Source: Lysobacterales bacterium (GTDB taxonomy: Bacteria > Pseudomonadota > Gammaproteobacteria > Xanthomonadales > SZUA-5). From it: a stretch of 64,000 nt of DNA. Every line of letters begins with the position of its first letter. Positions within the stretch are counted from its first letter, which is position 1. Shown here piece by piece: positions 1 through 64,000 of this stretch. A program made the translations under genes and the position numbers. The stretch covers positions 58,357 to 122,356 of the forward strand of contig JALHMH010000010.1 in NCBI GenBank assembly GCA_022844165.1, written 5' to 3'. Under the pieces are notes generated by a model, which saw only the letters and a list, made by a program, of their open reading frames with translations, was not told the DNA's origin and did no database searches.

Positions 1-1404
1 CTCGGTGAGCTGCGTGCCCAACTGGGCGCGACGCTACAAGAACGGCTGCATATGGCGTTACTGCAGGCCCCGTTCGCTACTTATCTGCGCGATGGGGCTG
101 CGCGTTGGCAGTTTGCCTTCGAGCAAGTGCCTTATGCCGTTGGCGCCTACCAGAGTTTTTGTTCGATGCAGGTCGGACTGATCCATGCGTTGATGTATTT
201 GACGGTGGCGTGCTGGTTGAGCCCGGCCTTCGGTCTTGCTGCCCTGATACTCGCGGCTGTGGTCTTTGTCGGTTTTCGGTGGCTGCATCGCCGTACACAC
301 GCGCAAGCTGAGGCGTTGATGAAAGCGCAAACACGCCTGACGGCATTGGCGCTGGAGTGGCTGCGTGGCATGCGCTACCTGCGCGCAACAGGGTCGGCCG
401 ATGTGATGAGCGAGGAGCGACGCGATGTTGTCCAGCAAGTAGCCGTCGGCGAGTCGCGCCTGGCGCAGTTGCTGGCTGTCGGCCATGCGTTGCGCGAACC
501 CGTTGTATTGCTTGGGTTGATGGTCTTGGTCGCGATTTTCCTGACGGCAGGCAAGACAACGCTCGCAACGGTACTGGTCGCACTGTTGCTGTTCTACCGT
601 GCTGCGAATGCGCTGCTCGGGGTACAACAGAGTTGGCATGGTGTGTTGGCTCAGGAGCCAGCGCTTGCTGCCATTGAGAGCCAATTCGCGCGGCCTGTGC
701 TCACGCGCAACGCGGCAAGCGTGCCGAGTCATTTCGAAGTGCATCTCAAGGGTGTGAGTTTTGCGCATCCCGGTGCGACGCCGCTGGTGAACGAAGCGAA
801 TTGGCGATTGCTCGCTGGCCGTTGGATTGGACTCTGCGGCGATTCCGGCGTCGGCAAATCCACACTATTCGACATCGTGTTGGGTTTGCAGCGACCGCAG
901 CAAGGCAGCGTCCTGGTGGGTGGCATGGAACTGGATCAGATCGATCTCGATGCGTGGCGCGCACACGTCGGCTTTGTGCCGCAGGAAGCGTGGATCAAGA
1001 GCGATACACTGGAGCGCAATATCGCGCTGCGACAAATCGGTAACGGTGCCGAACATGCCTCGCGCCTTGCGAGCGTGTGTCGTCGCGCCGATCTGGTTGG
1101 CACCATTGCTGCCCTCCCCGCGGGAATTGCGACGAAAGTCGGCGAGGGCGGAATCGAGTTGTCGGGCGGCGAACGTCAGCGGGTTGCATTGGCACGCGAG
1201 TTGTATCGGCAGCCCAGGCTGCTGATCCTCGACGAGGCCACCAGTGCGCTCGACGCAGAAAGCGAGGCGCGCTTGCTAGCTGCGTTGCGCGCCGAACAGG
1301 GTGATATGTGCGTGGTACATGCATCGCATCGGCAAAAGCCGTTACAAATGGCCGACGAAGTCTGGCGGCTGGTGGATGGACGTTTGATACGGGAAACGAA
1401 TTGA
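1..1404 (+). CDS. ABC exporter, fused permease/ATPase (5' partial, continues upstream of window)
   Basis: Frame 1 is open from nt 1, with no stop before the track start at 52. The N-part is hydrophobic and TM-rich. The NBD follows, with Walker A GDSGVGKST, ABC signature LSGGERQRVALAR and Walker B LLILDEATSALD. Confidence 0.85.
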   Translation, partial: LGELRAQLGATLQERLHMALLQAPFATYLRDGAARWQFAFEQVPYAVGAYQSFCSMQVGLIHALMYLTVACWLSPAFGLAALILAAVVFVGFRWLHRRTHAQAEALMKAQTRLTALALEWLRGMRYLRATGSADVMSEERRDVVQQVAVGESRLAQLLAVGHALREPVVLLGLMVLVAIFLTAGKTTLATVLVALLLFYRAANALLGVQQSWHGVLAQEPALAAIESQFARPVLTRNAASVPSHFEVHLKGVSFAHPGATPLVNEANWRLLAGRWIGLCGDSGVGKSTLFDIVLGLQRPQQGSVLVGGMELDQIDLDAWRAHVGFVPQEAWIKSDTLERNIALRQIGNGAEHASRLASVCRRADLVGTIAALPAGIATKVGEGGIELSGGERQRVALARELYRQPRLLILDEATSALDAESEARLLAALRAEQGDMCVVHASHRQKPLQMADEVWRLVDGRLIRETN

Positions 1405-2678
1405 TGAATCAGGTTGCGAAGGAAATCGTGGCGGTCATCGGCCTGGGGTACGTCGGCTTGCCGCTGGCGGTTGCGTTCGGCGCGCGGCGAGAGACGATCG
1501 GCTTCGACATCGATGCATACCGGATCGATGAGTTGGGACGTTGCATCGATCGCACCGGCGAGTGCACGGCAAGCGAATTGCGCGCTGCAACCGAACTCAC
1601 GCTGACATTCGACCCAAAAGAACTGCGCGCAGCAAGGGTGTACATCATCGCCGTTCCCACGCCAGTCAATCAGCACAAATGGCCGGACCTGACGCCGCTG
1701 ATCGGCGCCTCGAAAATCGTGGCCGCCGTGCTCAAGCGCGGCGATGTCGTGATCTTCGAATCGACCGTCTACCCGGGCGCAACCGAAGAGGTTTGCGTGC
1801 CGGTATTGGAGAAGCATTCGCGCCTCAAGTTTCGTAAGGACTTCGAGGTCGGCTACAGCCCCGAGCGTATCAATCCCGGTGACCGCACGCGGCGCCTGCC
1901 GGACATCGTCAAGGTCACTTCCGGATCGAGTCCGGAGGCGGCGGAGTTCGTCGATGCGCTGTACCGCGAAATCGTTCCCGCGGGTACGCACCTGGCGCCC
2001 AGTATTCGCGTCGCCGAGGCGGCGAAGGCCATCGAGAACACCCAGCGAGACGTCAATATTGCGCTGGTCAATGAGTTTGCGCAGCTGTTTTCACGCTTAG
2101 GCATAGACACCGAAGCTGTGCTTCGCGCCGCCGGAACGAAATGGAATTTCCTGAAGTTCTGGCCAGGTCTGGTCGGCGGCCATTGCATTGGAGTCGACCC
2201 CTATTACCTGGTGCACAAAGCGCAAGAGGTTGGCTTTCATCCGGAGTTGATCCTTGCAGCCCGGCGCATCAACGAGGGTATGAGTGCGCACGTGACCGGT
2301 GAGGTGCTGAAGCTGATGGCGCAGCGGCGGATCAACATCGTTGGATCGCGAATCCTGATCCTCGGGCTGACCTTCAAAGAGAACTGCGGTGATTTGCGCA
2401 ACACCCGCGTCGTCGAAATTGTCCACGCCTTAGAGAGCTACCACGCGATCGTCGATGTTCACGATCCGTGGGCAAATGGCAATGAAGCGCGCCATGAATA
2501 CGGCATCGAGTTAAGCGACGTGAAACCGGGCGCTTACGATCTGGTTCTCTTGACTGTGGCGCACCGCGAATTCGTCGCGCTTGGGGAGGCTGGAATTCGC
2601 CTTATGTTGAAGCCCGGAGGCATCGTTTTCGACGTCAAGTATGCGCTGCCGGCGGCCGTGACGGACGGTCGATTGTGA
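1404..2678 (+). CDS. Nucleotide-sugar 6-dehydrogenase, WbpO/TviB/CapL family (UDP-N-acetylhexosamine dehydrogenase type), 424 aa
   Basis: The ATG at 1404 overlaps the upstream stop (ATGA). N-terminal Rossmann motif IAVIGLGYVGLPLAVAF. Catalytic region FWPGLVGGHCIGVDPYYL is typical of the UDP-GlcNAc/GalNAc dehydrogenase branch. The track start at 1308 lies inside the upstream gene and is rejected. Confidence 0.85.
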   Translation: MNQVAKEIVAVIGLGYVGLPLAVAFGARRETIGFDIDAYRIDELGRCIDRTGECTASELRAATELTLTFDPKELRAARVYIIAVPTPVNQHKWPDLTPLIGASKIVAAVLKRGDVVIFESTVYPGATEEVCVPVLEKHSRLKFRKDFEVGYSPERINPGDRTRRLPDIVKVTSGSSPEAAEFVDALYREIVPAGTHLAPSIRVAEAAKAIENTQRDVNIALVNEFAQLFSRLGIDTEAVLRAAGTKWNFLKFWPGLVGGHCIGVDPYYLVHKAQEVGFHPELILAARRINEGMSAHVTGEVLKLMAQRRINIVGSRILILGLTFKENCGDLRNTRVVEIVHALESYHAIVDVHDPWANGNEARHEYGIELSDVKPGAYDLVLLTVAHREFVALGEAGIRLMLKPGGIVFDVKYALPAAVTDGRL

Positions 2679-3682
2679 GGGTGTTGGTCACCGGCGCGGC
2701 TGGATTTATCGGCTATCACGTGTGCGAAGCGTTGTTGGCGCGTGGCGATCAGGTCGTCGGCATTGACAATTTGAATGACTACTACGATGTGCGGCTCAAA
2801 CAGGCGCGCCTCGCGCGGCTGCGAGCGCATCCTGATTTTCTGGCAGCCATTGGCGATCTTGGCGATCGCGCATTTGTCGAAGAGCAGTTTCGCAAGCATC
2901 GGCCGCAACGGGTGGTCAATCTTGCTGCTCAGGCCGGTGTTCGCTACGCCGCAGAAAATCCCCATGTGTACGTGCAAACCAATATCGTTGGATTTCTGCA
3001 CATCATCGAGGGCTGTCGCCACTACGGCGTCGAGCACCTGGTGTATGCATCGTCCAGCTCGGTTTACGGCGCAAACACCGCCATGCCGTTCTCCGAGCAT
3101 CAATCGACGGAACACCCGCTGACCTTGTACGCGGCCACAAAAAAAGCCAATGAGATGATGGCGCACAGTTACGCCAATCTGTATGGCTTGCCGTGCACCG
3201 GCCTGCGCTTTTTTACGGTGTACGGTCCCTGGGGGCGCCCGGACATGGCGCTGTTCTTGTTCACCCGCGCGATCCTGGCCGGGGAACCGGTGAAGCTGTT
3301 CAACGGTGGTCGCCATCGCCGCAGCTTCACTTATATCGATGACATCGTAGCCGGTGTGGTGCGGACGCTCGATGCTGTACCTGCAGGCGCCGCGACATGG
3401 AGCGGCTCGCAGCCGGATCCGGCGACCAGCGCGGCGCCGTATCGCATCTTCAATATCGGCAGCACCGACTGTGTCGATCTGTCGCGTTACATCGAACTGA
3501 TCGAACGTTGCCTGGGTCGTCAAGCGCGGCGTGAGATGCTGCCCTTGCAGCCGGGCGATATTCCGGACAGTCATGCCGACTGCGCCGATCTGGCTGTTGA
3601 ACGTGGCTACGAGCCGCGCGTGACAGTGGAGCAGGGCGTGCCGCTGTTTGTCGAGTGGTATCGCGGCTACTATCGGTGCTGA
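2675..3682 (+). CDS. NAD-dependent epimerase, UDP-glucuronate/uronate 4-epimerase family (Cap1J/LpsL-like), 335 aa
   Basis: GTG start in a GTGA overlap. N-terminus VLVTGAAGFIGYHVCEALLARGDQVVGIDNLNDYYD. SSSSVYG and YAATKKANE (YxxxK) motifs. Paired with the dehydrogenase, as in uronic-acid pathways. Confidence 0.85.
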   Translation: MRVLVTGAAGFIGYHVCEALLARGDQVVGIDNLNDYYDVRLKQARLARLRAHPDFLAAIGDLGDRAFVEEQFRKHRPQRVVNLAAQAGVRYAAENPHVYVQTNIVGFLHIIEGCRHYGVEHLVYASSSSVYGANTAMPFSEHQSTEHPLTLYAATKKANEMMAHSYANLYGLPCTGLRFFTVYGPWGRPDMALFLFTRAILAGEPVKLFNGGRHRRSFTYIDDIVAGVVRTLDAVPAGAATWSGSQPDPATSAAPYRIFNIGSTDCVDLSRYIELIERCLGRQARREMLPLQPGDIPDSHADCADLAVERGYEPRVTVEQGVPLFVEWYRGYYRC

Positions 3683-3687
3683 GACGT

Positions 3688-3705
3688 CGGCGCCGCGAGG
3701 CGCCG
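3688..3705 (+). terminator. GC hairpin after the epimerase gene (possible terminator or operon punctuation)
   Basis: CGGCGCC-GCGA-GGCGCCG gives a 7-bp stem with a GNRA-type tetraloop, 6 nt after the stop. No U-tract follows, so intrinsic termination is uncertain. Confidence 0.3.
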
Positions 3706-3984
3706 CTATTGCACTGTCCGGCGAACACTGATCGGCGTCAGTCGTTCAGCTCTTCCCAGCGCTACCATTCTTCTTCGTCAGGCAGTCATTGCACATCGCT
3801 ACTATCGAATCTCGCCAATTTGCGACTGTGATGCCTCGCCAAAGACAAGAGACAAAGGTCCGTTACTTTGGTGGCTTCGAGCAAATCACGGTCGACGTTG
3901 AGCGTCGTACGCGCGGCGAGATCTTGACATCAGTGTGCATCAATGTACCGCAGCATCTGTCCGAGCTTTACGACCCTGGCTAGA

Positions 3985-4009
3985 TGATATATCTTTATGG
4001 TGTATATCA
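3985..4009 (+). promoter_or_regulatory. Candidate vapBC promoter/operator (AT-rich inverted repeat)
   Basis: TGATATA-N11-TATATCA inverted repeat. It contains the palindrome GATATATC and TATAT-type -10-like hexamers, and ends 14 nt before the vapB ATG. Type II antitoxins usually autoregulate through such repeats. Confidence 0.35.
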
Positions 4010-4022
4010 ACTGGACTCCGCG

Positions 4023-4256
4023 ATGGAAACAGCTCGAGTTTTCTGGTCAGGCCGTTCCCAGGCCATTCGCTTACCCAAAGAGTTTCGCGTCGACAGCGAC
4101 TCGGTGCGCATTCGTCGCCACGGAGCCAGCATCGTGTTGGAGCCAATCGCCCGAGACTGGGACTGGCTCGATGCGTTGTCCGGAGAATTGGATCAGGACT
4201 TCAAGACCGCGGCCCTTGCCCAGCCGTCCCCACAAGAGCGTCAAGACTTCTTTTGA
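4023..4256 (+). CDS. vapB: VapB antitoxin (AbrB/SpoVT-type), 77 aa
   Basis: METARVFWSGRSQAIRLPKEFRV matches the swapped-hairpin AbrB-like antitoxin N-terminus. The stop overlaps the vapC ATG (ATGA-type, 4254-4258). The track start at 3984 adds a non-conserved leader. Confidence 0.8.
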   Translation: METARVFWSGRSQAIRLPKEFRVDSDSVRIRRHGASIVLEPIARDWDWLDALSGELDQDFKTAALAQPSPQERQDFF

Positions 4257-4654
4257 TGCGCTACCTGCTCGATACCAACGCAGTCATCGCGCTGCTCAAC
4301 GACCCAGGAGGGCTCGTAGCTTTGCGCTTACGTCAACTTCAGCCGGCAGACGTTGGCCTCTCGGTCATCGTCATGCACGAACTCTACTTCGGCGCGTTCA
4401 AAAGCCAACGGCGTGAGCGCAATCTCGCCATCGTCGATGGCCTGCGCCTGGAAGCGATTCCTTTCGATCAGGAAGATGCGCGTCACGCGGGCGAGATCAG
4501 GGCAGAGTTGGCTGCCCTCGGCACACCGATTGGTGCCTATGACGTACTGATTGCCGGGCAGGCACGTTCCAGGTCCCTGACGCTGGTCACGCATAACGTT
4601 GGTGAATTCCAGCGCGTCACTCAACTTGCCATCGAAGATTGGAATGCACTGTAG
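4256..4654 (+). CDS. vapC: VapC PIN-domain ribonuclease toxin, 132 aa
   Basis: MRYLLDTNAVIALL carries the first PIN acidic residue. Later acidic residues are in MHELYFG, AYDVLIAG and THNVGEF. Only the C-terminal 132 aa of track ORF 3935..4654 is credible. Confidence 0.85.
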   Translation: MRYLLDTNAVIALLNDPGGLVALRLRQLQPADVGLSVIVMHELYFGAFKSQRRERNLAIVDGLRLEAIPFDQEDARHAGEIRAELAALGTPIGAYDVLIAGQARSRSLTLVTHNVGEFQRVTQLAIEDWNAL

Positions 4655-4868
4655 CGTCATCATCAGGTTGTAAGAGCGCGTGCATCGTGATCCATCGCAC
4701 GAACCGCAATGGCGCGACCATCGAAGCTGCATCCCAGTCCGGCAATTCAAAGTGTCTGGTCGCTATCTCTCGGTCGCGCCATGACGCGACGCTGTGGTGG
4801 CTCCCGGCAAAGTGCGAAACACGCGGTGCAAGCAGCAAAGGATTCTATGGCCATCCCAAAACGTAGCG

Positions 4869-5738
4869 ATGTCTAACCCAACCGAAAACCTGGGCGTCGA
4901 GAGCGAGTTCTTCGGCCATCGGCACGTGACACAAATCGATAGCCGGATGCGCACCCTGGCGACCGACTTACGCGAAGCGTGGGCGTACCGCGATCTCCTG
5001 GTCATGCTCATCCAGCGCGACATCACCGTGCGCTACAAGCAAAGCGTGGTTGGCATCGCCTGGGCGGTGATCCAGCCGCTGACGATGATGCTGATCTTCA
5101 CCGTCATCTTCGGTGGTTTTGCCAAGTTGCCGTCCGACGGCGTGCCCTATCCGCTTTTCGCGATGGCTGCACTCATGCCGTGGCTGTACTTCTCGCGCGC
5201 GCTCACAGGCAGCGGCGATAGTCTGGTCGGTTCAGCGCATCTGGTCAGCAAGGTCTATTTCCCACGCATCATTTTGCCGATCGGCAAAGCCGTCTCCAGC
5301 CTCGTCGATTTTGCGATCACCTTAGTGCTTGCGGCAGTACTGCTCGCCTGGTACGGCATCAATCCAGGCTGGAAGGTGCTGACATTGCCGCTGTTCGTAC
5401 TGATGGCGATGTTCACCGCGCTTGCGATCGGGTTCTGGCTGACGGCGCTGAATGTGCGCTACCGCGATGTCGGGCTGGTGACGCCCTTCATCATTCAGAT
5501 CTGGATGTATATCTCGCCGATCGCCTATTCCATGTCGATTGTGCCGGAGGCCTGGCGCTGGCTGTATGCGCTGAATCCGATCGTCGGTATCGTCGAGGGA
5601 TTCCGCTGGGCACTGTTTGGTCGGGCGCTGCCCGAACTCGAACCGATGTTGATTTCTTACGCGGTCGTAGCGTTGCTGTTTATCACGGGCCTGCGCTACT
5701 TCCGACGCGTCGAACAAACCATGGTCGACGTGGTATGA
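4869..5738 (+). CDS. wzm: Polysaccharide ABC-2 exporter permease (Wzm), 289 aa
   Basis: YRDLLVMLIQRDITVRYKQSVVGIAWAVIQP is the ABC-2 (Wzm/KpsM/TagG) hallmark. Six hydrophobic segments. ATGA overlap with wzt. Confidence 0.85.
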   Translation: MSNPTENLGVESEFFGHRHVTQIDSRMRTLATDLREAWAYRDLLVMLIQRDITVRYKQSVVGIAWAVIQPLTMMLIFTVIFGGFAKLPSDGVPYPLFAMAALMPWLYFSRALTGSGDSLVGSAHLVSKVYFPRIILPIGKAVSSLVDFAITLVLAAVLLAWYGINPGWKVLTLPLFVLMAMFTALAIGFWLTALNVRYRDVGLVTPFIIQIWMYISPIAYSMSIVPEAWRWLYALNPIVGIVEGFRWALFGRALPELEPMLISYAVVALLFITGLRYFRRVEQTMVDVV

Positions 5739-7003
5739 GCGATCTGGCGATTCGCATCGAGAATCTAGGCAAACGCTACGTCTTGGGCGAAACCCACGAA
5801 CAGACATTGAGCGCGCAGTTCGGCCGATGGCTGAAGGCACCATTCCGGCCTCGAACCGAGGCGCGTATCGCTCCAAGCGAGTTTTGGGCGCTCACGAATA
5901 TCTCGCTGGATATTGCGAAAGGCGAGGCTCTGGGGATTGTCGGCGGCAACGGAGCGGGAAAATCGACATTGCTCAAGATCCTGTCGCGCATCACGCCGCC
6001 GACCAAGGGGCGAGCGCAAGTACACGGTCGATTGTCGAGCCTGCTCGAAGTCGGAACCGGTTTCCATCCGGAGCTGACGGGGCGCGAGAACGTCTTTCTG
6101 AACGGTACGATCCTCGGCATGCGCAAGGCCGAGGTCGCGCGCAAGTTCGACGAAATCGTCGCGTTTTCCGGCGTCGAGAAGTTCATCGACACGCCGGTCA
6201 AACGGTATTCCTCCGGCATGTATGTGCGGCTCGCGTTCGCGGTCGCAGCGCACCTTGAGCCGGACGTGTTGATCATCGACGAGGTGCTCGCCGTCGGCGA
6301 TGCTGAGTTTCAGAAACGCTGCCTGGGCAAAATGAGCGACGTCGCGCAGCAAGGTCGAACTGTGATTTTCGTCAGCCATAACATGGCGGCCGTGCAAAAG
6401 CTCTGCTCGCGGGCTGTGTGGATGGACCATGGCGAGGTCCGGACTTCAGGCAATCCGGCCGATGTCATCGGTGCATATCTGGAGTCCACCGCGCATCCGG
6501 CCGAATCCGGCGCTGTGAAACCTGGCTACGCGTATTGGCGCGCGGCGGTTCCGACGCGCACCGAGGTCACAGCAGTGCGCTATCTCGACGCGCAACACAG
6601 GCCGATCGGTCAATCCGCCACGGGGGACTCGCTCGCAGTTGAGATCGAATACACGGCGGCGCAGCCGTACCGCAGTTTTTCGGTTGTGCTGCAAGTGGCA
6701 ACACTCGATGGTGTTCCGTTGATACTGACCTCGACAACGCCCGATCGCGATTTGGCCTTTGCCGCGGACGCGGGACGACATCGTATTCGTTGCGTATTCA
6801 ATACGATTCCTCTGGCGGCCGGCGAGTACCTGTTGGGCGTCGGGTTGGCGATTCCGAACGTAGAGTATGTCTGGCGCGAAGACGGGCTTTGCAGATTGCA
6901 CGTCGCCCTGCGTGATGTGTTCGGATCAGGTTTGCCTCCCACGTCGGCACGCTACTTGATAGCCACCAGCCACGATTGGCATGCGCCGACGCCAATGCAG
7001 TGA
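5735..7003 (+). CDS. wzt: Polysaccharide ABC exporter ATPase (Wzt) with a C-terminal glycan-binding-type extension, 422 aa
   Basis: Walker A GGNGAGKST, signature variant YSSGMYVRLAFA and Walker B VLIIDEVLAVGD. About 170 extra C-terminal residues (from about 6480) have a beta-rich pattern like the Wzt_C domain. Confidence 0.88.
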   Translation: MSDLAIRIENLGKRYVLGETHEQTLSAQFGRWLKAPFRPRTEARIAPSEFWALTNISLDIAKGEALGIVGGNGAGKSTLLKILSRITPPTKGRAQVHGRLSSLLEVGTGFHPELTGRENVFLNGTILGMRKAEVARKFDEIVAFSGVEKFIDTPVKRYSSGMYVRLAFAVAAHLEPDVLIIDEVLAVGDAEFQKRCLGKMSDVAQQGRTVIFVSHNMAAVQKLCSRAVWMDHGEVRTSGNPADVIGAYLESTAHPAESGAVKPGYAYWRAAVPTRTEVTAVRYLDAQHRPIGQSATGDSLAVEIEYTAAQPYRSFSVVLQVATLDGVPLILTSTTPDRDLAFAADAGRHRIRCVFNTIPLAAGEYLLGVGLAIPNVEYVWREDGLCRLHVALRDVFGSGLPPTSARYLIATSHDWHAPTPMQ

Positions 7004-7118
7004 TCGCCTTGACGCGAAGCCGAAACGCGCTAACGCGCAAGTTCGGGCCAGGACAGCTTGGCGCCGAGGGATCGAGCGGCGGCGGCAACATGCTATTTGC
7101 GCAAAATGTCGGCCTGCG

Positions 7119-8015
7119 ATGGCCGCTGTAACCTGTCGTCACTGCGGGAGCGATCAGCTCGAACGCGTCGACGCTGGCTGGTTGCAAGACGCGACCTTAC
7201 TTCGCTGCATGCGATGCGATCTGACGCAGCGCCTGCCGATTCCGGACGACGCTGCGCTCGCCGCCCTTTATGCGGAGACACCGTCCGAGGCGATGGCCTA
7301 TGTTTTTGCCGATCACCCAGCGTGGACGACCGCGCTCGACGTGATGCGTTCGCGCTTGGGCGGCGGCTCGATCCAGGTGCTCGATATTGGCTGTCACACT
7401 GGCGAGTTTCTGGCGGCCCTTCCGGCGGGTTGGCGGCGCTTTGGCATCGAAAGCGCTTCGGCGCCGATCGCGATTGCACAAGCCAAGGGTACGAACATCA
7501 TTGCCGACCGATTGCAAACGGTGAGCACCGAATGGTTCGGTCGATTCGATGCCGTGACCGCGTTCGACGTGCTCGAACATTTGCCAGATCCGGCGTTGGC
7601 GATTGCCAGTGCGGCGCGCCTGTTGAAACCCGGCGGCCTGTTCTTGCTAAGCACCGCCGACATCGATTGTTGGACGTTTCGCGCTCTGCGCGGGGCGCAT
7701 TGGTATTGGCAGACTCCGCAGCACATCAGCGCCGTTTCGCGGCGGTTCCTGGCACAAGTGGCCGAGGAGCAGGGATTGGTGGTTTCGCAGATCCACGCGA
7801 TCGCACACCGCAGCGCCTCGGCCGCGGTGCGTTTGCGCGAATCGCTGCAAGTTTCGTATTGGTTTTGCCGCTTGCGTGGTGGCGCCTGGCGCGCACCGCA
7901 GCGTTTGCTGCATTGGGTTCCGGCGCTGCAAACGATGCGCCACTCGCAAATGCCACCTTGGGCGATGACGCTCAAAGATCACTGCATCGCCGTGATGGAA
8001 TCGGGCGCACGATGA
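7119..8015 (+). CDS. Class I SAM-dependent methyltransferase with N-terminal Cys4 zinc-ribbon, 298 aa
   Basis: CRHCGS...CMRCDL zinc-ribbon. SAM motif I VLDIGCHTGEF. FDAVTAFDVLEHLPDP and LLKPGGLFLLS. The start is chosen at the first Met before the zinc-ribbon. The track start at 6981 overlaps wzt and encodes an Arg-rich leader. Confidence 0.72.
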   Translation: MAAVTCRHCGSDQLERVDAGWLQDATLLRCMRCDLTQRLPIPDDAALAALYAETPSEAMAYVFADHPAWTTALDVMRSRLGGGSIQVLDIGCHTGEFLAALPAGWRRFGIESASAPIAIAQAKGTNIIADRLQTVSTEWFGRFDAVTAFDVLEHLPDPALAIASAARLLKPGGLFLLSTADIDCWTFRALRGAHWYWQTPQHISAVSRRFLAQVAEEQGLVVSQIHAIAHRSASAAVRLRESLQVSYWFCRLRGGAWRAPQRLLHWVPALQTMRHSQMPPWAMTLKDHCIAVMESGAR

Positions 8016-8773
8016 GAGAAGTCTTACGCTCGCTGTTAAATGCACTTGGACTGGACATCCGCCTGACGCGTAACTTGCGCGCTGCTGCGCTTGCAGCGCG
8101 CAAAGACCAGGAGTTCCACGCCTGGTCGCTGTTGCAACACCGCCGGTTTGTCAGCGTGCTCGACATCGGCGCCAATGAGGGCCAGTTCGCTACCCTCGCG
8201 CGTCGTTTATGGCCGCAAGCGCAGATCCACTCCTTTGAACCATTGCCTAAGGTCCACGCGGTTTTGCAACAAACGCTCAACGGCCTCGGGAATGCGCACG
8301 CGCACGCGCTGGCCTTGAGCCATCGCGCCGGGAAAACGGTGATGCACGCGAGCGCGTTTTCGCCGAGCTCGTCGCTCTTGCCGATGGCCGATTTACACCG
8401 CAGCGAATGGCCACAATCGGTCGAGCAAACGGCGGTCGAAGTCACGATGGCACGGCTCGACGACTGGGCCCGTGCTCAGCAGATTGCCGCGGGCCCACAG
8501 CTGATCAAGATCGATGTGCAAGGTCATGAGAAAGCGGTGATTGACGGTGGCCAGCAAACGCTGCGCTGCGCCGATGTGGTGGCGCTGGAAGTGTCGTTCT
8601 ACGTGTTGTACGAAAAACAACCGCTGTTTGCCGAAATCTTCCGTGCGATGAGCGAGCTCGGTTTCGTTTATCGCGGAAACATAGAGCAGTTCCGCAGTAA
8701 GGATGGGCGTCGTGTCCTATATGCAGATGCAGTATTCGAAAACCTGGAGCGTGTGAGTGCGGACGAGCGATAA
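8012..8773 (+). CDS. FkbM-family methyltransferase, 253 aa
   Basis: ATGA overlap. [11 protein letters not shown] and [16 protein letters not shown] are FkbM signatures. Only the C-terminal third of track ORF 7058..8773 is credible. Confidence 0.8.
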
Positions 8774-9827
8774 GAAATTGTTGGTCACGGGTTCGGCCGG
8801 ATTGATCGGCTCGGAAGCTGTCCACCATTTCTCCAGGCTTGGTTGGGATATTCGCGGTATCGACAACAACATGCGCGCAGATTTTTTCGGTGCAGATGGC
8901 GATACCCGTTGGAATCTGGAGCGGTTGTGTCGTCGTTGGCCCGCGTACCGTCATTTCGATCTCGATATCCGCGATCGCCACGCCGTGCTGGCGTTCTTGG
9001 ACGAACACCCGGCGGATCTGATCGTCCACGCTGCTGCGCAACCCTCGCACGATCTCGCGGCAAAGCGACCGTTCGACGATTTCGATGTCAACGCCGTTGG
9101 CACGTTGAATCTGTTGGAGGCCACCCGCCGGTCGTGCCCGGAAGCGACGTTTTGTTATCTGAGCACCAACAAAGTGTACGGCGATGCGCCGAATGAGCTG
9201 CCGCTGATCGAGCTGCCGACGCGCTGGGACTACGCACGCGCCGAAGACCAGCACGGCATTGGCGAAACGATGCGCGTCGACCAGTCCAAACACAGCCTGT
9301 TCGGCGCCAGCAAACTTGCGGCAGATGTGATGGTCCAGGAGTTCGGTCGCTACTTCGGCATGAAGACTGTTTGCTTACGCGGCGGGTGTTTGACCGGTTC
9401 GGCCCACAGCGGTGCTGAGCTGCACGGTTTTCTGGCCTATCTGGCGCGCTGCGTCGTTGAGGGGCGTCCATATCGTGTGTTTGGATATCTGGGAAAACAG
9501 GTGCGCGACAACATTGATGCCAGCGACGTTTGCGCATTCATCGAAGCGTTCCATGCGGCGCCGCGAGTTGGCGAGGTGTACAACATCGGCGGCGGTCGCG
9601 GTAACAGCATTTCAATGCTCGAAGCCATTGCCAAGCTCGAGGCGATCGCCGAGCGCAAGTTGTCCTGGACCTACATTGATGAGCCACGTTCGGGCGATCA
9701 CATTTGCTACATCTCGGATTTGCGCAAGCTGCAAGCGCACTATCCCGAATGGTGCGTCGCAGTGAATCTGGACGACATCCTGAGCAGCATCGTGCGGGTT
9801 TTGATCGAGGAACGCCGTGCGGCCTGA
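8757..9827 (+). CDS. Extended SDR, CDP-tyvelose/paratose 2-epimerase-like NAD-dependent epimerase, 356 aa
   Basis: [12 protein letters not shown] Rossmann motif. LSTNKVYGD...[12 protein letters not shown] aligns by eye with the RfbE-type STNKVYGD...SPYGCSKGAAD. The expected YxxxK motif reads FGASK here. Confidence 0.78.
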
Positions 9828-11058
9828 GGCATTGCCCAACGTCATCGACGAATCTGCCGAGTTCGCGGCAATGCGGACGCTACCGAATACCTTGCTGGTG
9901 ACCTGCACGCCGCCGGGCCAGAACGGCGTCGGTGCCATCATTCTCGACGATCTGATTCGTTTGTTTCCAAGCGATCGACTGACGGTCGCCGTGGTCGACA
10001 ATTCGGCGACAGCGGCGACGGACGTCCGTCACGGGATTCGCGTCGAGCACTTCGGCCGGCGCTATCGCCTGTCGGGCGGCGCCAGGTTCGGCCGAGTGGG
10101 TCGGGCGCTCGCGACGCCGATTGTTTCGAGTCTCCAGAGGGCGGCAACCAGCGCAAATCTTGTCGCTTTACGATCACTCCTGGCACAGGGGCAATTCGAT
10201 CGCATTTGGTTGGTACTCAGCAGTCCTTGGATCATCGATCTTGCCGCAGAGTTGATGGATGAAGGTGTTCCAGTGGTCGCATTGGTGTGGGACGACGTTG
10301 AGCACAATCTCAACTATTTCGGCGCCAGCTCCGGTACCCGGCGTCGGCTTCGGGCTGGATTCGACGCCGTGATGAAGCGCGCGCACCGGATCGCGGTGAT
10401 CGGCGAATCGATGCGCGACGAATACCGAGCACGCTATGGCCGAGATAGTGTCATCGTTCGCCACGGGTTGGCCCCTGCGTTGCCGATTTCGTACGCCGGC
10501 AGTGGCGATCTGGTGCGGATTGGTTTTGCTGGCAGCGTGACGGCGCGCAGCGCATTCGACCTGCTGCTTTCGACGCTCGATGACATGCATTGGCGAGTTG
10601 CCGCGCGTGACATCGAACTCTGCGTGATGGGCGGCCGATTCGATCTTTGGTCGCGCGTGCCACGGCGAATTCTCTGCCTGGGCTGGCGCGACGTAGCGGA
10701 CACCGTGGCAGAGCTGTCGCGCTGCACCTTCAACTACTTACCGCAACCCTTCGAGAGCGACTGGACAAACTTCGCATCGCTTTCGTTTCCATCGAAGACC
10801 ACAACGTATCTGGCGGCTGGCGCACCGCTGCTGATTCACGCGCCGCCACATGCGTCGCTGCCGCGGTTCGTTGCGGATCATCCAATTGCGCACACGGTTG
10901 ATCGTTTGGACGCGACGTTGCTGCGCGGTGCAATCGAAGATTTGGCAACCGATGCGAATCTCAGGGCGCGATTGTGCGAAGCCGGGCGCATCGCGCTTGA
11001 GCAGGTTTTTTCTCCCGATACCTTCCGGCGTTCGTTTCTGGAGTTTATCGACGCCTGA
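9817..11058 (+). CDS. Putative GT-B-fold glycosyltransferase-like protein, 413 aa (family not recognised)
   Basis: Operon-coupled (GTG 9817 overlaps the upstream gene by 11 nt, and the stop overlaps the asnB-like ATG). The composition is protein-like, and the C-terminal half resembles GT1/GT4 folds (IGFAGSV..., [18 protein letters not shown]) but has no clear EX7E motif. Alternative start ATG 9871. Confidence 0.5.
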
Positions 11059-12908
11059 TGTGTGGCATTTCCGGGCAGCTTTGGTTCGGCGGCCGCGTGG
11101 CCGATCGCGAACTTGCGTCCGCCATGAACGCCAGACTCGAGCACCGCGGTCCGGATGGCGGTGCAATCCATGTGTCTGGACCGATAGCGCTCGGTCACCG
11201 TCGCTTGGCGATCATCGATCCCAAATCGGGGCAGCAGCCGCTGTACAACGAAGATCGCAAGGTGGTCGCCATTGTCAATGGCGAGATCTACAACTACCGT
11301 GAGTTGCGTCGGCAACTGACCGATCTGGGCCACAGATTTGAGACTGCCGGCGACTGCGAAACGATCGTGCATGGCTATGAGCAGTGGGGCGCGGCAGTCG
11401 TTGAGCGATTGCGCGGCATGTTCGCCTTCGCCCTGTGGGACGAGCGTGCGAATCGGCTGCTGCTGGCGCGAGATCGCTTAGGGATCAAGCCGCTGTGTTA
11501 CACGGTCAACAATCAGCGCCTGTTGTTTGCGTCGGAACTGCAGGCGTTGACCGTTGCGACGGATTTCGACCGCACCGTTGATCTTGATGCGCTGGATGCC
11601 TATCTGCATCTGCAATACATTCCTGCGCCAAAGACGATTTACGCGAACACCCGTAAGCTCGAGCCGGGTCATCTGCTGGAGGCTGACGCGAGCGGACGGA
11701 TATCGCCGGTGCGCCGCTGGTGGACGTTGCGCTGGCAACCAGACCGGCACCGATCCGACGCCGAGTGGGCCGAAGCCACCGATGCTGCATTGAAAGATGC
11801 GGTGCGTTCACACCTGGTGGCAGACGTCTCTTTCGGCGCTTTTTTGTCCGGCGGTGTTGATTCAAGTACGGTCGTGGCGTACGCGGCAGAAGCGCTGGCT
11901 ACGCCTTTGACGACATTCACGATCGGCTTCGACGTTCCATCGTTGGACGAACGCGCCGAGGCACGGCGCTTTGCCGAGGTCGCTCAGACTCGTCATCAGG
12001 AACAGCTGGTTGGCGTCGACGCCCTGGCGCTATTGCCGTCCATCGCACGACATTATGGCGAACCGTTCGCCGACAGCTCAGCGGTGTGCACCTGGCGCGT
12101 CTGCGAGCAAGCGCGGCGCGAAATGCCTATGGTGCTTTCTGGCGACGGCGGCGACGAAGTGTTTGCCGGTTACGACTATTTCCCGAAGCTCGTAGAAACC
12201 TATCCGGAACGCGCCGGACTGCTTGCGGTGAAGCGACGGATCGGTAATCTGCTGCGCGCGGTGGGCGCCATCACAGCCGCCCCTACATTGAGCGATGCCT
12301 GGTACGGGCGTTCTCCATTTTTCGGCGATCCGGCGCGGCGTCTGTTGTGGCGCACGGAGCATCGCACGCGCACCGAGGCAACACGTGTGTGGAACGCCAC
12401 GCAGTTCTCATCGAATGTTGGGCTCGATACCCTGGCGCGCGCCCAGGATGTCGATCTCAAGACCTATTTGCCGAACAACAATCTGGCGAAGGTCGATATC
12501 GCCAGCATGGCCAACGGGCTAGAGGTGCGAGTCCCGCTGCTTGATCATTTGCTCGTCGAGACCATCGCGTCAATGCCTGCGTCGCAACGTCTGCGCAAGA
12601 CCGAGAACGGCTGGTGCACAAAGTTCGCGCTGAAGACTGCCGCGAACCGCTTCTACCCATGGGATTGGCTCAACACCAACAAACGCGGATTCTCGGTTCC
12701 CGTCGGTCACTGGATGAGCGCTATGGGCGGCGAGTTGCGGTCGCGATTGAGCGATTCTCGTGGCCCGGTGCATCAGTTGTTCGAGCCCAATGTGGTGAAT
12801 CAGTTACTCAATGAGCATGCCGCTGGACAAGATCATGGTCATCGTCTCTGGAGCCTGCTGGTGCTCGACGAATGGCATCGTCAGTTTGGAAGTGGTTCGC
12901 AAGCATGA
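11058..12908 (+). CDS. Asparagine synthase-like glutamine amidotransferase (WbpS/AsnB-type), 616 aa
   Basis: N-terminal MCGI provides the Cys2 Ntn nucleophile. HRGPDG motif. PP-loop FLSGGVDSS. Full two-domain AsnB length. Confidence 0.9.
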   Translation: MCGISGQLWFGGRVADRELASAMNARLEHRGPDGGAIHVSGPIALGHRRLAIIDPKSGQQPLYNEDRKVVAIVNGEIYNYRELRRQLTDLGHRFETAGDCETIVHGYEQWGAAVVERLRGMFAFALWDERANRLLLARDRLGIKPLCYTVNNQRLLFASELQALTVATDFDRTVDLDALDAYLHLQYIPAPKTIYANTRKLEPGHLLEADASGRISPVRRWWTLRWQPDRHRSDAEWAEATDAALKDAVRSHLVADVSFGAFLSGGVDSSTVVAYAAEALATPLTTFTIGFDVPSLDERAEARRFAEVAQTRHQEQLVGVDALALLPSIARHYGEPFADSSAVCTWRVCEQARREMPMVLSGDGGDEVFAGYDYFPKLVETYPERAGLLAVKRRIGNLLRAVGAITAAPTLSDAWYGRSPFFGDPARRLLWRTEHRTRTEATRVWNATQFSSNVGLDTLARAQDVDLKTYLPNNNLAKVDIASMANGLEVRVPLLDHLLVETIASMPASQRLRKTENGWCTKFALKTAANRFYPWDWLNTNKRGFSVPVGHWMSAMGGELRSRLSDSRGPVHQLFEPNVVNQLLNEHAAGQDHGHRLWSLLVLDEWHRQFGSGSQA

Positions 12909-14158
12909 GGATTGCCCACGTGCACGCCTCCGATTTGGGCGGTGGCGCGGAGCGCAGTGTTGTTTCGCTGCACCATGCGCTACGGGCGTTGGGCCATACC
13001 TCAACGGTATTTGTCGGCGAGCGGCGCACTGACGAAAAGGGCGTGGTCGAGATCCCCTACGTGCGTGGTGTGCCGGGACTACGTCGACTGGCGCGAAGCC
13101 TCGAGCGGTGGGGTGGCTGGCAGGATATTTACAACCCAAGTTTTCGCGGCCTGGCAGCGCAGTTGGGTGAATACGATGTCATCCACTTCCATTCGTTGTG
13201 GGGGTCGCAGGGTTACGCCGATCTGGCGGCGCTGCCAGCGATGACCGCGCGCGTACCGGGCGTACTCACGCTGCGGGACGAGTGGATGCTCACCGGACAT
13301 TGCGCCTATTCGTTTCAGTGCCGGCGCTGGCAAATCGGATGCGGCCGATGTCCGGACCTGTCGATACCACCGGCCGTGAGGCGAGATGGAACCGCGTTCA
13401 ACTGGCGCCGGAAGAAGCGCTTGATCGGGCGGTCGCGCGTGCACGTGGTAGCCATTTCCGACCATATGAAGCGCTTGGCCGAAGCCAGCCCAATACTCTC
13501 GCAGCATCCAATCTCGCGTATCTACAACGGCATCAATGTCGATTGCTTTCGGCCGCTGGGTGATCCGCAGCGTAACCGCGAGCGGTCGGTGCTCGGTTAC
13601 AGCGAATCCGACTTCGTCGTCATCATTGCCGGGCAGACAGTCGAAGGCATTCGTCAGCGCATTGCCAGCCATCATGCGATCGCCGCACTCGATGCGTTCG
13701 CATCGTCCTGTGCGTCGTTGCGCGTTCTGGTCGTCGGCCATTCGGCTGAGCGGGTTGCGGCGGCAATTGCGGCCCCATGCCAACGCCTGCCGTTCCAAGA
13801 CGACCCGGCGACCATGGCGCGATTGTTCGCGGCGGCGGATGTTTGTCTGGTGACGAGCGAAGTCGAAGCCTTCGGTCGAATCGGTGCTGAAGCGCAAGCC
13901 TGCGGCACGCCAGTGGTAGCGTTGGCCGTCGGCGGAATTCCTGAAGTCGTTGTCGACGGCGTCGGCGGATTCGCCGTGCCACCATCCAGCCCCAGTGGCT
14001 TGACAGAAGCTCTGCTGAAATTGACCGACGCAGATTTGCGGCGTCGGCTCGCGGCCGATGGGCGTGCGCACGTCGAGAAGAATTTCGATCAGCGGCAGGT
14101 TGCCGTTGCCTATCTCAGTTTGTACCAACGGGTTGCAGAGCGTGACACGCAGCATTGA
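12905..14158 (+). CDS. Glycosyltransferase family 4 (GT-B), 417 aa
   Basis: ATGA overlap. N-terminus MRIAHVHASDLGGGAE. EX7E region EAFGRIGAEAQACGTPVV. Confidence 0.85.
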   Translation: MRIAHVHASDLGGGAERSVVSLHHALRALGHTSTVFVGERRTDEKGVVEIPYVRGVPGLRRLARSLERWGGWQDIYNPSFRGLAAQLGEYDVIHFHSLWGSQGYADLAALPAMTARVPGVLTLRDEWMLTGHCAYSFQCRRWQIGCGRCPDLSIPPAVRRDGTAFNWRRKKRLIGRSRVHVVAISDHMKRLAEASPILSQHPISRIYNGINVDCFRPLGDPQRNRERSVLGYSESDFVVIIAGQTVEGIRQRIASHHAIAALDAFASSCASLRVLVVGHSAERVAAAIAAPCQRLPFQDDPATMARLFAAADVCLVTSEVEAFGRIGAEAQACGTPVVALAVGGIPEVVVDGVGGFAVPPSSPSGLTEALLKLTDADLRRRLAADGRAHVEKNFDQRQVAVAYLSLYQRVAERDTQH

Positions 14159-15083
14159 CGTCGTAATTCCGGCGTTCAACGCCGAGCGCTATCTCGAACG
14201 CGCGATCGAGTCGGTGCTGGCACTTGGCCGCGATGCCTTGCGGGTGCTGATCGTCGACGACGGATCCTCCGATCAGACGTCAAGAATCGCACAGCGCTTT
14301 GCGGACCGCTGGCCAGCACAATGTCGACTGCTTCGCTGCAGCGAGAATCGTGGTGTCAGCGCCGCCAGGAACATTGGAATCCAGGCGGCTACGGCCCAGT
14401 TCATTGCATTTCTCGACGCCGACGACGTGTATTTGCCGAACCGCTTTGCCAGCTTCGATGCGCTTGATGATGAGGCATTGCAGCGCATCGACGGCATCTA
14501 CCAAAGTGCGCGCATTGTGCCGGAGGGTGAAAGAGACCTGGATGGTGGCACGGGCGACGGAACGACGTTCGGTATCGTGCGCCCGTTGTTCGGTCCAGCG
14601 CTGCTGGCGGAGTTGCTGACGGGCTATTGCTGGGCCACCAGCGCGATTGTGATACGGCGTTCCGTGTTCGCACAATGCGGTGTTTTCGACCCCGCCAGGA
14701 AGATCGCCGAGGATTGCCATTTGTGGTTTCGCCTGGCCACCTTCGCAGCGCTTCGCGCCGGAGCGATGGACGAGCCAGTGAGCGTGTATTGGCGACACGC
14801 TGAAAACACCTTTGTGCCGCGCATTGAGCACCGTTTGCCGATGCTGGATGCGATGCTGGATGCATGGCGATATGCGGCAACGAACCGGGCACCGGTGGCG
14901 ATGCTCCGCACTTACGCCGAAGCTGTGCCGCGTTATGCGCTACGCAGTGTGATTGCCGCCCGCGAAGCGAATGCGCCAGTTGTCGCAAGACAGTTACTGA
15001 TGCGGTTGGCCAGATCCAGGCCGCGTACCGCGATCGGCGCGGAGTTTCTCAGGCAAGCCTGGGCTTTGGCGCGCGCCGCGTGA
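14142..15083 (+). CDS. Glycosyltransferase family 2, about 313 aa
   Basis: IDVVIPAFNAERYLERAIESV...VLIVDDGSSDQT and FLDADD (DxD). The GTG 14142 start is approximate. Confidence 0.8.
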   Translation: MTRSIDVVIPAFNAERYLERAIESVLALGRDALRVLIVDDGSSDQTSRIAQRFADRWPAQCRLLRCSENRGVSAARNIGIQAATAQFIAFLDADDVYLPNRFASFDALDDEALQRIDGIYQSARIVPEGERDLDGGTGDGTTFGIVRPLFGPALLAELLTGYCWATSAIVIRRSVFAQCGVFDPARKIAEDCHLWFRLATFAALRAGAMDEPVSVYWRHAENTFVPRIEHRLPMLDAMLDAWRYAATNRAPVAMLRTYAEAVPRYALRSVIAAREANAPVVARQLLMRLARSRPRTAIGAEFLRQAWALARAA

Positions 15084-15120
15084 GGGCAAATCCCGTCGCG
15101 AACAGTGACGCCAAGTCATC

Positions 15121-15990
15121 GTGAAAACGATTGCCCGTTGGGTCATTCGGACGATCGTATATGGTTATCTGTACCGCAAGAGGTGGACGATGCCCACTGC
15201 GGAAAAGTGGGCGGAGCGATTCAAGTCCTGGCCGGCATTTTTTGCGCAGTGGCCTTTCCTTAAACGCGCCCAGGTACATGGCGGTGCGCTTATGGAGCTT
15301 GGGTTGGTCGATGTCATTGAGCGCAACCTTCTGGTCACCGGTCATTGGGAAACGCATATTGAGAAGGCGCTTGAGAAATTGCTTCGCCCCGGCGATTGTT
15401 TCGTCGATGTCGGAAGCAATATCGGGCACTTCAGTTTATTGGCATCGCGCTTGGTGGGCGCTTCGGGTTGCGTGCTTGCCATCGAGCCCTGTTGGCAGAG
15501 TCTCGCAAAACTGGCGCGGCACCTTTCGCTGAACGCGGTTGAGAACGTGTACCTATTGGCTTGCGCAAGCGGGGCAGCTGTTGGCGACGGTGGTATTGCC
15601 TTCCTGACAGGCAACAATGCTGGCGCGGCGACGATGCGTGACACCGCCGTCGGCCAGGGGCGCCAACGGGTATTGATCGAACCGTTAGACGACTGCTTAG
15701 AGGGCCATGGAATTCGGCCGAACTTGGTCAAGATCGATGTCGAAGGGTTCGAGCTTAAAGCGCTTCGTGGTTTGCAACGCTGCCTCGCGCGCGACCGGCC
15801 CATCGTGCTGCTGGAACTGACACCTGGGTTCTTGCAGCAAGCTGGCGATAATGCCCAGCAGTTGTTGCGGTTCATGGCGGGACACGGCTATCGCTGCGAG
15901 TCGCTCCTTGATGAGCGCCGCATTGAACCCGGCGAATCGGGATTAGAGCAGCTGGGTCAGATCGACGTGGTTTTTCTGCCGGCTCATTGA
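15121..15990 (+). CDS. FkbM-family methyltransferase, 289 aa
   Basis: CFVDVGSNIGHFSL and [16 protein letters not shown] motifs. Confidence 0.8.
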   Translation: MKTIARWVIRTIVYGYLYRKRWTMPTAEKWAERFKSWPAFFAQWPFLKRAQVHGGALMELGLVDVIERNLLVTGHWETHIEKALEKLLRPGDCFVDVGSNIGHFSLLASRLVGASGCVLAIEPCWQSLAKLARHLSLNAVENVYLLACASGAAVGDGGIAFLTGNNAGAATMRDTAVGQGRQRVLIEPLDDCLEGHGIRPNLVKIDVEGFELKALRGLQRCLARDRPIVLLELTPGFLQQAGDNAQQLLRFMAGHGYRCESLLDERRIEPGESGLEQLGQIDVVFLPAH

Positions 15991-17147
15991 TGGCATTCGA
16001 TACTCTGCGCGATTGGCTGGAAGTCGGAAGGCTCGAAAAGGCGCTTGCAGCTCTCGGGCGTCTCAGTCGCCCGCGCATTGCCTTTGTCAAACAGGACTGC
16101 AATGAGGATCTCTACTGCTGCGCGCCGGAATGCAACGTGGCAACGATGTTGCAAAGCACACTGTTGCGCTCCGGGCCGATCAGTTTGTTTGCCGAATTTG
16201 GCGCGAAATTCCTGATCGTGGCGACTGACGCCGCACCCGAGTGCTCGATCTGGCGTGAAAAAAGTGATGCCCTGAACTGGGCTCCAGCGGATTGGTTCTT
16301 GTCCTTCCAGAAGCACGTGCCCGGCCGGGACCACGGACAGTCGGCGTTCGCGCGCGCGGTGGACGATGTCGACTGGTCGCAATTCGACCTCGTCATCAGC
16401 GTGGACGTGGCGGTACCTGCGCGCGTCACAAAACGGTTCCCGCAAGTCGTTTGGGCGTACTACGTGCGCGAGCTGAAAGCGCCCAGTTACGCGCGTTCGA
16501 TGGCTGCGCCGATCATTGGCCAGGATCTCTACCTGAGCCAGAACTTCACGCCGCGACGCTCGGCGCATGCGCCGCACGTGATCGACTTTCCTTACCACTT
16601 CCAACGCTGCGGCGTGTTCCACAGAATCCACGCGCTGCCATGGACAGCCGAGCGCCGCGGTGTGTTCGTCGAGTACCACACGGCACGCGAAATGCGCGAC
16701 GAAGAGCTGCGTGCGCTGGAACACTTCGGCCCGGTGTTTGCGAGGCGCGTTTGTGACGACGTTCTCGACGGTTCTGAGCGAATTCCGCATCGAAGCATGG
16801 TCGACCCCGACTTTAAGGCGCTGTCTGCCGCGAAATACCATGTCAAATGGGGCGGCCGGAGCACCTTCGGAACCGCGAAAGTTGAGGCGATCGCAGCCGG
16901 CTGCGTCGCGTTGACTGATCCGGCGCTGGATGCAACGTCCTTCCTGCATCGCCGCCATTCCCTCGCGCGCGGATTCAGCGAATTGATCCAACGCCTCGAC
17001 GCATTCGAATCCGCGCCCTCGATACTGGAACGCGAGCGCGAACGGCAACGTCGCCTTGTCGACTATCTTTGTTTTGCCCGACCGGCGATGGATCTGATCG
17101 GCGCCTGGCAACGCATTCGTACGACCCGCCGGCCCACCATCCATTGA
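15990..17147 (+). CDS. Hypothetical protein, 385 aa (no family recognised)
   Basis: The start overlaps the upstream stop (TGATG). It is co-directional in the coupled operon and has balanced amino-acid composition. The equal-length antisense ORF 15984..17144 is Arg/Ala-rich and rejected. Confidence 0.55.
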   Translation: MAFDTLRDWLEVGRLEKALAALGRLSRPRIAFVKQDCNEDLYCCAPECNVATMLQSTLLRSGPISLFAEFGAKFLIVATDAAPECSIWREKSDALNWAPADWFLSFQKHVPGRDHGQSAFARAVDDVDWSQFDLVISVDVAVPARVTKRFPQVVWAYYVRELKAPSYARSMAAPIIGQDLYLSQNFTPRRSAHAPHVIDFPYHFQRCGVFHRIHALPWTAERRGVFVEYHTAREMRDEELRALEHFGPVFARRVCDDVLDGSERIPHRSMVDPDFKALSAAKYHVKWGGRSTFGTAKVEAIAAGCVALTDPALDATSFLHRRHSLARGFSELIQRLDAFESAPSILERERERQRRLVDYLCFARPAMDLIGAWQRIRTTRRPTIH

Positions 17148-17160
17148 GGAGCGCCCACGC

Positions 17161-17901
17161 GTGAACCCAAAACACTTGCTGCCTGCGTCACTTCGCGAAG
17201 TGCTGCGGCCGTCCTATCAGCGCGCGGTGCGGACCTGGCGGGAGAGTCGCTGGTCGCCGACGCCGCGCGAATGGCTGGCCGGGCGCGCCAGCGCGTGGGC
17301 AAACACGTCGCCCGAAGCGCTGCTGGAGCAGGCCGGGACCGAGTTTGGCATCACCCAGGTGCCGTTCGAGATTTTGGGTCTGTTGGCGAAGCTGCGAGTG
17401 CTGCAGCCAAAGACCATCGTCGAGGTCGGAACACACAAGGGTGGCAATTCGTTCTTGTTCTGCCATGCACTCAGTAGCGCTGAACGGATCGTGGGCGTCG
17501 ATCTGTGCGTGCAGAATGCAGCGAAGCTGATCCACTACGCACGGCCGCAGCAGCGCTATTTCGCTCTGCACGGCGATTCGCAAACTACTCAGATGAAGGC
17601 GCGCGTCGAGCAGCGTTTGGCGGGCCGTGTTGTCGATTTTCTGTTTATCGATGGCGATCACAGTTACGCGGGCGTCAAGGCCGATTTCGAACTGTATGCG
17701 CCCCTGGTTCGCCGCGGTGGGATCATCGCGCTGCACGACATCGTTGCCGATCACCGCACGCGTTTTGGGCGCGACACTGGCTGCTACGCGGGTGAGGTGT
17801 ATCAATACTGGGCGGAGTTGAAAGCACGTTATCGCAACGAGGAGTTGGTGCGCGACCCGGAGCAGGATGGTTTTGGCATCGGGGTCGTGTATGTCGACTA
17901 A
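17161..17901 (+). CDS. Class I SAM methyltransferase (Methyltransf_24 / CmcI-like O-methyltransferase), 246 aa
   Basis: GAGGAG Shine-Dalgarno 9 nt before GTG 17161. TIVEVGTHKGGNSFLF, FLFIDGDHSYAGVKADF and GGIIALHDI motifs. Confidence 0.75.
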   Translation: MNPKHLLPASLREVLRPSYQRAVRTWRESRWSPTPREWLAGRASAWANTSPEALLEQAGTEFGITQVPFEILGLLAKLRVLQPKTIVEVGTHKGGNSFLFCHALSSAERIVGVDLCVQNAAKLIHYARPQQRYFALHGDSQTTQMKARVEQRLAGRVVDFLFIDGDHSYAGVKADFELYAPLVRRGGIIALHDIVADHRTRFGRDTGCYAGEVYQYWAELKARYRNEELVRDPEQDGFGIGVVYVD

Positions 17902-18919
17902 GTTGGTGGCTGTTATCACGACGATCCAGGCGCCGACGCCTGCCGTTCGCCAGTTGGTCGAGCGATTGGTGCCGCTGGAAGCGCTGCTGATCGCCATCGG
18001 CGATCGCAAAGGGCCGGCGGCGTTCGCTCTGGACGGTACGGAGTTCTTCGATCTGGCGCGACAGCTGGCCTCGCCATTCGATCTCGCGCGGCGCGGGCCC
18101 GTCGGACACTACACGCGCAAGAACGTCGGCTACCTCGAAGCGATCGCTCGCGGCGCACAATGCATCTACGAGACCGACGACGATAACGCACCTCTGCCAG
18201 TCTGGTGCGCGCGCGACGCTGCGGTGCCGGCGTACGACGTCGAAGCGCGTGGCTGGGTCAACGCATACCGTTGTTTTACGAGCGAGCGCATCTGGCCCAG
18301 AGGCTTGCCATTGGGCGAGATCGTGCCGTCGATGGCAGGCCCCGTGACGCTGGCAGCGCAACCTGTGATATCGCGAGCAGCGATCCAGCAAGGCTTGGCC
18401 AACGGTTCACCCGATGTGGACGCGGTCTGGCGATTGACCATCGATGCGCCGATCGTCTTCGACGACGCGCCGAGCGTGCGCCTGCCGCCGGGCGCGTGGT
18501 GTCCGTTCAACAGCCAAAGCACCTGGTGGTGGCCGGAAGCATTTCCGCTGCTGTACCTGCCCAGTTTCTGCTCGTTTCGAATGACCGATATCTGGCGCAG
18601 TTTCGTTGCGCAGCGCTGTGTGTGGGCGCTGGGGCAGGGCGTTGTCTTCCACACTGCTGAAGTGGTCCAGGATCGCAACGAGCACGACCTGATGCGGGAT
18701 TTCAACGATGAGATTCCGGGTTACCAGGGCAACCAACGTATCCGGCAAGTGTTGGAGACCCTCGACCTGCCGGCTGGTGGGGAAAACGTCGGTGCCAATC
18801 TGCAGCACTGTTATCGCGCTCTGGTGGCTGCCGGCTTTTTCTCGAACGAGGAGTTGCAACTCGTTGATACCTGGCTTGCCGATCTCGATCGGGCGCATCG
18901 GCGGGAGGCATCCGTTTGA
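17891..18919 (+). CDS. DUF288/STELLO-like putative glycosyltransferase, 342 aa
   Basis: LVAVITTIQAPT N-terminus and YETDDDN acidic motif, recalled from STELLO/DUF288 proteins. The assignment is from memory only. Confidence 0.5.
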   Translation: MSTKLVAVITTIQAPTPAVRQLVERLVPLEALLIAIGDRKGPAAFALDGTEFFDLARQLASPFDLARRGPVGHYTRKNVGYLEAIARGAQCIYETDDDNAPLPVWCARDAAVPAYDVEARGWVNAYRCFTSERIWPRGLPLGEIVPSMAGPVTLAAQPVISRAAIQQGLANGSPDVDAVWRLTIDAPIVFDDAPSVRLPPGAWCPFNSQSTWWWPEAFPLLYLPSFCSFRMTDIWRSFVAQRCVWALGQGVVFHTAEVVQDRNEHDLMRDFNDEIPGYQGNQRIRQVLETLDLPAGGENVGANLQHCYRALVAAGFFSNEELQLVDTWLADLDRAHRREASV

Positions 18920-19830
18920 GTCAACGCCCGCTCGTTTCGATCATCGTCCCCAGCTACAACCAAGGGCGTTTCATCCGGCGCACGCTGGAGTCGATTTTCA
19001 AGCAGGACTATCGGCCGATCGAGGTGTTGGTCATCGATGGCGCGTCGACTGACGAGACGGTGGCGATCCTTAAAGAGTATTCGCGCTACCCCGAACTGCA
19101 TTGGGTGTCCGAGCCGGATCGTGGCGTTGTCGATGCCGTGAATAAAGGCCTCGCGCGAGCGACCGGTCAGATCGGCGCAATTCAAAGCTCTGACGACTTC
19201 TATCTGCCGGGCGCGATAATGGCAGCCGTCGCGGCGCTCTTAGCCGATCCACGATTAGCGTTTGTGTTCGGCGACATCAAAACCATCGATGCGGACGGCA
19301 AGGAACTTCACCGCACCCATCTCGGGCCGTTTTCGCCACTGGCTGTATTTGCTTTGGATGTGTGGATTCCGCAACCGTCAACGTTTTTCAGATTGGATAT
19401 TGCCAAAGAAATGGGCGGCTGGCGCGAAAGCGTCCCATATGCTGCAGACACTGATCTGTGGCTGCGTATGGCGCTCAAACACCCGGCGCAGAAGATCGAT
19501 GTTCTGATGGCCGAACGCTCCATTCACGAAGCTCAACGCGACAAACAAGGGAAGCGCATCGCTTACGACTATGGCCAGTGCATTGACACCTTGCCTGGTT
19601 TGTCGGACGCCCCGGCGGGCGTTCGTCGTGCAGCGCAGGCGAGCAAATATTTGGTCCAACTGCGTTACGACCCGAACGTGGGCGAATGGACACGTGTCGG
19701 TCGTTACTGGCGGGCTGCCTTCGCGTGGCCACGTTTATTTTGGCGGCACTCGCCCTACCAGTATTTTCCTTATGGGCCTTACTGTCGCGCGCTGCCCGGC
19801 CGCATGGCGCGGGCATTAGGTTTGCGCTGA
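18916..19830 (+). CDS. Glycosyltransferase family 2, 304 aa
   Basis: TTGA overlap. VSIIVPSYNQGRFIRRTLESI...VLVIDGASTDET and SSDD motifs. Confidence 0.85.
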   Translation: MSQRPLVSIIVPSYNQGRFIRRTLESIFKQDYRPIEVLVIDGASTDETVAILKEYSRYPELHWVSEPDRGVVDAVNKGLARATGQIGAIQSSDDFYLPGAIMAAVAALLADPRLAFVFGDIKTIDADGKELHRTHLGPFSPLAVFALDVWIPQPSTFFRLDIAKEMGGWRESVPYAADTDLWLRMALKHPAQKIDVLMAERSIHEAQRDKQGKRIAYDYGQCIDTLPGLSDAPAGVRRAAQASKYLVQLRYDPNVGEWTRVGRYWRAAFAWPRLFWRHSPYQYFPYGPYCRALPGRMARALGLR

Positions 19831-21668
19831 TGTGTGCCATCTTCGGAAGCGTCGGCCGCCGCGATCACTGCGGTTTGCGTGAGGCGGCGTTGACACTTCG
19901 CCATCGTGGGCCAGACGGCTTTGGCGAATACGCGTCCCCCGACCTGCTCGCCTACCTTGCGCATTGCCGCTTGTCGATCATCGACCTGAGCGAGGCTGGG
20001 CACCAGCCAATGAGCAACGAAGACGGTACGATCCTTCTGAGCTACAACGGCGAGATCTACAACTTCCAGGAACTGCGCTCGCAATTGCTTGCAGCAGGTC
20101 ATCGCTTTCGCTCACACACCGATTCGGAGGTCGTCGTTCACGGCTACGAGCAGTGGGGCGAAGATGTCGTCAAACGACTGCGCGGAATATTCGCATTTGC
20201 GATCTGGGATGGTCCGCGCCGCCGTCTGTTCCTGGCGCGCGACCACCTCGGCGTGAAGCCGTTGTACTACCGATTGCGCGGTGTCGAGCTGACCTTCGCA
20301 TCCGAGCCCAAGGCAATCCTGCATTCGATGCCGGAGGCGCCGGCGCTCAACGTGAGTTCGTGCCTTCAATACCTGAGGTTGGGTTACACGCACGGCGTAC
20401 GCACGGTGTACGACGGCATCTCACGGTTGCCACCGGGAAGCACCCTCAGTTTTGATGCTGCAACCGGCGTGGTCGAGCGACACATCTATTGGCGTCCGAG
20501 CGCGGAACCGTCTGCAATATCGGAAACTGACGCCGCCGAGGCGCTCCGGGCATTGCTCAGTCAATCGGTGCGCGAACAAATGGTCAGCGACGTCAAGCTC
20601 GGTGTGTTCCTGAGCGGCGGTATCGACTCATCGTTAGTGGCGGCGTTCGCCGCAGATGCGCGGCCCGACATCGACAGCTACTTTGTCGACGTGCTCGGCT
20701 GGGATGGCAGCGAGCGTGGCGATGCCGCGGCCGCTGCTCAGCATTTGCATACGCGGCACCACGTGCGCGAGATCGATGGTGGCGATCTTCGCCTGTCCAA
20801 TCGCGAAAGGGCGGCGCGCATTTTCGATACCTTCGATGAGCCGATGTCCGACGCGGCCATCATCCCAAACTGGCACCTCGCAGCGTTGATGCGCCGCGAT
20901 GTTGGCGTGGCGCTTTCGGGCGATGGTGGCGATGAGTTGTTTGGCGGATATGCCTGGTATCGTCAAGCGCGTGCAACGCCGCGGCGTCGCCTCGCGTGGC
21001 GCATCGAAACCGTGCGCCGGCGCTTGGGGTTCGGGCGCGAATGGCCTGCAGGCTGCGCCAACCAGCACGAGTACTACCATCTGCTGCAATGCCCGTCGTT
21101 TACGCGCAGCGAGCTTGCCCAGCTTTTTCCGACGTGGCACGCAGACGTCGCGCTGCTTGGAAGCGGGATCGATCCTGCGACGAGCGATGCAACTGAACAC
21201 GATCAGCGCTATTGGCAAGACCTGGATTTCAGGACGTTTCTCGTCGACAACAATCTGGCGCGAATGGATCGCGCTTCGATGGCACACGGTTTGGAGGTGC
21301 GCGTTCCGTTGCTCGATCATCGCATTGCAGAACTGTCGCTGGCGCTGCCCGCAACGCTGATCGATGCCGAACGCTCCGGGGGCAAACCACTGCTGCGGCG
21401 ACTTGCCGCCGATCGGCTGCCGCGAACGCTGGTCGAGAAGCGCAAGCAGGGATTCTCATTTCCAATCAGTCGTTTGATCTCGATGCAGGAGATGGTTCAG
21501 TCGATTGGCGCTGGCGTTCTGCTGCGCGCTGGCGTACTCGATCGCGCCGGCTGGCAGAACTGGCTGTCCGGAGCAGCAGGTAGCCATCGACAACTGCAGC
21601 TCTGGCAGTTGTTCGTGTTCGATATCTGGGCGACGCGTTGGATGCCCGGCGTGGCGCGCACCGGATGA
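19830..21668 (+). CDS. Asparagine synthase-like glutamine amidotransferase (second paralogue), 612 aa
   Basis: MCAIFG provides the Cys2 nucleophile. HRGPDG motif. PP-loop FLSGGIDSS. The track start at 19686 lies inside the upstream GT2 gene and is rejected. Confidence 0.9.
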   Translation: MCAIFGSVGRRDHCGLREAALTLRHRGPDGFGEYASPDLLAYLAHCRLSIIDLSEAGHQPMSNEDGTILLSYNGEIYNFQELRSQLLAAGHRFRSHTDSEVVVHGYEQWGEDVVKRLRGIFAFAIWDGPRRRLFLARDHLGVKPLYYRLRGVELTFASEPKAILHSMPEAPALNVSSCLQYLRLGYTHGVRTVYDGISRLPPGSTLSFDAATGVVERHIYWRPSAEPSAISETDAAEALRALLSQSVREQMVSDVKLGVFLSGGIDSSLVAAFAADARPDIDSYFVDVLGWDGSERGDAAAAAQHLHTRHHVREIDGGDLRLSNRERAARIFDTFDEPMSDAAIIPNWHLAALMRRDVGVALSGDGGDELFGGYAWYRQARATPRRRLAWRIETVRRRLGFGREWPAGCANQHEYYHLLQCPSFTRSELAQLFPTWHADVALLGSGIDPATSDATEHDQRYWQDLDFRTFLVDNNLARMDRASMAHGLEVRVPLLDHRIAELSLALPATLIDAERSGGKPLLRRLAADRLPRTLVEKRKQGFSFPISRLISMQEMVQSIGAGVLLRAGVLDRAGWQNWLSGAAGSHRQLQLWQLFVFDIWATRWMPGVARTG

Positions 21669-22747
21669 GCGCCAGTCGCTGGCTGCGCGACTTGCCGGGC
21701 GTCGTGCTTCGCGACATGCCACGCTATCGGACCGCTCTGGCGCATTCCGGGAAGGGATTTGATAGCGATCACCGAGGATGGATCAGCTTGAGCAATCGGG
21801 CCGAGTTGCTGCGGCGCGCGTCCTCGGGTCCAGGTTACGAATGCGATTGGGCCTGGGGGAGCGAGCTGCGCGCTGCCGCCGTGATCCCGCCATTGGCGCG
21901 GCGTCTGTTCGCAGCCGCGTTTGAAGAATGGCCAATCGCTTTTGCCGATACACCGCAGGCCTCGGGTGAACCACAGTTGTCGTTCGTGTTCGCACACAAC
22001 GGATCCGATCGGCTTGCGCAGCTTCGGCAGACGATTCGTGCGGTATTTGCACAGGACATTCCCTGCGAAGTCATCGTCGTCGATCAAAGCGAAACGCCGC
22101 TGGTCGCAGAAATGCCCGCTGGCGTCCGTTATCGCCATCTCGCCAAAGATGGCGTCGCACCAGGATGGTACAAATCCTGGGCCTACAATGTTGGCGCGCG
22201 GCTCGCAATTGCGCCGATCCTGGTGTTCCACGATGGCGATACCTTGCCGCCGAAGCGTTATGCCGAGTGCGTTGTCGATGCGATTCGGAACCGCGGCTAC
22301 CTGGCGGCCTCGCTGCAACGCTTTATGTTCTACCTCAACCCGGCTGACTCGCGGACAGTTCAATCGAGCGACAAATTCGCGGATATGAGACCGACATCGA
22401 TATTCCAGAACTGGAAGGGCGGGACGATTGCTGTCGAACGAAGTGCATTCTTCGCTGCCGGCGGATACGATGAATCGTTCGTCGATTGGGGCGGCGAGGA
22501 CGACGAGTTTTTCGATCGTTTGGCAGACATGGGCCACTGCCGTTCGGGGTTCATTCCCTTCGTGCACCTATGGCATGCGCCGCAGGCGACCTCGCGCCTT
22601 CGAGGCAGCGGCAACATCCGGCGCCTGCAAGAGCTCTTGGCGCTTGACCGGCCATCGCGCCGTGCGCAACTCGTACGACGGGATTGCGGCCGAATCGATG
22701 GGCCCTCATCGATTCGTTCGCAGCCCAATCAGGGACTCGAATCGTGA
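21665..22747 (+). CDS. GT-A glycosyltransferase, GT2 / galactosyltransferase-C-like, 360 aa
   Basis: ATGA overlap. LSFVFAHNGSDR...VIVVDQS, HDGDTL (DxD-like), and WGGEDDEFFDRL resembling the Glyco_transf_7C motif. Confidence 0.7.
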   Translation: MSASRWLRDLPGVVLRDMPRYRTALAHSGKGFDSDHRGWISLSNRAELLRRASSGPGYECDWAWGSELRAAAVIPPLARRLFAAAFEEWPIAFADTPQASGEPQLSFVFAHNGSDRLAQLRQTIRAVFAQDIPCEVIVVDQSETPLVAEMPAGVRYRHLAKDGVAPGWYKSWAYNVGARLAIAPILVFHDGDTLPPKRYAECVVDAIRNRGYLAASLQRFMFYLNPADSRTVQSSDKFADMRPTSIFQNWKGGTIAVERSAFFAAGGYDESFVDWGGEDDEFFDRLADMGHCRSGFIPFVHLWHAPQATSRLRGSGNIRRLQELLALDRPSRRAQLVRRDCGRIDGPSSIRSQPNQGLES

Positions 22748-23484
22748 TCGCGCAGCTCAAGGCCTTGTTGCCCAACAGTGCGAAAGCGACCCTGCGCCGA
22801 TGGCAGCGCATCGTGAGGAACTACGGTTCGGCGCGAAGCTGCAACGTGTGCGGGCATGCCCTGGGAATGTTCACAACGCACGGCGTGCCGCCGGAGCCGG
22901 ATTTTCTGTGTCCCGTGTGCTATTCGAAACCGCCCCACCGACTTGCTCAGCACTGGTTCGCCAGCCATTGGCACCTGTTTCGACCGGGCGTGATTGTGCA
23001 TATTGCGCCGGAACCGGAATTGAGTCGTCGTCTGGAACGTACAGCATTGCGTGCTTCGATGCTCTATCGCAAGGGCAGTATCCAAGGGAGCGGAGAGCAG
23101 TATCTGAACTTGCTGAGCTTGCCCTTCGACGATGCCAGCGTCGATCTCCTCTACTGCTGCCACGTCCTCAACAGCATGCAGGATGATCGAGGCGCAATGC
23201 GCGAGGTTCGCCGTGTACTGAAGCCTACGGGAACGGCTCTGCTGCAAGTGCCCGCGTTCTATCAAGGCGCAACCACGCTAGAGACGAATAGCGACGCCGA
23301 GCGCTCGGCTGTTTTCAACGATGTGGGCATTGCGCGTTGCTACACCGAGGCCGATTACGGCAGGCGGCTGGTTGAGGCCGGTTTCGATTTCGTCGTGTAT
23401 AGAGCTACCGACTTGCCGCACAAGCTGGTTGAGGCGCATGCGCTGCATCGCGAGATTCTTCATGTTTGCCGTCGCGCGCCATGA
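22744..23484 (+). CDS. Class I SAM methyltransferase (Methyltransf_11-like) with a zinc-ribbon, 246 aa
   Basis: GTGA overlap. CNVCGH...CPVCYS zinc-ribbon. VDLLYCCHVLNSMQDD and LKPTGTALLQVP motifs. Confidence 0.68.
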   Translation: MIAQLKALLPNSAKATLRRWQRIVRNYGSARSCNVCGHALGMFTTHGVPPEPDFLCPVCYSKPPHRLAQHWFASHWHLFRPGVIVHIAPEPELSRRLERTALRASMLYRKGSIQGSGEQYLNLLSLPFDDASVDLLYCCHVLNSMQDDRGAMREVRRVLKPTGTALLQVPAFYQGATTLETNSDAERSAVFNDVGIARCYTEADYGRRLVEAGFDFVVYRATDLPHKLVEAHALHREILHVCRRAP

Positions 23485-24266
23485 CCTGCATTGTCAGCCT
23501 GACGTTCGACGACGGTCTCGATGTTCACCTGGACGTTGTCATGCCGATGCTCGAAGAGCACGGTTTCCTCGGGACATTTTACGTGAGCATCGGTTCGGAA
23601 TCCTTCAACCAACGTTGGAGCGATTGGACTGCGGCGGCGAGGCGCGGACACGAACTGGGCAATCACACCATTTTTCATCCTGGCGTTTCGTCGAAGTCCT
23701 GGGTGACTTCCGGCATTGCGCTCGAAAATTACGACCTGGATCGCATGCGGGTCGAATTGCGCACTGCCAATCGTATTTTGCACAACATCGACGGTCGCGA
23801 GCACCGGAGTTTTGCATTTCCGTGCAGCAATCCTTGGCTTGGGCGGCGCGGACCGATCTGGCGCATCGCCGGTCGTTTGCCGCAGGGGCCGCGCTGGCAG
23901 AATTGGGTCAGCCGTCTTGGCATTGATGTCGCGAGCGGCCTGGTGGACTACACGACGATCGTTCGCGATGAGTTTCCGGCGGCGCGTTGTGGCGGCATTG
24001 ACGCTGCAGTATTGCCAGCGCGACCTGCTGATTGGCATCGGATTCCTGCGCTTGAAGGCGACGGACGCAGCGCAGACGATGTGATGTCGGATTTGGAAAT
24101 TGCGGCGGCTCGCAACGCGTTCGCGCCACTGGTGTTCCACGGAATTGGCGGAGGCCATCGGCTATCGATGGCACGCGACGATTTCGGCAGATTGTTGGCG
24201 TTCCTGGCCAACGATCCGCGCTTCACGGTTTTGCCGCTGGTGACGGCGGCTGAGAGGGCGCGATGA
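23481..24266 (+). CDS. Polysaccharide deacetylase family protein (NodB-like), 261 aa
   Basis: ATGA overlap. SLTFDDGLDVHLDVVMPMLEEHGFLGTFYV carries the TFDDG motif, and LGNHTIFH is a His motif. Confidence 0.75.
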   Translation: MTCIVSLTFDDGLDVHLDVVMPMLEEHGFLGTFYVSIGSESFNQRWSDWTAAARRGHELGNHTIFHPGVSSKSWVTSGIALENYDLDRMRVELRTANRILHNIDGREHRSFAFPCSNPWLGRRGPIWRIAGRLPQGPRWQNWVSRLGIDVASGLVDYTTIVRDEFPAARCGGIDAAVLPARPADWHRIPALEGDGRSADDVMSDLEIAAARNAFAPLVFHGIGGGHRLSMARDDFGRLLAFLANDPRFTVLPLVTAAERAR

Positions 24267-25261
24267 TCGAGCCAGGCCTGGTCAGTGTGATTATTCCGGT
24301 CCGAAACCGTGCGCCGATGCTGCAAGAAGCCGTCGCCAGCGTACTGGCGCAGACTTACCGCCGTTTCGAGATCCTCATTTGCGACGACGGATCCGATGAC
24401 GACACGCCACAACTCGGTCGGGCATTGGCTGACCAGTACCCGGGTCTGGTTCACTATCGTTGGGCGGAAAACTGTGGCGCCGGCCCAGCCCGCGAGCGCG
24501 GTCGTCAGGAAGCGCGCGGCGAATATGTGCAGTATCTCGACAGCGATGACAGTTTGTGGCCACGCAAGTTCGAAGTGCAGATCGCCGCGCTCGCGAAAAA
24601 CACCAGCGCGCACATTGCCTACGGCTGGATCCGGCTTTGTCGAGAGGGTGAGGTCCCAGCTTCGACGCCCCACAAGTGGTCCGGTCGCGAGGCGACCGCG
24701 CTGTTCCCGGGGCTGTTGATCGATCGCTGGTGGAACACCAACGCGCCGTTGTGGCGACGAAGCTTGACCGACGCGATCGGTCCATGGAGCAATCTCCGTT
24801 ACTCGCAAGATTGGGAATACGACGCTCGCGCTGGGGCGCTGAACGCAAGACTCGCCTACTGCGCGGAGTTCGTCACCGATCAACGGCATCATGCTGCGGA
24901 TCGGCAGACGGGCACCGGCCGCTGGCTTGCGCCCGCAGACAGGGTGCGTTTTTTCGATCGCTTGCATCGTTGTGCAGTGGCTGCCGGCGTTTCCCGTGAA
25001 GACCCGGCGATGCGGCATTTTTCGCGGTGGGTGTTTCGCCACGCCAGAGAATGCGCACAACTGGCCGATCAACAGGCCGCAACCGAGTTATTGGCCATTG
25101 CCGAACGGGCCGGTGCGTGTCGCGACGTGCGCATCTTTCGTTGGCTCGCAGGGGCACTGGGTTGGTCTCGCGTCGCGCATTGGAGCGAATTCGCTCGCAG
25201 ACTGCGGGGACGCGCCGCGGGTCGCGATACGCAACGACAGTCGTGGATGTCGCCGCCATGA
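24263..25261 (+). CDS. Glycosyltransferase family 2, 332 aa
   Basis: ATGA overlap. VSVIIPVRNRAPMLQEAVASV...ILICDDGSDDDT and YLDSDD motifs. Confidence 0.85.
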   Translation: MIEPGLVSVIIPVRNRAPMLQEAVASVLAQTYRRFEILICDDGSDDDTPQLGRALADQYPGLVHYRWAENCGAGPARERGRQEARGEYVQYLDSDDSLWPRKFEVQIAALAKNTSAHIAYGWIRLCREGEVPASTPHKWSGREATALFPGLLIDRWWNTNAPLWRRSLTDAIGPWSNLRYSQDWEYDARAGALNARLAYCAEFVTDQRHHAADRQTGTGRWLAPADRVRFFDRLHRCAVAAGVSREDPAMRHFSRWVFRHARECAQLADQQAATELLAIAERAGACRDVRIFRWLAGALGWSRVAHWSEFARRLRGRAAGRDTQRQSWMSPP

Positions 25262-26217
25262 CCGGCCCCAAGATTTCGGTCGTCATGAGCGCGTACAACG
25301 ATGCCCGGCACGTGAACCTGGCGCTCGACAGCCTGCTCGTGAGCCAGGATGCTGAGATCGAGTGTATCGTCGTCGACGACGGATCGACAGATGAGACGCC
25401 AAATTTACTGCAACGGCGCGCAGCCACCGATTCGCGCCTGCGCATCGTGCGTCAGTCCAATGCCGGTTTGACGCAGGCGCTGATTGCGGGATGTGCACTG
25501 GCGCGTGGCGACTACATCGCTCGTCAGGATGCCGATGATCTGTCGTTGCCGGGCCGCTTGCAGTTGCAGGCGAGCATGCTCGATGCTAATCGCGACCTCA
25601 GCTTCGTTTCGAGTTGGGCCGAAGTCATAGGCCCCAACGACGAACCCCTTCTGCTGCACAAGCGACCAGCCGGTGCAACCGCGGCGACGCAGCTTCTGGT
25701 CCACGGACGTTGCGGCCCGCCGGGGCATGGCAGCGTGATGATGCGGCGCAGCGCTTACGAGCGTGTGGGCGGATACCGCGCGAAGTTTTACTATGCGCAG
25801 GACTCGGACCTCTGGCTGCGCCTGGCGGAGGTGGGCCAACTCGACTACGTGCAAAAGGCGTTGTATCGCTATCGGATCGCAACCGAGTCCATCAGCGGGC
25901 GATTGCATCAATACAAACTGCCGTATGCGCGCCTGATCGACGAGATCCATGCCGCGCGCCTGCGCGGAGACGACGCCGAGTCCGTCTACGAACGCGCGGA
26001 ACTGCCGCCGCGATCGATCCAACCAGCATCGACGAGCGCTGCGACAACCTCGTACTTCATTGGACGTTGCCTGCTGTCGCGTCGCGATCCGCGCGCGCGG
26101 CAGTATCTGCGCAACGCATTGCGCGCCGAGCCGTGGAAACCGCGGCATTGGATTTCGGTCGCGCTCGCCGAGTTCGGCGCGCCATTCTTCTCGCCATACG
26201 GGAAGCCGCTCGCCTGA
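25258..26217 (+). CDS. Glycosyltransferase family 2, 319 aa
   Basis: ATGA overlap. ISVVMSAYNDARHVNLALDSL...CIVVDDGSTDET and RQDADD motifs. Confidence 0.85.
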   Translation: MTGPKISVVMSAYNDARHVNLALDSLLVSQDAEIECIVVDDGSTDETPNLLQRRAATDSRLRIVRQSNAGLTQALIAGCALARGDYIARQDADDLSLPGRLQLQASMLDANRDLSFVSSWAEVIGPNDEPLLLHKRPAGATAATQLLVHGRCGPPGHGSVMMRRSAYERVGGYRAKFYYAQDSDLWLRLAEVGQLDYVQKALYRYRIATESISGRLHQYKLPYARLIDEIHAARLRGDDAESVYERAELPPRSIQPASTSAATTSYFIGRCLLSRRDPRARQYLRNALRAEPWKPRHWISVALAEFGAPFFSPYGKPLA

Positions 26218-27383
26218 GAATTCTGTTCGCCGCAGATGTCACGCCGAATCCGGACTCAGGTGCGGCGGGAACCGAATGGCAGACGATCCTCGCGCTGCGT
26301 GAGCTCGGGCACGAGGTCGAGACGATTTGGGCGGAGGACTTGGGCCGGCGGATCCAGCATGGCAATCTGCATTATTTGCTGGAGCTGCCGCGACGTTACC
26401 GCACGGTCATTGCGCAGCGCTGCGAAAGGCGTCAGTTCAACGTGCTGCATGTGAATCAGGGACATTGTTACCTTGCCGCGATCGACCACCAGCGACGGCA
26501 GCGCAGTGGGATTTTCGTTTGTCGCAGCCACGGTCTGGACGACCATATGGAGCAGGTTCTCGCGCCGTGGCGACAACGTCTGAGTGTGGCAGCGGCATCG
26601 TCGGGCAAGCGCGCGCTCAGCGCGCTGCTGTGGCGAGCGCTGGCGCGGCACGATCGGCTCGCCTATCGCCATGCCGATGGCGTGCTCGTGAGCGCCAGCC
26701 ACGATGCCGAGTACCTGACCAACACCATGCGCGTGGCGCCCGAACGCGTTGCGGCGGTCGCGCAGGCTCCTGCAGCTGCATTTGTCGAGAACGTTGCCCC
26801 GACCATGAATGCGACACGCGCGCGCAAGCTGTTGCATGTTGGCGGTTTCGCGTACTGGAAAGGTGTCCATGCGGTGGCAGAAGCGGCGAACGCCATATTG
26901 CCCGCGGCGCCGGACGCGACACTGACCTGGGTATGCCGCGAGGAAGAGCACGCAAAGGTTCATGCGCTCCTGGCGCCAGCGGTGCGTTCGCAAGTCACAT
27001 TGCGTTCGTGGGTGCCGCAGGCGGAATTGCGCGAAATCTATGACGCCCACGGGATTTTCCTGGCGCCGTCATTGTTCGAAGGATTTGGCAAGGTGTTCCT
27101 GGAAGCAATGGCGCGTGGCCTGATCGTCATCGGCACGCCAACCGGAGGCATGCGTGACATCATTCGCCCTGAGCGCGATGGGTACATTGTGCCGTTTCAC
27201 GACCCAGCGGCACTTGTGGCGGCCGTAACGCGCGTTTGGAATCGGCCCGACACTGCGCAAGCGATGTCCGAGGCCGCTGCCAGCCGCGCACGCGAATACT
27301 CCTGGCGGCGCACCGCGCTCGAAGTTGCTACCTTTTATCAGAGGCTCATAGATCGTCGTGGCCTTGCCAACCATGTTGGTTAG
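26214..27383 (+). CDS. Glycosyltransferase family 4 (start codon uncertain), about 389 aa
   Basis: The conserved N-terminus RILFAADV begins right at the upstream stop. EX7E region [20 protein letters not shown]. The only nearby in-frame starts are CTG 26214 (a CTGA overlap) or TTG 26148. Most of track ORF 25614.. is upstream overprint. Confidence 0.72.
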
Positions 27384-27936
27384 GCGCCTGTACGCGACGC
27401 TCGAATGGTGGCGCATCGCCAGGTGTCGTCTGCGCACCCATCTATGGCGTTTGCGAGGTGGGAGCGAGATTCACGGCAAGTGTCTGATCGATGGCGGCGT
27501 GAGAATCGAGCGGCCGTGGTTGGTCAGGCTTGGGCCGCGGTGTGTACTGCAGCGCGATGTGTGGTTAAACACGACCGGAGACCATGCGCGGATTGAGATT
27601 GGCGCTTTTGGCTTTGTCGGACGCGGTGTCCAGTTCGAAGTCAGTAACGCAATCGTCATTGGTCGGGGCGTTCTCATCGCGCCCGGCGTGTATCTGACCG
27701 ATCACAATCACAGCACCGCGCCCGGCCCGCCGATGTTCGAGCAGGCTTGCACCGCGGCACCCATTGCCATTGGCGACGATGTGTGGATCGGGGCAAACGC
27801 GGTGGTGCTGCCGGGCGTCACCATTGGTGCCGGTGCAGTGGTGGCGGCGGGTGCCGTCGTGCATCGCGATGTGCCGCCAAGGGCGATCGTCGGCGGCGTG
27901 CCGGCGCGAATCATCCGATTTCGAGAGGACGCATGA
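27373..27936 (+). CDS. Left-handed beta-helix (hexapeptide) O-acetyltransferase, 187 aa
   Basis: Hexapeptide repeats [13 protein letters not shown] and [31 protein letters not shown], followed by [10 protein letters not shown]. Confidence 0.8.
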
Positions 27937-28796
27937 ATCACAACAAGTTGCGAGCGGTTTGTTGGCTCAATCGCTTCGGCGTGCTGCCGAGGGTCCGACG
28001 CGCATTTGCGCGAACGCCGCCCGGCACCTTGGTCGATCGTGAGTTGTTTGGTCTGACGCAAGTGCTCGATATCGGCCGCAGCGATGCTCAACAGCTGCTG
28101 TTCGTCGAAGGCGAGCGCTTCATCGAGGAGCGCCATTTGCTGCGCCGGCTGTTGCGCCCCGGCATGACGGTCGTCGATGTCGGCGCCAACATCGGTTACT
28201 ACCTGCTATTGGCCAAACAGATCTGCGGTGCTGATGCGCGCGTCATCTGCATTGAGCCATCGCAAGAGAATCTGCCGGAACTGAAGGAGACCATTGAGCG
28301 CAATCGTATGCGCGACGTCATCGTACACGAAGTGGCGCTCGGCGATCGCGATGGCGAGATCGGATTGCGCTCCGGGATCAACAGCGGCGTCGTCGAAGGC
28401 GGCGGCGAGTACCGGGTTCCTGTGCGGCGCTTGGATGAACTGATCGAAGAGCGAGTGGATTTCATCAAGATCGATGTGGAAGGTTTCGAGGGGCAGGTGC
28501 TGCTTGGCGCCGTCGAGTTGCTGAAACGCTGGCGCCCGCTGTTGTTCCTGGAATTGCATCCCTTGGGGACCGGCCGCTTTGGACACAGTTGTCGCGCGAT
28601 TTTGGATCGTCTGCGTGAGATCTACTCAACGATCGAGCTGTATCACAAACACCCCACCCAGGGACCGCTCGACAAGGTACTGCTGCGGTACGGGTTGAGG
28701 GCCCCGGTTGTGCCGGTCATGGATGCTGATGACTATGTAGCCCGGCATGATGCGAGCGCTGCGTTCCACACCTACTGGGCCGTCTGCCGGCCATGA
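27933..28796 (+). CDS. FkbM-family methyltransferase, 287 aa
   Basis: ATGA overlap. [13 protein letters not shown] and [16 protein letters not shown] motifs. Confidence 0.8.
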
Positions 28797-29710
28797 CCTC
28801 GCTGCCGCTCACTGTCGCTATTCCCACGTTCGGCCGCGATTCGGTGCTGACCGACACGATCACCGCTTTGCTGGAGCAGCATCCGCCAGCGGCGGAGATC
28901 CTGATCGTCGACCAGACACCCGTGCATGATGCCGAGACCGAGCAACGCCTGACGCAGTGGCATGCGCAAAGTGCGATCCATTGGATTCGCAAAGAGCGAC
29001 CATCACAACCGGCTGCACTGAATGTCGCGCTCGCGCAGGCCACGCAGCCTTTCGTGCTGATGCTCGACGACGATATTCGCATCGATCCTGGCTTTCTTGC
29101 GGCGCATCTCGAAGGATTCATCGCCGCCGATGTCTGGATGGTGGTAGGACAGGTATTGCAGCCTGGAGAGGAACCGCTGGTCGGCCCTGTGCCGCGCGAT
29201 CAGGGGCCGTTGGCCGATCTGCAGTTTCCGTTTCGCAGCGCCGAACCGGCTTGGATCAGCAATGGCATGAGCGGCAACATGACCGTACGCCGCGAACGGA
29301 TCCTGGCGTTGGGTGCGTTCGATGAGAACTTTACGCCGCCGGTGTCATATCGCTTCGATACCGATTTGTGCAAACGCTTGACGCGCGCCGGGGGACGCAT
29401 TCGCTTCCAGCCAAAAGCGCGCATCTACCACTTGCGCGCACAGCGCGGCGGCACACGATCGGTGGGCAGCCACTTGAACTCCGCTTCGCCAGTGCACGGC
29501 GTGGGCGACTACTACTTCGCGCTGCGCCAGGGGCTGTCGTGGTCGATGCTGCGTTACCTGCTGCGCCGCCCGATTCGCGAAGTTTGTACGCGCTATCACT
29601 TGAGACGGCCCTGGTGGATTCCGGTCAAGCTGATCGGCGAATTGCGTGCGATGGTCATGGCGCTGACACTGCTGGCGCGTGGGCCGGCGTATCCGGATCG
29701 GTTGCGATGA
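28793..29710 (+). CDS. Glycosyltransferase family 2, 305 aa
   Basis: ATGA overlap. LTVAIPTFGRDSVLTDTITALL...ILIVDQT and MLDDDI motifs. Confidence 0.75.
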   Translation: MTSLPLTVAIPTFGRDSVLTDTITALLEQHPPAAEILIVDQTPVHDAETEQRLTQWHAQSAIHWIRKERPSQPAALNVALAQATQPFVLMLDDDIRIDPGFLAAHLEGFIAADVWMVVGQVLQPGEEPLVGPVPRDQGPLADLQFPFRSAEPAWISNGMSGNMTVRRERILALGAFDENFTPPVSYRFDTDLCKRLTRAGGRIRFQPKARIYHLRAQRGGTRSVGSHLNSASPVHGVGDYYFALRQGLSWSMLRYLLRRPIREVCTRYHLRRPWWIPVKLIGELRAMVMALTLLARGPAYPDRLR

Positions 29711-30714
29711 CACGTGGCACGATTCTGGTGACGGGCGCCGCAGGCTATTTGGGCTCGCACACGGTGCTGGCCTTGTGGGAGAGCGGCTTCGAGGTTGTTG
29801 GGATCGATGACTATTCGAACTCCGAGCGCTCGGTTGTGTCGCGCATCGAAGCGCTGGGCCAGCGAGCGCTGACGATGATCGAGGGTAATGTGCGCGATGC
29901 CGATTGTCTTGCCGCAACTTTTGGTCGGTTCAACATCGTCGGCGCGGTCCATTTTGCGGCGCGCAAGTCGATCGAGGAGTCGTTTGCCGAGTCACTTTCG
30001 TATTACGATGTCAACGTCGCTGGCACGTTGACGGTTCTGCAGCAGTGCCAGCGAGCCGGCGTCAACGCATTCGTGTTCAGCAGTTCTGCGACGGTGTATG
30101 ACGCCACGCAGCCATCGCCAGTCGACGAAAACAGTCGCTTGCTTGGGGCAAGCCCTTACGGCCGCAGCAAGCTCATCGGCGAACGCATGCTGCGCGATGC
30201 TGCTCAGGCGAGTGGATTGCGTTACGCGATATTGCGTTACTTCAATCCCGTTGGTGCCCATCCAAGCGGTTCGATTGGCGAGAACCCTCGAGGCAAGCCC
30301 GGCAATTTGATGCCCGTCGTGTGCCGGGTCGCTGCCAGTCGGCAATCGCAATTGTCGGTCTTCGGTAACGACTATTCGACGATGGACGGCACTGGCGTCC
30401 GCGATTTTGTGCACGTGCAAGACGTGGCCGAAGCGCACGTGCACGCCTTGGAAGCTTTGCTGCAGGATCGTGAGACGCTGTGTCTGAACATTGGCACCGG
30501 CAGCGGCACGAGCGTACTGACATTGATCGATGCCTTCGAACGGGCCAATGGCGTGCGCGTACCGCATGTTATTGCACCGCGCCGCCATGGTGATGTCGCG
30601 GCGATGGTGGCCAATGTGGGCGAAGCTGCGCGCAGCATCGGCTGGCGCGCAACACGCAATCTGGACGCAATGTGCCGCGACGCCTGGCGCTTCGCGCAAA
30701 CCCTTGGGTGTTGA
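29707..30714 (+). CDS. galE: UDP-glucose (or UDP-GlcNAc) 4-epimerase, 335 aa
   Basis: ATGA overlap. ILVTGAAGYLGSH, SSSATVYD and SPYGRSKLIGE (YxxxK) motifs, with a GalE-type C-terminus. The first third of track ORF 29368.. is overprint. Confidence 0.88.
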   Translation: MTRGTILVTGAAGYLGSHTVLALWESGFEVVGIDDYSNSERSVVSRIEALGQRALTMIEGNVRDADCLAATFGRFNIVGAVHFAARKSIEESFAESLSYYDVNVAGTLTVLQQCQRAGVNAFVFSSSATVYDATQPSPVDENSRLLGASPYGRSKLIGERMLRDAAQASGLRYAILRYFNPVGAHPSGSIGENPRGKPGNLMPVVCRVAASRQSQLSVFGNDYSTMDGTGVRDFVHVQDVAEAHVHALEALLQDRETLCLNIGTGSGTSVLTLIDAFERANGVRVPHVIAPRRHGDVAAMVANVGEAARSIGWRATRNLDAMCRDAWRFAQTLGC

Positions 30715-32605
30715 ACTATCGCGCTGACATCGATGGCTTGCGCGCCATTGCAGTCCTACTGGTGGTTGTTTATCACGCAAGCCCGACCTGGCTAAGCGGT
30801 GGCTTCATCGGCGTCGATGTGTTCTTCGTGATCAGCGGATTTCTGATTACGCGCTTGTTGTTCGAAGAGGAGCAGGTTAGCGGGCAGATTTCGCTTGCTG
30901 CATTTTATGCGCGCCGGATTCGACGTCTGTTACCTGCGCTGTTGCTGATGCTCGCCAGCGTGATGCTTCTGGGCCTGATGGTGCTGTCGCCGGCGATCGG
31001 CGAAGTGCAAGGGTTGGCGCAATCGACGCTGGCGACTCTGGCACTGGTGTCGAACCACTACTTTGCGCGAAGCACTGGCTACTTCGACGAACCGGCAGAA
31101 CAGCAGGTGCTCTTGCACACCTGGTCATTGTCTGTCGAAGAGCAGTTTTACTTGATATGGCCGGTGCTGCTGTTGTTGCTTCTGCGCGCCGCGCGGCAAT
31201 GGCATTGGTCTGGACGGAGCGTCGTCTTGTGGACGCTGGCGCTCCTGTGTTCTTCGTCACTTCTGGCTTCGCTGTGGCTGACCCGCGCCAGCCCAGTTTC
31301 GCGTTTTTTGCATTGCCGACCAGGGCATGGGAATTTGCGGTGGGCGGTCTGGCGTCGATCGCTTTGATCGGCTGCCGGGAGCGACCCCGACTGGGGGCGC
31401 TCTGCGGAAGCGCTGGCGTCGTCGGGATCTTCGTTGGCGCGATGTGGATCGACGATGGCATGGCGTTTCCGGGGGCGCTCGCATTGTGGCCGGTGGCCGC
31501 GACGACTCTGGTGCTGGTGGGTGGCGCTCTGGCGCCAAACGCCGTAACCACCCGTGGGCTGCGACTGAAGCTGCTGGTGGCGATTGGGCTCATTTCGTAC
31601 GGCTGGTATCTATGGCATTGGCCGTTGTTGACGTTGGCGCGCATTCATCTGCTTGGCGAGTTGGACCAACTCGGCGCTATCGCGATTTGTCTGCTGGCTC
31701 TGCTGATTGCGGCGCTGAGTTATCGCTATGTTGAAAAACCGTTCCGCCAACCGGCCGATATCCGACCGACTCTGCAGCGCGGCGCGATGGCCGGGATCGC
31801 AGTGGCACTGATGGCAACCAGCGCCGGCGCCTGGGCAAAATGGTGGTGGCCGCAGAGCGAATCGAATTCGTCGCTGCGGGCGGCCTTGATCGGCACGCAG
31901 AAGGTCGTGGTGCCCTGCGGCCAGGAGCGACCCTACAAAGCCCTTAACGATCGCACGTTGTGCACCTTCGGCGACGCCGAAGCGGCAATCGTACTCTGGG
32001 GAGATTCGCACGCGGCGCATTTCCTGCCCGCTCTGCAGCATGTACACTCAAAGAGTATTCGCGTGCGATATATGCCCGCATGCCCACCGATTCCAGACTA
32101 TTTGCCGAGTCTCGTTGGCATCGATCCGCAGATGGGCTGCGAGCATTTCAATCGTGACGTACTGGACGAAATCCGTGCTACGCGCCCTGCGACGGTTGTG
32201 CTCAGCGCACGCTGGCGCGCCTACATTTCGAATGCCGCCGCACGGGATGCAGCGAGCAAAGGTCTTCAGTATCTGTCGCAGGAGCTCGCAAAAGTGGGCG
32301 TGCAAGTTCTGGTGATGTTGCCACCACCCGAGGTGCCGCATTCCGCGCCGGCCTGCCTGGCGCGTCGAGACATCGTCGATTGCAGCGTCGAAAGTGCGAT
32401 CGCGATGCTACAACGCGAAGCGGCGGTCGCGTTGCTTCGCGAGTCATTTGCTGGGGCCGAATTGATCGACCCATTTCCTACGTTGTGCCCAGGGCAGTCG
32501 TGTTCGCCAATACTCGATGGCGTGGCGCTATACACCGACGCTCATCATTTGAGCGTCGCGGGATCGCAACGAATCGGCGGATTGATTGCCGATGCCTTGC
32601 GCTAG
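30711..32605 (+). pseudogene. OafA-like O-acyltransferase (AT3 membrane domain + SGNH domain) interrupted by a frameshift
   Basis: ORF 30672..31367 carries YRADIDGLRAIAVLLVVVYH, GVDVFFVISGFLIT and HTWSLSVEEQFY. ORF 31157..32605, in another frame, continues with FFALPTRAWEFAVGG, more TM segments and SGNH block I VLWGDSHAAHF. Joined, they give about 630 aa, the usual AT3-SGNH size. The frames switch near 31285-31295. The likely start is TTG 30711 (TTGA overlap) or GTG 30708. Confidence 0.7.
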
Positions 32606-32843
32606 CCAGTCTTCCATTCGCATGGGAAGTGTTCCGCGGCTTCAACGCGAATGCTGCAGGGCGCCTGGTCGCCATTCGCTGCCATGACTTCATCCAAGAT
32701 GTCGGCGCCGCCGTCAGCTTCGGCGGGCGCATTGCTCGCGCGATGCAGGCATGCCAGCCTGCGCCCTCGGGCTTCTCCCGGGCCCAAGTCCACCGGAGAC
32801 ATATTCCAATGACACCGGGACCTCAGGCTGGTCGAACAGTGCA

Positions 32844-33938
32844 ATGTCGCATCTACTGATCGACGCGCTATCGGTGAACAACTTCTCTGGGCGGCATGTG
32901 CTGGCCGGCCATATGCGCCAGATGCGCCTGGCACTACCCGACTGGCGCTTCACGATGCTGGTGCAGCGCAGCCAGTCACAGTTGGCGCACGAGTGCGGCG
33001 TCATGCCGATGGAAGCGCCCGTGGGTGCTGGGGCGATGGCGCGTGTCCGGTTCACGCTTCGCCATTTGCCGCGCTGGACACGCGAAATCGGTGCCGACTT
33101 TTTGTTTACGCCGGCTGGCATGTTAACGGCAGGGTGTCCTCTCCCTCAGGTTGTGCTGGCGCAAAACCCCTGGCCGCTCATGGGTCTGGCGCGTGGCACC
33201 GAGCGCCTGCGGACCTACTTGCAAACACGTGCCTTTGCGGCCGCGCAGCGTCAGGCGCGTGTCATGGTTTACAACTCACGCTACATGCAAGCGCTTTACA
33301 TGGATAAGCTCGGTCAACGCAATGGATCGAGCGTGATCGCGTATCAGGGGATCGATGAGCGCTACTTCGAGCAACCCGCCCCAATCGCACTGTCCGCGCG
33401 ACGCGATCTGGTATTGGTTTCGGTGATGGCCGCACACAAGGCGGTGGAGGATGCGGTCGCGGCCTTTGCGCGGGCGAAACTCGGCAGCGAAACGCGATTG
33501 CGCCTGATGGGTCCCTGGCCGGAACACGCCTATCGTCAGCGAGTTGAGCGCGCAGTGGCAGCGCACGGACTGTTAGATCGCGTCGTCATCGAAGGCGAAG
33601 TCGGGCAGGCGCAGCTCTTGTCGGCGTATCGCGAGGCGCGAGCCTTCGTCTTGCTCAGTCGCTGCGAGTCCTTCGGTATTCCTGCCATCGAAGCACAGAG
33701 CCAGGGGACACCGACCATAGTTGCCTCAGGTACCGCGGCACCGGAAGTCGCTGGCGGTGGTGGCATGATCGTACCCGCAGGCGATACCTTTGCTGCCGCG
33801 CAGGCCATGACCACGTTGATGAGCGACGATACGTCGTGGCATCGCTACTCCAGCGCGGCACTGGACAACGCTTGTCGTTTTCGATTCTCACGGTGCTCCG
33901 GGCCGTTGATAGACGCACTACGTGATTTATCGGGGTGA
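32844..33938 (+). CDS. Glycosyltransferase family 4, 364 aa
   Basis: MSHLLIDALSVNNFSG N-terminus. EX7E region CESFGIPAIEAQSQGTPTIV. The stop overlaps the next gene (GTGA). Confidence 0.75.
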   Translation: MSHLLIDALSVNNFSGRHVLAGHMRQMRLALPDWRFTMLVQRSQSQLAHECGVMPMEAPVGAGAMARVRFTLRHLPRWTREIGADFLFTPAGMLTAGCPLPQVVLAQNPWPLMGLARGTERLRTYLQTRAFAAAQRQARVMVYNSRYMQALYMDKLGQRNGSSVIAYQGIDERYFEQPAPIALSARRDLVLVSVMAAHKAVEDAVAAFARAKLGSETRLRLMGPWPEHAYRQRVERAVAAHGLLDRVVIEGEVGQAQLLSAYREARAFVLLSRCESFGIPAIEAQSQGTPTIVASGTAAPEVAGGGGMIVPAGDTFAAAQAMTTLMSDDTSWHRYSSAALDNACRFRFSRCSGPLIDALRDLSG

Positions 33939-35056
33939 GTCGGCTGCACAAATGGTGGTTGGCGCATATCGCAAGGCCAGATCCGGCGCAGACCTTCCTG
34001 CCCGCGATCGATGGATTACGCTTCGTGGCGATCGCGCTTGTGGTGTTGTATCACGTGCAAGGCTACGTGTCTTCGCGAGCGGGACTTCCAGTCCACGGTG
34101 GCGACGGTTTACATCAATGGTTGGTGCACGGTTCCTTCGGTGTGCCACTGTTCTTTGCGATCAGTGGGTTCATCATTGCCAGCCAGTGGTTCGCTGGGCG
34201 CCCGCCTTCCCTGGCTCGCTATCTGCTGCGTCGTATCACGCGCCTTGAGCCGCCGTACATCGTCTCGATGTTGCTGATTTTTGGGCTGAAAGTAGCCGTC
34301 CTCGGTGTTGCGTTTTCGGAGCTGATGCCGCACTTGATGATCAGCCTCGTGTATCTGCACGGACCGATTTTCGGCACCCACAGCGAAGTGAACGGCGTTG
34401 CCTGGTCGCTGGAGGTCGAATGGCAGTTTTACCTGCTGGCGCCGCTGATCCTGACCGCGGCGTTGCGGCTGCAACCCTCACAGGCGACGTGGGTCTTGGC
34501 CGGTCTCGTATTCCTCGGCGGCATCGTGCACGGTCTTGCGGATTCGCTTGCGCCGCGGATTGCCCTGAGTGTGTTGCAATACTTCGGGTTTTTTCTCGCC
34601 GGCGTCTGGGTTGCACAGCAGCACACTGCAACGGCTCGAAGCGCCACGGCATTTGATGCAGCCGCACTTACGGCGGCCGTGGCGATTGGTGCTGCATTGC
34701 ACCTGGGCGGGCTCGCATCGGCCGTGCTGCCGCTGCTCACCGCCGCTTTTCTGGCCTCAAGCCTGCGCTCGAAGTGGTGGTCGGCGTTGCTGTCGTGGTG
34801 GCCGATCCACGGCATCGGCGCGATGTGCTACACAATTTACCTCTACCACTTCTTCATTGTCTCGGGCATCGGCCGCGTCTGGCCGCACGACAGCTTCGGC
34901 CCATCTTCAATCGATCTGGTGATCTTCGCTGCCTTCACGTTTCCGCTGGTCGTTGTCGTCTGCACCGTGCCTTACGTTCTGATCGAACGCCCGTTCATGG
35001 TCTGGCGGCCGGGCGTTACGCGATTACGCGACGCGCTTTCCTGGATGCGTCGATGA
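33935..35056 (+). CDS. Acyltransferase family 3 membrane O-acyltransferase, 373 aa
   Basis: IDGLRFVAIALVVLYH, GVPLFFAISGFIIA and WSLEVEWQFY motifs, about 10 hydrophobic segments, and no SGNH domain. Confidence 0.8.
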   Translation: MSRLHKWWLAHIARPDPAQTFLPAIDGLRFVAIALVVLYHVQGYVSSRAGLPVHGGDGLHQWLVHGSFGVPLFFAISGFIIASQWFAGRPPSLARYLLRRITRLEPPYIVSMLLIFGLKVAVLGVAFSELMPHLMISLVYLHGPIFGTHSEVNGVAWSLEVEWQFYLLAPLILTAALRLQPSQATWVLAGLVFLGGIVHGLADSLAPRIALSVLQYFGFFLAGVWVAQQHTATARSATAFDAAALTAAVAIGAALHLGGLASAVLPLLTAAFLASSLRSKWWSALLSWWPIHGIGAMCYTIYLYHFFIVSGIGRVWPHDSFGPSSIDLVIFAAFTFPLVVVVCTVPYVLIERPFMVWRPGVTRLRDALSWMRR

Positions 35057-36234
35057 AGGTCGCGATGGTGACAACGCATCCGATTCAATACCAGGTGCCG
35101 TGGCTGCGAATGTTGGGTGCCTCCCCGGGCATCGATTTGACCGTCTACTTCGCGATGCTGCCGGATAGCGCCGAACAGGGTCGGGAGTTCGGTGTCGCGT
35201 TCGACTGGGATGTGCCGTTGCTCGATGGCTATCGCCACGTTGTTTTGCAGAACGTAGCAACGCAACCGTCGCTGACGCAATTTGCCGGCTGCGATACGCC
35301 GGAGATCATCGACATCATCCGACGCGAACGATTCGATGCGGTCATCGTCAACGGCTGGGGAACCAGAACCGCACTCCAGGCGCTCTGGGCCTGTCTGCGC
35401 ACCGGCACGCCCTGCATTTTTCGCGGTGAAGTCAATGGCCTGACACCCCGCGCCTGGTGGAAACGGCTTGGGCATCGATTGTTGCTCGGCCGTTACGCAG
35501 CCGTGTTGTGCATCGGCTCAGCCAATCGCCGTTATTGCAAGGAAGCCGGCGTGCGTTCGGATCGGCTTTACGACACGCCGTACTGCGTCGACAACGCGTA
35601 CTTCGCCAAGGCGGCAGAGCGAGCTTTGGCTGCGCAGGGACGCGATGTACTGCGCGGGCAATTCGGTCTGGCGCCGCAAGTGCCCACTTTTCTCTTTTCG
35701 GGGAAACTGGTGGCCAAGAAGCGACCACAGGATTTCATCGAGGCGATTGCCCAACTCCGGTCGAGCGGTGTTGCCCTGCAGGGACTGCTGGTCGGGGCAG
35801 GACCGATGATGGATGCCTTGCAACAGCAAGCGAGAGATTTGCCGATTCGCTTTGCGGGCTTTCTCAACCAGAGCCAGATGGCTGCTGCGTATGCGGCCAG
35901 CGATGTGCTGGTGCTGCCCTCAGATGCTGGCGAGACCTGGGGACTCGTGGTCAATGAAGCGATGGCGTGCGGATTGGCCGTTGTCGTCAGCGACCGCGTT
36001 GGTTGCGCGAGCGATCTGGTAGATGCATCGACGGGTGGGACCTTCGCCTGTGGCGATGTGCCTTGCCTGGCGAGCGTTATGCAGCTTCTGGCGACCGATC
36101 CTGATCGACTTGCATCCGCCGGGCGTCGGGCGCTACAACGCGTGCAACCCTACTGTTTCTCTGCGGTGGTCGAGGGCTGCCTTCGCGCGCTCGAGAAAAC
36201 CGCGCGTCCGGGTCGCATCCGCCACGCGAAATGA
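35053..36234 (+). CDS. Glycosyltransferase family 4/1 (GT-B), 393 aa
   Basis: ATGA overlap. MKVAMVTTHPIQYQVPW N-terminus. EX7E region GETWGLVVNEAMACGLAVVV. Confidence 0.8.
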   Translation: MKVAMVTTHPIQYQVPWLRMLGASPGIDLTVYFAMLPDSAEQGREFGVAFDWDVPLLDGYRHVVLQNVATQPSLTQFAGCDTPEIIDIIRRERFDAVIVNGWGTRTALQALWACLRTGTPCIFRGEVNGLTPRAWWKRLGHRLLLGRYAAVLCIGSANRRYCKEAGVRSDRLYDTPYCVDNAYFAKAAERALAAQGRDVLRGQFGLAPQVPTFLFSGKLVAKKRPQDFIEAIAQLRSSGVALQGLLVGAGPMMDALQQQARDLPIRFAGFLNQSQMAAAYAASDVLVLPSDAGETWGLVVNEAMACGLAVVVSDRVGCASDLVDASTGGTFACGDVPCLASVMQLLATDPDRLASAGRRALQRVQPYCFSAVVEGCLRALEKTARPGRIRHAK

Positions 36235-36235
36235 G

Positions 36236-38350
36236 ATGAGCGTGCAGTTGCGTTGCAGCGTCGTAGTTTGCGTTTACAACGGCGCATCTCGTTTGCCGAT
36301 CACGCTAAAGCATCTCGCGGCGCAACAAGGGATGGACAGCGCGCATTGGGAAGTGATCCTGGTCGACAACGCCAGCAACGATGATAGCGGTGCCACGGCG
36401 GCCGCCATCTGGCCAGCACTGAGCGCTGTCACTCCGTTGCGAGTGATGGTCGAATCTCGTCCTGGATTGACGCATGCACGGTCTTGTGGCGTAGCAGCAG
36501 CTCAAGGTGCGGTGATCGTTTTCGTCGACGACGACAACTGGCTTGCGCCGGATTATTTGCACCTTGCCTGTGCCATTCTCGAGAGTCGCCCGGACGTTGG
36601 AATTTGCGGTGGTCGCGTTGATCCCGCATTCGAAGCGCCGCCGCCACCGTGGTTTCATGATCACCAGAACTGGTTTGCCGTCGGCCGCCAGGCGCCGCGC
36701 AGCGGCGAGGTCGATTGCATCTGGGGTTGTGGCATGGCTGTCCGTGCGCAACTGGCGCGAGAAATGCTGTTGAGCCAGGATGAAGTCCTGCTCAGCGACC
36801 GCATCGGTTCGTCGCTGAGCAGCGGTGGCGATACACAATTGAGTCTTCGTGTGCGTCTGGCGGGCTGGAAGGTATGGTACGCCGAGGAACTCAGGTTGAA
36901 GCATTGGATGCCGGCCACTCGAATGCAGTGGCGCTATCTGGTTCGTCTCGTCTATGCCATCGGCCAGGACGAACAGCACCTCAAACGCTATCGACTGGCG
37001 CTCCGCCATGGCAGTACGAAGGCCCTGTCGCAAGCACTTCGCAGTTCGCGGCTCCTGTACTTCGTGTGGTCGCTGTTCGCGATTGGCCGGCACCTGCTGC
37101 TGCGCCCGACCAGCATTTTCCTATGGCGCGAAGACAATCGCCATTCGATTCCACTGCTGTTCCGAGCCGGCAATCTGGTCGGCTTGTTTCGGCGCACTGC
37201 GCCGCCAGCTCAGCATGATGATCGCGAAATCCCGGTTTATGAGGCGCGCACTTTGAGGCTACGAATCGGCCTGGTCTGCACCGCGCCCATCGGCGCACCT
37301 GGAAGCATGTCTGCCTATCGCGAGGTGTTAATGGCGGCATTGTCCGAATTTGCGCCGCAGATAGAGGTAGAGACCGTCCAGCTCGGTCTGCCGCCGTCTG
37401 CCGGTCGATGGCGACAACGATGGCATACCATGAGCATGCCGTTTGCGCTGTATAGACGATCACCACCCGATATCTGGCACATCCTGGATGGATCTCGCGC
37501 TTATGTCGGATTCGGGCTTCGCTCAGCGCCTGTGGTCATCACGGCTCACGATGTGATTCCAGTGCTACAGGCTGCGCGTGCGTTTCCCGGAGCACCACGG
37601 GTTGGCCATGCCGCGCGTTGGATGTGGCAAGTTAACGCTGCGGCGATACGTCGCTCAGAGCGGGTTATTTGTGTCAGCCAGTCAACGGCAAACGACTTGC
37701 GTCAGTCATTCGGATTAGGCTCGGCCGAATTGCCTGTCATAGGTTTGCCGGTGCGCACGACCTTAATGCAGTTCGCGGGCGATTATCAGACTGCGGCGCG
37801 AGACAAGGGACGAATTCTGCACGTCGGTAACAACAGCTTCTATAAATGGCGAGAGCAGGCGCTGAAGGTGTTTGCTCGTTTGCCGGGTCATTGTCGGCTG
37901 ACCATGATCGGCCCGAGGCCACCTCGCGAACTTGTAACACTCGTTTCCTCATTAGGCGTTGATGGTCGAGTTTCTTTTGTCGAAGAGCCCTCCGATCGTG
38001 AGCTCGCTGAGCACTACCTTCGTACCGAGTTGTTGATTTTCCCGTCGCGCTACGAAGGGTTCGGATGGCCGGTTCTCGAAGCGATGAGCTTCGGAGTTCC
38101 AGTGGTGGCGAGTAATCGCGGTTCGCTACCGGAAGTGGTTGGCGATGCAGCGGAGACCCTGGATCCTGATGACCTCGATCAATTTGCGGCGGCAGCTTGC
38201 AGACTGCTTGAATGTCCCGTCGCCTGGCAACGGGCGTCCGCACGTGCCTGGAAGCGCGCGCAGTGTTTTGCCATTCGCGATTTCGCCTTGGCCATGGCCG
38301 GCCAGTACCGGGCTGTGGCCAAACCATCAACGCGAGCGCACTGCACCTAA
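36236..38350 (+). CDS. Two-domain glycosyltransferase (N-terminal GT2 + C-terminal GT4), 704 aa
   Basis: The N-domain has VVVCVYNGASRLPITLKHL...VILVDNASNDDS and FVDDDN. The C-domain (from about 37250) has YEGFGWPVLEAMSFGVPVVASNRGSLPEVV. The track start at 36023 overlaps the upstream gene. Confidence 0.8.
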   Translation: MSVQLRCSVVVCVYNGASRLPITLKHLAAQQGMDSAHWEVILVDNASNDDSGATAAAIWPALSAVTPLRVMVESRPGLTHARSCGVAAAQGAVIVFVDDDNWLAPDYLHLACAILESRPDVGICGGRVDPAFEAPPPPWFHDHQNWFAVGRQAPRSGEVDCIWGCGMAVRAQLAREMLLSQDEVLLSDRIGSSLSSGGDTQLSLRVRLAGWKVWYAEELRLKHWMPATRMQWRYLVRLVYAIGQDEQHLKRYRLALRHGSTKALSQALRSSRLLYFVWSLFAIGRHLLLRPTSIFLWREDNRHSIPLLFRAGNLVGLFRRTAPPAQHDDREIPVYEARTLRLRIGLVCTAPIGAPGSMSAYREVLMAALSEFAPQIEVETVQLGLPPSAGRWRQRWHTMSMPFALYRRSPPDIWHILDGSRAYVGFGLRSAPVVITAHDVIPVLQAARAFPGAPRVGHAARWMWQVNAAAIRRSERVICVSQSTANDLRQSFGLGSAELPVIGLPVRTTLMQFAGDYQTAARDKGRILHVGNNSFYKWREQALKVFARLPGHCRLTMIGPRPPRELVTLVSSLGVDGRVSFVEEPSDRELAEHYLRTELLIFPSRYEGFGWPVLEAMSFGVPVVASNRGSLPEVVGDAAETLDPDDLDQFAAAACRLLECPVAWQRASARAWKRAQCFAIRDFALAMAGQYRAVAKPSTRAHCT

Positions 38351-38436
38351 GCTTGTGCGGTGGTTCAGCATATGATGGCGCTGGGAATGGCGATCCCCGT
38401 AACGCCAAGTCGCACGAATGATCCTTTAGCCAGCCG

Positions 38437-39276
38437 ATGAATTCCGGACTTTCTATGGCAGGCGAAGTTGCGCGCATCGATTTTGTGATTCCGTTTCGAG
38501 CGCGCACGACAACGACGAATTGGAGGCGAGCTTGCCAGCTGCTCACCGATACGCTGCGTTCCGTCGAGAACTCGTCGGACGCTCGATGGCGTGCGATCGT
38601 CGTCTGCCATGACGAGCCAATCGGCATCCCTTCGGACCGGCAAGTTCTTGTCGTTCGCGCGCCATTCGAACCTCCAGGGCCGGATTCGCAGAATCTTGCA
38701 ACGAAGCGGCGGCTCTTTGTCTGGGAGACGGATAAGGGGCGTAAGCAGTTGGCGGGCGTTGATTTGGTACGTCGTTCTGGGTCAAAGTACTTTATGCTGC
38801 TGGATGCCGATGACCTTATTTCCTCGCGGCTGGTCGAATGGTGTCTGGCGCGCGATCATCCTGCGGGTTACTTCATCGACGAGGGCTATCGATTGGATGA
38901 CACGAATCGCGATCGCCTCTACTTTCGTCGCCGGTTTTTCCAAGAGTGCGGAAGCAGCTCAATACTGCGAACAACGGTGGCGCCGTTCCCGGCGAAGCTT
39001 GACTACACGCTGGATCTCAATGACAAGTTCACCCGCCGCTACGTCGTTCACGCCTACATTCCGGAAGCCATGGCGGCGTTGGGGCAGCCGATGGAACGAG
39101 TGCCTTTTCCCGCGGCCGTGTATCGATTTCACGATCAGAACATCTTCGCCAACTCAGCCCGAAAAAAAGAATCCTGGCTCAGGCGCCAATTTCGGAATCT
39201 GCTCCGTGGCAGGCTACTTGACTGCCGGCTTCGATCTGAGTTCAGCATCCCCGATGCGCGTGGCCAGGGCGAATAA
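38437..39276 (+). CDS. Putative GT-A-fold glycosyltransferase, 279 aa
   Basis: IDFVIPFRART..., YFMLLDADDLIS (DxD). Same strand and same locus. The family is not firmly recognised. Confidence 0.5.
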   Translation: MNSGLSMAGEVARIDFVIPFRARTTTTNWRRACQLLTDTLRSVENSSDARWRAIVVCHDEPIGIPSDRQVLVVRAPFEPPGPDSQNLATKRRLFVWETDKGRKQLAGVDLVRRSGSKYFMLLDADDLISSRLVEWCLARDHPAGYFIDEGYRLDDTNRDRLYFRRRFFQECGSSSILRTTVAPFPAKLDYTLDLNDKFTRRYVVHAYIPEAMAALGQPMERVPFPAAVYRFHDQNIFANSARKKESWLRRQFRNLLRGRLLDCRLRSEFSIPDARGQGE

Positions 39277-39302
39277 CGGTTTCTGGCTGATGGGGCGCTA
39301 AG

Positions 39303-40703
39303 ATGGCATTGTGGGGACTGTTGGGGTTGATTGTCGCCAGCGTGTTTGCCACATTCGCGAAATGGCGACTGGCGATACCTGGTGCCATCCTTGTCGTGGC
39401 CTTGCAAGATCCGGTCCGTAAGTTGACACCGGGCACACCCGGATGGATGACACTGCTGGTCGTTCCCTTGGTTGTCGCTGGCCTGATGGCAATGTTCGCA
39501 ACAGTGCCTGACGTCTGGCGCCGGTTCGCGCGCAATAATCCGAAGATCGCCCAAATGCTTGCGCTCCTCGTGTTGTTATCGATTCCATCGATCATCATTT
39601 CCCTGACCTTCGGACCTGGGAGCTGGCAGTTCACTTTCTTAGGCGTGTTTTCCTACTCGATCATTTTTCTATCTGTACTACTTGGCTACTTTTATGCGCG
39701 AGATATCGAAACAGCGCTCAACCTGTTGGCGACCTATTGCCTGATACATGGGGTCGTACTGATCGGTGCTTTGGTCGAATATTTGGATCTTTGGCCAGGC
39801 GCACAGATCATTGGTTCCCATGCACTAGGCTACGAGTGGATTCGTTGGATCCCCGGTTACACCGTGGAGATGATCTCTGGCTTTTACCGAAGCTCCGATG
39901 TCATGGGCTGGCACGCCGCCATGGTCTGTATGTTGTCGGTCACACTAGCCATAGCAAAGTCTGGCAAAGCCCGTTTTTTCTGGGTTCTCGTGAGTGCCTG
40001 GGCCGTACTTGCTCTGCTGCTTTGCGGCCGCCGTAAAATGGTTTACATGCTGCCGATCTTTATTCTCGTTCTGACCTGGATTTACTTCTCTGCAGGTCGA
40101 GCTTCGCGAGTATTGCCTATGATCGGCTTTTTGATCGTGCCGGCGGCATCGGTGTTGGTGACCAGCGATATGTTGGGCGAGAACACGGCGAACATCCGCT
40201 ACTACACGTCGGCGAATGAGGGCGATAGCACCCTTGATCGCCTCCAGTCGCACGGGTTGGGCGAGATTCTTGAAACCTACCGGCAAATGGGCTTTTTCGG
40301 CGCAGGACTTGGTTTCGGTACGCCAGGCTCGCATCACATTAACGCCAATCGGCCCAGGGTGTGGCAAGAAAGCGGTCCCGGTCGCGTGATGGCGGAACTC
40401 GGAGTGCCGGGTTTCTTGTGCTTTCTCGCCACTTTGGCGGCCATCGGGGTTGTGATGTGGCGAGTGACCCGAACCTGGTTGATTGCTCGTACCCGTGAGG
40501 GCGTTCTTTGCGCATGCCTGATGTCGGTCGCCGTGGCCAATCTCGGTAGCCTGACGATTTCCGGCCAGATTCTGGCGGACGTGTTTGTCGTTGTGTTTCT
40601 CGGATTTCTGGTCGGCCTGGTGCTGAGTTTTGGTCGGCGCGATCTTGTGGAGCTGGTTTTGCAGCGAAACCAGGGGCGCTCTTTGCCAGCCTTCGCCGAA
40701 TGA
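39303..40703 (+). CDS. O-antigen ligase/polymerase family (Wzy_C-type) integral membrane protein, 466 aa
   Basis: At least 10 hydrophobic segments. A periplasmic-loop pattern FGAGLGFGTPGSHHINAN...ELGVPGFLCFL resembles the Wzy_C/WaaL motif (G-x-G ... H-x-H-N ... E-x-G). Confidence 0.62.
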   Translation: MALWGLLGLIVASVFATFAKWRLAIPGAILVVALQDPVRKLTPGTPGWMTLLVVPLVVAGLMAMFATVPDVWRRFARNNPKIAQMLALLVLLSIPSIIISLTFGPGSWQFTFLGVFSYSIIFLSVLLGYFYARDIETALNLLATYCLIHGVVLIGALVEYLDLWPGAQIIGSHALGYEWIRWIPGYTVEMISGFYRSSDVMGWHAAMVCMLSVTLAIAKSGKARFFWVLVSAWAVLALLLCGRRKMVYMLPIFILVLTWIYFSAGRASRVLPMIGFLIVPAASVLVTSDMLGENTANIRYYTSANEGDSTLDRLQSHGLGEILETYRQMGFFGAGLGFGTPGSHHINANRPRVWQESGPGRVMAELGVPGFLCFLATLAAIGVVMWRVTRTWLIARTREGVLCACLMSVAVANLGSLTISGQILADVFVVVFLGFLVGLVLSFGRRDLVELVLQRNQGRSLPAFAE

Positions 40704-41248
40704 GCCTCGACATCGAAGGCAATCGCGGCGCCCGCCCATATCGGTCCCGAGAATACGTTGCACGTGTGCTCTGGGCCCTCGCTTATCCGTTGTTCCGCTG
40801 GTCCCCTCGGGTGCTGTTCGGCTGGCGAGCGTTTTTGCTGCGCAGATTCGGTGCGCGGGTTGGGCGGCAGGTTCACGTCTATCCGCGGGCTGCGATTGAG
40901 CTGCCTTGGATGTTGGACATCGGCGAATTCAGCAGCGTTGCCGACGGTGTGCGCATCTATAACCTCGGGCTGGTTCGTATCGGTGCGCGCAGCACGATTT
41001 CCTTCGGCGCCCACGTCTGCGCTGGAACACACGACTACGAAAGTGCGGCCTTTCCGTTGCAAAGACTACCGATCGATATCGGTCACGATGTCTGGATTTG
41101 TGCCGACGCGTTCCTGGCGCCAGGCGTAACGATTGGCGATGGTGCCGTCGTCGCCGCACGCGCAGTGGTGGTCGATGTGGTCCCCGCGTGGACCGTTGTG
41201 GCCGGACATCCGGCCCGAGTGGTCAAGCAGCGAGCCATCTTGCCTTGA
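40700..41248 (+). CDS. WcaF-like hexapeptide O-acetyltransferase, 182 aa
   Basis: ATGA overlap. The N-terminal WRAFLLRRFGARVG is typical of WcaF-type proteins. Hexapeptide repeats IGHDVWICADAFLAPGVTIGDGAVVAARAVV. Confidence 0.8.
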   Translation: MSLDIEGNRGARPYRSREYVARVLWALAYPLFRWSPRVLFGWRAFLLRRFGARVGRQVHVYPRAAIELPWMLDIGEFSSVADGVRIYNLGLVRIGARSTISFGAHVCAGTHDYESAAFPLQRLPIDIGHDVWICADAFLAPGVTIGDGAVVAARAVVVDVVPAWTVVAGHPARVVKQRAILP

Positions 41249-41309
41249 CGAACCACGGGCTCGTCTGCCGGGTGTTCGCCGTGCGCGACAATGCGAAGGC
41301 GTCTTGCCT

Positions 41310-42137
41310 GTGATATCGATTGTCGTGCTGACATTGAATGAGGCGGAAAATCTGCCGCGATGCCTGGCGAGTGTGTCGTTCTCTGACGATGTGCTTGTGC
41401 TCGACTCTGGTAGCAGCGATGCGACTGTCGAAATTGCTCGTAAGTTCGGCGCTCGAGTCGCCACGCGGAGCTTCGATTCTTTTGCCCAACAGCGCAACGC
41501 GGCCATGGCGATGGAGTTACGGCATCCTTGGGTGCTGCATCTGGATGCCGATGAGGTGGTCACACCGGCTTTGGCGCACGAGTTGATTGAAATTGCGAGT
41601 GCGCAGGAGTCCAGCCCGGTTGCCTTTCGAGTCGCATCGCGACTGATGTTTCGCGGCGCGTGGCTGAAGCACGCCGGCATGTTTCCAGCGTATCAGGTTC
41701 GTTTCGGGCGTCAAACTGTGTTGCGCTTCATCGATGTCGGTCACGGCCAGCGCGAAGCTGAAAACATCGGATCGATCGGCACCCTGAATTACCCTCTGGT
41801 GCACTACAATTTCTCGCGCGGGATCGGCGATTGGTTCGAGCGGCATCTGCGGTACGCGAAGCTCGAAGCGCAGCGCGCTGCATTGCGGGAAACGCCAAGT
41901 CTGGCGGGGTTGTTGGGGCCGGATCCGGTGGCGCGGCGGCGTTCGCTGAAACGACTCGCTGATCGACTGCCGGCGAGGCCGCTGTTGCGCTTTCTTTACT
42001 GCTATCTGCTTCGGCGCGGATTTCTCGATGGTCGCGCCGGGTTCCACTACGCATGCATGATGGCCATCTACCAGTATTTCATCGACCAACATGTCATCGA
42101 GCAAGCGCTCAAAAAGGACGCAAATGACAGTATCTAA
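41310..42137 (+). CDS. Glycosyltransferase family 2, about 275 aa
   Basis: [21 protein letters not shown]...[12 protein letters not shown] and HLDADE motifs. The GTG 41310 start is approximate. Confidence 0.75.
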
Positions 42138-43245
42138 AAAGGTGGCGCTGTTGACCGGCGTCACCGGCCAGGACGGCGCGTACTTATCGGAGTTGCTGCT
42201 GAGCAAGGGTTACATCGTGCACGGCATCAAGCGTCGTGCCTCATTGTTCAACACCCATCGTATCGATCACATCTATCAAGATCCGCACACCGATGATCGC
42301 AACTTCATCTTGCATTACGGCGATCTGACCGATTCGACCAATTTGATTCGCATCATCCAATTGGTGCAACCGGACGAGATCTACAACCTTGGTGCGCAGA
42401 GCCATGTGGCGGTATCGTTTGAGAGCCCGGAATACACGGCCAACTGCGATGCGCTCGGCACGTTGCGGCTTCTGGAGGCCATTCGCATTCTGGGGCTGGA
42501 GGGAAAGACGCGAATCTACCAGGCATCCACATCGGAAATGTTCGGCAAAGTGGCAGAGGTGCCGCAACGCGAGACAACGCCGTTTTATCCGCGCTCGCCC
42601 TATGGCGCTGCCAAGGTCTACGCGTACTGGATTACGGTCAATTATCGCGAGTCGTATGGCTTGTATGCCTGCAACGGCATCCTCTTCAACCATGAGTCGC
42701 CATGGCGCGGCGAGACGTTCGTGACGCGCAAGATCACGCGCGCATTGGCCCGTATCAGTCTTGGGTTGCAAGACCGGCTGTACTTGGGAAATCTCGAGGC
42801 CCTGCGCGACTGGGGGCACGCGCGCGACTACGTCCAGGCAATGTGGCTCATGCTGCAGCAGCCGCAGGCCGAGGACTACGTAATCGCAACAGGCGAGCAG
42901 CATTCTGTGCGCGAGTTCGTCGAATTGGCGTGCCGGGAACTCGGCATCGTGATTGAGTGGCAGGGGAGTGGCGACCAGGAGATCGGCGTGGTGGCGCAAT
43001 CGACCGAGCGGTCACGCGTACGGCAGGGGCAGGCGATTGTCGCCGTAGACCCTCGTTACCGCCGGCCCGCGGAGGTCGACACCTTGCTCGGCGACGCGAG
43101 CAAAGCGCGGCGGCAACTCGGCTGGCAGCCGCAAACGAGTTTCGAATCGTTGGTGGCAGAAATGATCCGGGAAGACGTTCGTTCCGCCGAGCGTGACGAA
43201 GTCGTCCGCAAGGCCGGATATCGCGCCTTCGATCATCACGAGTAG
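42124..43245 (+). CDS. gmd: GDP-mannose 4,6-dehydratase, 373 aa
   Basis: [40 protein letters not shown] and [12 protein letters not shown] are canonical Gmd motifs. Confidence 0.92.
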
Positions 43246-43250
43246 CCGCA

Positions 43251-44189
43251 ATGGATGGTCGCTTTCGAAAAGTATTCGTCGCCGGACACAAAGGTCTCGT
43301 CGGCAGTGCGATCGTGCGTCGCCTTGAGCGCGATGGCATCGAGCCTTTGGTTGTAGATCGCCATGCGCTCGATCTTCGGGATCAGCGCGCAGTGGACCAG
43401 TGGTTTGCGAAGGCGCGGCCCGATGCGGTCATACTCGCGGCCGCGAAAGTCGGCGGCATCCACGCCAACAACACCCGTCCGGTTGAGTTTCTGCTCGATA
43501 ACCTACGAATTCAAAACGCCGTGATTCCCGCCGCTCACGCGCATGGCGTGCGCAAACTGGTGTTTCTTGGATCGTCGTGCATTTATCCCAAGTTGGCGCC
43601 TCAGCCGATCCAGGAAAGTGCTCTGCTCACCGGCCCACTCGAGCCTACTAACGACGCATACGCGCTCGCCAAAATCGCCGGCATCCGCCTCTGCCAGGCG
43701 TATCGCCAGCAGCATGCATTCGAAGCCATCTCGTTGATGCCGACCAATTTGTACGGGCCCAACGACAATTTCCATCCCATCGACTCGCATGTCTTGCCGG
43801 GTCTGATTCGCCGGTTCCACGAAGCGCAGAACGCGGGCGCTGAGCGGATCGTGATCTGGGGCAGTGGCACGCCGCGTCGCGAGTTTCTGCATGTCGATGA
43901 TCTGGCTGATGCCTGCATTTTCTTGCTGGCGAACTACGATTCGGGCGAGGTCATCAACGTCGGCGTTGGGAAGGACATTTCGATACTCGAGCTGGCCCAG
44001 TTGATCGCCAAGATCGTGGGCTTTCGGGGCACAATCGAGCACGATTTGAGCAAGCCAGACGGCACACCTCGCAAACTGCTGGACGTGGGCAAATTGTCGG
44101 CGCTGGGATGGACCGCGCGAATCGGCCTGGAAGAAGGCATCGCCGAAACCTACCGCTGGTTTTGCGCACACGTAGGATCGGTGCGATGA
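43251..44189 (+). CDS. fcl: GDP-L-fucose synthase (GDP-4-keto-6-deoxymannose 3,5-epimerase/4-reductase), 312 aa
   Basis: VFVAGHKGLVGSAI, GSSCIYP and YALAKIAG motifs. It immediately follows gmd. Confidence 0.9.
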   Translation: MDGRFRKVFVAGHKGLVGSAIVRRLERDGIEPLVVDRHALDLRDQRAVDQWFAKARPDAVILAAAKVGGIHANNTRPVEFLLDNLRIQNAVIPAAHAHGVRKLVFLGSSCIYPKLAPQPIQESALLTGPLEPTNDAYALAKIAGIRLCQAYRQQHAFEAISLMPTNLYGPNDNFHPIDSHVLPGLIRRFHEAQNAGAERIVIWGSGTPRREFLHVDDLADACIFLLANYDSGEVINVGVGKDISILELAQLIAKIVGFRGTIEHDLSKPDGTPRKLLDVGKLSALGWTARIGLEEGIAETYRWFCAHVGSVR

Positions 44190-45160
44190 AGGTGCTGGTC
44201 GTCGGTGGCGCTGGTTACATCGGTGCGCATATGGTTCGCTGGCTGGTCGACCATGCGATTACGGTCGAGGTTCTGGACAACCTGAGCACCGGGCATCGAG
44301 CAGCGATCCCGGATGGCATTCATCTGCATCAGGTGGATTTGCGGGAGCGTCAGGCGACAGAGAGCGCATTGCAGGCGATTCGGCCCGATGTCGTTTTTCA
44401 CTTCGCTGCGAAAGCTCTCGTCGGCGAGTCCGTCAGTCGACCGATTGAGTACTACGAAAACAACTTTGTCGGTACTTTGAACCTTCTGCTGGCCATGCGC
44501 GCAGCCGCTTGCCGCCGCATTGTATTTTCATCGACCTGCGCTGTTTACGGTATCCCGAAAACCGAGAACCTCGACGAGCAACATCCGCGCGAGCCCATTA
44601 ACCCCTATGGCGCGAGTAAGTTAGCTTGTGAGGATCTGCTGAGGGATTGCGCTGCGGCCGGCGACGTGTCGGCGGTCGCTCTGCGTTACTTCAACGCCGC
44701 TGGCGCGCATCCCAGCGGTACGATTGGCGAGGCGCACGAGCCGGAAACGCACCTGATACCCAACGCAATCCGTGCCGCATTGGGTCAGCTACCAACGTTG
44801 GCGATCCATGGCACGGACTATCCAACGCCCGACGGCACTTGCATTCGCGACTACATCCACGTTGAAGATCTGGCTTCGGCACATGCGCTTGCCATGCGCT
44901 GGCTTGAGAAAAACGAAGGCTGGCAGGCCATCAACCTGGGTACAGAACTTGGCAGCAGTGTTTTCCAGGTGCTTGCGCTGGTCGAAGAACTCAGTGGCAA
45001 AGTGGTGCCTTGTCAGAGGACGGTTCGCCGGCCAGGTGATCCGCCGCGACTGGTCGCCAGTGCGGTGCTGGCGCGCAAGTGTTTAGGGTGGCGCCCACGC
45101 CACGATTTGCGATCGATCCTCGAGTCCGCGTGGCGTTGGCACCGGTCGCCTCGATATTGA
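44186..45160 (+). CDS. galE: UDP-glucose 4-epimerase family (second copy), 324 aa
   Basis: ATGA overlap. VLVVGGAGYIGAH, SSTCAVYG and NPYGASKLACE motifs. Confidence 0.85.
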   Translation: MKVLVVGGAGYIGAHMVRWLVDHAITVEVLDNLSTGHRAAIPDGIHLHQVDLRERQATESALQAIRPDVVFHFAAKALVGESVSRPIEYYENNFVGTLNLLLAMRAAACRRIVFSSTCAVYGIPKTENLDEQHPREPINPYGASKLACEDLLRDCAAAGDVSAVALRYFNAAGAHPSGTIGEAHEPETHLIPNAIRAALGQLPTLAIHGTDYPTPDGTCIRDYIHVEDLASAHALAMRWLEKNEGWQAINLGTELGSSVFQVLALVEELSGKVVPCQRTVRRPGDPPRLVASAVLARKCLGWRPRHDLRSILESAWRWHRSPRY

Positions 45161-45375
45161 GTCGCTTAAGAGAACAGTTTCTTGTTTCGTTCAAATCCGG
45201 AACCGAAACATCTGGGCCCATGCGACAAGCTTTTTCGAATCAACCTGTGTATCCACTGAGATTGTTGCAATGTGCGCATTTTTGGAATACGGCCGATATT
45301 TCGCTTGAATCTACCGGTTATTGACCCCCAGAATACGCGGAGCCGACATCTTTTCGCGGGTCGTAAAGGGGATTC

Positions 45376-46446
45376 ATGTCGACGCTCTATCTAGTGTCGC
45401 TGGCGGGTGTGGTCTCGTTCATCACGACGGCGCTGTTAGTTCGCACCGCTCCAGTCATCGGCCTGTTGGATCATCCCATTGCCGATCGAAAATCCCATGA
45501 CGCGCCGACGCCAGTGGTGGGCGGGCTAGGGATTTTAGCTGGCCTGATTGTATTCCCGGCATTCGCCGGTGTGCTGGACAACGCGCAGTGGTTTTGGCTG
45601 CTCAGCGCTGCCGTGCTATTGGCGGCCATTGGTGTGGCAGATGATCGCTATGACCTCCGATGGTATTGGCGCATAGCGGCCCAGGTGTTGGCCGCGTTGC
45701 TCATCGCGATTCCAGGGCAGACATCGATTCAAAGCTTGGGCGCGAGTACCTATTTGTCGCTTGAATTAGGTAGTTGGGCGTTGCCGTTCACAATATTCGC
45801 GGTGGTCGGCGTGATCAACGCGACGAACATGATTGATGGCATGGATGGCTTGGCTGGGACCATGGCTTTGGTCTCGCTGCTTGCGATGGCGCTGATCGCA
45901 TCCGAACCTCAGCTGAGCCAGTTTTTGTGGGCGACCGTGGCGATGCTTCTTGCGTTCCTGGCCTTCAATCTCAGGCGACCGGGATTGCCCAGGGCTGCAT
46001 GCTTTTTGGGCAATAGCGGTAGTGCCATCGTTGGTTTGGTTCTGGCCTGGTCGGCAATTCGGTTGACGGCAAGCGGAGACCCCAGCCCGTCCATCGCGCC
46101 CTGGCTTGTTGCGCTGCCAATCCTCGATTGTCTGATTCAGATCGCACGCCGGCTGCTGAACCGTCGTTCGCCTTTTTCGGCGGATTCTGGTCATTTACAC
46201 CATTTGTTGACCAATCACGGATGGAGCGTGGGCGCGACGGTGGCTGTTCTGGTCGGGATGCACGTGGCGTTCGTGTGCGTTGGTATTGGGTTCGCCTACG
46301 CTGGCTCAGACGCGTTGTATCCGATTTCTGGGTTCATTTCGCTATTGCCGTTGTTGGGACTTGGGTACTGGGCGCTGAATCGACATCCGATGGCTGATGA
46401 TGCAATCAACCTGACGTTGGCCTCGGACCTCACGAGCCGCCGATAG
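45376..46446 (+). CDS. wecA: Undecaprenyl-phosphate HexNAc-1-phosphate transferase (WecA/MraY family), 356 aa
   Basis: AAAGGGGA Shine-Dalgarno before the ATG. Polytopic membrane protein with NATNMIDGMDGLAG and DDRYDL motifs. Confidence 0.85.
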   Translation: MSTLYLVSLAGVVSFITTALLVRTAPVIGLLDHPIADRKSHDAPTPVVGGLGILAGLIVFPAFAGVLDNAQWFWLLSAAVLLAAIGVADDRYDLRWYWRIAAQVLAALLIAIPGQTSIQSLGASTYLSLELGSWALPFTIFAVVGVINATNMIDGMDGLAGTMALVSLLAMALIASEPQLSQFLWATVAMLLAFLAFNLRRPGLPRAACFLGNSGSAIVGLVLAWSAIRLTASGDPSPSIAPWLVALPILDCLIQIARRLLNRRSPFSADSGHLHHLLTNHGWSVGATVAVLVGMHVAFVCVGIGFAYAGSDALYPISGFISLLPLLGLGYWALNRHPMADDAINLTLASDLTSRR

Positions 46447-46533
46447 CGAGTTTAATTTGTAACAACACGCAACAGTTGGCGTTATTCAGCGTTCAATTCA
46501 GTGGAGCGCTAACGTCGGAATTTCGGCATGTTG

Positions 46534-46562
46534 TTGACCCTTGCTGTGCGCAAGGCTAACCT
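46534..46562 (+). promoter_or_regulatory. Candidate sigma70 promoter for the giant secreted-protein gene
   Basis: TTGACC-N17-TAACCT in the AT-richer spacer after wecA. It is followed by GAGGGGA 8 nt before ATG 46594. Hexamer match only. Confidence 0.3.
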
Positions 46563-46593
46563 TGGCTTAGGTTTGTATGAGGGGATTCGGATC

Positions 46594-49500
46594 ATGGTTC
46601 GTTTGATCGCAGGATTGTTAGGTGCGACGGCTTGTGTGTTGTCTTCGTCGGCCGGCGCCCAGATCACAATTCAAGATGGCGCCGCACGGGTCCGGTATGG
46701 CGATCTGTCGGATGCGGCTTACCTGACTGCTGGCGTGCCGCAAACGGTGCTGAGCAAGGGTTTGATTCCGCATCTTGCCGGCAGTCAGTTTTCGTATCGG
46801 GTAGCGGGTGATACACGCGAGTTTTCGGTGGTCACGGACTCGCCAGATCAGCCAACGATTACCCCTCCTGGTCCGACCAACACGGCGTTGATTGAGTACG
46901 CGAGTACTGAGTCTGCGCTTCGAAATCTGTTCAACGTCGACATCCAGGACACCGTTGTCGAATCCGGCGCAACGATCACTTACACGCGGGTGGCAACATT
47001 CGAGAACGTCTCCGGGGTCTCGCAAACGCTCACGGTGATGGGCTACGCCGACGACGTGCTGAACTCCGGATTCAACAATGTCAGTGCGACGTTGCTGGTC
47101 CCCAGCAATTCTATCCAGCTGACCAAGGCCAGCTCTACGCTCAATTTCACCGGTGTTGGTGCAACCGCATTTGAGGTCACGGCGTTCCCCGATCTGATCG
47201 ATAGTCTGGAGGATGCTGGGATCACCAGTTTCCTCGACGGTGGATTGCCGTTTTTGCCAACCACCGCGCCGCCAACAAACCCCGGCGACTGGACCGGCGG
47301 TTTCGAGTGGCCCGCCCAGGTCGTAGCGATTGGCGGCACGGCTTCTTACACGATGATTTTTCAGCTAACGGCTGCACCCTTCGGTCCAGGCAGCGATGGC
47401 AGCCACATCGTCAATACCGCAGGAACCATCGTCAATGCGTATGCACCGCTGGATTCCGATCTCACCGCAGGCACGGATCGGCTGTTTGTTCCCGATGTCA
47501 GCGCGTTGACGCTGCCGGTGGCAGCGTGCACAGGCTGCGAGCGCACGCTGTCGAATGGCGATCTGCTGATGATCTATCAGCCACAGGGCGCGTCTATCGA
47601 TACGACGAACACGCTCAATTACGGCAATGTCACAGACTTGGGTGGTGCTGGCCGCTACGAGTTTGTTTACGTCGCCAACGTGATCGATTTCGCGGTCGGG
47701 CCAGATGAAATCGAGTTTTTCCCGTTCGATGGCACCTCTTCACCTGGGCCTGGAAATGGGTTCTCGAATCCTGTTTGCACTGGTCTGCGCTACGACTACA
47801 CGACGACGGCCAATGCGCCCGCGATGGTCGTGCGCGTGCCGCAGTATTCGTTCTTGCGCGTCGAGCCGGGCGCAAGTGTTGTCGCACAAGATTGGAACTG
47901 GGACGGTTCGAGCGCTGCCAGTTTGGGCGGTGTATTGGCGGTGGATGTCGGCGGTCAAACGCAGTCCACCGGCATTATTGAGCTGGGCGGTGCGATGAGC
48001 GCCGACGGTGCGGGATTCCGCGGTGGCAATGATCAGACCACAGGTGCGACGTCATTCACGGCCGACTTTGTGAGCGGCAGCAATGCGCACGGCGAAAAAG
48101 GCGAGAGCGTTGTTGGAACCTTTGCGGCCTACGATGCGTTAGGTGGGCGTTTTGCGCGTGGCGCTCCGGCCAACGGTGGTGGCGGCGCAAACGGAGTCAA
48201 CTCGTCGGGTGGGGGCGGTGCGAATGCCGGCGACCCGGCAGCCTGGACCAATGGTCATGGCGTCCTGGATCCGGCTTTTGCTCTGAATGCGTGGTTGTTA
48301 GACCCGGAAACCCGCGTTGGCCCAGGGCCTTTCACGGTTGCACCGGATAATAGTGGTGGCGGCCGCGGCGGTTACACCTGGTCGAATGCGAATCAGGATG
48401 CTTTGGTCGTCCCGCCTGGCGATCCATCGTGGGTGGGCGACAATCGCCGAGTGGTCGGCGGTCTCGGCGGGCGGCCGTTGAGTGGCGTCGTGGCAGGCGA
48501 TGCGTATCGGCGGGTGTACTTTGGCGGCGGTGGTGGCGCAGGCGAGGTGAACAATTTGAATCCGCGCCGAGGCGGTGATGGCGGTGGCTTCGTCTTTGTG
48601 CTTGCGCGCCGAATCGAGGCCTTTGGCCCAGTCAACCCCCGCATCAGTGCGAACGGAGCGAACGGACAAGGATCGACGGCGGCGCCTTTGGACGGCAATG
48701 GTGGCGGTGGCGGTGGTGGTTCGGTGGTTGTGACCACCTCCGAGAATCATCCGTTGCCGGCGACGCTGGAGATTCAAGCCAATGGCGGCGCAGGCGGTTC
48801 CCATGGCGTTGTGAACCCCAATGGTGAGGGCGAGGGCGGTGGCGGTGGCGGTGGCGCAGGCGTGGTTTTGGTATCGCATTCGAGTGCGATCGAATCGGTG
48901 GCGGGCGGCTTGCGCGGCGTGACGCTTTCAACATCACTCACAGAGTTCCCGGCAAACGGTGGTACGAGTGGAGCCGCGGGTGAGGAAGGCGCGGCACCCG
49001 ATCGCGACGGCCCGGCGTCGCCGTTGGTCTGCCTGACTGGCCCCGATTTTACAACCCCTGTGACAAACGCTTATTTCGAAGCGGAGCGATTGGACCGCAG
49101 CAAGATGCGAGTGCGTTTTGATTCTGCGTCGGAAGTGGCACACGCGGGCTTTTTCGTACTAGGCAGCCGCCGCGAACGATTGAGCGGGTTCATTGCTGCG
49201 AGCGGCAGAAGCGGCGCCGAAGCCAAAGCCTACGAAGTGGTGATCGACGATTTGGGTATCACGGAACTGTATCTGGCCGACATCGACGTACGTGGCAAGG
49301 AGACGATCCGCGGCCCCTTCGAAGTTGGCAAGCGTTTTGGTGCGGCGCCTACGGTGGTGCGCTACAACTGGAGCGAGGCACAGCAGCAACTGTCCAGCTA
49401 TCGAGCTGCCACTCGCGGTATGGCCAGCGGAATCGCGAAAATCGGAGTGCGCGAGCGCGGCATGGTGCGCGTAACGCATGAACAACTCATCGCCGCTGGC

Positions 49501-51531
49501 ATCGATCTGAGCGGCACGCCCGGCAGTCAGATCGCAGTCCGCACCGACACAGGGCCGGTACCGCGCCGTGTGCGAGGTGCAGCGCTGTTTGGCGTTGGCT
49601 CGTCGATCGAGTTTTTTGGCGACGCTAAAGCAACCTTGTGGAGCCAAGATCGCTTTTACCTGATTGAGGCCGATGCCAGCAGCGCAGTCGAGATGGGGTT
49701 GGTAACACGTGCAGTCAGTTCTGGCTCGACTTCGAACTACACCGCGGAACTGACCTACGCTCCGCAGAATGCTTACAACGAAGTATCGCCAATCGGCGAT
49801 CCCTGGTATGCGGATCGATTGGTTTCGCAGGGCGGTCTGGCCAGCAAGACAATCAGTTTAAGTGGCCCGGCATCCATTGGGAATGCCGAACTCGACGTAC
49901 TTGTCTGGGGCGGTATCGACTGGCCAAGCCGTGGCGACGATCATTCGATTCGCGTGCGACTCAATGGTCAACTGGTTGCGTCCGAACGGTTCGACGGTTT
50001 AGCCAGCAAACGTATTCGAGTGCCGGTGACGTTGAGCGGCACGAACCACCAGATCGTGATTGAGGCGCCGGGCGATACCGGCCAACCGGCAGATATCATC
50101 CATATCGAATCTGCAACCTTGCGCTACACGGCCGCAGCGAGTGGTAACGGCAGTACGTTCTTCGGGCAGGCGCTGCAAGGTACGCGCAGTGACACGATTT
50201 TCCAGGATCGTACAGGTGACGGAATGGACGCTCCGATTGCGGGCGTGATCACCGTCAATAACGTCTCTGGTGCGGATTTGCGTGCGTACCGCATTGTCGG
50301 CGGCAGTGCAACTGAGTATCAGGTGAGCGGCAGCCCAGTGGCCGTGTATGCCGAAGGGTTTTCGGATGCCGCAGAACTATGGGTTGGGCCAGCGGCACAA
50401 TTGCGTGCTCCGCAATCCATCAGCGTTGCACCCGCTGCAACCAGTTTGTTCGGCGCATCTGCCGATTGGCTGGCGATCACGCATGGCATGTTCAGCAATG
50501 CGCTGAACGACCTGGCAAGCCGTCGTCAGAGCCAGGGACTCAGTACGAAGATTGTCAATGTTGAAGCGATTTACACACGCTACAGCGCGGGCAACCCGAG
50601 TCCTGTGGCCATTCAGCGCTACATCAAAGACGCACGAGCTCAACTGGGTACGGATTACGTCGTGCTGGTCGGTGCCGACACGACGGATGCGCCCGGGTAC
50701 GAAAACTCCGGATCGATCAGTTTTGTGCCCACGCCGTACGCCACGACCAGTATCTTTGTCCGCTACGCGCCTGCCGATCCGCTGATGGGCGATATCAACG
50801 GCGATGGCATGGCCGAAGTGGCGGTGGGACGACTGCCGGTACGCACACTCGCCGAGGTACAAGAAGCGGTTCGCAAGATATTGGCGTACGAAAATCAACC
50901 AGCAGCAAACCAAATGACGTTGGCAGCAGGTCCTGAAGACACCAGCGCGGTTTACCAAAACACGTTCGCGGAATCGAGCGAAGCGCTGGCAGCTGGATTG
51001 CCAAACGCCTGGACCATCAGTCGGGTTTATCAAGACGTTCTGGGATTGAACCCCGCCCGTCAAGCGCTGGTCGACGCATTCAATGCGGGCCGTAGTGTTG
51101 TGTCTTACGTTGGTCACTCAGGCCCAAGTCAATGGACCTTTGATCCGATGTTCGATATCAGCCAGGTACAAGGCACCAGTAGCGATCCGAACCGGCCTAA
51201 CCTGGCAAGCAGCGTAAACCAGCCGATCGTGCTGCAGTTCGCCTGCTGGACAACGTACTTCGTGTCGCCGACAGCCAATACCATGGCGCAGGCGCTCATG
51301 TTGACGCCAAACAGGGGCGCCAGTGCGATCGTAGGTGCAACCGTGCTGCTGGATCAGGCTTCGCACGACGCCATGATGGTGGCTGTATCTGACCGTTTGG
51401 TAGCGGGCGCGCGAATTGGCGACGTGGTCAATGCTGCCAAAGCGGAATTGAAAGCCCGTCCAGGCGGCGCTGGACCCGAGATTCTATTGGGCCAGGTCAT
51501 CCTGGGCGATCCAGCACAGCCGATTCGCTGA
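46594..51531 (+). CDS. Giant secreted protein: signal peptide, unknown N-region, glycine-run-rich region, C-terminal peptidase C25 (gingipain/PorU-like) domain, 1645 aa
   Basis: Signal peptide MVRLIAGLLGATACVLSSSAGA-Q. Poly-Gly blocks lie at about 47920-48960 (GGGGANGVNSSGGGGANAG, YFGGGGGAG, GGDGGGFVFVLARRI, GNGGGGGGGSVVV, GEGEGGGGGGGAGVVLV). The C-terminus (from about 50460) has the C25-type pattern GRSVVSYVGHSGPSQW (His codon 51114-51116) and QPIVLQFACWTTYF (Cys codon 51244-51246). Confidence 0.8.
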   Translation: MVRLIAGLLGATACVLSSSAGAQITIQDGAARVRYGDLSDAAYLTAGVPQTVLSKGLIPHLAGSQFSYRVAGDTREFSVVTDSPDQPTITPPGPTNTALIEYASTESALRNLFNVDIQDTVVESGATITYTRVATFENVSGVSQTLTVMGYADDVLNSGFNNVSATLLVPSNSIQLTKASSTLNFTGVGATAFEVTAFPDLIDSLEDAGITSFLDGGLPFLPTTAPPTNPGDWTGGFEWPAQVVAIGGTASYTMIFQLTAAPFGPGSDGSHIVNTAGTIVNAYAPLDSDLTAGTDRLFVPDVSALTLPVAACTGCERTLSNGDLLMIYQPQGASIDTTNTLNYGNVTDLGGAGRYEFVYVANVIDFAVGPDEIEFFPFDGTSSPGPGNGFSNPVCTGLRYDYTTTANAPAMVVRVPQYSFLRVEPGASVVAQDWNWDGSSAASLGGVLAVDVGGQTQSTGIIELGGAMSADGAGFRGGNDQTTGATSFTADFVSGSNAHGEKGESVVGTFAAYDALGGRFARGAPANGGGGANGVNSSGGGGANAGDPAAWTNGHGVLDPAFALNAWLLDPETRVGPGPFTVAPDNSGGGRGGYTWSNANQDALVVPPGDPSWVGDNRRVVGGLGGRPLSGVVAGDAYRRVYFGGGGGAGEVNNLNPRRGGDGGGFVFVLARRIEAFGPVNPRISANGANGQGSTAAPLDGNGGGGGGGSVVVTTSENHPLPATLEIQANGGAGGSHGVVNPNGEGEGGGGGGGAGVVLVSHSSAIESVAGGLRGVTLSTSLTEFPANGGTSGAAGEEGAAPDRDGPASPLVCLTGPDFTTPVTNAYFEAERLDRSKMRVRFDSASEVAHAGFFVLGSRRERLSGFIAASGRSGAEAKAYEVVIDDLGITELYLADIDVRGKETIRGPFEVGKRFGAAPTVVRYNWSEAQQQLSSYRAATRGMASGIAKIGVRERGMVRVTHEQLIAAGIDLSGTPGSQIAVRTDTGPVPRRVRGAALFGVGSSIEFFGDAKATLWSQDRFYLIEADASSAVEMGLVTRAVSSGSTSNYTAELTYAPQNAYNEVSPIGDPWYADRLVSQGGLASKTISLSGPASIGNAELDVLVWGGIDWPSRGDDHSIRVRLNGQLVASERFDGLASKRIRVPVTLSGTNHQIVIEAPGDTGQPADIIHIESATLRYTAAASGNGSTFFGQALQGTRSDTIFQDRTGDGMDAPIAGVITVNNVSGADLRAYRIVGGSATEYQVSGSPVAVYAEGFSDAAELWVGPAAQLRAPQSISVAPAATSLFGASADWLAITHGMFSNALNDLASRRQSQGLSTKIVNVEAIYTRYSAGNPSPVAIQRYIKDARAQLGTDYVVLVGADTTDAPGYENSGSISFVPTPYATTSIFVRYAPADPLMGDINGDGMAEVAVGRLPVRTLAEVQEAVRKILAYENQPAANQMTLAAGPEDTSAVYQNTFAESSEALAAGLPNAWTISRVYQDVLGLNPARQALVDAFNAGRSVVSYVGHSGPSQWTFDPMFDISQVQGTSSDPNRPNLASSVNQPIVLQFACWTTYFVSPTANTMAQALMLTPNRGASAIVGATVLLDQASHDAMMVAVSDRLVAGARIGDVVNAAKAELKARPGGAGPEILLGQVILGDPAQPIR

Positions 51532-51555
51532 CCGAATACGCTCAACCATTGCTCA

Positions 51556-51590
51556 CCGACGCCCGGCATCGCCGGGCGTCGGCGTTTTGG
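51556..51590 (+). terminator. Rho-independent terminator of the giant gene
   Basis: CCGACGCCCGGC-ATC-GCCGGGCGTCGG gives a perfect 12-bp GC stem with a 3-nt loop, followed by CGTTTTGG. It starts 25 nt after the stop. Confidence 0.8.
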
Positions 51591-51625
51591 GGCATAGTTC
51601 GGCCTTCGATGGCGCCGAATTTGCG

Positions 51626-52393
51626 ATGGGAACAATGCTCGACCGCTTGAAGCGAGCCTATGCGCGCAGAAACAACGCAGCTTTTTGGCGATGGAAGCTG
51701 GCGCAATGGACTGGTTCTCCGACCGCGGCTGTCTCGAATCCGTTGGCCGCTTACCCACTGATCGTGCGCACCCGAACGACGGACTGGTCTGTTTACCAGC
51801 AGATCTTCGAAGAGGTTGAGTATCAATGCCTACCTGGTGACTTGAGTCCAGTCGTGATCGTCGACCTTGGCGCCAATGTTGGGTACTCCTCTGCCTATTT
51901 CCTGACCAGGTACCCGGCCTGTTCCGTGATTGCCGTTGAGCCGGATGCGGACAATTTCGCCGCAATGGAACGGAACCTTCGCGCCTATGGTGCGCGGGTT
52001 CAAACGCTTCTGGCGGCGGCCTGGTCGTCGCCAGGGCGTCTGGCGTTGCGCACAGACGCATTCCGGGGTGGCGGCGCCTGGGCTCGACAAGTTCAGGCGG
52101 ACAACGATGGAAAAATCGAAGCGATCGATATTGACGCGCTGATGCAGCGCTATCGGTTGCCGAAGATCTCAATACTGAAAATGGACATCGAAGGCGCCGA
52201 GGTTGAGGTCTTCAAAGGGTCGTTGGACTGGCTCGATCGCGTTGACGTGCTAGTGGCAGAACTGCACGACGACAGTAGCTTCGGACCCGCAAGTCCGACG
52301 GTCATCCCGGAGATGCACCGGCGTGGGTTTCGGTCCTGGACTCACGGCGAGTTGATCGTATTTCGTCGCCCCAAGGTCAGCGATAGCCGTTAG
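51626..52393 (+). CDS. FkbM-family methyltransferase (fourth copy, stand-alone), 255 aa
   Basis: VIVDLGANVGYSSAYF and ILKMDIEGAEVEVFKG motifs. The start is placed after the terminator, because the track start at 51587 lies inside the terminator U-tract. Confidence 0.75.
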   Translation: MGTMLDRLKRAYARRNNAAFWRWKLAQWTGSPTAAVSNPLAAYPLIVRTRTTDWSVYQQIFEEVEYQCLPGDLSPVVIVDLGANVGYSSAYFLTRYPACSVIAVEPDADNFAAMERNLRAYGARVQTLLAAAWSSPGRLALRTDAFRGGGAWARQVQADNDGKIEAIDIDALMQRYRLPKISILKMDIEGAEVEVFKGSLDWLDRVDVLVAELHDDSSFGPASPTVIPEMHRRGFRSWTHGELIVFRRPKVSDSR

Positions 52394-52544
52394 TGGTCAT
52401 TGGCGATGCTGTTGAGCAGAACCCACATCGCCGGGCGGACTGAAGCGAAGTTACGCTGATCTTGGCAGGCAAACGACGAGTTCAGCCTCGGCGCACAGTC
52501 TTCAGCCTTGATAGACTCGCAGGCTTTGCACTGAGCCAATCCCT

Positions 52545-53640
52545 ATGGAAACCAGCCCACTCGCCGCCAAACTTGTTGACCTGCGCCAGCGTGTTGAAGC
52601 GCTCAGGGGGTTTCTTTGACTTCGAGAACAAAAAGGACCGCCTTGACGAAGTCAGCCGGGAACTTGAAGACCCGTTGATTTGGAACAACCCGGAGAAGGC
52701 CCAGGAGTTGGGTCGCGAGCGCGCCCGCTTAGAGTCGACGGTCCGTGAGCTCACTGAGTTGCTGCAAGGCGCGACAGATGGTCAAGAATTGCTGCAAATG
52801 ATCATTGCCGAAGACGATGCTGTTTCATTCAGGCAGCTCGAAGCCGATGCGCTCAGCCTGGAGGTGCGGATCGCGCGCATCGAGTTTCAACGCATGTTTG
52901 GCAATCCAATGGATCCAAATCCGGCCTATGTCGACATTCAGGCTGGCGCTGGCGGTACCGAAGCGCAAGATTGGGCCGAAATGCTGCTGCGCATGTACCT
53001 GCGTTGGTGCGAGCGCAAAGGGTTCAAGACCGAACTCCTGGAAGTGAGCGCTGGCGACGTGGCTGGGATCAAGAGCGCGAGCCTGCGTGTCGAAGGCGAC
53101 TATGCGTTCGGCTGGCTGCGCACCGAGATCGGCGTGCATCGACTGGTGCGCATTTCGCCATTTGATTCCAACAAGCGGCGCCACACGTCGTTCGCGTCGG
53201 TGTTCGTGGCGCCCGAAGTCGACGACAACATCGAGATCGATATCAATCCGGCGGATCTGAAAACCGACGTGTATCGATCCAGCGGCGCAGGCGGGCAGCA
53301 CGTCAACAAGACCGAGTCCGCCGTGCGCATCACGCATGTGCCGAGCGGCGTAGTGGTGGCCTGTCAGACCGAGCGCAGCCAGCACAACAACCGCGACCGA
53401 GCGATGAAGATGCTCAAAGCCAAGCTCTACGAGATCGAAGTTCAGAAGCGTAACGCCGAGAAGGACCGACTCGAAGCGACCAAATCGGACATCGGCTGGG
53501 GCCACCAGATTCGCTCGTATGTGCTTGACGATGCACGGATCAAAGACCTGCGTACCGGCGTCGAGCGTCGCGATACGCAGACGGTGCTTGACGGCGATCT
53601 CGACGACTACGTTGAAGCAAGCTTGAAGCAGGGGCTCTGA
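52545..53640 (+). CDS. prfB: Peptide chain release factor 2, expressed by programmed +1 frameshift: join(52545..52616,52618..53640), 364 aa
   Basis: Frame 0 reads [24 protein letters not shown] then TGA. The +1 frame continues [12 protein letters not shown]... with the RF2 SPF motif (RISPFDS) and GGQ (SGAGGQHVN). The first 52 residues of track ORF 52462.. are spurious. Confidence 0.93.
52605..52620 (+). promoter_or_regulatory. prfB +1 frameshift site (internal SD + CTT TGA C slippery/stop)
   Basis: AGGGGG TTT CTT TGA C, compared with the E. coli paradigm AGGGGG TAT CTT TGA C. Confidence 0.9.
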
Positions 53641-53700
53641 TGCCGCTCGCTGTTCTATCCGGCGACGCAGGTCTTTTCGTTTGGGGGTTCCGTTGAATCG

Positions 53701-53914
53701 AGAGCGAGGGCACGAGGGCACGAGGGCACGAGGGCACGCGCTTGGTTCGAGGTGTCTGGCGTCCTTCCCGAATAGAACTTCGTCTTGGTTTGTTCGTCAG
53801 CCACCGAGGCGTTCATTGACTCATACCGTCGATGAGTGTCCGCGTCGCATTTCCCTCAATGACCTCGAACGAAGCACGTACCCTCGTGCCCTCGTGCTCT
53901 CGTGCCCTCGCTCT
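53701..53914. repeat. Composite inverted repeat (MITE/REP-like): 53-nt arms made of tandem octamers, 108-nt spacer
   Basis: The left arm (53701-53753) contains (CGAGGGCA)x4. The right arm (53862-53914) is its reverse complement, (GTGCCCTC)-type x4. By manual alignment 49 of 53 positions are complementary. It lies in the prfB-lysS spacer. Confidence 0.75.
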
Positions 53915-54036
53915 TCACGCCAATTTGTTCTGATGTCAACGGCTGAAGCCGCGTCTGGCGTCTCGGTGCGAGGCTTGTTGCAATTCCCTTCGTCACTCCT
54001 CCACCCGCCACCGACCACCGACCAAAGCGTCGCGCC

Positions 54037-55551
54037 ATGGCGCGACCTAAAGACGATATGACCGACGACAACCACATCATTGCTGAGCGCCGCGCCAAGC
54101 TCGCTCGTTTGCGCGAGGCCGGCGTTGCCTTTCCGAACGACTTTTCGCCGACCGAGCTTGCAGCCGTACTGCAATCCGAATACGCGGACAAAGAGCGCTG
54201 GGATTCGGCGGCGTTAGACGCATTGGATCGCTCGGTCATGATTGCAGGCCGGCTGATGGCTAAGCGCGTGATGGGCAAAGCCGCATTCGCAACACTCAAG
54301 GATCGCTCGGGCCAGACGATTCAGGTGTTCTTGCAGCAGGCCACGCTGGGCGATACTTACGAGGCGTTCAAGGGTTACGACATCGGCGACATCGTCGGGG
54401 CGGGTGGACCGCTGATGCGCACCAAGACCGGCGAGCTGAGTGTGCGTGCAGCGACGCTGCGACTACTGACGAAATCGCTGAGGCCCTTGCCCGACAAGTG
54501 GCACGGACTTGCCGACACCGAAGTGCGGTATCGCCAGCGTTATGTGGACTTGATCGTCAACGACGAAGTGCGCCAGACCTTCGTGATGCGCTCGCACATT
54601 GTGCGTTTCATCCGCCAGTTTCTGGAGCGCCCGGAATACGGATTTCTGGAAGTCGAGACGCCGATGATGCACCACATCCCCGGCGGCGCTACGGCGCGCC
54701 CGTTCGTCACGCATCACAATGCGCTGGATTTGCAGTTGTACCTGCGGGTCGCGCCTGAGCTGCATTTGAAGCGACTGGTCGTCGGCGGCCTTGAGCGGGT
54801 CTACGAAATCAACCGCAATTTTCGCAACGAGGGCGTCAGCACGCGGCACAATCCTGAGTTCACGATGCTCGAGTTCTATTGGGCGTATGCGACATTCGTC
54901 GATCTGATGGACCTGACAGAGCGACTGTTGCGCGAGCTCGTATCCGAGGTTTGTGGCAGTGAACGAATCGACTATCAAGGGCAATCGATCGATTTCGGAG
55001 TACCGTTCGCAAGATTATCGATGACCGACGCGGTGTGCCAGCAAAACCCGCAAATCGCACGGGCCGACTGTCGCAACGCTGACGCGCTCCGCATGCACTG
55101 TCAGCAATTGAAGATTCACGTGAAAGCCGATTGGGGCTGGGGTCGATTGTTGCAGGAGATTTTTGAGGCGACTGTTGAAAGCACGCTGACGCAGCCTACC
55201 TTCATCACACACTATCCAGCAGAAACCTCGCCGCTGTCTCGTCGCAACGACGTTGATAACGAAGTGACCGATCGGTTTGAGTTGTTTATCGTCTCTCGCG
55301 AGTTGGCGAATGGCTTTTCGGAACTGAACGATCCGGAGGATCAGGCAGAGCGATTCATTGCGCAGGTGCAGGCCAAAGATTCTGGCGACGCAGAGGCGAT
55401 GCACTACGACGCCGACTACATACGCGCGTTGGAGTACGGCATGCCGCCGACTGCGGGCGAGGGGATCGGTATCGACCGTCTTGCGATGCTGCTGACCAAT
55501 ACAGCATCGATCCGCGACGTCCTGTTTTTCCCTTACCTGCGGCCCGAATAG
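54037..55551 (+). CDS. lysS: Lysine--tRNA ligase (class II), 504 aa
   Basis: [24 protein letters not shown]-terminus. Class II motifs [22 protein letters not shown]-type and [12 protein letters not shown]. Conserved prfB-lysS synteny. Alternative start ATG 54058. Confidence 0.92.
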
Positions 55552-55643
55552 GCCTGATCGCATCTGGCCTGCGCGTTAGCCCTGCGCGCGATGTGCTCCA
55601 ACCGCCGCAGAATCTCCCGTATCGGGTCGCCACAGCTTCTCGC

Positions 55644-58600
55644 CTAATGGGTGTCCGCAGAATCGCGCGTCCGCAGAATCGCGCGCGGTGCAAGCGCCGT
55701 ATATCGTCGCAGCCAGGCCTGCTGCCAGTTGAAGACGGTCAGCAACAGCGCGGGCAAAAATACCAACGTAACGATGGTCGAGTACACGAGACCGAAGAGC
55801 ACCACGGAACCGAGGCCGCGATAAAGCTCGGTGCCGGCGCCCGGAATCAGCACCAGCGGGGCCAGACCACAAACGGTTGTCAGCGTAGACATCAAGATCG
55901 GTCGCAGGCGCGAGGCAACCGCACCGTGCACCGCATCTGCCGCGCTTTCAGCGCCCTCGGCCAGGCGTTGGTAGGTCTCGTCGACGATCAGGATCGGATT
56001 GTTGACGACTGTGCCAAGCAACACCAGAAATCCGAGCAGTGTGATCATGTCGAGAGGTTGCGAGATTGCGGCCAAACCGATCAGCGGCAGCGCACCGCCG
56101 ACAGCGTTCAGCAGCTGCAGCCCAAGAATGCCGCCTGCAACGCCGAGTGGTACGGTGGCCATGACCAACAGCGGCCGTCCCCAATGGCGGAAGACCGCCA
56201 CGAGCAGCAGATAGCACAACAACACGGCCAACGCGAAGTTTCCAGCGACCGCAGCTCGAGTGGCTTCCAACTGATCGCTGGCTCCGGAGAAAGCCATGGA
56301 AACGCCTTGCGGGATCTCGCCAGCGCGGCGCATCGCCTCGACCAGCTCGCTGCGCACACGTTCGACGCCAGCTTGTAGCGCTACGCTGCGCGGCGGCACG
56401 ATGCTGATCGTCACGGTACGCTGGCCATCGATCCGCCGCACGTTTTCGGTGTCAGCCGTTTCCACCAGATCGGCCAGAGCGCCGATCGGCAGCACGTTCC
56501 CGTTCGGCGTCGCCAGCGGCAGATCGCGCAGGCGTTCGAGTTGCTGGGCGGCGTCGGTGTTGCCATAGAGGAAGATGTCGACTTTGTCGTCGCCGACGAT
56601 CAATTCGTCGACAAACGCACCGTCGCTGAGGGCGGCCACCGAGTAGCCGAAGCTTCCGGCGTCGAAGCCAACCTCGGCCAGGCGCTCCCAGCGCGGGTGC
56701 AGTTCCACCAGGGGTTGATTCAGGTTCAGCGTGGCCGGTTCAGAGGCGACACGCGCACCCTCGAACATGCTCTCTGCGCGGCGCAGCACACGCGCGCCGA
56801 CCTCGAACAGTTGCTGCAGATCGGTTCCAGCGATATCGAGGTTGATGCTCCGCGAACCGCCGTCGTTACTGGAGATGATCGAGCCGCGCGCGGAGAACGC
56901 GCGCATGCCGGGGAAGGCACGAAAACGCGCATCGAGGGCATCCATCAGCGCATCGATGTGTGCGGGATCCTTGGGTTCGCCGATCATGCGCAAGCCACCG
57001 GGGCTGACGCTCAAATTGTAGTAGGCAAGTGCCGGCATATCGGTCTCGCCGCGTGCGAAGCGCTCCGGCGGATCCTGCAAGTGCGGTTTCAGGTCATCCA
57101 TGATTTGCCACGCGATGGCCGTCATTTCGGTCAGGTTGTATCCCGGCGGCGCGATCATCCGCGAGAACGTCTTCGGCTCCTCGCCCTCCGGCAAATACTC
57201 CGCCGACGGCGTCAGAAACAGCACCACCGCAGCCGTCGTCAAAACGGTACCGAGCAACACGCCTGTGCGCCGGGACGCAGTGCAATGCAATGTCGCCAGC
57301 GACGCACCGACGCGCGCAAACCACGCTGCACCCGGCGCTTTGGACTGCTCAGAGATTCCCAGGCCACGATGTCCTACCATCGTCGGGACAACGTACAACG
57401 CGACCGCCATGGACGCCAAAATCGACGCCGAAATCGCAATCGCGATGTCCGAATAGAGTTGTCCGGCTTCCTCCACGATGAAAAGAATCGGCGCGAACAC
57501 GAGCATCGTGGTCATGGTCGACGCCAACACCGCCGCCCAGACGCGACGCACGCCGGCAACCGCGGCTGGAAAGCGCGCCAGACCTCGGCGCCGCGCCTGA
57601 TCGATACTCTCAAGCACCACAATCGTATTGTCGACAGTCATGCCGATCGCAAAAGCAACGCCAGCGAGCGAAATCACATTCAAGGTGCGCCCGGCGAGCA
57701 ACAAGCCGACGAATGCCGCTACCGTGCAGATCGGGATGGCAATGACGCCGGTGAGCGTGGCCCGGCCCGAGCGCAAGAACAGATACATCATCAGCGTCGC
57801 GAGGACCGCGCCCAGCGCCAGATTGCTCCAGACGTTGGCAACCGAATCTTCAACATAGCGCACGTCATCGGAACTGACGATCACCTCCAATCCCAGCGCT
57901 GCCAACTGATCGCGATTGACCGCGTCGATCGCAGGGAGCAACGCGCGCTTGGTGGCGATGACATTCGACCCTGGCGTGCGTTGAATCGATAGCGACAGTG
58001 CAGGCTGCCCATTGTAGAAACTCACCTCGCGCCGTTCGTAGTGATCCAGGCGGACCTGCGCCACATCGGACAGGCGCACCAGCGTGCCGCCGCGTTCGGC
58101 CACGATCAGCGAGCGGATGTCGTCAAGATCGTCGAACCGCCCCACGGTGCGTAGCAAGTAACGACGCTTGCCGCTGTCCAGATCGCCGCCGGAACTGTCG
58201 CGATTGCGCGCACGCAAAGCATCACGCAGTTGCGTCAAGCGCAAGCCGCGCTCGGCGAGCAGCGTGGGATCGACCTCGATACGCACTTGCCGTTCAGGGC
58301 CACCGCCGACGTTGACGCGGGCCACGCCCGCGACACGCTCCAGGCGCGGCCGCACGTAGCGTTCCAGATGGTCGCGCAACATGTCGAGATCCAACTCGAT
58401 GGGGCTGTCGGCGCGCGGAGCGACACGCAAGTGCATAAACGCGTTGTCGGAGAATGAACTGGCCGACAGGCTCGGCTCGTCGACGTTCTCCGGATAACCC
58501 GAAACCTGGCTCAATGCGTTACTGGTTTGAATGAGCGCCTGGTTGATATCAACGCCAAAAGGAAATTCAAGTCGGATCGTGGCCCGACCAGTGCTTGCGC

Positions 58601-58844
58601 CGGACACCATGCGCTTCAGGTTCGGCAAGGTGCGCAAGAACTGCTCTTGCTCCAGCAGGATCTCCTGCTCGACATCCTGCGGCGTAGCGCCTGGCCAATG
58701 GGTATCGACACTGATCGTGCGCACGTCCAAGTCGGGGATCATCTGCACCGGCACGCGCAATGCGGCGCTGGTGCCGAGCAGCATCAGGATGAGCACGGCC
58801 ACGGAGATCAGTGCGCCCTGGCGCAGCAATGTCTCGAAGTTCAT
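55644..58844 (-). CDS. RND efflux transporter permease (AcrB/HAE-type), 1066 aa
   Basis: Twelve-TM, two-large-loop architecture, with MNFETLLRQGALISVAVLILMLLG...VPVQMIPDLD at the N-terminus. ATGA overlap with the upstream adaptor gene. Confidence 0.92.
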   Translation of the reverse strand: MNFETLLRQGALISVAVLILMLLGTSAALRVPVQMIPDLDVRTISVDTHWPGATPQDVEQEILLEQEQFLRTLPNLKRMVSGASTGRATIRLEFPFGVDINQALIQTSNALSQVSGYPENVDEPSLSASSFSDNAFMHLRVAPRADSPIELDLDMLRDHLERYVRPRLERVAGVARVNVGGGPERQVRIEVDPTLLAERGLRLTQLRDALRARNRDSSGGDLDSGKRRYLLRTVGRFDDLDDIRSLIVAERGGTLVRLSDVAQVRLDHYERREVSFYNGQPALSLSIQRTPGSNVIATKRALLPAIDAVNRDQLAALGLEVIVSSDDVRYVEDSVANVWSNLALGAVLATLMMYLFLRSGRATLTGVIAIPICTVAAFVGLLLAGRTLNVISLAGVAFAIGMTVDNTIVVLESIDQARRRGLARFPAAVAGVRRVWAAVLASTMTTMLVFAPILFIVEEAGQLYSDIAIAISASILASMAVALYVVPTMVGHRGLGISEQSKAPGAAWFARVGASLATLHCTASRRTGVLLGTVLTTAAVVLFLTPSAEYLPEGEEPKTFSRMIAPPGYNLTEMTAIAWQIMDDLKPHLQDPPERFARGETDMPALAYYNLSVSPGGLRMIGEPKDPAHIDALMDALDARFRAFPGMRAFSARGSIISSNDGGSRSINLDIAGTDLQQLFEVGARVLRRAESMFEGARVASEPATLNLNQPLVELHPRWERLAEVGFDAGSFGYSVAALSDGAFVDELIVGDDKVDIFLYGNTDAAQQLERLRDLPLATPNGNVLPIGALADLVETADTENVRRIDGQRTVTISIVPPRSVALQAGVERVRSELVEAMRRAGEIPQGVSMAFSGASDQLEATRAAVAGNFALAVLLCYLLLVAVFRHWGRPLLVMATVPLGVAGGILGLQLLNAVGGALPLIGLAAISQPLDMITLLGFLVLLGTVVNNPILIVDETYQRLAEGAESAADAVHGAVASRLRPILMSTLTTVCGLAPLVLIPGAGTELYRGLGSVVLFGLVYSTIVTLVFLPALLLTVFNWQQAWLRRYTALAPRAILRTRDSADTH

Positions 58845-59899
58845 GGCGTCGGCTCGACGATCACCGCATCCCCGTCGCGCAGCTGCTCATTACCGCGAAT
58901 CACAACGCGCTCAGCTCCGCTCAAGCCCGATTCGATCGCCACGCGCTGACCCTGGCCTTCCCGGATGCGCACGCTGCGCAAGCGAGCAATCGAGAGATCG
59001 CCCTGAGTCTCAACAACGAACAGGCTGTAGCCACCGTCTGGCTGACGGAGCAGAGCATCGCGCGGGACCGCCAACGCCGCGGCCGTAGCCGGCAGCGAAA
59101 TTTCGGCACGCGCCGAAGTGCCCGGAATCAACAGCGCGTCTTTGTTGTCGACCGCCAGGCGCAGCAAGAACGTACGCGCATTCGCTTCGCTGACCGGCAC
59201 CTTGGCGACCACCCGCGCCGGCAATTCAACGCCCGGCATCGCATCGGGGAGCACCGTCGCACTAAACGCGCCGAGTAAATCGGCATGTCGCTCCTGCGGT
59301 ACGCGCACGTCGAGCCATACCGAATCAAGCGCCACCAGGCGCAACAGGGCATTTCCTCGCGACGCCCACTGCCCAACCTCGGTCATGCGCTCGGCGATCA
59401 CGCCAGCAAACGGTGCCGGCAACGTGTGCCGATCGAGTAGCGCCATTTGCTCCGCCTGCGCGGCGCGCGCCGAGGCAAGCGCCGCCAGTGCGAGCTGCTC
59501 GGCTGCGCGAAGCGTGTCCACTTGACTGGTCGGAATGAACTTGCGTTCGGCCAGCGTTTCGCCCTCGCGCAATCGCCGGCTCGCCTCGCTGGCTGCGGCG
59601 GCGGTCTCGGCCGTCGCCGCCGCCGCACGGGCGAGCGTCTGGCGTGCGACGGTTGTGTCCAGTTTCAGCAGCGTTTGCCCAGCCCTCACCCGATCTCCCG
59701 TGTCGACATCGATCGAGGCCACCAGCCCGTCGACGCGCGGCGACAGCTCCGCTGCACGTTCCGCGGTCAGCGTGCCGGTCAACGAGAAGCGTTCGCCGAA
59801 GCTCGCCGTTTCCGGCGTGGCAACACTCACTCGTGCGACCGGGTTGGCAGGCGATGATGAGGCGACGCCGGCCAAAATCAAAGCGGCAAACAAACGCAT
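58841..59899 (-). CDS. RND efflux periplasmic adaptor (membrane fusion protein), 352 aa
   Basis: Signal-like N-terminus MRLFAALILAGVASS. Coiled-coil hairpin (AAATAETAAAASEASRRL...), then beta-barrel/MP domains. The start is chosen at Met76 of track ORF 58841..60124, whose first 75 residues are Arg/Cys-rich. Confidence 0.85.
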   Translation of the reverse strand: MRLFAALILAGVASSSPANPVARVSVATPETASFGERFSLTGTLTAERAAELSPRVDGLVASIDVDTGDRVRAGQTLLKLDTTVARQTLARAAAATAETAAAASEASRRLREGETLAERKFIPTSQVDTLRAAEQLALAALASARAAQAEQMALLDRHTLPAPFAGVIAERMTEVGQWASRGNALLRLVALDSVWLDVRVPQERHADLLGAFSATVLPDAMPGVELPARVVAKVPVSEANARTFLLRLAVDNKDALLIPGTSARAEISLPATAAALAVPRDALLRQPDGGYSLFVVETQGDLSIARLRSVRIREGQGQRVAIESGLSGAERVVIRGNEQLRDGDAVIVEPTP

Positions 59900-60257
59900 G
59901 CATAGAGGCTCGTCAGCGGTTTGCCCGACGATACACAAGGCGGATACGGACGCGGTGAAGAACGTATGCCTGGCGAGGCTTCGCCTCAGACTGCCGAGCA
60001 TTGTGGGCTTCGCCAGACACCGTACTTGCCACAACCCCCATCGAGCGCTGCGCGCATTTCCGGCCCGGCGGCACAGCCGCCGATCGTTCGGCTCGGCACA
60101 CGCCTTGCGGCGTGTCAGCGCCAATCCTCACCCCCCTTTGTACTCAAGGGGGTTTCAACAGGCAAAGCCGCTCCGACGAAAACTCGATTCAAATGGCAAG
60201 ATCCCGCTCAGTCAGGGACTTTAGCTTACGATGGTCCGACTTCGTCGACCACAGGAA

Positions 60258-60283
60258 GTCCGGGCACGTCGTCGCGCCCGGAC
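60258..60283 (-). terminator. Hairpin directly after the serine-hydrolase stop (possible terminator)
   Basis: On the - strand, GTCCGGGC-N10-GCCCGGAC (8-bp stem) starts 5 nt after the TAA and is followed by TTCCTGT, a weak U-tract. Confidence 0.4.
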
Positions 60284-60288
60284 TGAAG

Positions 60289-61563
60289 TTACCGAACGAA
60301 AATCTGATGTGCGCGGTGAATTGCTGCGCGTCGTGCGATCTTGTAGCTCTCGTCGTACACGCTGCGCCAATCGTCATAGCCGCCTGAGTTGTAGACAGCA
60401 GTTGAGATCAGACCACCCGGCAGGGCGCGAACAGCAGAACTGGTGCCGGACCAGCCGCCAGTGTGCGAGTACACCGTGCCGAGTTGCCAATCGCTGCGCC
60501 ACCAGCCATGGCTTTCGGTTTTGCCCTGCTCCATCAACGCATAGTCTTCCGCACTCAACAGGCTGGTCCCGTCCGCCATCCGATGCAGGAATCTGGCCAT
60601 TTCGACGCTCGACATGATCCAGGCGCCGGAGGCGCAGGTGTGATTCTGATCCGGCGGCAGGGTGCCGCTGCTGTCGGTATCGCTGGCATACCAAAGCGTG
60701 TAGTTGCCGCTGACACTGGCGGTCTTCAATTCGGCCATGTTGCATGATCCAGTGATGCCGATCGGAGCGAACAACTCGTCTTTGACGTAACGGCGATAAA
60801 CATTGTTGGTGACAGTCTGGATATAGCTGTCGTAGTCGGCGTTGTTGTACTGCGACGCGAACGACTCCACAGACTGCATTTGCGCGGCTTCGGCCACGTA
60901 TGCCAAAGTAATCTGGAAAATCCCAACCATGTTCGAGTAGTCGCGCGTGCCGACGCTCGGTGGCGGTTCCGGCGAGAGATCGCTGCCGCAAATCAGATCA
61001 CCATGGATCAATCGGTCTTTGATCGTATCGCCGCTGCACGAGGAATGCCGGAACCCGCCCCGATGTTGCAGGATGTGGCGCAACGTCACAGGTCCACTGC
61101 CATTTTCGCCGAGCGCATACCGGCTATGCACCTGATTGCGCCAACGGAGCGGTAGGAAGTTCACCAGCGGCAGGTCGAGGTTGACGCCTTTGGCGTCTGC
61201 CGCGTGGATGGCAGCTACCGTGGTGATCAGTTTGCTCACGCTGCCCCAGGGCGTTTCCGTGTTGACCGTAAAGGCCCTTTCGCCGCCCGGATCACAGGCG
61301 GTGCGCGCGAGGCCCTGGGTGACGCTGGCGATCATTTCGCCATCGGCATCGGTCAATGTGGCGGCCCAGCCCTTGTCGTTCGCAAGACTCATGCGGATCG
61401 CCACTTCTTCCGCGTAGCGCTCAAGATCGATCGCCGAGCTGGCGCCCGTGGTGATGGCAGGGTTGACCGGCACCTGGTTGCACGGCAGGGCAAACGCAGA
61501 GCTGGTCGCCGATGCCATCGCCAGCGCCAGCAATCTGGCGCGAAGGTTATGGATGGTTTTCAT
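60289..61563 (-). CDS. Secreted serine hydrolase, beta-lactamase/PBP-like family (class C-type fold), 424 aa
   Basis: Signal peptide MKTIHNLRARLLALAMASATSSAFA. SxxK motif (GSVSKLIT), YSN (RDYSNMVG) and HTG (YSHTGGW). Confidence 0.8.
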   Translation of the reverse strand: MKTIHNLRARLLALAMASATSSAFALPCNQVPVNPAITTGASSAIDLERYAEEVAIRMSLANDKGWAATLTDADGEMIASVTQGLARTACDPGGERAFTVNTETPWGSVSKLITTVAAIHAADAKGVNLDLPLVNFLPLRWRNQVHSRYALGENGSGPVTLRHILQHRGGFRHSSCSGDTIKDRLIHGDLICGSDLSPEPPPSVGTRDYSNMVGIFQITLAYVAEAAQMQSVESFASQYNNADYDSYIQTVTNNVYRRYVKDELFAPIGITGSCNMAELKTASVSGNYTLWYASDTDSSGTLPPDQNHTCASGAWIMSSVEMARFLHRMADGTSLLSAEDYALMEQGKTESHGWWRSDWQLGTVYSHTGGWSGTSSAVRALPGGLISTAVYNSGGYDDWRSVYDESYKIARRAAIHRAHQIFVR

Positions 61564-61620
61564 AGTGTACGAAGTCCTTCTGTGGAGGCCGGCGCCGGGC
61601 GCGGCGCCGGCGCAGATGCA

Positions 61621-61956
61621 TCACTCGAAACGAATCCAGCGCAAGGTCGTCACGTTGCTGGTGCAGAAGTTCTCGCCGGCAAGATCGACTTCAATGCCGG
61701 TGGTCTGCGCGAGCAGCGCCATCGACAGCACTTGTTTGCCGACTTCGGTGGTCGCGTTTAAGCGCAAGGACCAGGTGTTATCGGTTGCACACGCTGGTTT
61801 GGCGTTGCTGTTATGGCCGCTCAGTTTGATGACCACATCGCCGCCGTAGGCGGGGCCAGTGGCGACCTGGGTGATGGTCTGAGCCGTATAAAAATGCGTG
61901 GCGTGAGCTGCGCTCGACAGAAGTGCAAGGCCGGCGATCAAAAGGGTGCGTTTCAT
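61621..61956 (-). CDS. Small secreted hypothetical protein, 111 aa
   Basis: Clear signal peptide MKRTLLIAGLALLSSAAHA. Two Cys residues (KPACATD, ENFCTSN). Protein-like composition. It lies 57 nt upstream of, and is co-directional with, the hydrolase gene. Confidence 0.55.
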   Translation of the reverse strand: MKRTLLIAGLALLSSAAHATHFYTAQTITQVATGPAYGGDVVIKLSGHNSNAKPACATDNTWSLRLNATTEVGKQVLSMALLAQTTGIEVDLAGENFCTSNVTTLRWIRFE

Positions 61957-62517
61957 ATGTTGAGTCCTCTATGGGTTTCCTGATGGCGAAAGTGCGATCA
62001 AGTGCTGACAGGAACGCTGCGCGAAACCCAAAACGACAGCCGCTGGCGGGATAAAATTTTTTCGCGACAGTTGTCGCTGCGGCAGGCGTATTGCGTAGTC
62101 TCCATCAGCCGCCGCGGGCGTTCGAAGCGAAGGCGCGCAACGGGTGATCGCTGCCCTCAATGCGGTTGGCCATGCTGCCCTTGATCGGTTTTGCAGCTGC
62201 GCGCGTATGGCAATCGATTTCCGTGCATTCTGAACCGACTGGTCACGTCGCATCGCGGGCTTGTCTTGCGCGCGATGTGGCCGTCGAAACTGCGCACGAA
62301 ATCTGGACAAACCCGTCAGCCGTTTACGGCAAATGTCGAGTGCGGCGTTGTCAGCGCACAACGCGCATCCCGCGCAGATTGGCAGACGTTCTGATTCGAA
62401 TCACTGACGAATTTCCAGGCATCCGACATTGGGTGCATGGATGATTTTCAGAAAACTCGATGGTAAAGCGTTGCTCAGCCCGGCAGCGTTGCAGGGCTGC
62501 ATCTCATGATCGGGCGC

Positions 62518-64000
<1,483 letters not shown>

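Follow-up and report, generated by a model that had tools for sequence, protein, structure and literature searches.

The window, a 64-kb stretch of DNA from a Lysobacterales bacterium, contains 38 consecutive genes on the + strand from wzm (4869 to 5738) to a WecA-like gene (45376 to 46446), as judged from ORF lists and start-codon analysis, with a frameshifted gene for an AT3-SGNH acyltransferase counted as one. An earlier note on this DNA had put the row at about 40 genes, and no strand switch interrupts it; 98% of the interval (40,889 of 41,578 nt) is coding. The 5' boundary that it placed at position 4869 is too narrow, because genes for an ABC exporter and for TviB- and TviC-like enzymes at positions 1 to 3682 belong to the locus as well. 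The glycan locus covers at least 46 kb on a single strand and has its head upstream of the window. It adjoins genes for a C25 peptidase, prfB, and lysS; the first of these, encoding a large secreted C25-peptidase-like protein, is conserved as a neighbor. The GC content resembles that of the flanks, with a local dip to 0.566 at 38 to 41 kb.

The window opens within a gene for a type I ABC exporter (1 to 1404; Pfam ABC_tran), of which the 3' part, from a fused TMD-NBD half-transporter, is present. This protein is 65% identical to a 549-aa exporter of the relative L012, where the gene follows RfaH-like and MarR_EPS genes; its top NCBIfam matches (CydD, HepA, MsbA, and PglK) are all below cutoff. 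The exporter gene overlaps by 1 nt a gene for a TviB-like UDP-N-acetylglucosamine 6-dehydrogenase (1404 to 2678) with the N-terminal, central, and C-terminal UDPG_MGDP_dh domains. It scores 530 bits against NCBIfam TviB (cutoff, 592) and 360 bits, above cutoff, against the NDP-sugar dehydrogenase model, and it is predicted to supply a 2-acetamido uronic acid precursor. A GTGA overlap joins it to the gene for a TviC-like SDR epimerase (2675 to 3682; Pfam Epimerase, with a weak NCBIfam TviC match), which is probably a uronic-acid C4 epimerase. A vapB-vapC toxin-antitoxin module follows (4025 to 4654; a PIN domain and an AbrB-like antitoxin ORF read from the sequence). The L012 tviC-like ortholog (78% identical) directly adjoins wzm with no vapBC between them, and no vapBC homolog occurs at this site in the relatives. 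The module is an insertion that separates the locus head from wzm and has no part in glycan synthesis. The operon head in relatives comprises an RfaH-like gene, an ops element, and a MarR_EPS regulator gene. The 12-nt ops element, GGCGGTAGCGTG, is exact in Arenimonas and matches at 11 of 12 positions in JADJCM and 10 of 12 in the closest relative, and the RfaH-like protein scores 128 bits against an NCBI model cutoff of 144.5. No ops motif is present within the window, and to judge from the relatives the RfaH/ops head would lie outside it.

The export pair begins with the ABC-2 permease Wzm (Pfam ABC2_membrane, 78.9 bits), which is 60 to 92% identical to its counterparts in relatives. Its gene shares an ATGA overlap with wzt (5735 to 7003), encoding an ATPase (ABC_tran) with a C-terminal Wzt_C carbohydrate-binding domain (36.2 bits; cutoff, 30.4). 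The Wzt C-terminal domain is just 40 to 66% identical to those of relatives and the NBD 73 to 85%; such faster divergence is as expected of a glycan-specific binding module. Two methyltransferase genes come next, one encoding a Zn ribbon and Methyltransf_23 domain (7119 to 8015; start set by the ortholog) and the other FkbM methyltransferase 1 (8012 to 8773; ATGA overlap). From their position, the products are candidate chain-terminating or capping enzymes. Pfam assigned the genes that follow to an SDR epimerase/dehydratase (8757 to 9827) and a weak GT4-like glycosyltransferase (9871 to 11058), 88% and 80% identical to their orthologs in L006, AsnB-like amidotransferase 1 (11058 to 12908; NCBIfam asn_synth_AEB above cutoff), a GT4 (12905 to 14158), a GT2 (14142 to 15083), and FkbM methyltransferase 2 (15121 or 15190 to 15990). 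AsnB1 is nearest to the NCBIfam PEP-CTERM EPS amidotransferase model. The protein encoded at 15990 to 17147 lacks a Pfam match; its AlphaFold2 model (pLDDT, 94.4) has a GT-B fold, and its top Foldseek matches are GT-B glycosyltransferases only (TreT, 9.6e-9; T4 BGT; MshA). The stretch from 17161 to 23484 encodes, in order, a CmcI/Methyltransf_24 methyltransferase, a STELLO/DUF288 glycosyltransferase, a GT2, AsnB-like amidotransferase 2 (19830 to 21668), a GT2/Glyco_transf_7C protein, and a Methyltransf_11 methyltransferase; its genes overlap by 11, 4, 1, 4, and 4 nt and are 69 to 85% identical to L006 orthologs.

Positions 23481 to 30714 carry genes for a NodB-type deacetylase, two GT2 proteins, a GT4 (CTG start at 26214), a hexapeptide acyltransferase, FkbM methyltransferase 3, a GT2, and a GalE-type 4-epimerase (NCBIfam GalE, 381 bits, above cutoff). 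The adjoining AT3-SGNH O-acyltransferase gene (30711 to 32605) is frameshifted near 31200 to 31280, with Acyl_transf_3 in two frames followed by SGNH; an intact 631-aa ortholog aligns first in frame +3 and then in frame +2. The frameshift may have cost the pathway one or more tailoring steps. Next are a GT4 gene (GT4c; probable start at 32844), an AT3 acyltransferase gene (33935 to 35056), a further GT4 gene, and a fused GT2-GT4 gene (36236 to 38350), which in the relative L001 is split into two genes (325 and 360 aa). The ORF at 38437 to 39276 has a DADD motif and is 60 to 62% identical to orthologs in L001 and L004; it had been called GT-A-like, and no family is detectable in Pfam, NCBIfam, or the PDB. 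Between 40700 and 45160 lie genes for hexapeptide acyltransferase 2, a GT2 (41304 to 42137), Gmd (NCBIfam, 580.8 bits, above cutoff), Fcl (497.4 bits; cutoff, 500), and a second GalE (390 bits, above cutoff), the best-conserved block of the locus (57 to 91% across five lineages). The row ends with a WecA-type polyprenyl-phosphate N-acetylhexosamine-1-phosphate transferase (Pfam Glycos_transf_4, 122.9 bits; NCBIfam WecA, 184 bits, under the cutoff of 326). The earlier note took wecA as the 3' end of the same row. It is preceded by a 215-nt gap and is inverted in the closest relative, and it is therefore probably its own transcription unit.

Upstream of the hexapeptide acyltransferase 2 gene lies a gene (39303 to 40703) for a 466-aa polytopic membrane protein with about 12 TM segments. 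Its AlphaFold2 model (pLDDT, 82.8) is closest in fold to WaaL (PDB 7TPG; E value, 1.6e-6), followed by SEDS FtsW; a profile search gave no PDB sequence match. In contrast to canonical WaaL/Wzy_C proteins, it has no Pfam Wzy_C match and carries W-Q-E-S in place of the H-N-x-x-L motif, and some distant relatives do match Wzy_C (6 of 39 distant members of a family with 745 representatives). WaaL, PglL, and Wzy share one common fold and are inseparable by fold search. Some sources name the homologs "O-antigen ligase family," which is annotation only. Since it lacks a Wzy_C match, we treat this divergent protein as a candidate O-antigen ligase on the basis of the modeled fold.

In total, the locus encodes 15 glycosyltransferases with 16 catalytic domains (7 GT2-type, 5 GT4-type, 1 STELLO/DUF288, 1 fused GT2-GT4, and 1 Pfam-less GT-B fold) and six methyltransferases (Methyltransf_23, three FkbM, Methyltransf_24/CmcI, and Methyltransf_11). 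Pfam also identified two Asn_synthase/GATase proteins, two Hexapep proteins, two Acyl_transf_3 proteins (one with SGNH), and one Polysacc_deac_1 protein. Apart from the GT-A-like ORF, these assignments agree with the inventory of the earlier note, down to the frameshifted AT3 gene, and bear out its description of an ABC-transporter-type glycan locus in which Wzm and a Wzt with a C-terminal carbohydrate-binding domain accompany unusually many glycosyltransferases and tailoring enzymes. Pfam found no Wzx, Wzz, Wza, or Kps export genes among the scanned genes.

Gene overlaps predominate in this row. Eighteen of the 37 junctions are 4-nt NTGA stop/start overlaps (12 ATGA, 3 GTGA, 2 TTGA, and 1 CTGA), where at least 15 had been claimed, and eight more, previously given as several of 1 to 17 nt, overlap by 1, 11, 14, or 17 nt. 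Genes thus overlap at 26 of 37 junctions, against a genome-wide mean of close to 15% of codirectional gene pairs (PMC6728339); the binomial tail probability is 6e-14 for p = 0.15 and still 1e-5 for p = 0.35. This pattern is compatible with the proposed tight translational coupling. The supposed overlap between wzt and the Methyltransf_23 gene is absent, as the true start of the latter (7119) lies 115 nt past wzt. The start calls are supported by the same overlaps in the gene calls of orthologs, by GT2 Pfam domains that start 7 to 8 residues past the -4 start, and by the Met-Cys with which both AsnB-like proteins open. Coupling is also favored by the weak Shine-Dalgarno pairing of most starts and by one start that has changed to CTG yet retains the 4-nt overlap (CTGA here versus TTGA and ATGA in orthologs). 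Besides the gap before wecA, there are loose junctions of 115 nt (7003 to 7119), 238 nt (32605 to 32844), and 86 nt (38350 to 38437), and relatives have tighter junctions at these sites. A simple scan of the locus found no internal promoters or terminators above chance; the four loose junctions could hide promoters that such a scan missed. The RfaH-like gene and ops element heading the operon in relatives make a long single transcript more plausible, and we infer that the operon is expressed as one mRNA.

Comparison with related genomes, as the earlier note had proposed, recovered collinear loci across genera. At least four other Lysobacterales lineages carry syntenic loci of about 40 kb, among them Arenimonas and, in part, Thermomonas, so the claim that this locus is exceptionally large is too strong. 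These loci have in common wzm-wzt and a 3' block around the divergent WaaL/Wzy-fold protein. The glycosyltransferase set is collinear in two other lineages (43 to 88% identical), which argues for enzymes that act jointly and against a mosaic assembled by chance. In Arenimonas and Thermomonas carbonis, the 3' block (GT4d, unk3, Hex2, GT2f, gmd, and fcl) is conserved at 57 to 75%, and the middle is swapped for other genes, e.g., a sulfotransferase, a GT11, and an acyl-carrier set. Methyltransferase content differs from lineage to lineage.

The locus resembles those of Escherichia coli O8/O9a (Wzm-Wzt-WbdD) and Klebsiella/Raoultella O12 in its wzm-wzt pair with a Wzt_C domain, WecA-type initiation, cytoplasmic glycosyltransferases, methyltransferase genes adjoining wzt, and lack of Wzx/Wzz. 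Those systems have about 3 to 5 glycosyltransferases, whereas 15 such proteins and many tailoring enzymes are encoded here; neither a WbdD-type kinase nor a coiled-coil terminator was identified in this locus, and a Wzy/WaaL-fold protein sits amid the glycosyltransferase block. In the enterobacterial RfaH/ops (JUMPStart) operons, the 12-nt element likewise lies in the leader; the relatives differ in that the operon head itself encodes both the RfaH-like NusG paralog and a MarR_EPS regulator. The Bordetella bronchiseptica/parapertussis wbm locus also combines ABC export, uronic-acid sugars, AsnB-like amidotransferases, and a modified terminal residue, and its product is an essentially homopolymeric O-chain. 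Repeat-unit complexity, which had been predicted from locus size, thus does not follow from size alone. Most wbm genes serve precursor synthesis, whereas glycosyltransferases, methyltransferases, and acyltransferases dominate here. Large ABC-dependent loci are not new in themselves; the wbm O-antigen locus has 24 genes in ∼32 kb (PMC5784241). Within the same order, the wxc-type lipopolysaccharide (LPS) loci of Xanthomonas and Stenotrophomonas, situated between metB and etfA, are O-antigen clusters likewise headed by wzm-wzt, with the wzt start overlapping the wzm stop and with gmd-type GDP-sugar genes (PMC2238763). They span 12 to 20 kb with 7 to 17 genes (12.2 kb with 7 genes, 19.9 kb with 17 ORFs, 19.6 kb, and 15.3 kb with 10 ORFs) in two convergent units with atypical GC at a hypervariable site (PMC2238763). 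In contrast, the present locus is one-stranded, flank-like in GC, collinear across genera, and located away from metB-etfA; at 2 to 3.5 times their size, it is indeed larger than typical.

By its gene content, the locus is an ABC-transporter-exported surface glycan cluster, and the product is probably an LPS O-antigen. We consider it fairly probable that most of a single, very long O-polysaccharide operon with ABC-transporter-dependent assembly lies in this region, and we favor one complex glycan over two. Counting against a single O-antigen operon are the loose junctions, the inverted wecA in the closest relative, the position of the RfaH/ops head outside the window, and the second ABC exporter in the same operon. 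The missing Wzy_C match of the WaaL-like protein and the frameshift in the AT3-SGNH gene weigh on the same side. The two distinct ABC export systems in one gene row also fit an operon with two products, in which a second lipid-linked oligosaccharide would be flipped by the type I exporter in the manner of PglK/Wzk and ligated or polymerized by the divergent WaaL/Wzy-like protein, with the conserved 3' block and the variable middle each responsible for one of the two glycans. The GC dip, the replacement of the middle beside a conserved 3' block, and the co-occurrence of a canonical Wzy_C protein with the divergent one in Arenimonas and JADJCM are compatible with this arrangement. However, Pfam found the WecA-type enzyme as the sole initiator and no other polyprenyl-phosphate glycosyl-phosphate transferase; single O-antigen loci, too, normally combine a conserved frame with a variable middle; and the visible parts of the locus heads in Arenimonas and JADJCM show no type I exporter, although both have the divergent WaaL-like gene, so the two are no obligate pair. 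We regard two products as rather unlikely.

A non-LPS product, either a protein O-glycan transferred by a PglL-type WaaL-like enzyme or a secreted or capsular polysaccharide, is improbable. The MarR_EPS regulator, the closeness of AsnB1 to the PEP-CTERM EPS model, the conserved C25-peptidase-like neighbor, and the shared fold of WaaL, PglL, and Wzy would suit it, but the 64-kb window contains no Wza, KpsD/E, or exosortase, Wzt_C-type transporters typify O-polysaccharide export, and the ligase-family name given to homologs, annotation though it is, points the same way. We also give little credence to several adjacent polysaccharide gene sets (core, O-antigen, and other) that share a strand by chance, with overlaps reflecting genome compaction and no coupling. 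The four gaps of 86 to 238 nt, the vapBC insertion, the inversion of wecA in one relative, and the variable methyltransferase content favor such a patchwork. Against it stand the collinearity across lineages (45 to 88% identity), the tighter junctions of relatives, an RfaH/ops head of the kind that typifies very long single operons, and the fact that Pfam detected no lipid A-core heptosyl- or Kdo-transferase families.

For the favored single O-polysaccharide operon, we infer the following order of steps. A long transcript, kept processive through RfaH/ops in relatives, would be translated at most cistrons by termination-reinitiation at ATGA-type overlaps. The WecA-type enzyme would prime synthesis by placing N-acetylhexosamine phosphate on undecaprenyl phosphate, and the cytoplasmic glycosyltransferases would assemble the entire glycan on the membrane's inner face. 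The locus itself would supply the precursors GDP-L-fucose (Gmd/Fcl), UDP-Gal or UDP-GalNAc (two GalE), and 2-acetamido uronic acids (TviB/TviC-like), which the two AsnB-like enzymes may convert to uronamides; such sugars are compatible with the TviB/TviC-like genes and two intact amidotransferases. Sugars would be methylated by the six methyltransferases, acylated by the two hexapeptide transferases, and de-N-acetylated by the NodB enzyme, and the two methyltransferases encoded after wzt may cap the nonreducing end. The Wzt C-terminal domain would bind this cap, and Wzm/Wzt would export the finished lipid-linked glycan for O-acylation at the periplasmic face by the AT3 and AT3-SGNH enzymes, after which the WaaL-superfamily enzyme may join it to lipid A-core. 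The locus belongs to the familiar class of ABC-dependent O-polysaccharide loci and is larger than usual without being unique.

The locus holds 38 genes on the + strand from wzm (4869-5738) to the WecA-like gene (45376-46446), with 40,889 of 41,578 nt coding, close to the roughly 40 consecutive genes counted from wzm to wecA in the earlier note. Starts were chosen from candidate start codons, Pfam domain positions, and orthologue alignments. ORFs 7058-8773, 25614-27383, 38591-39301, and 6981-8015, which overlap the chosen genes, were rejected because orthologue starts and domain positions contradict such over-extended frames. Stop and start codons overlap by 4 nt at 18 of the 37 junctions (ATGA, 12; GTGA, 3; TTGA, 2; CTGA, 1), and a further 8 junctions overlap by 1, 11, 14, or 17 nt, with three in the −1 class, so both earlier counts, at least 15 NTGA junctions and several more overlaps of 1 to 17 nt, were borne out. 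In a survey of 720 genomes, ∼15% of codirectional gene pairs overlapped in most prokaryote groups (PMC6728339); with 26 of 37 junctions overlapping, the row far exceeds the genome average (binomial, 6e−14) and also an assumed operon-internal rate of 35% (binomial, 1e−5). The overlaps are not start-calling artefacts, because orthologous loci overlap at these junctions too, GT2 Pfam domains start 7 to 8 residues past the −4 start codon, and both AsnB-like proteins have a Met-Cys N terminus at the −1 ATG. Most starts have weak Shine-Dalgarno pairing, and only 6 of the 26 overlapping ones reach −6 kcal/mol. Judged from the sequence, termination-reinitiation probably couples translation of the locus genes.

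The GT4 gene at 26214-27383 lacks ATG, GTG, and TTG near its conserved N terminus (RILFAADV). Its start at 26214-26217 is a CTG within a 4-nt overlap (CTGA) where orthologues have TTGA and ATGA, a drift from the relatives' ATG or TTG to CTG with the overlap kept. This CTG is possibly a noncanonical start sustained by reinitiation or a case of start-codon loss.

Several relatives carry a comparable locus. The closest, Lysobacterales MAG JALHMG010000001.1 with ENA assemblies of the same organism (loci L001, L004, L006, and L012, the last including the operon head), matches gene for gene at 60 to 92% protein identity; relative to the window, its GT2 and GT4 genes are unfused, it has an extra epimerase gene, one trio of genes is rearranged, and its junctions are tighter. 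An 82-kb JGI metagenome contig (L007 and L008) has a collinear row of ∼42 kb and ∼41 genes at 43 to 78% identity. Arenimonas sp. (L010 and L011) has a frame in common with the window and a different middle, and the sequence seen from Thermomonas carbonis (L009), its 3′ block only, is likewise common to the window. In Xanthomonadales MAG JADJCM010000001.1 (L013), we found wzm-wzt, a head with Wzy_C, RfaH-like, and MarR genes, and, on the same contig, a homologue of the WaaL-like protein. The shared frame comprises wzm-wzt at the 5′ end and a 3′ block of GT4, WaaL-like, hexapeptide transferase, GT2, gmd, and fcl genes; the genes between its ends differ in Arenimonas and T. carbonis. Since the locus recurs in relatives, and homologues of Wzt, the GT-B protein (ORF 15990-17147), and the WaaL-like protein recur in many metagenomes on contigs of identical length, sequence comparison indicates that it is a lineage feature and not a one-off. 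The large locus is thus real but not unique, with collinear or frame-sharing counterparts. Typical horizontally shuffled O-antigen loci are atypical in GC content, whereas this one has a GC of ∼0.60, equal to its flanks, with a mild dip at 38 to 41 kb; horizontal transfer argued from atypical GC was rejected on that match.

The earlier note placed the 5′ boundary at wzm (4869), but the unit already begins upstream of base 1. A type I ABC exporter gene, of which the window has the 3′ part (1-1404), is followed by TviB-like and TviC-like genes with overlaps of −1 and −4; these two enzymes would supply uronic acids for the amidation expected of the two amidotransferases. A vapBC module (4025-4654), encoding an AbrB-type antitoxin (vapB) and a PIN toxin (vapC), is inserted between the TviC-like gene and wzm. 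Because relatives lack it at this site and their epimerase gene directly adjoins wzm, it interrupts what would otherwise be a continuous operon. Inside the row, the junction between wzt and the zinc-ribbon Methyltransf_23 gene (7119-8015) is a 115-nt gap and not an overlap. The claimed run to wecA stands as regards gene order and functional linkage, but wecA, which is preceded by a 215-nt gap and is inverted in the closest relative, is probably its own transcription unit.

The row is adjoined by a 1,667-aa ORF (46528-51531) whose C-terminal domain is Peptidase_C25 (gingipain-like) and which has Gly-rich GGTGGCGGT repeats near 48520-48870; an ORF with 77% identity adjoins the locus in the closest relative too. 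Downstream of it, outside the wzm-wecA interval, is an FkbM-family methyltransferase gene (51626-52393), the fourth of its family, which may functionally belong to the glycan locus. Farther on, prfB (RF2; 52545-53640) has a canonical programmed +1 frameshift site, AGGGGGTTTCTTTGAC, at 52605-52620, with ORF0 running from the ATG at 52545. The prfB-lysS intergenic region contains a 53-nt inverted repeat (53701-53753/53862-53914; 92% complementary, 108 nt apart) composed of tandem GAGGGCAC octamers. A 33-nt element with the palindrome GTCGCGCCATG(A/G)CGCGAC occurs in two copies of opposite orientation, one ∼70 nt upstream of wzm (4766-4798) and one at the start of lysS (54021-54053), and may be REP-like or a regulator site.

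Promoter-like and terminator-like sites across the locus occur at or below shuffle expectation, and internal unit boundaries therefore cannot be called from them. The window contains no Rfam families, tRNAs, or ops/JUMPStart motif (GGCGGTAG), the operon head being upstream of base 1. For the heads of related loci, the ops consensus used was the enterobacterial 12-mer GGCGGTAGnnTG, which is expected in a transcribed leader. Arenimonas has the exact 12-mer, GGCGGTAGCGTG, at 6557-6568 of L010; JADJCM matches at 11 of 12 positions (GGCGGTAGCGTC, ∼6456-6467 of L013), and the closest relative matches at 10 of 12 (GGCGGCAGCCTG, 4694-4705 of L012). In all three the element lies at the head between the RfaH-like and MarR/MarR_EPS genes, and in L010 and L013 it is inside a conserved leader. 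The order in L012 is an RfaH-like NusG paralogue, MarR_EPS (above cutoff), and a 549-aa ABC exporter, the counterpart of the gene whose 3′ part opens the window. The RfaH-like protein scores 128 bits against NCBIfam RfaH (cutoff, 144.5), ahead of NusG, UpxY, and LoaP; a NusG paralogue (NusG Pfam domain) and a MarR gene are also present in L010 and L013. By analogy, these heads, with an RfaH-like gene and an ops leader, lend good though indirect support to the idea that the whole row is transcribed processively. In L012, the RfaH-like gene is separated from the leader by two tandem copies of a ∼190-nt palindrome-ended (MITE-like) element (4140-4560).

The gene content proposed earlier (∼15 glycosyltransferases and a set of tailoring enzymes) is backed by Pfam and NCBIfam. 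The six methyltransferases are assigned by Pfam to Methyltransf_23, FkbM (three), CmcI/Methyltransf_24, and Methyltransf_11. Other tailoring enzymes are two AsnB-like amidotransferases, both intact, two hexapeptide and two AT3 acyltransferases, one being AT3-SGNH, and a NodB-type deacetylase. The 15 glycosyltransferases have 16 catalytic domains: seven proteins are GT2 type, five are GT4 type (one weak), one is STELLO/DUF288, one is a GT2-GT4 fusion, and one is ORF 15990-17147. The last has no Pfam match. Fold searches were needed for it and for the WaaL-like protein because PDB profile searches gave marginal matches or nothing, respectively, and its predicted structure is a GT-B glycosyltransferase fold (pLDDT 94). 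A “GT-A-like” label given to ORF 38437-39276 found no backing in Pfam, NCBIfam, PDB, or comparison with one GT2 protein of the locus. Precursor enzymes are Gmd, Fcl, two GalE proteins, and one more SDR. The AT3-SGNH gene (30711-32605) has a frameshift near 31200-31280, and the closest relative encodes an intact orthologue of 631 aa; the frameshift may reflect a pseudogene or an assembly error.

The fusion of GT2 and GT4 forms one 704-aa ORF (36236-38350). In the closest relative, the separate genes encode 325 and 360 aa, lie 61 nt apart, and are followed by the extra epimerase gene absent from the window. Paralogues within the locus (AsnB-like, 11058-12908 and 19830-21668; FkbM, 8012-8773, 15121-15990, and 27933-28796; GalE, 29707-30714 and 44186-45160) have stretches at 76 to 86% nucleotide identity, which suggests that the locus grew by duplication of its own genes.

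Features of an ABC-dependent O-polysaccharide system occur together here. Wzm (PF01061, 78.9 bits) and the Wzt ATPase (PF00005, 78.1 bits) are encoded by adjacent genes with an ATGA overlap, Wzt has a C-terminal carbohydrate-binding domain (PF14524 Wzt_C, 36.2 bits; cutoff, 30.4), and the row includes a HexNAc-1-P transferase acting on Und-P. The latter, a WecA-type polyprenyl-phosphate transferase (PF00953, 122.9 bits), scores 184 bits against NCBIfam WecA, below the cutoff of 326, so the sugar specificity of the initiator is assigned tentatively. The Wzt C-terminal domain evolves faster than the NBD. Two methyltransferase genes directly follow wzt, a pattern kept in relatives, and neither product has a detectable kinase domain. 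On this gene content, we favor, with moderate confidence, a single ABC-transporter-dependent LPS O-polysaccharide pathway. The WecA-type enzyme would prime polyprenyl phosphate, the glycan would be assembled and tailored entirely in the cytoplasm, and the methyltransferases beside wzt would add a terminal methyl cap that the rapidly diverging C-terminal domain of Wzt recognizes. Wzm/Wzt would export the capped glycan, the AT3 enzymes would O-acylate it in the periplasm, and a WaaL-superfamily enzyme would ligate it, with attachment to lipid A-core predicted.

Other explanations were weighed. Two glycans or export routes from one operon, a reading that the second, type I exporter gene ahead of the row would fit, seem unlikely. 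We give very little credence to a product other than LPS O-antigen or to merely adjacent units that share a strand. The scan of genes across the 64-kb window found none of the KpsD/KpsE export proteins or KpsC/KpsS linker enzymes of the group 2/3 capsule systems. A Wzx/Wzy pathway, with ORF 39303-40703 as the Wzy polymerase, was dropped as the main reading because Pfam detected neither Wzx nor Wzz families among the scanned locus genes; the protein has a Wzy/WaaL fold and may be a ligase or a polymerase, and the polymerase idea survives in the hybrid reading below.

That ORF (+ strand, 466 aa) encodes the WaaL-like protein, which has ∼12 transmembrane segments and no Pfam, NCBIfam, or PDB profile match (Wzy_C, PF04932, is absent even at an E value of ≤10). 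Its AlphaFold2 model (pLDDT 82.8, pTM 0.85) shows the polytopic architecture of WaaL, periplasmic loop included, and the top PDB match by Foldseek is WaaL (7TPG; E value, 1.6e−6; TM, 0.50/0.56), followed by FtsW. The family is small and discrete, with 745 representatives at an E value of ≤1e−3 among 1.84 billion, and its members always sit among the glycosyltransferases of giant wzm/wzt loci; 6 of 39 distant members match Pfam Wzy_C (best E value, 2.3e−5). R243, R244, K245, and H204 are invariant, and W-Q-E-S replaces the H-N-x-Y-L-E motif of the canonical protein of Arenimonas. Arenimonas and JADJCM have a canonical Wzy_C protein (H-N-D-Y-L-E motif) at the locus head as well, so the divergent protein need not be an ordinary ligase. 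It is conceivable, though quite unlikely, that it represents a novel class of periplasmic enzyme and that the pathway is a hybrid of ABC and Wzy-type chemistry. Such an enzyme may join or polymerize large blocks assembled in the cytoplasm and delivered by an ABC exporter, or it may move the glycan to a non-LPS acceptor. If so, one RfaH-controlled operon would give two products or a block polymer.

LPS loci described in the same order span 12 to 20 kb with 7 to 17 genes (PMC2238763), and the Bordetella wbm locus has 24 genes in ∼32 kb (PMC5784241). Compared with these Xanthomonas/Stenotrophomonas and Bordetella loci, the present one is larger, chiefly in glycosyltransferase number. The description “exceptionally large” is too strong, since collinear loci of ∼40 kb are present in several other Lysobacterales lineages: the locus is at the upper end of the ABC-dependent class, with the parts and logic of a known system, and its size is not proof of a complex repeat unit. 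The general pathway is well known, and current models are not overturned.

From this locus, one would expect these poorly studied environmental Lysobacterales to make an unusually elaborate surface glycan that contains fucose and amidated uronic acids and is rich in methyl and acyl groups. This prediction is testable, because cultured Thermomonas has a locus of this type, as do Arenimonas genomes. The row is also a natural case for the study of very long, translationally coupled operons, with 21 junctions that overlap by 4 or 1 nt, one of them with a CTG start. For glycobiology, the conserved, uncharacterized WaaL/Wzy-like family found within ABC-dependent loci offers a concrete starting point.

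Follow-up and report, generated by a model that had tools for sequence, protein, structure and literature searches.

A glycine-rich adhesin-type head joined to a PorU-like C25 peptidase module, encoded beside a glycan locus in a Lysobacterales bacterium

Background

PorU is regarded as specific to the T9SS of Bacteroidota and is, to our knowledge, the only characterised C25 transpeptidase. It acts as a signal peptidase and as a sortase-type transpeptidase that joins cargo proteins to A-LPS, and it retains its own CTD, which spans residues A1054-Q1158 (PMC11285876). The linking sugar of this system requires Wbp enzymes together with an AsnB-type amidotransferase (PMC7468200).

Here we asked what a PorU-like peptidase may do in a gammaproteobacterium, in which it is fused to an adhesin-type head and encoded at the end of a glycan locus. 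The gene was found in a 64,000-nt stretch of DNA from a Lysobacterales bacterium, from here on called the window, and had been described in a first-pass annotation. The combination of this head with a peptidase of the PorU/gingipain type is rare and uncharacterised; searches of a literature collection on C25 in Lysobacter/Xanthomonadales, on CLIPPER/C25 and on AgmC returned nothing relevant.

Results

Gene, start site and export signal

Counted from its first ATG, the open reading frame at 46528..51531 on the forward strand encodes 1667 aa (ORF list). The 1645-aa form starting at ATG 46594, as given by the first-pass annotation, is preferred because the sequence GAGGGG is located at 46579-46584, 9 nt 5′ of this ATG, and because the N-termini of homologues agree with it.

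46594..51531, + strand: whole gene, stop codon included, for a 1645-aa exported multidomain protein (ORF list, upstream GAGGGG, homologue start agreement)
46594..46659, + strand: Sec type-I signal peptide, aa 1-22, predicted cleavage between AGA and Q (inspection, homologue AxA sites)
51556..51592, + strand: intrinsic-terminator-like hairpin with a 12-bp GC stem and a 3-nt loop, then CGUUUUGGGG (RNA fold)

The N-terminus, MVRLIAGLLGATACVLSSSAGA followed by Q, shows the pattern of a Sec type-I signal peptide. This assignment was made by inspection and comparison with homologues and agrees with the cleavable signal peptide proposed earlier: signal peptides with AxA sites are present in all family members, and in homologues the cleavage sites take the form AxA followed by (N/V)PGEDG, directly ahead of the conserved PGEDG motif. 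A lipoprotein reading of the GATAC within the signal peptide was considered and rejected, as its Cys is not conserved and the homologues possess AxA type-I sites.

The candidate promoter previously assigned to the gene was not recovered, the scan of positions 46300-51800 for sigma-70-like consensus sequences yielding 0 sites. The strong terminator was found again: the hairpin proper (51556-51582) is GC-rich, comprises 12 bp and is directly followed by CGUUUUGGGG, and the 69-nt terminator segment folds with -33.8 kcal/mol (z = -4.1). It was overlooked by the consensus scan because its T run consists of 4 residues only. Rfam elements were not found near the gene. The database record identical to the window protein (P0001) carries no name and is not linked to a contig.

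A PorU-like C-terminal module with an intact catalytic dyad

The C-terminal half of the protein carries the enzymatic features.

49057..50463, + strand: PorU-like N-terminal beta-sandwich region, aa ~822-1290 (family profile alignment, AlphaFold, Foldseek)
50470..51516, + strand: peptidase C25 catalytic domain, aa 1293-1641 (Pfam PF01364, Foldseek)
51115..51117, + strand: codon of the catalytic His1508 in YVGHSG, aa 1505-1510 (conservation, PorU/RgpB alignment)
51244..51246, + strand: codon of the catalytic Cys1551 in QFACWT, aa 1548-1553 (conservation, PorU/RgpB alignment)

A C25 domain with a His/Cys dyad had been suggested from the motifs YVGHSG and QFACWT, with PF01364 and a structural overlay on RgpB and PorU named as checks, and it is borne out by the Pfam match, the profile alignment and the match of folds. 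The Pfam model Peptidase_C25, which has a cut-off of 23 bits, scored 208.2 bits at an E value of 2.9e-61, and positions 2-371 of its 374 are covered by the match. His1508 aligns with the His in YAGHGG of PorU and in YTGHG of RgpB (His211, counted from the alignment), while Cys1551 aligns with the Cys in TATCD of PorU and VACVN of RgpB, which we take to be PorU Cys690 and RgpB Cys244. Asp1449 coincides with the PorU Asp and lies next to the position of RgpB Glu152. Throughout the family, none of the residues His1508, Cys1551 and Asp1449 varies, Cys1551 is the sole Cys of the C25 domain, and among 34 more distant C25 proteins the His is kept in all 34 and the Cys in at least 90%.

The comparison with PorU reaches further than the first reading had it. 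The C25 domain is present, but assigning only this domain was too narrow, as the whole C-terminal ~820 aa are PorU-like. The family profile matched PorU (PDB 6za2) with an E value of 6e-58 over PorU residues 12-790, hence beyond the catalytic domain, and RgpB with 8.8e-35. The AlphaFold model of aa 801-1645 reached a pLDDT of 90 and a pTM of 0.90, with the beta-sandwich region (aa ~822-1290) modelled as all-beta at a pLDDT around 90. The top PDB entry in a Foldseek search with this model was PorU 6za2, with an E value of 4.5e-28 and 828 aligned columns, and RgpB and Kgp came next; target-normalised TM scores were 0.65-0.67 for RgpB, at E values of ~1e-18, and 0.60 for Kgp (gingipain entries 1cvr, 4ief and 4rbm). 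The pLDDT of 90 and the matches to RgpB and Kgp thus indicate a caspase-like alpha/beta fold. As judged from profile and model, the C-terminal ~820 aa correspond to the N-terminal domains plus the catalytic domain of PorU.

The chain ends with LGDPAQPIR, the last C25 strand, and nothing follows the catalytic domain. Pfam detected neither a T9SS CTD nor another C-terminal tail, in line with the absence of a T9SS CTD and of a PEP-CTERM tail that had been noted before. Propeptide_C25 (PF08126) was likewise not detected by Pfam, which gave no sign of any prodomain or latency element.

Window protein and PorU thus have in common the beta-sandwich N-terminal domains followed by the C25 catalytic domain. 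The motif GH(G/S)GP..W and the end strand GDP..R are found in both, as is the catalytic C. Nevertheless, their identity is only 16-17%, and with 118.7 bits the window protein stays far under the 420 bits required by the NCBIfam PorU model (NF033707); the PorU2-related model gave 92 against 450. Moreover, the window protein lacks everything past the catalytic domain, the CTD included, and possesses an extra N-terminal extension of ~800 aa, composed of an N-module and the glycine-rich head. Its host is a gammaproteobacterium, whereas PorU belongs to Bacteroidota, and no attachment-complex partners were seen among the scanned window ORFs.

With the gingipains RgpB and Kgp the catalytic fold and the aligned dyad are shared. 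In contrast to them, the window protein has no detected Propeptide_C25 and is devoid of the Ig-like domain, the haemagglutinin/adhesin region and the CTD; as read from the profile alignment, the column of the RgpB pocket residue Asp163 may hold no conserved acid in the family, and the non-catalytic domains resemble PorU instead.

The glycine-rich head

Upstream of the PorU-like module lies a region rich in glycine runs.

47380..49041, + strand: glycine-rich head, aa 263-816 (NCBIfam AgmC_N partial match, homologues, AlphaFold)
48700..48720, + strand: short hexanucleotide repeat (GGTGGC)3.5, which codes for G7 at aa 703-709 (Tandem Repeats Finder, Gly-run map)
48835..48856/62, + strand: short hexanucleotide repeat (GGCGGT)3.7, which codes for G7 at aa 748-754 (Tandem Repeats Finder, Gly-run map)

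The head starts with a beta-rich part, followed by a part rich in Gly runs with three units of G-run and beta-strand. All Gly motifs quoted in the first-pass annotation were located between aa 528 and 756, namely GGGGANG (528-534), GGGGGAG (644-650) and GGDGGGFVFV (660-669) towards the N-terminal side, and further GNGGGGGGGSVVV (701-713), GGAGGSHG (731-738) and GEGEGGGGGGGAG (744-756). The Gly content is 27% in aa 523-775 versus 13% in the whole protein. Of the two hexanucleotide tracts described there, the first (48698-48720) was confirmed, but the second (48823-48870) had been somewhat over-extended.

Searching 1.84 billion cluster representatives yielded 2299 head homologues at E<=1e-3, with 494 matches at E<=1e-30 that cover query residues ~3-535 of 538. 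The head occupies positions ~20-550 of these proteins and so makes up, in hundreds of bacteria and with few exceptions, the mature N-terminal part of a large adhesin-like chain; cadherin, Big, PKD, DUF11 or TSP3 repeats are found further along, as are CHU_C tails of the T9SS. The Gly pattern goes beyond chance, since across 60 homologues 48 columns are invariant, 32 of which are Gly. The NCBIfam model AgmC_N (NF047640), which stands for a myxobacterial family with a gliding-related name, matched aa 263-547 with 116.7 bits, under its cut-off of 275. On sequence grounds, the head region is homologous to the AgmC_N family and is no AgmC equivalog; the head is a member of a large family of adhesin-like N-termini that is not covered by Pfam, with AgmC_N as the only, partial, model match.

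Compared with the head-bearing adhesin-like proteins (Bacteroidota CHU_C/T9SS cargo, gliding_AgmC_N), identity within the head is 35-51%, with E values down to 1e-84. Two differences are evident. In those proteins the head directly follows the signal peptide, whereas in the window protein a 240-aa module is located in between; and the head is followed there by repeats, often with a CHU_C tail, but by the PorU-like peptidase here.

In the AlphaFold model of aa 266-816 the pLDDT is mostly >90 with few DSSP elements, and the Gly-run part has almost no DSSP helix or strand at pLDDT >90. A part modelled so confidently, yet so rich in DSSP coil, would fit polyglycine-II helices. The earlier idea of a Gly_rich-like domain was not sustained. 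A resemblance to Gly_rich and to the glycine-rich polyglycine-II domain of ALK/LTK would lie in stretches of 4-7 Gly that lead into short hydrophobic strands. However, the protein gave no match to PF12810 at E<=1, Foldseek found no PDB neighbour of the head below an E value of 0.1, and the profile search of the PDB returned only low-complexity noise, with no ALK or LTK. A Gly_rich or ALK-type identity of this region was therefore rejected.

An optional N-module

Between signal peptide and head, one further segment was delimited.

46660..47379, + strand: lineage-specific N-module, aa 23-262 (homologue comparison, no domain match)

The first ~450 aa after the signal peptide had been described as devoid of recognisable motifs. 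This holds for aa 23-262, but not from aa 263 onwards, where the conserved Gly-rich head already begins. The N-module had no match in Pfam or NCBIfam, its AlphaFold pLDDT is mostly <50, and it is restricted to the window protein and two relatives (P0002 and P0005). Short family members begin at PGEDG directly after the signal peptide. Homology to the ~500-aa head family is otherwise full-length, and what sets the window protein apart is the inserted N-module, an optional 240-aa unit after the signal peptide without an assigned family.

The glycan locus around the gene

The gene is located at the end of a glycan locus and flanked by two genes on the same strand.

45376..46446, + strand: WecA-like undecaprenyl-phosphate HexNAc-1-P transferase, upstream neighbour (Pfam Glycos_transf_4, TIGR02380)
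51587..52393, + strand: FkbM-family methyltransferase, downstream neighbour, start codon uncertain (Pfam Methyltransf_21, TIGR01444)

The upstream protein matched Glycos_transf_4 with an E value of 1.6e-35 and TIGR02380 with 184 bits, below the cut-off of that model. The locus is of the ABC-transporter type and extends over ~45 kb, from about 1.3 to 46.4 kb of the window, so that the proposed adjacency to wecA and a 45-kb glycan locus proved accurate. It includes a TviB-like UDP-GlcNAc 6-dehydrogenase, a polysaccharide deacetylase and two WbpS/eps_aminotran_1-like AsnB genes, both encoding classical glutamine-dependent enzymes that start with MCGI. In the window, no secretion-system genes were found and tblastn detected no glutaminase-less Asn-synthase-like neighbour; among the scanned window ORFs there were no Por components (PorV, PorQ or PorZ-like), and no CTD-bearing substrates were seen.

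Family range and neighbourhoods

The fusion of the head with a PorU-like peptidase is confined to metagenome-assembled genomes of Lysobacterales, and all genome-derived members originate from Lysobacterales/Xanthomonadales metagenome-assembled genomes. Its members are few and patchily distributed, and paralogy is common, genomes having two or three copies each; paralogues retain the PorU-like C-terminal module and exchange the N-terminal passenger, e.g. for DUF11 repeats.

Neighbourhoods were compared at about 24 distinct loci from three head-bearing clades. A WecA-like gene occurs within about 5 kb at 9 of the ~24 loci, in all three clades and in varied order and orientation, and an Asn-synthase-like gene lacking the glutaminase residue Cys2 is adjacent at 9 of them. 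The gene resides inside glycan gene blocks at four or five loci (the window, L010, L007, L025 and L015), and an FkbM methyltransferase also adjoins the orthologues at L010, L007 and L025. The linkage of orthologues to glycan loci, raised as a possibility in the first-pass annotation, is nevertheless a tendency and not a rule, since at ~1/3 of the loci both the WecA-like and the Asn-synthase-like neighbour are missing. At L006 and L016 the WecA-like gene may be housekeeping, as it belongs to a conserved WecA-purF pair there. At several loci the neighbours are unrelated (prfC, ankyrin, TonB receptor, BatA-D/MoxR-type operon).

Three candidate associations were discarded. A lasso-peptide cluster as the setting of the Asn-synthase-like neighbour applies only to L006, where PqqD and Transglut_core3 genes are present, both of which are missing at the other loci. 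The conserved upstream neighbour of ~550 aa at five loci is prfC, a housekeeping synteny anchor and not a partner. Finally, the upstream ORFs of 574 and 582 aa without matches at L032 and L034 are not divergent Asn-synthase-like proteins and are mutually unrelated.

Discussion

With moderate confidence, we favour the view that the protein is a cysteine peptidase which is exported, competent for catalysis and equipped with an adhesin head. It would be a Sec-exported four-module protein of the envelope or cell surface, found only in Lysobacterales. Acting as a cysteine endopeptidase, it would use Cys1551 to attack the peptide bond, with His1508 as general base, and form an acyl-enzyme, while the head would bind a surface or a polymer. 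Because the protein has no CTD, beta-barrel or lipobox, passage beyond the periplasm would proceed by a route other than the T9SS, most plausibly by type II secretion. The recurrent placement beside or inside Und-P-dependent glycan gene sets suggests that the peptidase activity may be tied to a cell-surface glycan, and by analogy with PorU a role as protein-to-glycan transpeptidase is possible.

Such a transpeptidase could be a T9SS-independent, PorU-style sortase, an explanation that we consider distinctly less probable than the exported peptidase outlined above. The enzyme would cleave either a partner protein or itself, in the latter case at a point that separates the head from the peptidase; an amine would then resolve the acyl-enzyme, provided by a glycan of the Und-PP-linked or LPS type whose synthesis the neighbouring WecA-like enzyme would initiate, so that the protein or the head itself became covalently anchored to the surface glycan. 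Several observations point in this direction. The protein is nearer to PorU than to gingipains and shares the non-catalytic N-terminal domains of PorU, which itself combines signal peptidase with transfer to A-LPS (PMC11285876). The Wbp and AsnB-type requirement for the A-LPS linking sugar (PMC7468200) is echoed by the WecA-like and Asn-synthase-like genes that recur beside the family in three clades, and by the TviB-like dehydrogenase, the two AsnB genes and the deacetylase of the window locus. Furthermore, the head also occurs on CHU_C-tailed T9SS cargo, with the PorU-like module here replacing repeats and tail, and the paralogues keep this module while swapping their passengers. Arguing against a sortase are the lack of PorV/PorQ/PorZ-like partners and CTD-bearing substrates among the scanned window ORFs, the score well under the NCBIfam PorU cut-off, and the missing linkage at about one third of the loci. 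The Asn-synthase-like neighbours are devoid of the glutaminase Cys2, the window contains none of them, and the one at L006 belongs to a lasso-peptide-type cluster. Hitch-hiking in a variable region can also bring a gene to the edge of an O-antigen locus. The more specific version, in which the protein would be a self-contained adhesin plus sortase of Proteobacteria whose PorU-like module transfers the head to the amine of an Und-PP/O-antigen-type glycan, appears unlikely to us; the glycan may in that case first be tailored by the Asn-synthase-like amide ligases.

A plain secreted protease, digestive or lytic, from a predatory or saprophytic member of Lysobacterales, with a head that binds substrate or prey, is to our judgement unlikely as well. 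The glycan context would then be coincidental and reflect a variable surface-gene region. The intact dyad and the signal peptide agree with this, as do the unrelated neighbours at several loci and the small, patchy, paralogue-rich family, which is typical of accessory exoproteins. However, WecA-like or glycan genes turn up in each of the three clades, differently arranged and far more often than expected beside a random gene (a rough estimate that assumes one to three such genes per genome), and the gingipain propeptide family PF08126 was not detected by Pfam. A non-catalytic structural adhesin, for which the C25 fold served only as scaffold or anchor, would match the adhesin-type head and the lack of a prodomain or latency element recognised by Pfam. 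This pseudo-peptidase is very improbable, as neither His1508 nor Cys1551 nor Asp1449 varies down to 38% identity or in the head-less paralogue alignment; the conservation of these three residues argues for selection on catalysis.

A gammaproteobacterial PorU-like module joined to a head of the T9SS-cargo/AgmC type offers a tractable case for PorU-type chemistry outside the T9SS, and its placement beside Und-P glycan-initiating genes sharpens the question of cleave-then-attach chemistry without this system. If the adhesin plus sortase version were true, it would mean covalent protein-to-LPS anchoring outside Bacteroidota. If the protein were only a secreted protease, the result would be routine, a correct upgrade of the annotation from "hypothetical" or "C25 peptidase". 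In addition, the analysis flags the head family itself, which is very large and comprises >2000 cluster representatives; Pfam does not model it, and the searches found no solved structure as its neighbour.

The C25 gene and its flanking signals

The C25 gene lies in the open reading frame 46528..51531 on the + strand, as the first-pass annotation had placed it. Its 1645-aa form starts at the ATG at 46594, with GAGGGG 9 nt 5′, in agreement with the N-termini of homologues, and the glycine motifs, YVGHSG and QFACWT that had been quoted for this protein were all found at their positions. The N-terminus, MVRLIAGLLGATACVLSSSAGA with cleavage before Q, was read by eye as a Sec type-I signal. In the alignment, the homologues possess AxA cleavage sites immediately N-terminal to a conserved (N/V)PGEDG motif. 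Because of these sites and because the cysteine of the signal peptide is unconserved, a reading as lipoprotein was rejected.

The terminator that had been called corresponds to a GC hairpin with a 12-bp stem and CGUUUUGGGG behind it, 25 nt past the stop codon; for the 69-nt segment a folding energy of −33.8 kcal/mol was obtained (z = −4.1). The claim of an own promoter is unsupported, since the scan yielded no sigma-70-like site. No Rfam elements were found around the gene. Two short hexanucleotide repeats encode the two G7 runs of the Gly-rich head domain:

48700-48720 (+), hexanucleotide repeat
48835-48862 (+), hexanucleotide repeat

A PorU-like module with a conserved dyad

The window protein bears an export signal, and in it an adhesin-type head is joined to a PorU-like C25 module whose catalytic dyad is conserved. 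Pfam Peptidase_C25 matched aa 1293-1641 (E 2.9e-61), confirming the proposed domain, while the NCBIfam models for PorU (aa 1014-1641) and gliding_AgmC_N (aa 263-547) matched below their thresholds. A profile of 34 relatives matched PorU (6za2) over residues 12-790 (E 6e-58) and, more weakly and in the catalytic domain only, the gingipain RgpB (E 8.8e-35). In this profile the predicted dyad was recovered: GH1508 aligns with YAGHGG of PorU and YTGHG of RgpB, and C1551, the sole cysteine of the C25 domain, with TATCD and VACVN, respectively. An AlphaFold2 model of aa 801-1645 (pLDDT 90, pTM 0.90) had PorU as its top PDB neighbour by Foldseek (E 4.5e-28, 828 columns), followed by RgpB (TM 0.65-0.67, target-normalised) and Kgp. 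From the profile match and the structural neighbours it follows that the C-terminal ~820 aa are a PorU-type module, which ends directly past the catalytic domain: the terminal LGDPAQPIR aligns with the last strand of that domain, no Ig-like domains follow, and the T9SS C-terminal domain (CTD) is absent, as had been noted.

Since every testable feature was found, the window protein belongs to family C25. It does not qualify as a PorU equivalog, because unlike PorU it scores under the cut-off, lacks a CTD and comes from outside the host range, with no partners in view. Neither is it a gingipain, since it has neither the prodomain nor the CTD of those enzymes.

The N-module and the Gly-rich head

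About 450 aa behind the signal peptide had been described as motif-free. This holds for aa 23-262, which occur only in the window protein and the homologues P0002 and P0005 and gave a low-quality AlphaFold prediction, but not from aa 263 onwards, where a conserved Gly-rich domain begins. Among 1.84 billion cluster representatives, this head (aa 263-816) had 2299 homologues at E<=1e-3, of which 494 reached E<=1e-30, and it nearly always occupies residues ~20-550 of a large protein. In the members sampled, the head is succeeded by cadherin, Big, PKD, DUF11 or TSP3 repeats and by T9SS CHU_C tails, and in none of them did a Pfam model cover it. The AlphaFold model of aa 266-816 has pLDDT values mostly >90, but DSSP assigned hardly any structure to the Gly-run part. 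Membership of the Gly_rich or polyglycine II (PGII) domains, which the Gly runs had been said to recall, is unsupported because the window protein has no Pfam Gly_rich match and the head no PDB neighbour, either by Foldseek or by profile search of PDB sequences; judging from the model, PGII-type packing of the Gly-run part is possible. By structure, the head model had a single significant neighbour, the PA14-domain protein BFVD A0A7S6NY19 (E 8.6e-16) from Bathycoccus sp. RCC716 virus 1; this predicted likeness suggests that a giant algal virus, too, carries the head family.

Full-length relatives are few. Every one derived from a genome traces to Lysobacterales/Xanthomonadales metagenome-assembled genomes, in which two or three paralogues are often present together. 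The joining of this head to a PorU-like module is previously uncharacterised: no account of it was found in the literature searched, and its database copies are nameless or "hypothetical". In a neighbour-joining tree of the C25 domains, three head-bearing clades were separated from an outgroup of head-less paralogues. The latter retain the PorU-like C-terminal module with differing N-terminal parts, e.g. DUF11/'CLIPPER' repeats, and form arrays beside head-bearing genes, with up to three successive C25 genes in L026:

L026, 15112-19194 and 19910-23938
L012, 14384-20740
L013, 14637-24200
L006, 5022-9179

In one metagenome-assembled genome, a contig end (L024, matching aa 265-359) and a contig start (L018, aa 319-1645) are apparently halves of one head-C25 gene; the ranges overlap, and the break inside the Gly-rich region was attributed to the assembler.

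Gene neighbourhoods

Upstream of the C25 gene, from about 1.3 to 46.4 kb, extends an ABC-transporter-type glycan locus; downstream follow a fourth FkbM methyltransferase, prfB and lysS.

Genes of the glycan locus and the adjacent FkbM gene
4794-7003, 7058-8773, 15121-15990, 27747-28796, 51587-52393: Wzm, Wzt (with Wzt_C domain) and four FkbM methyltransferases, three within the locus and the fourth (51587-52393) just beyond the C25 gene
Nucleotide-sugar enzymes: TviB-like UDP-GlcNAc 6-dehydrogenase, Gmd, GalE, several epimerases
Glycosyltransferases: about 13
Glutamine-dependent AsnB genes of the WbpS/eps_aminotran_1 type: two
Others: polysaccharide deacetylase, acyltransferase, WecA-like gene

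Such a combination of Wzm, Wzt with a Wzt_C domain and FkbM genes is that of an ABC-transporter-dependent O-antigen pathway with a methylated chain terminator.

Neighbours were counted in about 24 distinct loci from fragmentary metagenome-assembled genomes, partly with tblastn and a crude ORF caller and irrespective of kinship. The suggested linkage to glycan genes stood in part: a WecA-like gene lies within about 5 kb in nine loci (window, L010, L007, L025, L015, L026, L016, L006, L036), but about a third have neither this nor an Asn-synthase-like partner. The nine represent all three clades, with the gene upstream on the same or the opposite strand, or downstream; in the first five, glycan genes flank the C25 gene on both sides. 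In both L006 and L016 purF follows the WecA-like gene, which may therefore be a housekeeping copy there. Head-less C25 paralogues adjoin in six loci.

Divergent Asn-synthase-like genes adjoin in nine loci (L003, L008, L016, L017, L021, L006, L024/L018, L038, L039); none was found in the window. They match PF00733 only, without glutaminase Cys2 or an MCG glutaminase start, and their best, sub-threshold NCBIfam matches are lasso cyclase and asn_synth_AEB. Those directly beside head-C25 genes include:

L003, 5085-6782
L008, 5198-6922
L016, 430-2190
L024, 2395-4266
L038, 175-1614

L006 carries a lasso-peptide-type set (1-4754; Asn_synthase, PqqD, Transglut_core3, NTP_transf_5) directly upstream of two C25 genes.

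Possible function

On balance, we infer that the window protein probably acts as a cysteine peptidase outside the cytoplasm. An acyl-enzyme would form through Cys1551 and His1508, and binding would fall to the head. Since CTD, beta-barrel and lipobox are lacking, any passage beyond the outer membrane would take a route other than T9SS, plausibly T2SS. H1508, C1551 and D1449 show no variation in the family alignment, and an adhesin with a pseudo-enzyme module seems very improbable.

PorU is signal peptidase and sortase in one, attaching cargo to A-LPS (PMC11285876); the linking sugar requires Wbp enzymes and an AsnB-type amidotransferase, and such glycan genes are also associated with other sortase-encoding genes (PMC7468200). 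The main alternative, which we regard as tentative, follows PorU: an amine carried by a surface glycan would resolve the acyl-enzyme. The PorU-like non-catalytic domains, the linkage to glycan genes, the occurrence of this head on T9SS cargo and the exchange of N-terminal passengers before a constant PorU-like module among paralogues argue for it, but the linkage is incomplete, the score is far under the NCBIfam PorU cut-off, and neither partner proteins nor substrates were seen. That the protein is simply a secreted protease whose neighbours are coincidental appears more doubtful still than attachment to a glycan amine. Beyond these alternatives, the peptidase with a binding head is the reading we prefer.

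Further genes of the window

Within the glycan locus, a PIN-domain ORF (3935-4654, +; E 7.9e-15) between an epimerase and the Wzm/Wzt genes may be what is left of a toxin-antitoxin system, or else a mobile insertion. Two further ORFs of the locus, of 279 and 466 aa (38437-39276 and 39303-40703, +), belong to no Pfam or NCBIfam family; the locus of an 80%-identical relative has two family-less genes of 281 and 463 aa (L001, 2073-4306), alike in size and relative position. The downstream prfB (52546-53640, +) carries a canonical programmed +1 frameshift site: the ATG at 52546 is followed by AGGGGG TTT CTT TGA C at about 52603-52621, with the RF2 domains (PCRF, RF-1) in the +1 frame. Further downstream are an RND efflux pair (55644-60124, −; AcrB-like and membrane-fusion protein) and a NirS-type cytochrome cd1 nitrite reductase (62518-63993, −; E 5.6e-150), which suggests that the host is able to reduce nitrite.

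Follow-up and report, generated by a model that had tools for sequence, protein, structure and literature searches.

The closest description of the element that we report here comes from Geobacter metallireducens, in which similar sites, paired and built of tandem octamers, are uncharacterised. Aklujkar et al. (2009, PMC2700814) listed dozens of intergenic pairs on opposite strands as classes 1-3 of 'global regulator binding sites', each site a run of three to five tandem 7-9-mers: four GTTGCTYN in class 1, three TCTCCGTS[Y] in class 2 and five MTYCTGA in class 3, the last with paired sites about 70-115 nt apart. The pairs were catalogued and proposed to bind regulators, and they were never characterised (PMC2700814).

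An element that fits this description, which is one of architecture and does not define a homology family, lies between prfB and lysS in the window, the 64,000-nt stretch of DNA from an uncultured, Rhodanobacteraceae-like member of the Lysobacterales that we analysed. We put at roughly 65% the probability that it is a lineage-specific, dispersed, non-coding foldback repeat, similar to MITEs and REPINs, that was inserted or retained in the prfB-lysS spacer. Since it is a member of a dispersed family, it is a genome repeat, selfish or domesticated, and not a dedicated lysS control element. As in the class 3 alignment of G. metallireducens, each strand is purine-rich on its 5' side (PMC2700814). 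However, the two sets of sites come from different phyla, have different unit sequences and resemble one another by architecture; in G. metallireducens the members of a pair are reported to lie at variable distances from one another; and we saw nothing comparable here to the IS110 and IS481 insertion sequences found there at fixed distances from class 1 sites. An earlier annotation made from the letters alone (the sequence-only reading) had called tandem-octamer arms unusual for a MITE or REP-type element and for an RNA processing or attenuation structure. This holds for classical MITEs and REPs, but a similar build had already been catalogued in G. metallireducens (PMC2700814).

The element is by far the longest and the best inverted repeat of the 64-kb window, in which no other inverted-repeat pair was found at 30 nt or at 85% complementarity at that length. 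A repeat search placed its arms at 53701-53753 and 53862-53914 (53 nt each) with 49 of 53 positions (92%) complementary, and returned the same coordinates, pairing and 108-nt gap as the sequence-only reading. TRF likewise agreed with the four head-to-tail units seen earlier in the left arm: on the left, CGAGGGCA is repeated 4.2 times at 53705-53738 (100% matches), and on the right CGTGCCCT is repeated 4.2 times at 53877-53910 (88% matches). The ACTCAT/ATGAGT hairpin that had been noticed within the gap is also present (Table 1). With up to two mismatches allowed, the two-unit 16-mer occurs six times in the window, always within the element (0.08 expected), and an nhmmer profile of the arm, run over the window, matched the two arms and no further or decayed copy. 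The left arm-profile match covers 53696-53752 and a BLAST match to a related element (L103) covers 53694-53917; the total length is about 214-228 nt. Across 26 aligned arms, the consensus directly 5' of the octamers is T[C/G]AA[A/G]AG. Each end consists of a short A-rich terminus of this form, followed by exactly four tandem CGAGGGCA and then by a class-specific inner repeat of ~15 nt, and the two ends are inverted about a centre of fixed length and free sequence.

Table 1. Features of the prfB-lysS region (positions are those of the window)
Feature	Position	Strand	Remarks
prfB (release factor 2)	52546..53640	+	NCBIfam TIGR00020 prfB, 1.5e-149; upstream neighbour
Left terminal segment (GAATCGAGAG...)	53694..53704	.	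weakly conserved outer terminus, 26-arm alignment
Left arm core	53705..53736	+	four perfect tandem CGAGGGCA octamers
Left inner arm CGCGCTTGGTTCGAGGT	53737..53753	+	marks the longer (L) size class; its consensus is CGTGCTTCGTTCGAG
Centre, 108 nt	53754..53861	.	sequence not kept among copies, folding unremarkable
Small hairpin within centre	53819-53824 / 53832-53837		ACTCAT / ATGAGT
Right inner arm ACCTCGAACGAAGCACG	53862..53878	-	reverse complement of L-class signature
Right arm core	53879..53910	-	octamers TACCCTCG TGCCCTCG TGCTCTCG TGCCCTCG, two substitutions relative to consensus
Right terminal segment CTCTTCACGCC	53911..53921	.	family consensus CT[C/T]TT[G/C]A; nhmmer match 53861-53921
Perfect palindrome GTCGCGCCATGGCGCGAC	54029..54046	.	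just 5' of lysS, outside the repeat element
lysS (class II lysyl-tRNA synthetase)	54058..55551	+	NCBIfam lysine--tRNA ligase, 1e-213; downstream neighbour

The genes on either side are housekeeping genes, and prfB carries its programmed +1 frameshift site (CTTTGAC, 52614-52620). The ATG at 54058 is more likely to be the lysS start than the ATG at 54037 of the mechanical ORF, because alignment shows it to be conserved with a relative (L120). The palindrome just upstream is also kept in L120, and the remaining spacer is not. At about 417 nt the prfB-lysS spacer is unusually long, and we found no promoter-like or terminator-like site in it (terminators were scanned over 53300-54300). The three ORFs that cross the element, which had been listed earlier as spurious, are present; two of them were compared with protein families, and neither matched any. 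For the annotation, recognizing the element removes three spurious ORFs and accounts for the length of the spacer.

Elements of the same build are numerous in related genomes. A three-unit probe found the octamer array at 119 or more sites in public genomes, and 90 (~76%) of the stretches listed come from a few MAGs, which are labelled Lysobacterales, Rhodanobacteraceae, Xanthomonas sp. or Tahibacter. The window holds a single copy in its 64 kb, and the sister genome JALHMG01 has same-build elements at unrelated loci, with at least 10 complete copies and four solo or decayed arms. Among the matches listed for JALHMG01, seven copies form a short class of 147 nt (32+83+32) and three a long class of 202-206 nt; the two classes have identical termini and four octamers per arm. 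The window copy was assigned to the longer class. Over ~225 nt it is 75% identical to the L103 element and 72% identical to the L063 element, and the flanking sequences are unrelated. The copy-number check proposed in the sequence-only reading thus came out in favor of a multi-copy family dispersed over unrelated loci in related genomes. In a metagenome scan a family-specific 26-mer was found at four loci only, blastn of the element against plasmid and phage records gave no match, and a literature search found no paper with the 16-mer in either orientation or phase.

In much of this the family is like MITEs, which are also small (147-230 nt here) and non-coding, with terminal inverted repeats around a core, and which also occur as many dispersed, mostly intergenic copies, with occasional in-frame insertion into a gene and decay to partial copies (PMC3184786). 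The core is short and has no transposase gene, and JALHMG01 has multiple dispersed copies within one genome. A target-site duplication of the kind made by MITEs could not be recognized: we found no consistent direct repeat at 13 copies (2-3-bp models TA and TNA) and no close empty site, and the inversion extends to the bases adjoining the arms (T[C/G]AAAAG / CTTTT[G/C]A). Nor did we find a parent insertion sequence with matching ends. No arm pair encloses a gene in the pieces around array loci, and no transposase-like gene recurs near the arrays at 133 loci (all-against-all BLASTP of 1,802 ORFs). The repeats are also unlike those of MITEs in consisting of four tandem octamers. The family departs from ordinary MITE behavior in another respect: ordinary MITE copies are alike throughout, whereas most centres here are unrelated between copies though equal in length.

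The family also resembles REP, BIME and REPIN sequences with their RAYT transposases (PMC2817692, PMC3116915, PMC3733652). Both are high-copy extragenic repeats in co-directional or convergent spacers, including those of ABC-transporter operons, and both have species-specific sequence types at the same intergenic sites of related genomes, long-term vertical persistence and a conserved recognition sequence. REPs have no target-site duplication, and none was recognizable at the copies inspected here. REPINs also consist of two inverted halves about a less conserved spacer. REPs are extragenic, mainly at 3' ends of genes or within operons, and the copies described here are likewise placed almost only between co-directional genes. 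In contrast, a REP is an imperfect palindrome of 20-40 nt with a GTAG or CGTC tag, and the arm here is a direct CGAGGGCA array without an internal palindrome (in the order ...AAAAG-CGAGGGCA...CGTGC), with neither tag at either end of 26 arms. The stem is also much longer (~53 bp), with a spacer of 83-142 nt, and the 8-kb pieces around pattern matches contain no candidate for a RAYT (Y1 transposase) gene, which REPs usually flank. The essentials of the earlier MITE or REP-type assignment hold (multi-copy, dispersed and non-coding, with terminal inverted repeats), and the absence of the element from the prfB-lysS spacer of several relatives also supports it.

Other comparisons are more distant. 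The foldback transposons FB, Galileo and Tetris of Drosophila (PMC3573991, PMC4079207) also have internally tandem terminal repeats and non-autonomous copies with little beyond the two arms. However, they are eukaryotic, their arms measure hundreds to thousands of bp and they have known P or MULE transposases, so the analogy is architectural only. Rickettsia palindromic elements (RPE, cited in PMC3184786) are palindromic repeats in frame within coding genes. A decayed copy in L106 is similar in this respect, forming a 61-residue in-frame insert in glgB by comparison with E. coli GlgB (1m7x), but it is the single such case here and shows no sequence relationship to the RPE. Integron attC sites, which have outer core sites RYYYAAC ... 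GTTRRRY and end promoterless cassettes on their 3' side next to an integrase, were rejected, given ends of T[C/G]AAAAG / CTTTT[G/C]A and housekeeping genes as neighbors. Chi, KOPS and uptake sequences were rejected because the octamer occurs 1+1 times outside the element in 64 kb, compared to a mean of ~4 for 8-mers of the same composition.

Arms and centres of the family differ in conservation. The 26 arms have 12 mismatches in 832 nt (98.6% identity to consensus), and in this lineage each of the 26 has exactly four octamers. The centres are fixed in length, none folds significantly, and most pairs are no more alike than shuffled sequences. The window centre, for example, showed no significant similarity to three of four other L-class centres and a borderline similarity to the fourth (L103, p = 0.04 by shuffle test). 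Captured or homologous centres were therefore rejected as a general description, aside from one subgroup (L099, L106a, L113 and L117a) in which relatedness is still recognizable. The same contrast is seen between the orthologous L126 and L134 elements (CGCGGAGA units): in arms and left flank 47/50 and 29/31 positions are alike, whereas identity at four-fold sites of lysS is only 61% in this pair and no alignment of the centres is possible.

We think that the arms are best read as being under sequence-specific constraint. The tandem octamers may be a recognition array for a trans-acting protein. This could be a DNA-binding protein of the host, or else a transposase or recombinase by which the elements are spread or maintained. 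Recognition by such a protein would explain sequence-specific conservation that pairing alone does not require. In the closest orthologous pair (L088/L133), however, the arms (94%) are no better kept than the centre (93%) or the flanks (about 95-96%). Short-term conservation of the arms is thus not visible in this pair, so that gene conversion or turnover, and not selection, could account for their conservation over the long term.

In an alternative reading the elements would not be mobile DNA. The paired octamer blocks could be chromosomal binding arrays for a host DNA-binding protein, such as a nucleoid-associated protein or global regulator, and be maintained for a function at the DNA level. 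The near-invariance of the arms, in sequence and not in pairing alone and always with four units, points in this direction, as does the conservation of an orthologous element's arms far above silent sites. A centre of fixed length and free sequence is also what one would predict if two sites, each bound by protein, had to lie a set distance apart. In addition, several copies lie just 5' of TonB-dependent receptor genes, and the sites of similar build in G. metallireducens offer a precedent (PMC2700814). However, most copies are within operons and not in promoter regions, one is within the glgB reading frame, and the presence of different unit families in the same spacer of related genomes, and of two within one genome, would call for several cognate proteins. 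Both the cognate protein and the Geobacter proposal are putative. We consider this alternative unlikely.

The orthologous spacers of relatives support a dispersed, MITE/REPIN-like repeat. The prfB-lysS spacer lacks the element in L129 (55 nt), L135 (80 nt) and L136 (20 nt). In L120, L126/L134 and L127 it contains foldbacks of different units, 8-9-mers of the types CGCGGAGA, GCAAAGGAC and CGAAGACA that have no G3 runs, and two unit families coexist within one genome. The relatives thus have at the orthologous spacer either no element or another member of what appears to be the same architectural superfamily. In the nearest relative (L120), for example, LysS is 91% identical, silent sites are saturated (48% identity) and a different small foldback occupies the same place; among the loci compared, no two close relatives form a clean pair of filled and empty sites. 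Deletion reduces copies to solo arms: the ortholog of L103 in L131 has lost its right arm through a 117-nt deletion between GCTTTT repeats.

Of 14 copies placed by crude GC3-based gene calls, 13 have co-directional neighbors and one has convergent neighbors; no copy separates divergent genes. One ABC-transporter operon has two copies (binding protein, element, ATPase, element, permease), and TonB-dependent receptors and transporter components are recurrent neighbors of the arrays.

Conserved inverted repeats around non-conserved centres of similar length, at many loci, also recall promoter families that are inverted by one master invertase. Site-specific or homologous recombination between the 53-nt arms could flip the 108-nt centre and switch the downstream gene. 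Homologous copies do differ in how the centre is oriented with respect to the genes around it, as inversion would predict. We nevertheless find such phase variation very improbable. There is no promoter-like site in the centre or the spacer, most copies have neighbors that belong to a single operon, the 133 loci show no linked recombinase gene, and the centres of the orthologous L088/L133 pair have identical orientation. Moreover, phase variation would be unlikely to target an essential housekeeping gene such as lysS.

Elements that are co-transcribed with their neighbors can act at the RNA level. The Correia elements of Neisseria and the ERIC/YPAL elements of enterobacteria are intergenic repeats of 100-170 nt that are co-transcribed with neighboring genes and fold into long hairpins. 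Cleavage of these and of REP hairpins by RNase III or RNase E, or a block to exonucleases, alters the expression ratio of the flanking cistrons. Work on the Correia and ERIC/YPAL elements is reportedly that of De Gregorio et al., and REP sequences are said to have been described as mRNA stabilizers by Newbury et al. in 1987. Unlike the family described here, Correia and ERIC/YPAL elements have conserved centres. Correia elements have TA target duplications. A role in RNA would apply here by analogy.

The predicted folds are consistent with the ~50-bp stem proposed for a transcript that would span prfB and lysS. Folded as RNA, the region of 236 nt gave -139.1 kcal/mol for the + strand (z = -13, with none of 200 shuffles as good) and -132.3 kcal/mol for the - strand (z = -10.7), and the long stem that the sequence-only reading expected was predicted on both strands. 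By itself, the 108-nt centre is no more stable than shuffled sequences (z = -1.3 and +1.2). Between L088 and L133 there is one compensatory double change (C>G/G>C) across the arms. Because the copies are placed almost exclusively between co-directional genes, we infer that they are transcribed. In a transcribed element the two arms would pair to give a ~53-bp stem dividing the prfB and lysS parts of the co-transcript, and this stem might act as a target for a double-strand RNase, as a barrier to 3' exonucleases or as a partial block to transcription. By analogy with REP/BIME, ERIC and Correia elements, we infer that the element could affect prfB-lysS in these ways. The stem is not a canonical intrinsic terminator, because there is no U-tract 3' of it; CTCTTCACGCC stands there instead. 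An intrinsic (Rho-independent) terminator, that is, a GC-rich hairpin followed by a U-tract, was rejected for this reason, and none was found in 53300-54300.

A different RNA structure can also be drawn. The G-rich arm, (GGGCACGA)4 = G3N5G3N5G3N5G3, might form a G-quadruplex, in RNA or in single-stranded DNA, that competes with the long hairpin as a structural switch. Exactly four G-triplets, the minimum for an intramolecular quadruplex, are present in 26/26 arms of the lineage, and ViennaRNA with quadruplex energies favored the quadruplex in the isolated arm (-11.4 versus -8.1 kcal/mol). However, none is predicted once the centre is attached, and the full hairpin is at about -139 kcal/mol. 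The units of same-spacer foldbacks in relatives lack G3 runs, and arrays in other genomes have 3-11 octamers. We strongly doubt that such a switch operates.

It is still harder to see the element as a dedicated cis-regulatory leader or attenuator that arose where it stands to control lysS, as the attenuation structure suggested by the sequence-only reading would be. Its location in the 5' region of lysS and its very stable predicted structure would suit such a role. However, the multi-copy family at unrelated loci contradicts it, centre orientation is variable, and the symmetric structure folds equally well on both strands. The earlier reading had taken a single copy together with base-for-base conservation of the spacer in distant relatives as the sign of a dedicated leader; the spacer proved to be unconserved and is only 20-80 nt in three relatives. 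Rfam had no match at gathering threshold in the whole window, and a permissive E-value over 53600-54100 gave only a chance-level snoRNA match (E = 5.4). Known RNA leaders and riboswitches, such as the T-box and the lysine riboswitch, were rejected for want of any curated covariance-model match. We regard a dedicated lysS leader as highly improbable. We give almost no weight to an assembly artefact such as a foldback chimera: although the window copy is known from one assembly (only one NCBI contig encodes the identical LysS), the element type occurs in many independent assemblies from different assemblers, orthologous copies are conserved between assemblies, and the window arms differ at four positions, which a foldback chimera would not give.

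More tentatively, and with considerable doubt, we speculate that this dispersed repeat may be a member of a superfamily of foldback replicators in bacteria, so far without a name, whose 8-9-mer arrays are kept by a cognate protein. The arms of such elements would be short arrays of a species-specific 8-9-mer (CGAGGGCA, CGCGGAGA, GCAAAGGAC or CGAAGACA), and the centre would be merely a length-constrained spacer. A putative cognate protein would maintain the arrays over the long term at orthologous operon spacers, analogous to REPIN-RAYT, with a different recognition logic, a direct-repeat array in place of a palindrome. On the 5' arm every unit has a Shine-Dalgarno-like core (GAGG, GGAG or AAGGA), which is matched on the 3' arm by an anti-SD-like complement, so the transcribed form might also interact with ribosomes.

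The family combines features that are unusual together: terminal repeats of four octamers, a centre of fixed length, placement within operons and elements of other units at the same site in relatives. Its arms have been kept nearly perfectly over a timescale in which most centres lost all similarity. If a cognate protein exists, the family would be a second, independent case of a long-lived partnership between repeat and enzyme like REPIN-RAYT, and it would also provide a compact module for recognition of an 8-nt array. If the effect is at the level of RNA, the elements would be a widespread, lineage-specific means of uncoupling neighboring cistrons, here those of release factor 2 and lysyl-tRNA synthetase. 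The link to the paired tandem-repeat sites described in Geobacter in 2009 suggests that this architecture is more general than one clade.

We conclude that the inverted repeat between prfB and lysS is a copy of a real, dispersed, non-coding family of foldback repeats, in which the arms are constrained and the centres are free. Its members turn over, being gained by insertion and lost by deletion, and most of them sit inside transcription units. A repeat search of the window confirmed, to the base, the coordinates and build given in the sequence-only reading: the two arms are 92% complementary and 108 nt lie in between. A two-unit 16-mer occurs 6 times in the window against 0.08 expected, 6/6 inside the element, and no comparable inverted repeat was found elsewhere in the 64 kb. 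The hairpin proposed in that reading is predicted on both strands, as a single long stem on the plus strand (-139.1 kcal/mol, z = -13) and as a long stem on the minus strand (-132.3 kcal/mol, z = -10.7), and of the three crossing ORFs that it had called spurious, the two compared with protein families have no match. No Rfam family matches, and no promoter-like or terminator-like site was found in the prfB-lysS spacer.

The start of lysS is most likely ATG 54058, which is conserved with a relative, rather than the mechanical ORF start at 54037; the spacer would therefore be about 417 nt long. A perfect palindrome, GTCGCGCCATGGCGCGAC, ends 11 nt before this probable start and includes the mechanical one. 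It is kept in L120, the closest of the prfB-lysS loci compared in the table, where the remaining spacer is not, and it may serve as an operator or form a small hairpin. recJ precedes prfB in most relatives (compared: L126, L127 and L134-L136). In the window and L120, prfB is preceded instead by genes for a 1,667-aa protein (weak PorU/AgmC-like matches; peptidase C25 in L120) and an FkbM-family methyltransferase, so that lineage has undergone a rearrangement upstream of prfB. A long polysaccharide-biosynthesis cluster lies upstream of about 46 kb in the window.

Features of the window and of prfB-lysS loci in relatives
Feature	Position	LysS identity to window	Spacer	Remark
1,667-aa protein and methyltransferase genes	46528-52393; L120:1-2587			
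prfB	52546-53640			upstream neighbour of element
prfB frameshift site	52614-52620			CTTTGAC, usual motif
Element, left arm	53701-53753			53 nt; 4.2 perfect CGAGGGCA units (Tandem Repeats Finder)
Element, right arm	53862-53914			53 nt; 4.2 units of the CGAGGGCA complement, 88% (Tandem Repeats Finder)
CCACCGA x2.4 tandem repeat	54008-54024			spacer, 3' of element
Palindrome	54029-54046			18 nt
lysS	start probably 54058			downstream neighbour of element
RND efflux pump and membrane-fusion protein genes	55644-60124			
GTCCGCAGAATCGCGC x2.1 tandem repeat	55653-55685			3' end of RND transporter gene just after lysS
NirS-type cytochrome cd1 nitrite reductase gene	62518-63999			
L129		76%	55 nt	without element
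L135		76%	80 nt	without element
L136		72%	20 nt	without element
L120	L120:3840-3919	91%	217 nt	small foldback, CGAAGACA-like units
L126 / L134	L126:2735-2945 / L134:2260-2420	79% / 80%	283 / 258 nt	CGCGGAGA foldback
L127 / L128	L127:2825-2935	79%	208 nt	foldback of GCAAAGGAC 9-mers

With three tandem CGAGGGCA units as probe, a search in which each species was represented by one genome found the octamer array at no fewer than 119 stretches. On the copy number asked about in the sequence-only reading, the element belongs to a multi-copy family dispersed in related genomes. Among the matches listed, 90 are in MAGs labelled Lysobacterales, Rhodanobacteraceae, 'Xanthomonas sp.' or Tahibacter, with at least 29 in JANJUH01, 25 in JAXMHB01, 11 in JALHMG01, 10 in CALEZI01, 6 in JAIMJQ01 and 4 in JABAQR01. 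Elements in the sister genome JALHMG01 have exactly the build of the window copy, [A/G]A[A/G]AG, (CGAGGGCA)4, CGTGC...centre...GCACG, (TGCCCTCG)4, CT[C/T]TT. Those of a short class (at least seven copies) invariably measure 147 nt (32+83+32). Those of a long class (at least three) measure 202-206 nt and bear CGTGCTTCGTTCGAG as their inner-arm signature. The window copy, 206 nt between outer octamer edges, is of the long class; it aligns over about 225 nt with the elements of loci L103 and L063 (75% and 72%), where nothing beyond the element matches the window. A family-specific 26-mer found 4 more loci in a metagenome scan, 3/4 in samples that had also yielded the closest relative of the window. 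We found no match in plasmid and phage records, and the octamer array in no paper.

Other listed matches are scattered over Streptomyces, Allokutzneria, Acidimicrobiia, Acidobacteriota, Holophagales, Thermoanaerobaculia, Myxococcales and a MAG labelled Enterobacteriaceae, in which the arrays are at contig ends and mixed with CACGAGTC units. These outliers (L010, L021, L032, L035, L041, L058, L072-L073, L079, L086, L094, L105, L107-L109, L111 and CAZPJM01 loci) may be simple repeats that arose by chance, repeats within coding sequence or relatives of the element. JAXMHB01 and JANJUH01 also carry composite elements with the same octamer (e.g., L020:890-1090, L110:1055-1230, L005:3860-4100, L033), in the order REP-like GC hairpin (GCCCGGCGGCTATGCCGACGGGC or GCCCGCCCGAGAAGGGCGGGC), CGGAT, (CGAGGGCA)n with n = 3-11, conserved core (CGAAAAGGCTCGCA...GTCAA...) and reversed octamers; some also have GTCCTTTGC and CCCGAGTC arrays.

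We infer that a trans-acting protein recognises the octamer arrays; it would be a host protein, a transposase or a recombinase. The nearest parallel in print is a catalogue from Geobacter metallireducens of paired opposite-strand sites with 3-5 tandem 7-9-mers, for which a host-protein array was proposed as a hypothesis (PMC2700814). Host-protein binding without any mobility is a less probable alternative for our family. A Chi or uptake-sequence role was rejected. The 5' arm units of all unit families compared (window 53705-53736, L126, L127 and the Geobacter class 2-3 sites of PMC2700814) have Shine-Dalgarno-like cores (GAGG, GGAG, AAGGA), and the 3' arm units have the anti-SD-like complements (CCTC, CTCC, TCCTT), all substrings of the 16S rRNA 3' tail ACCUCCUUA. 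These cores may be a by-product of purine-rich bias, or they may be meaningful; that the element acts as a G-quadruplex switch is unlikely.

Arms and centres behave differently. In 26 aligned arms there are 12 mismatches in 832 octamer positions (98.6% identity), and the units always number four. With inner arms removed, most pairs of centres are no closer than shuffles, and only those of L099, L106a, L113 and L117a are still recognisably related; centres also fold no better than shuffles. The short-class centre is nevertheless exactly 83 nt in 7/7 independent copies found. The homologous centres of L106a and L113 are opposite in orientation relative to the flanking genes, so the selected part would be the symmetric part. 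An invertible segment is an unlikely account of the element. The orthologous prfB-lysS elements of L126 and L134 keep 47/50 and 29/31 positions in arms and left flank, whereas identity at lysS four-fold sites in this pair is 61% and no alignment of the centres is possible. Arms are thus held constant over the long term, by sequence-specific selection or by conversion or turnover; pairing alone would permit compensated drift. The closer orthologs L088 and L133 (97% identical overall) diverge similarly in arms, centre and flanks, and between them a single C>G/G>C double change keeps the stem paired.

Copies are both gained and lost. In L131 (L131:4448-4651), the ortholog of L103 (6212-6414) in a related strain, half the centre and the right arm (117 nt) have been lost by deletion between two GCTTTT repeats, which explains solo arms elsewhere. 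A decayed short-class copy, with one intact four-octamer arm and one degenerate arm, lies in frame inside glgB (L106:5608-5808; JALHMG010000035.1, minus strand). Compared with E. coli GlgB (1m7x), the copy adds 61 residues where the CBM48 domain is followed by the catalytic domain, and the ORF stays open; only insertion can explain this. By crude, GC3-based gene calls, 13/14 copies lie between co-directional genes, 1 between convergent and 0 between divergent genes. For example, at L011 an ABC transporter has one copy on each side of a gene in the series for its binding protein, ATPase and permease, a classical REP/BIME position. Several copies are immediately upstream of TonB-dependent receptor genes. 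Several directly precede paralogous genes of about 1,050-1,090 aa (L077:1660-1806, L081:2494-2525, L117:4426-4572, L063:927-1132, L130:3155-3354, L042:7236-7379), among which that at L117 is confirmed by Pfam as such a receptor. L042 and L081 are apparently orthologous sites in two genomes with the element present in both. An assembly artefact is unlikely.

The sequence-only reading had also allowed for a dedicated lysS leader, which is unlikely: in relatives chosen via LysS homologues and their contigs, the spacers are empty (20-80 nt) or hold foldbacks of other units. The site has therefore been occupied repeatedly by one architectural superfamily with lineage-specific units. Similarly, lineage-specific kinds of REP occupy conserved intergenic sites. 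JADJPR01, the genome of L126, has both CGCGGAGA and GCAAAGGAC unit types; just upstream of prfB it also carries an IS630-family (DDE_3) transposase gene (L126:87-1166) and a separate GCAAAGGAC-type foldback (L126:1285-1390). Silent sites are saturated between L120 and the window (48% identity), so the L120 structure may have decayed from an orthologous copy or have been inserted independently.

Of the MITE or REP-type element first proposed, the MITE/REPIN-like behaviour stands. However, the defining palindromic unit and GTAG/CGTC tag of REPs are both absent, and neither MITE hallmark, target duplication or parent IS, was found for the element. No target-site duplication was recognised at the 13 copies inspected, no parent element or linked gene was found for the family in 133 loci, and no transposase was seen among the scanned window ORFs. 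Eukaryotic Foldback/Galileo transposons likewise have arms of tandem short units.

In a prfB-lysS transcript, the arms would pair into a stem of about 53 bp. By analogy with REP, ERIC and Correia elements (PMC3184786), this stem should be open to cleavage by an RNase specific for double strands and should impede 3' exonucleases or RNA polymerase, which would decouple the prfB and lysS cistrons.

As a genome repeat, the element is ordinary. What is unusual is the construction of its arms, the invariance of these arms against centres that are free in sequence and fixed in length, and the succession of unit types at a single operon spacer.
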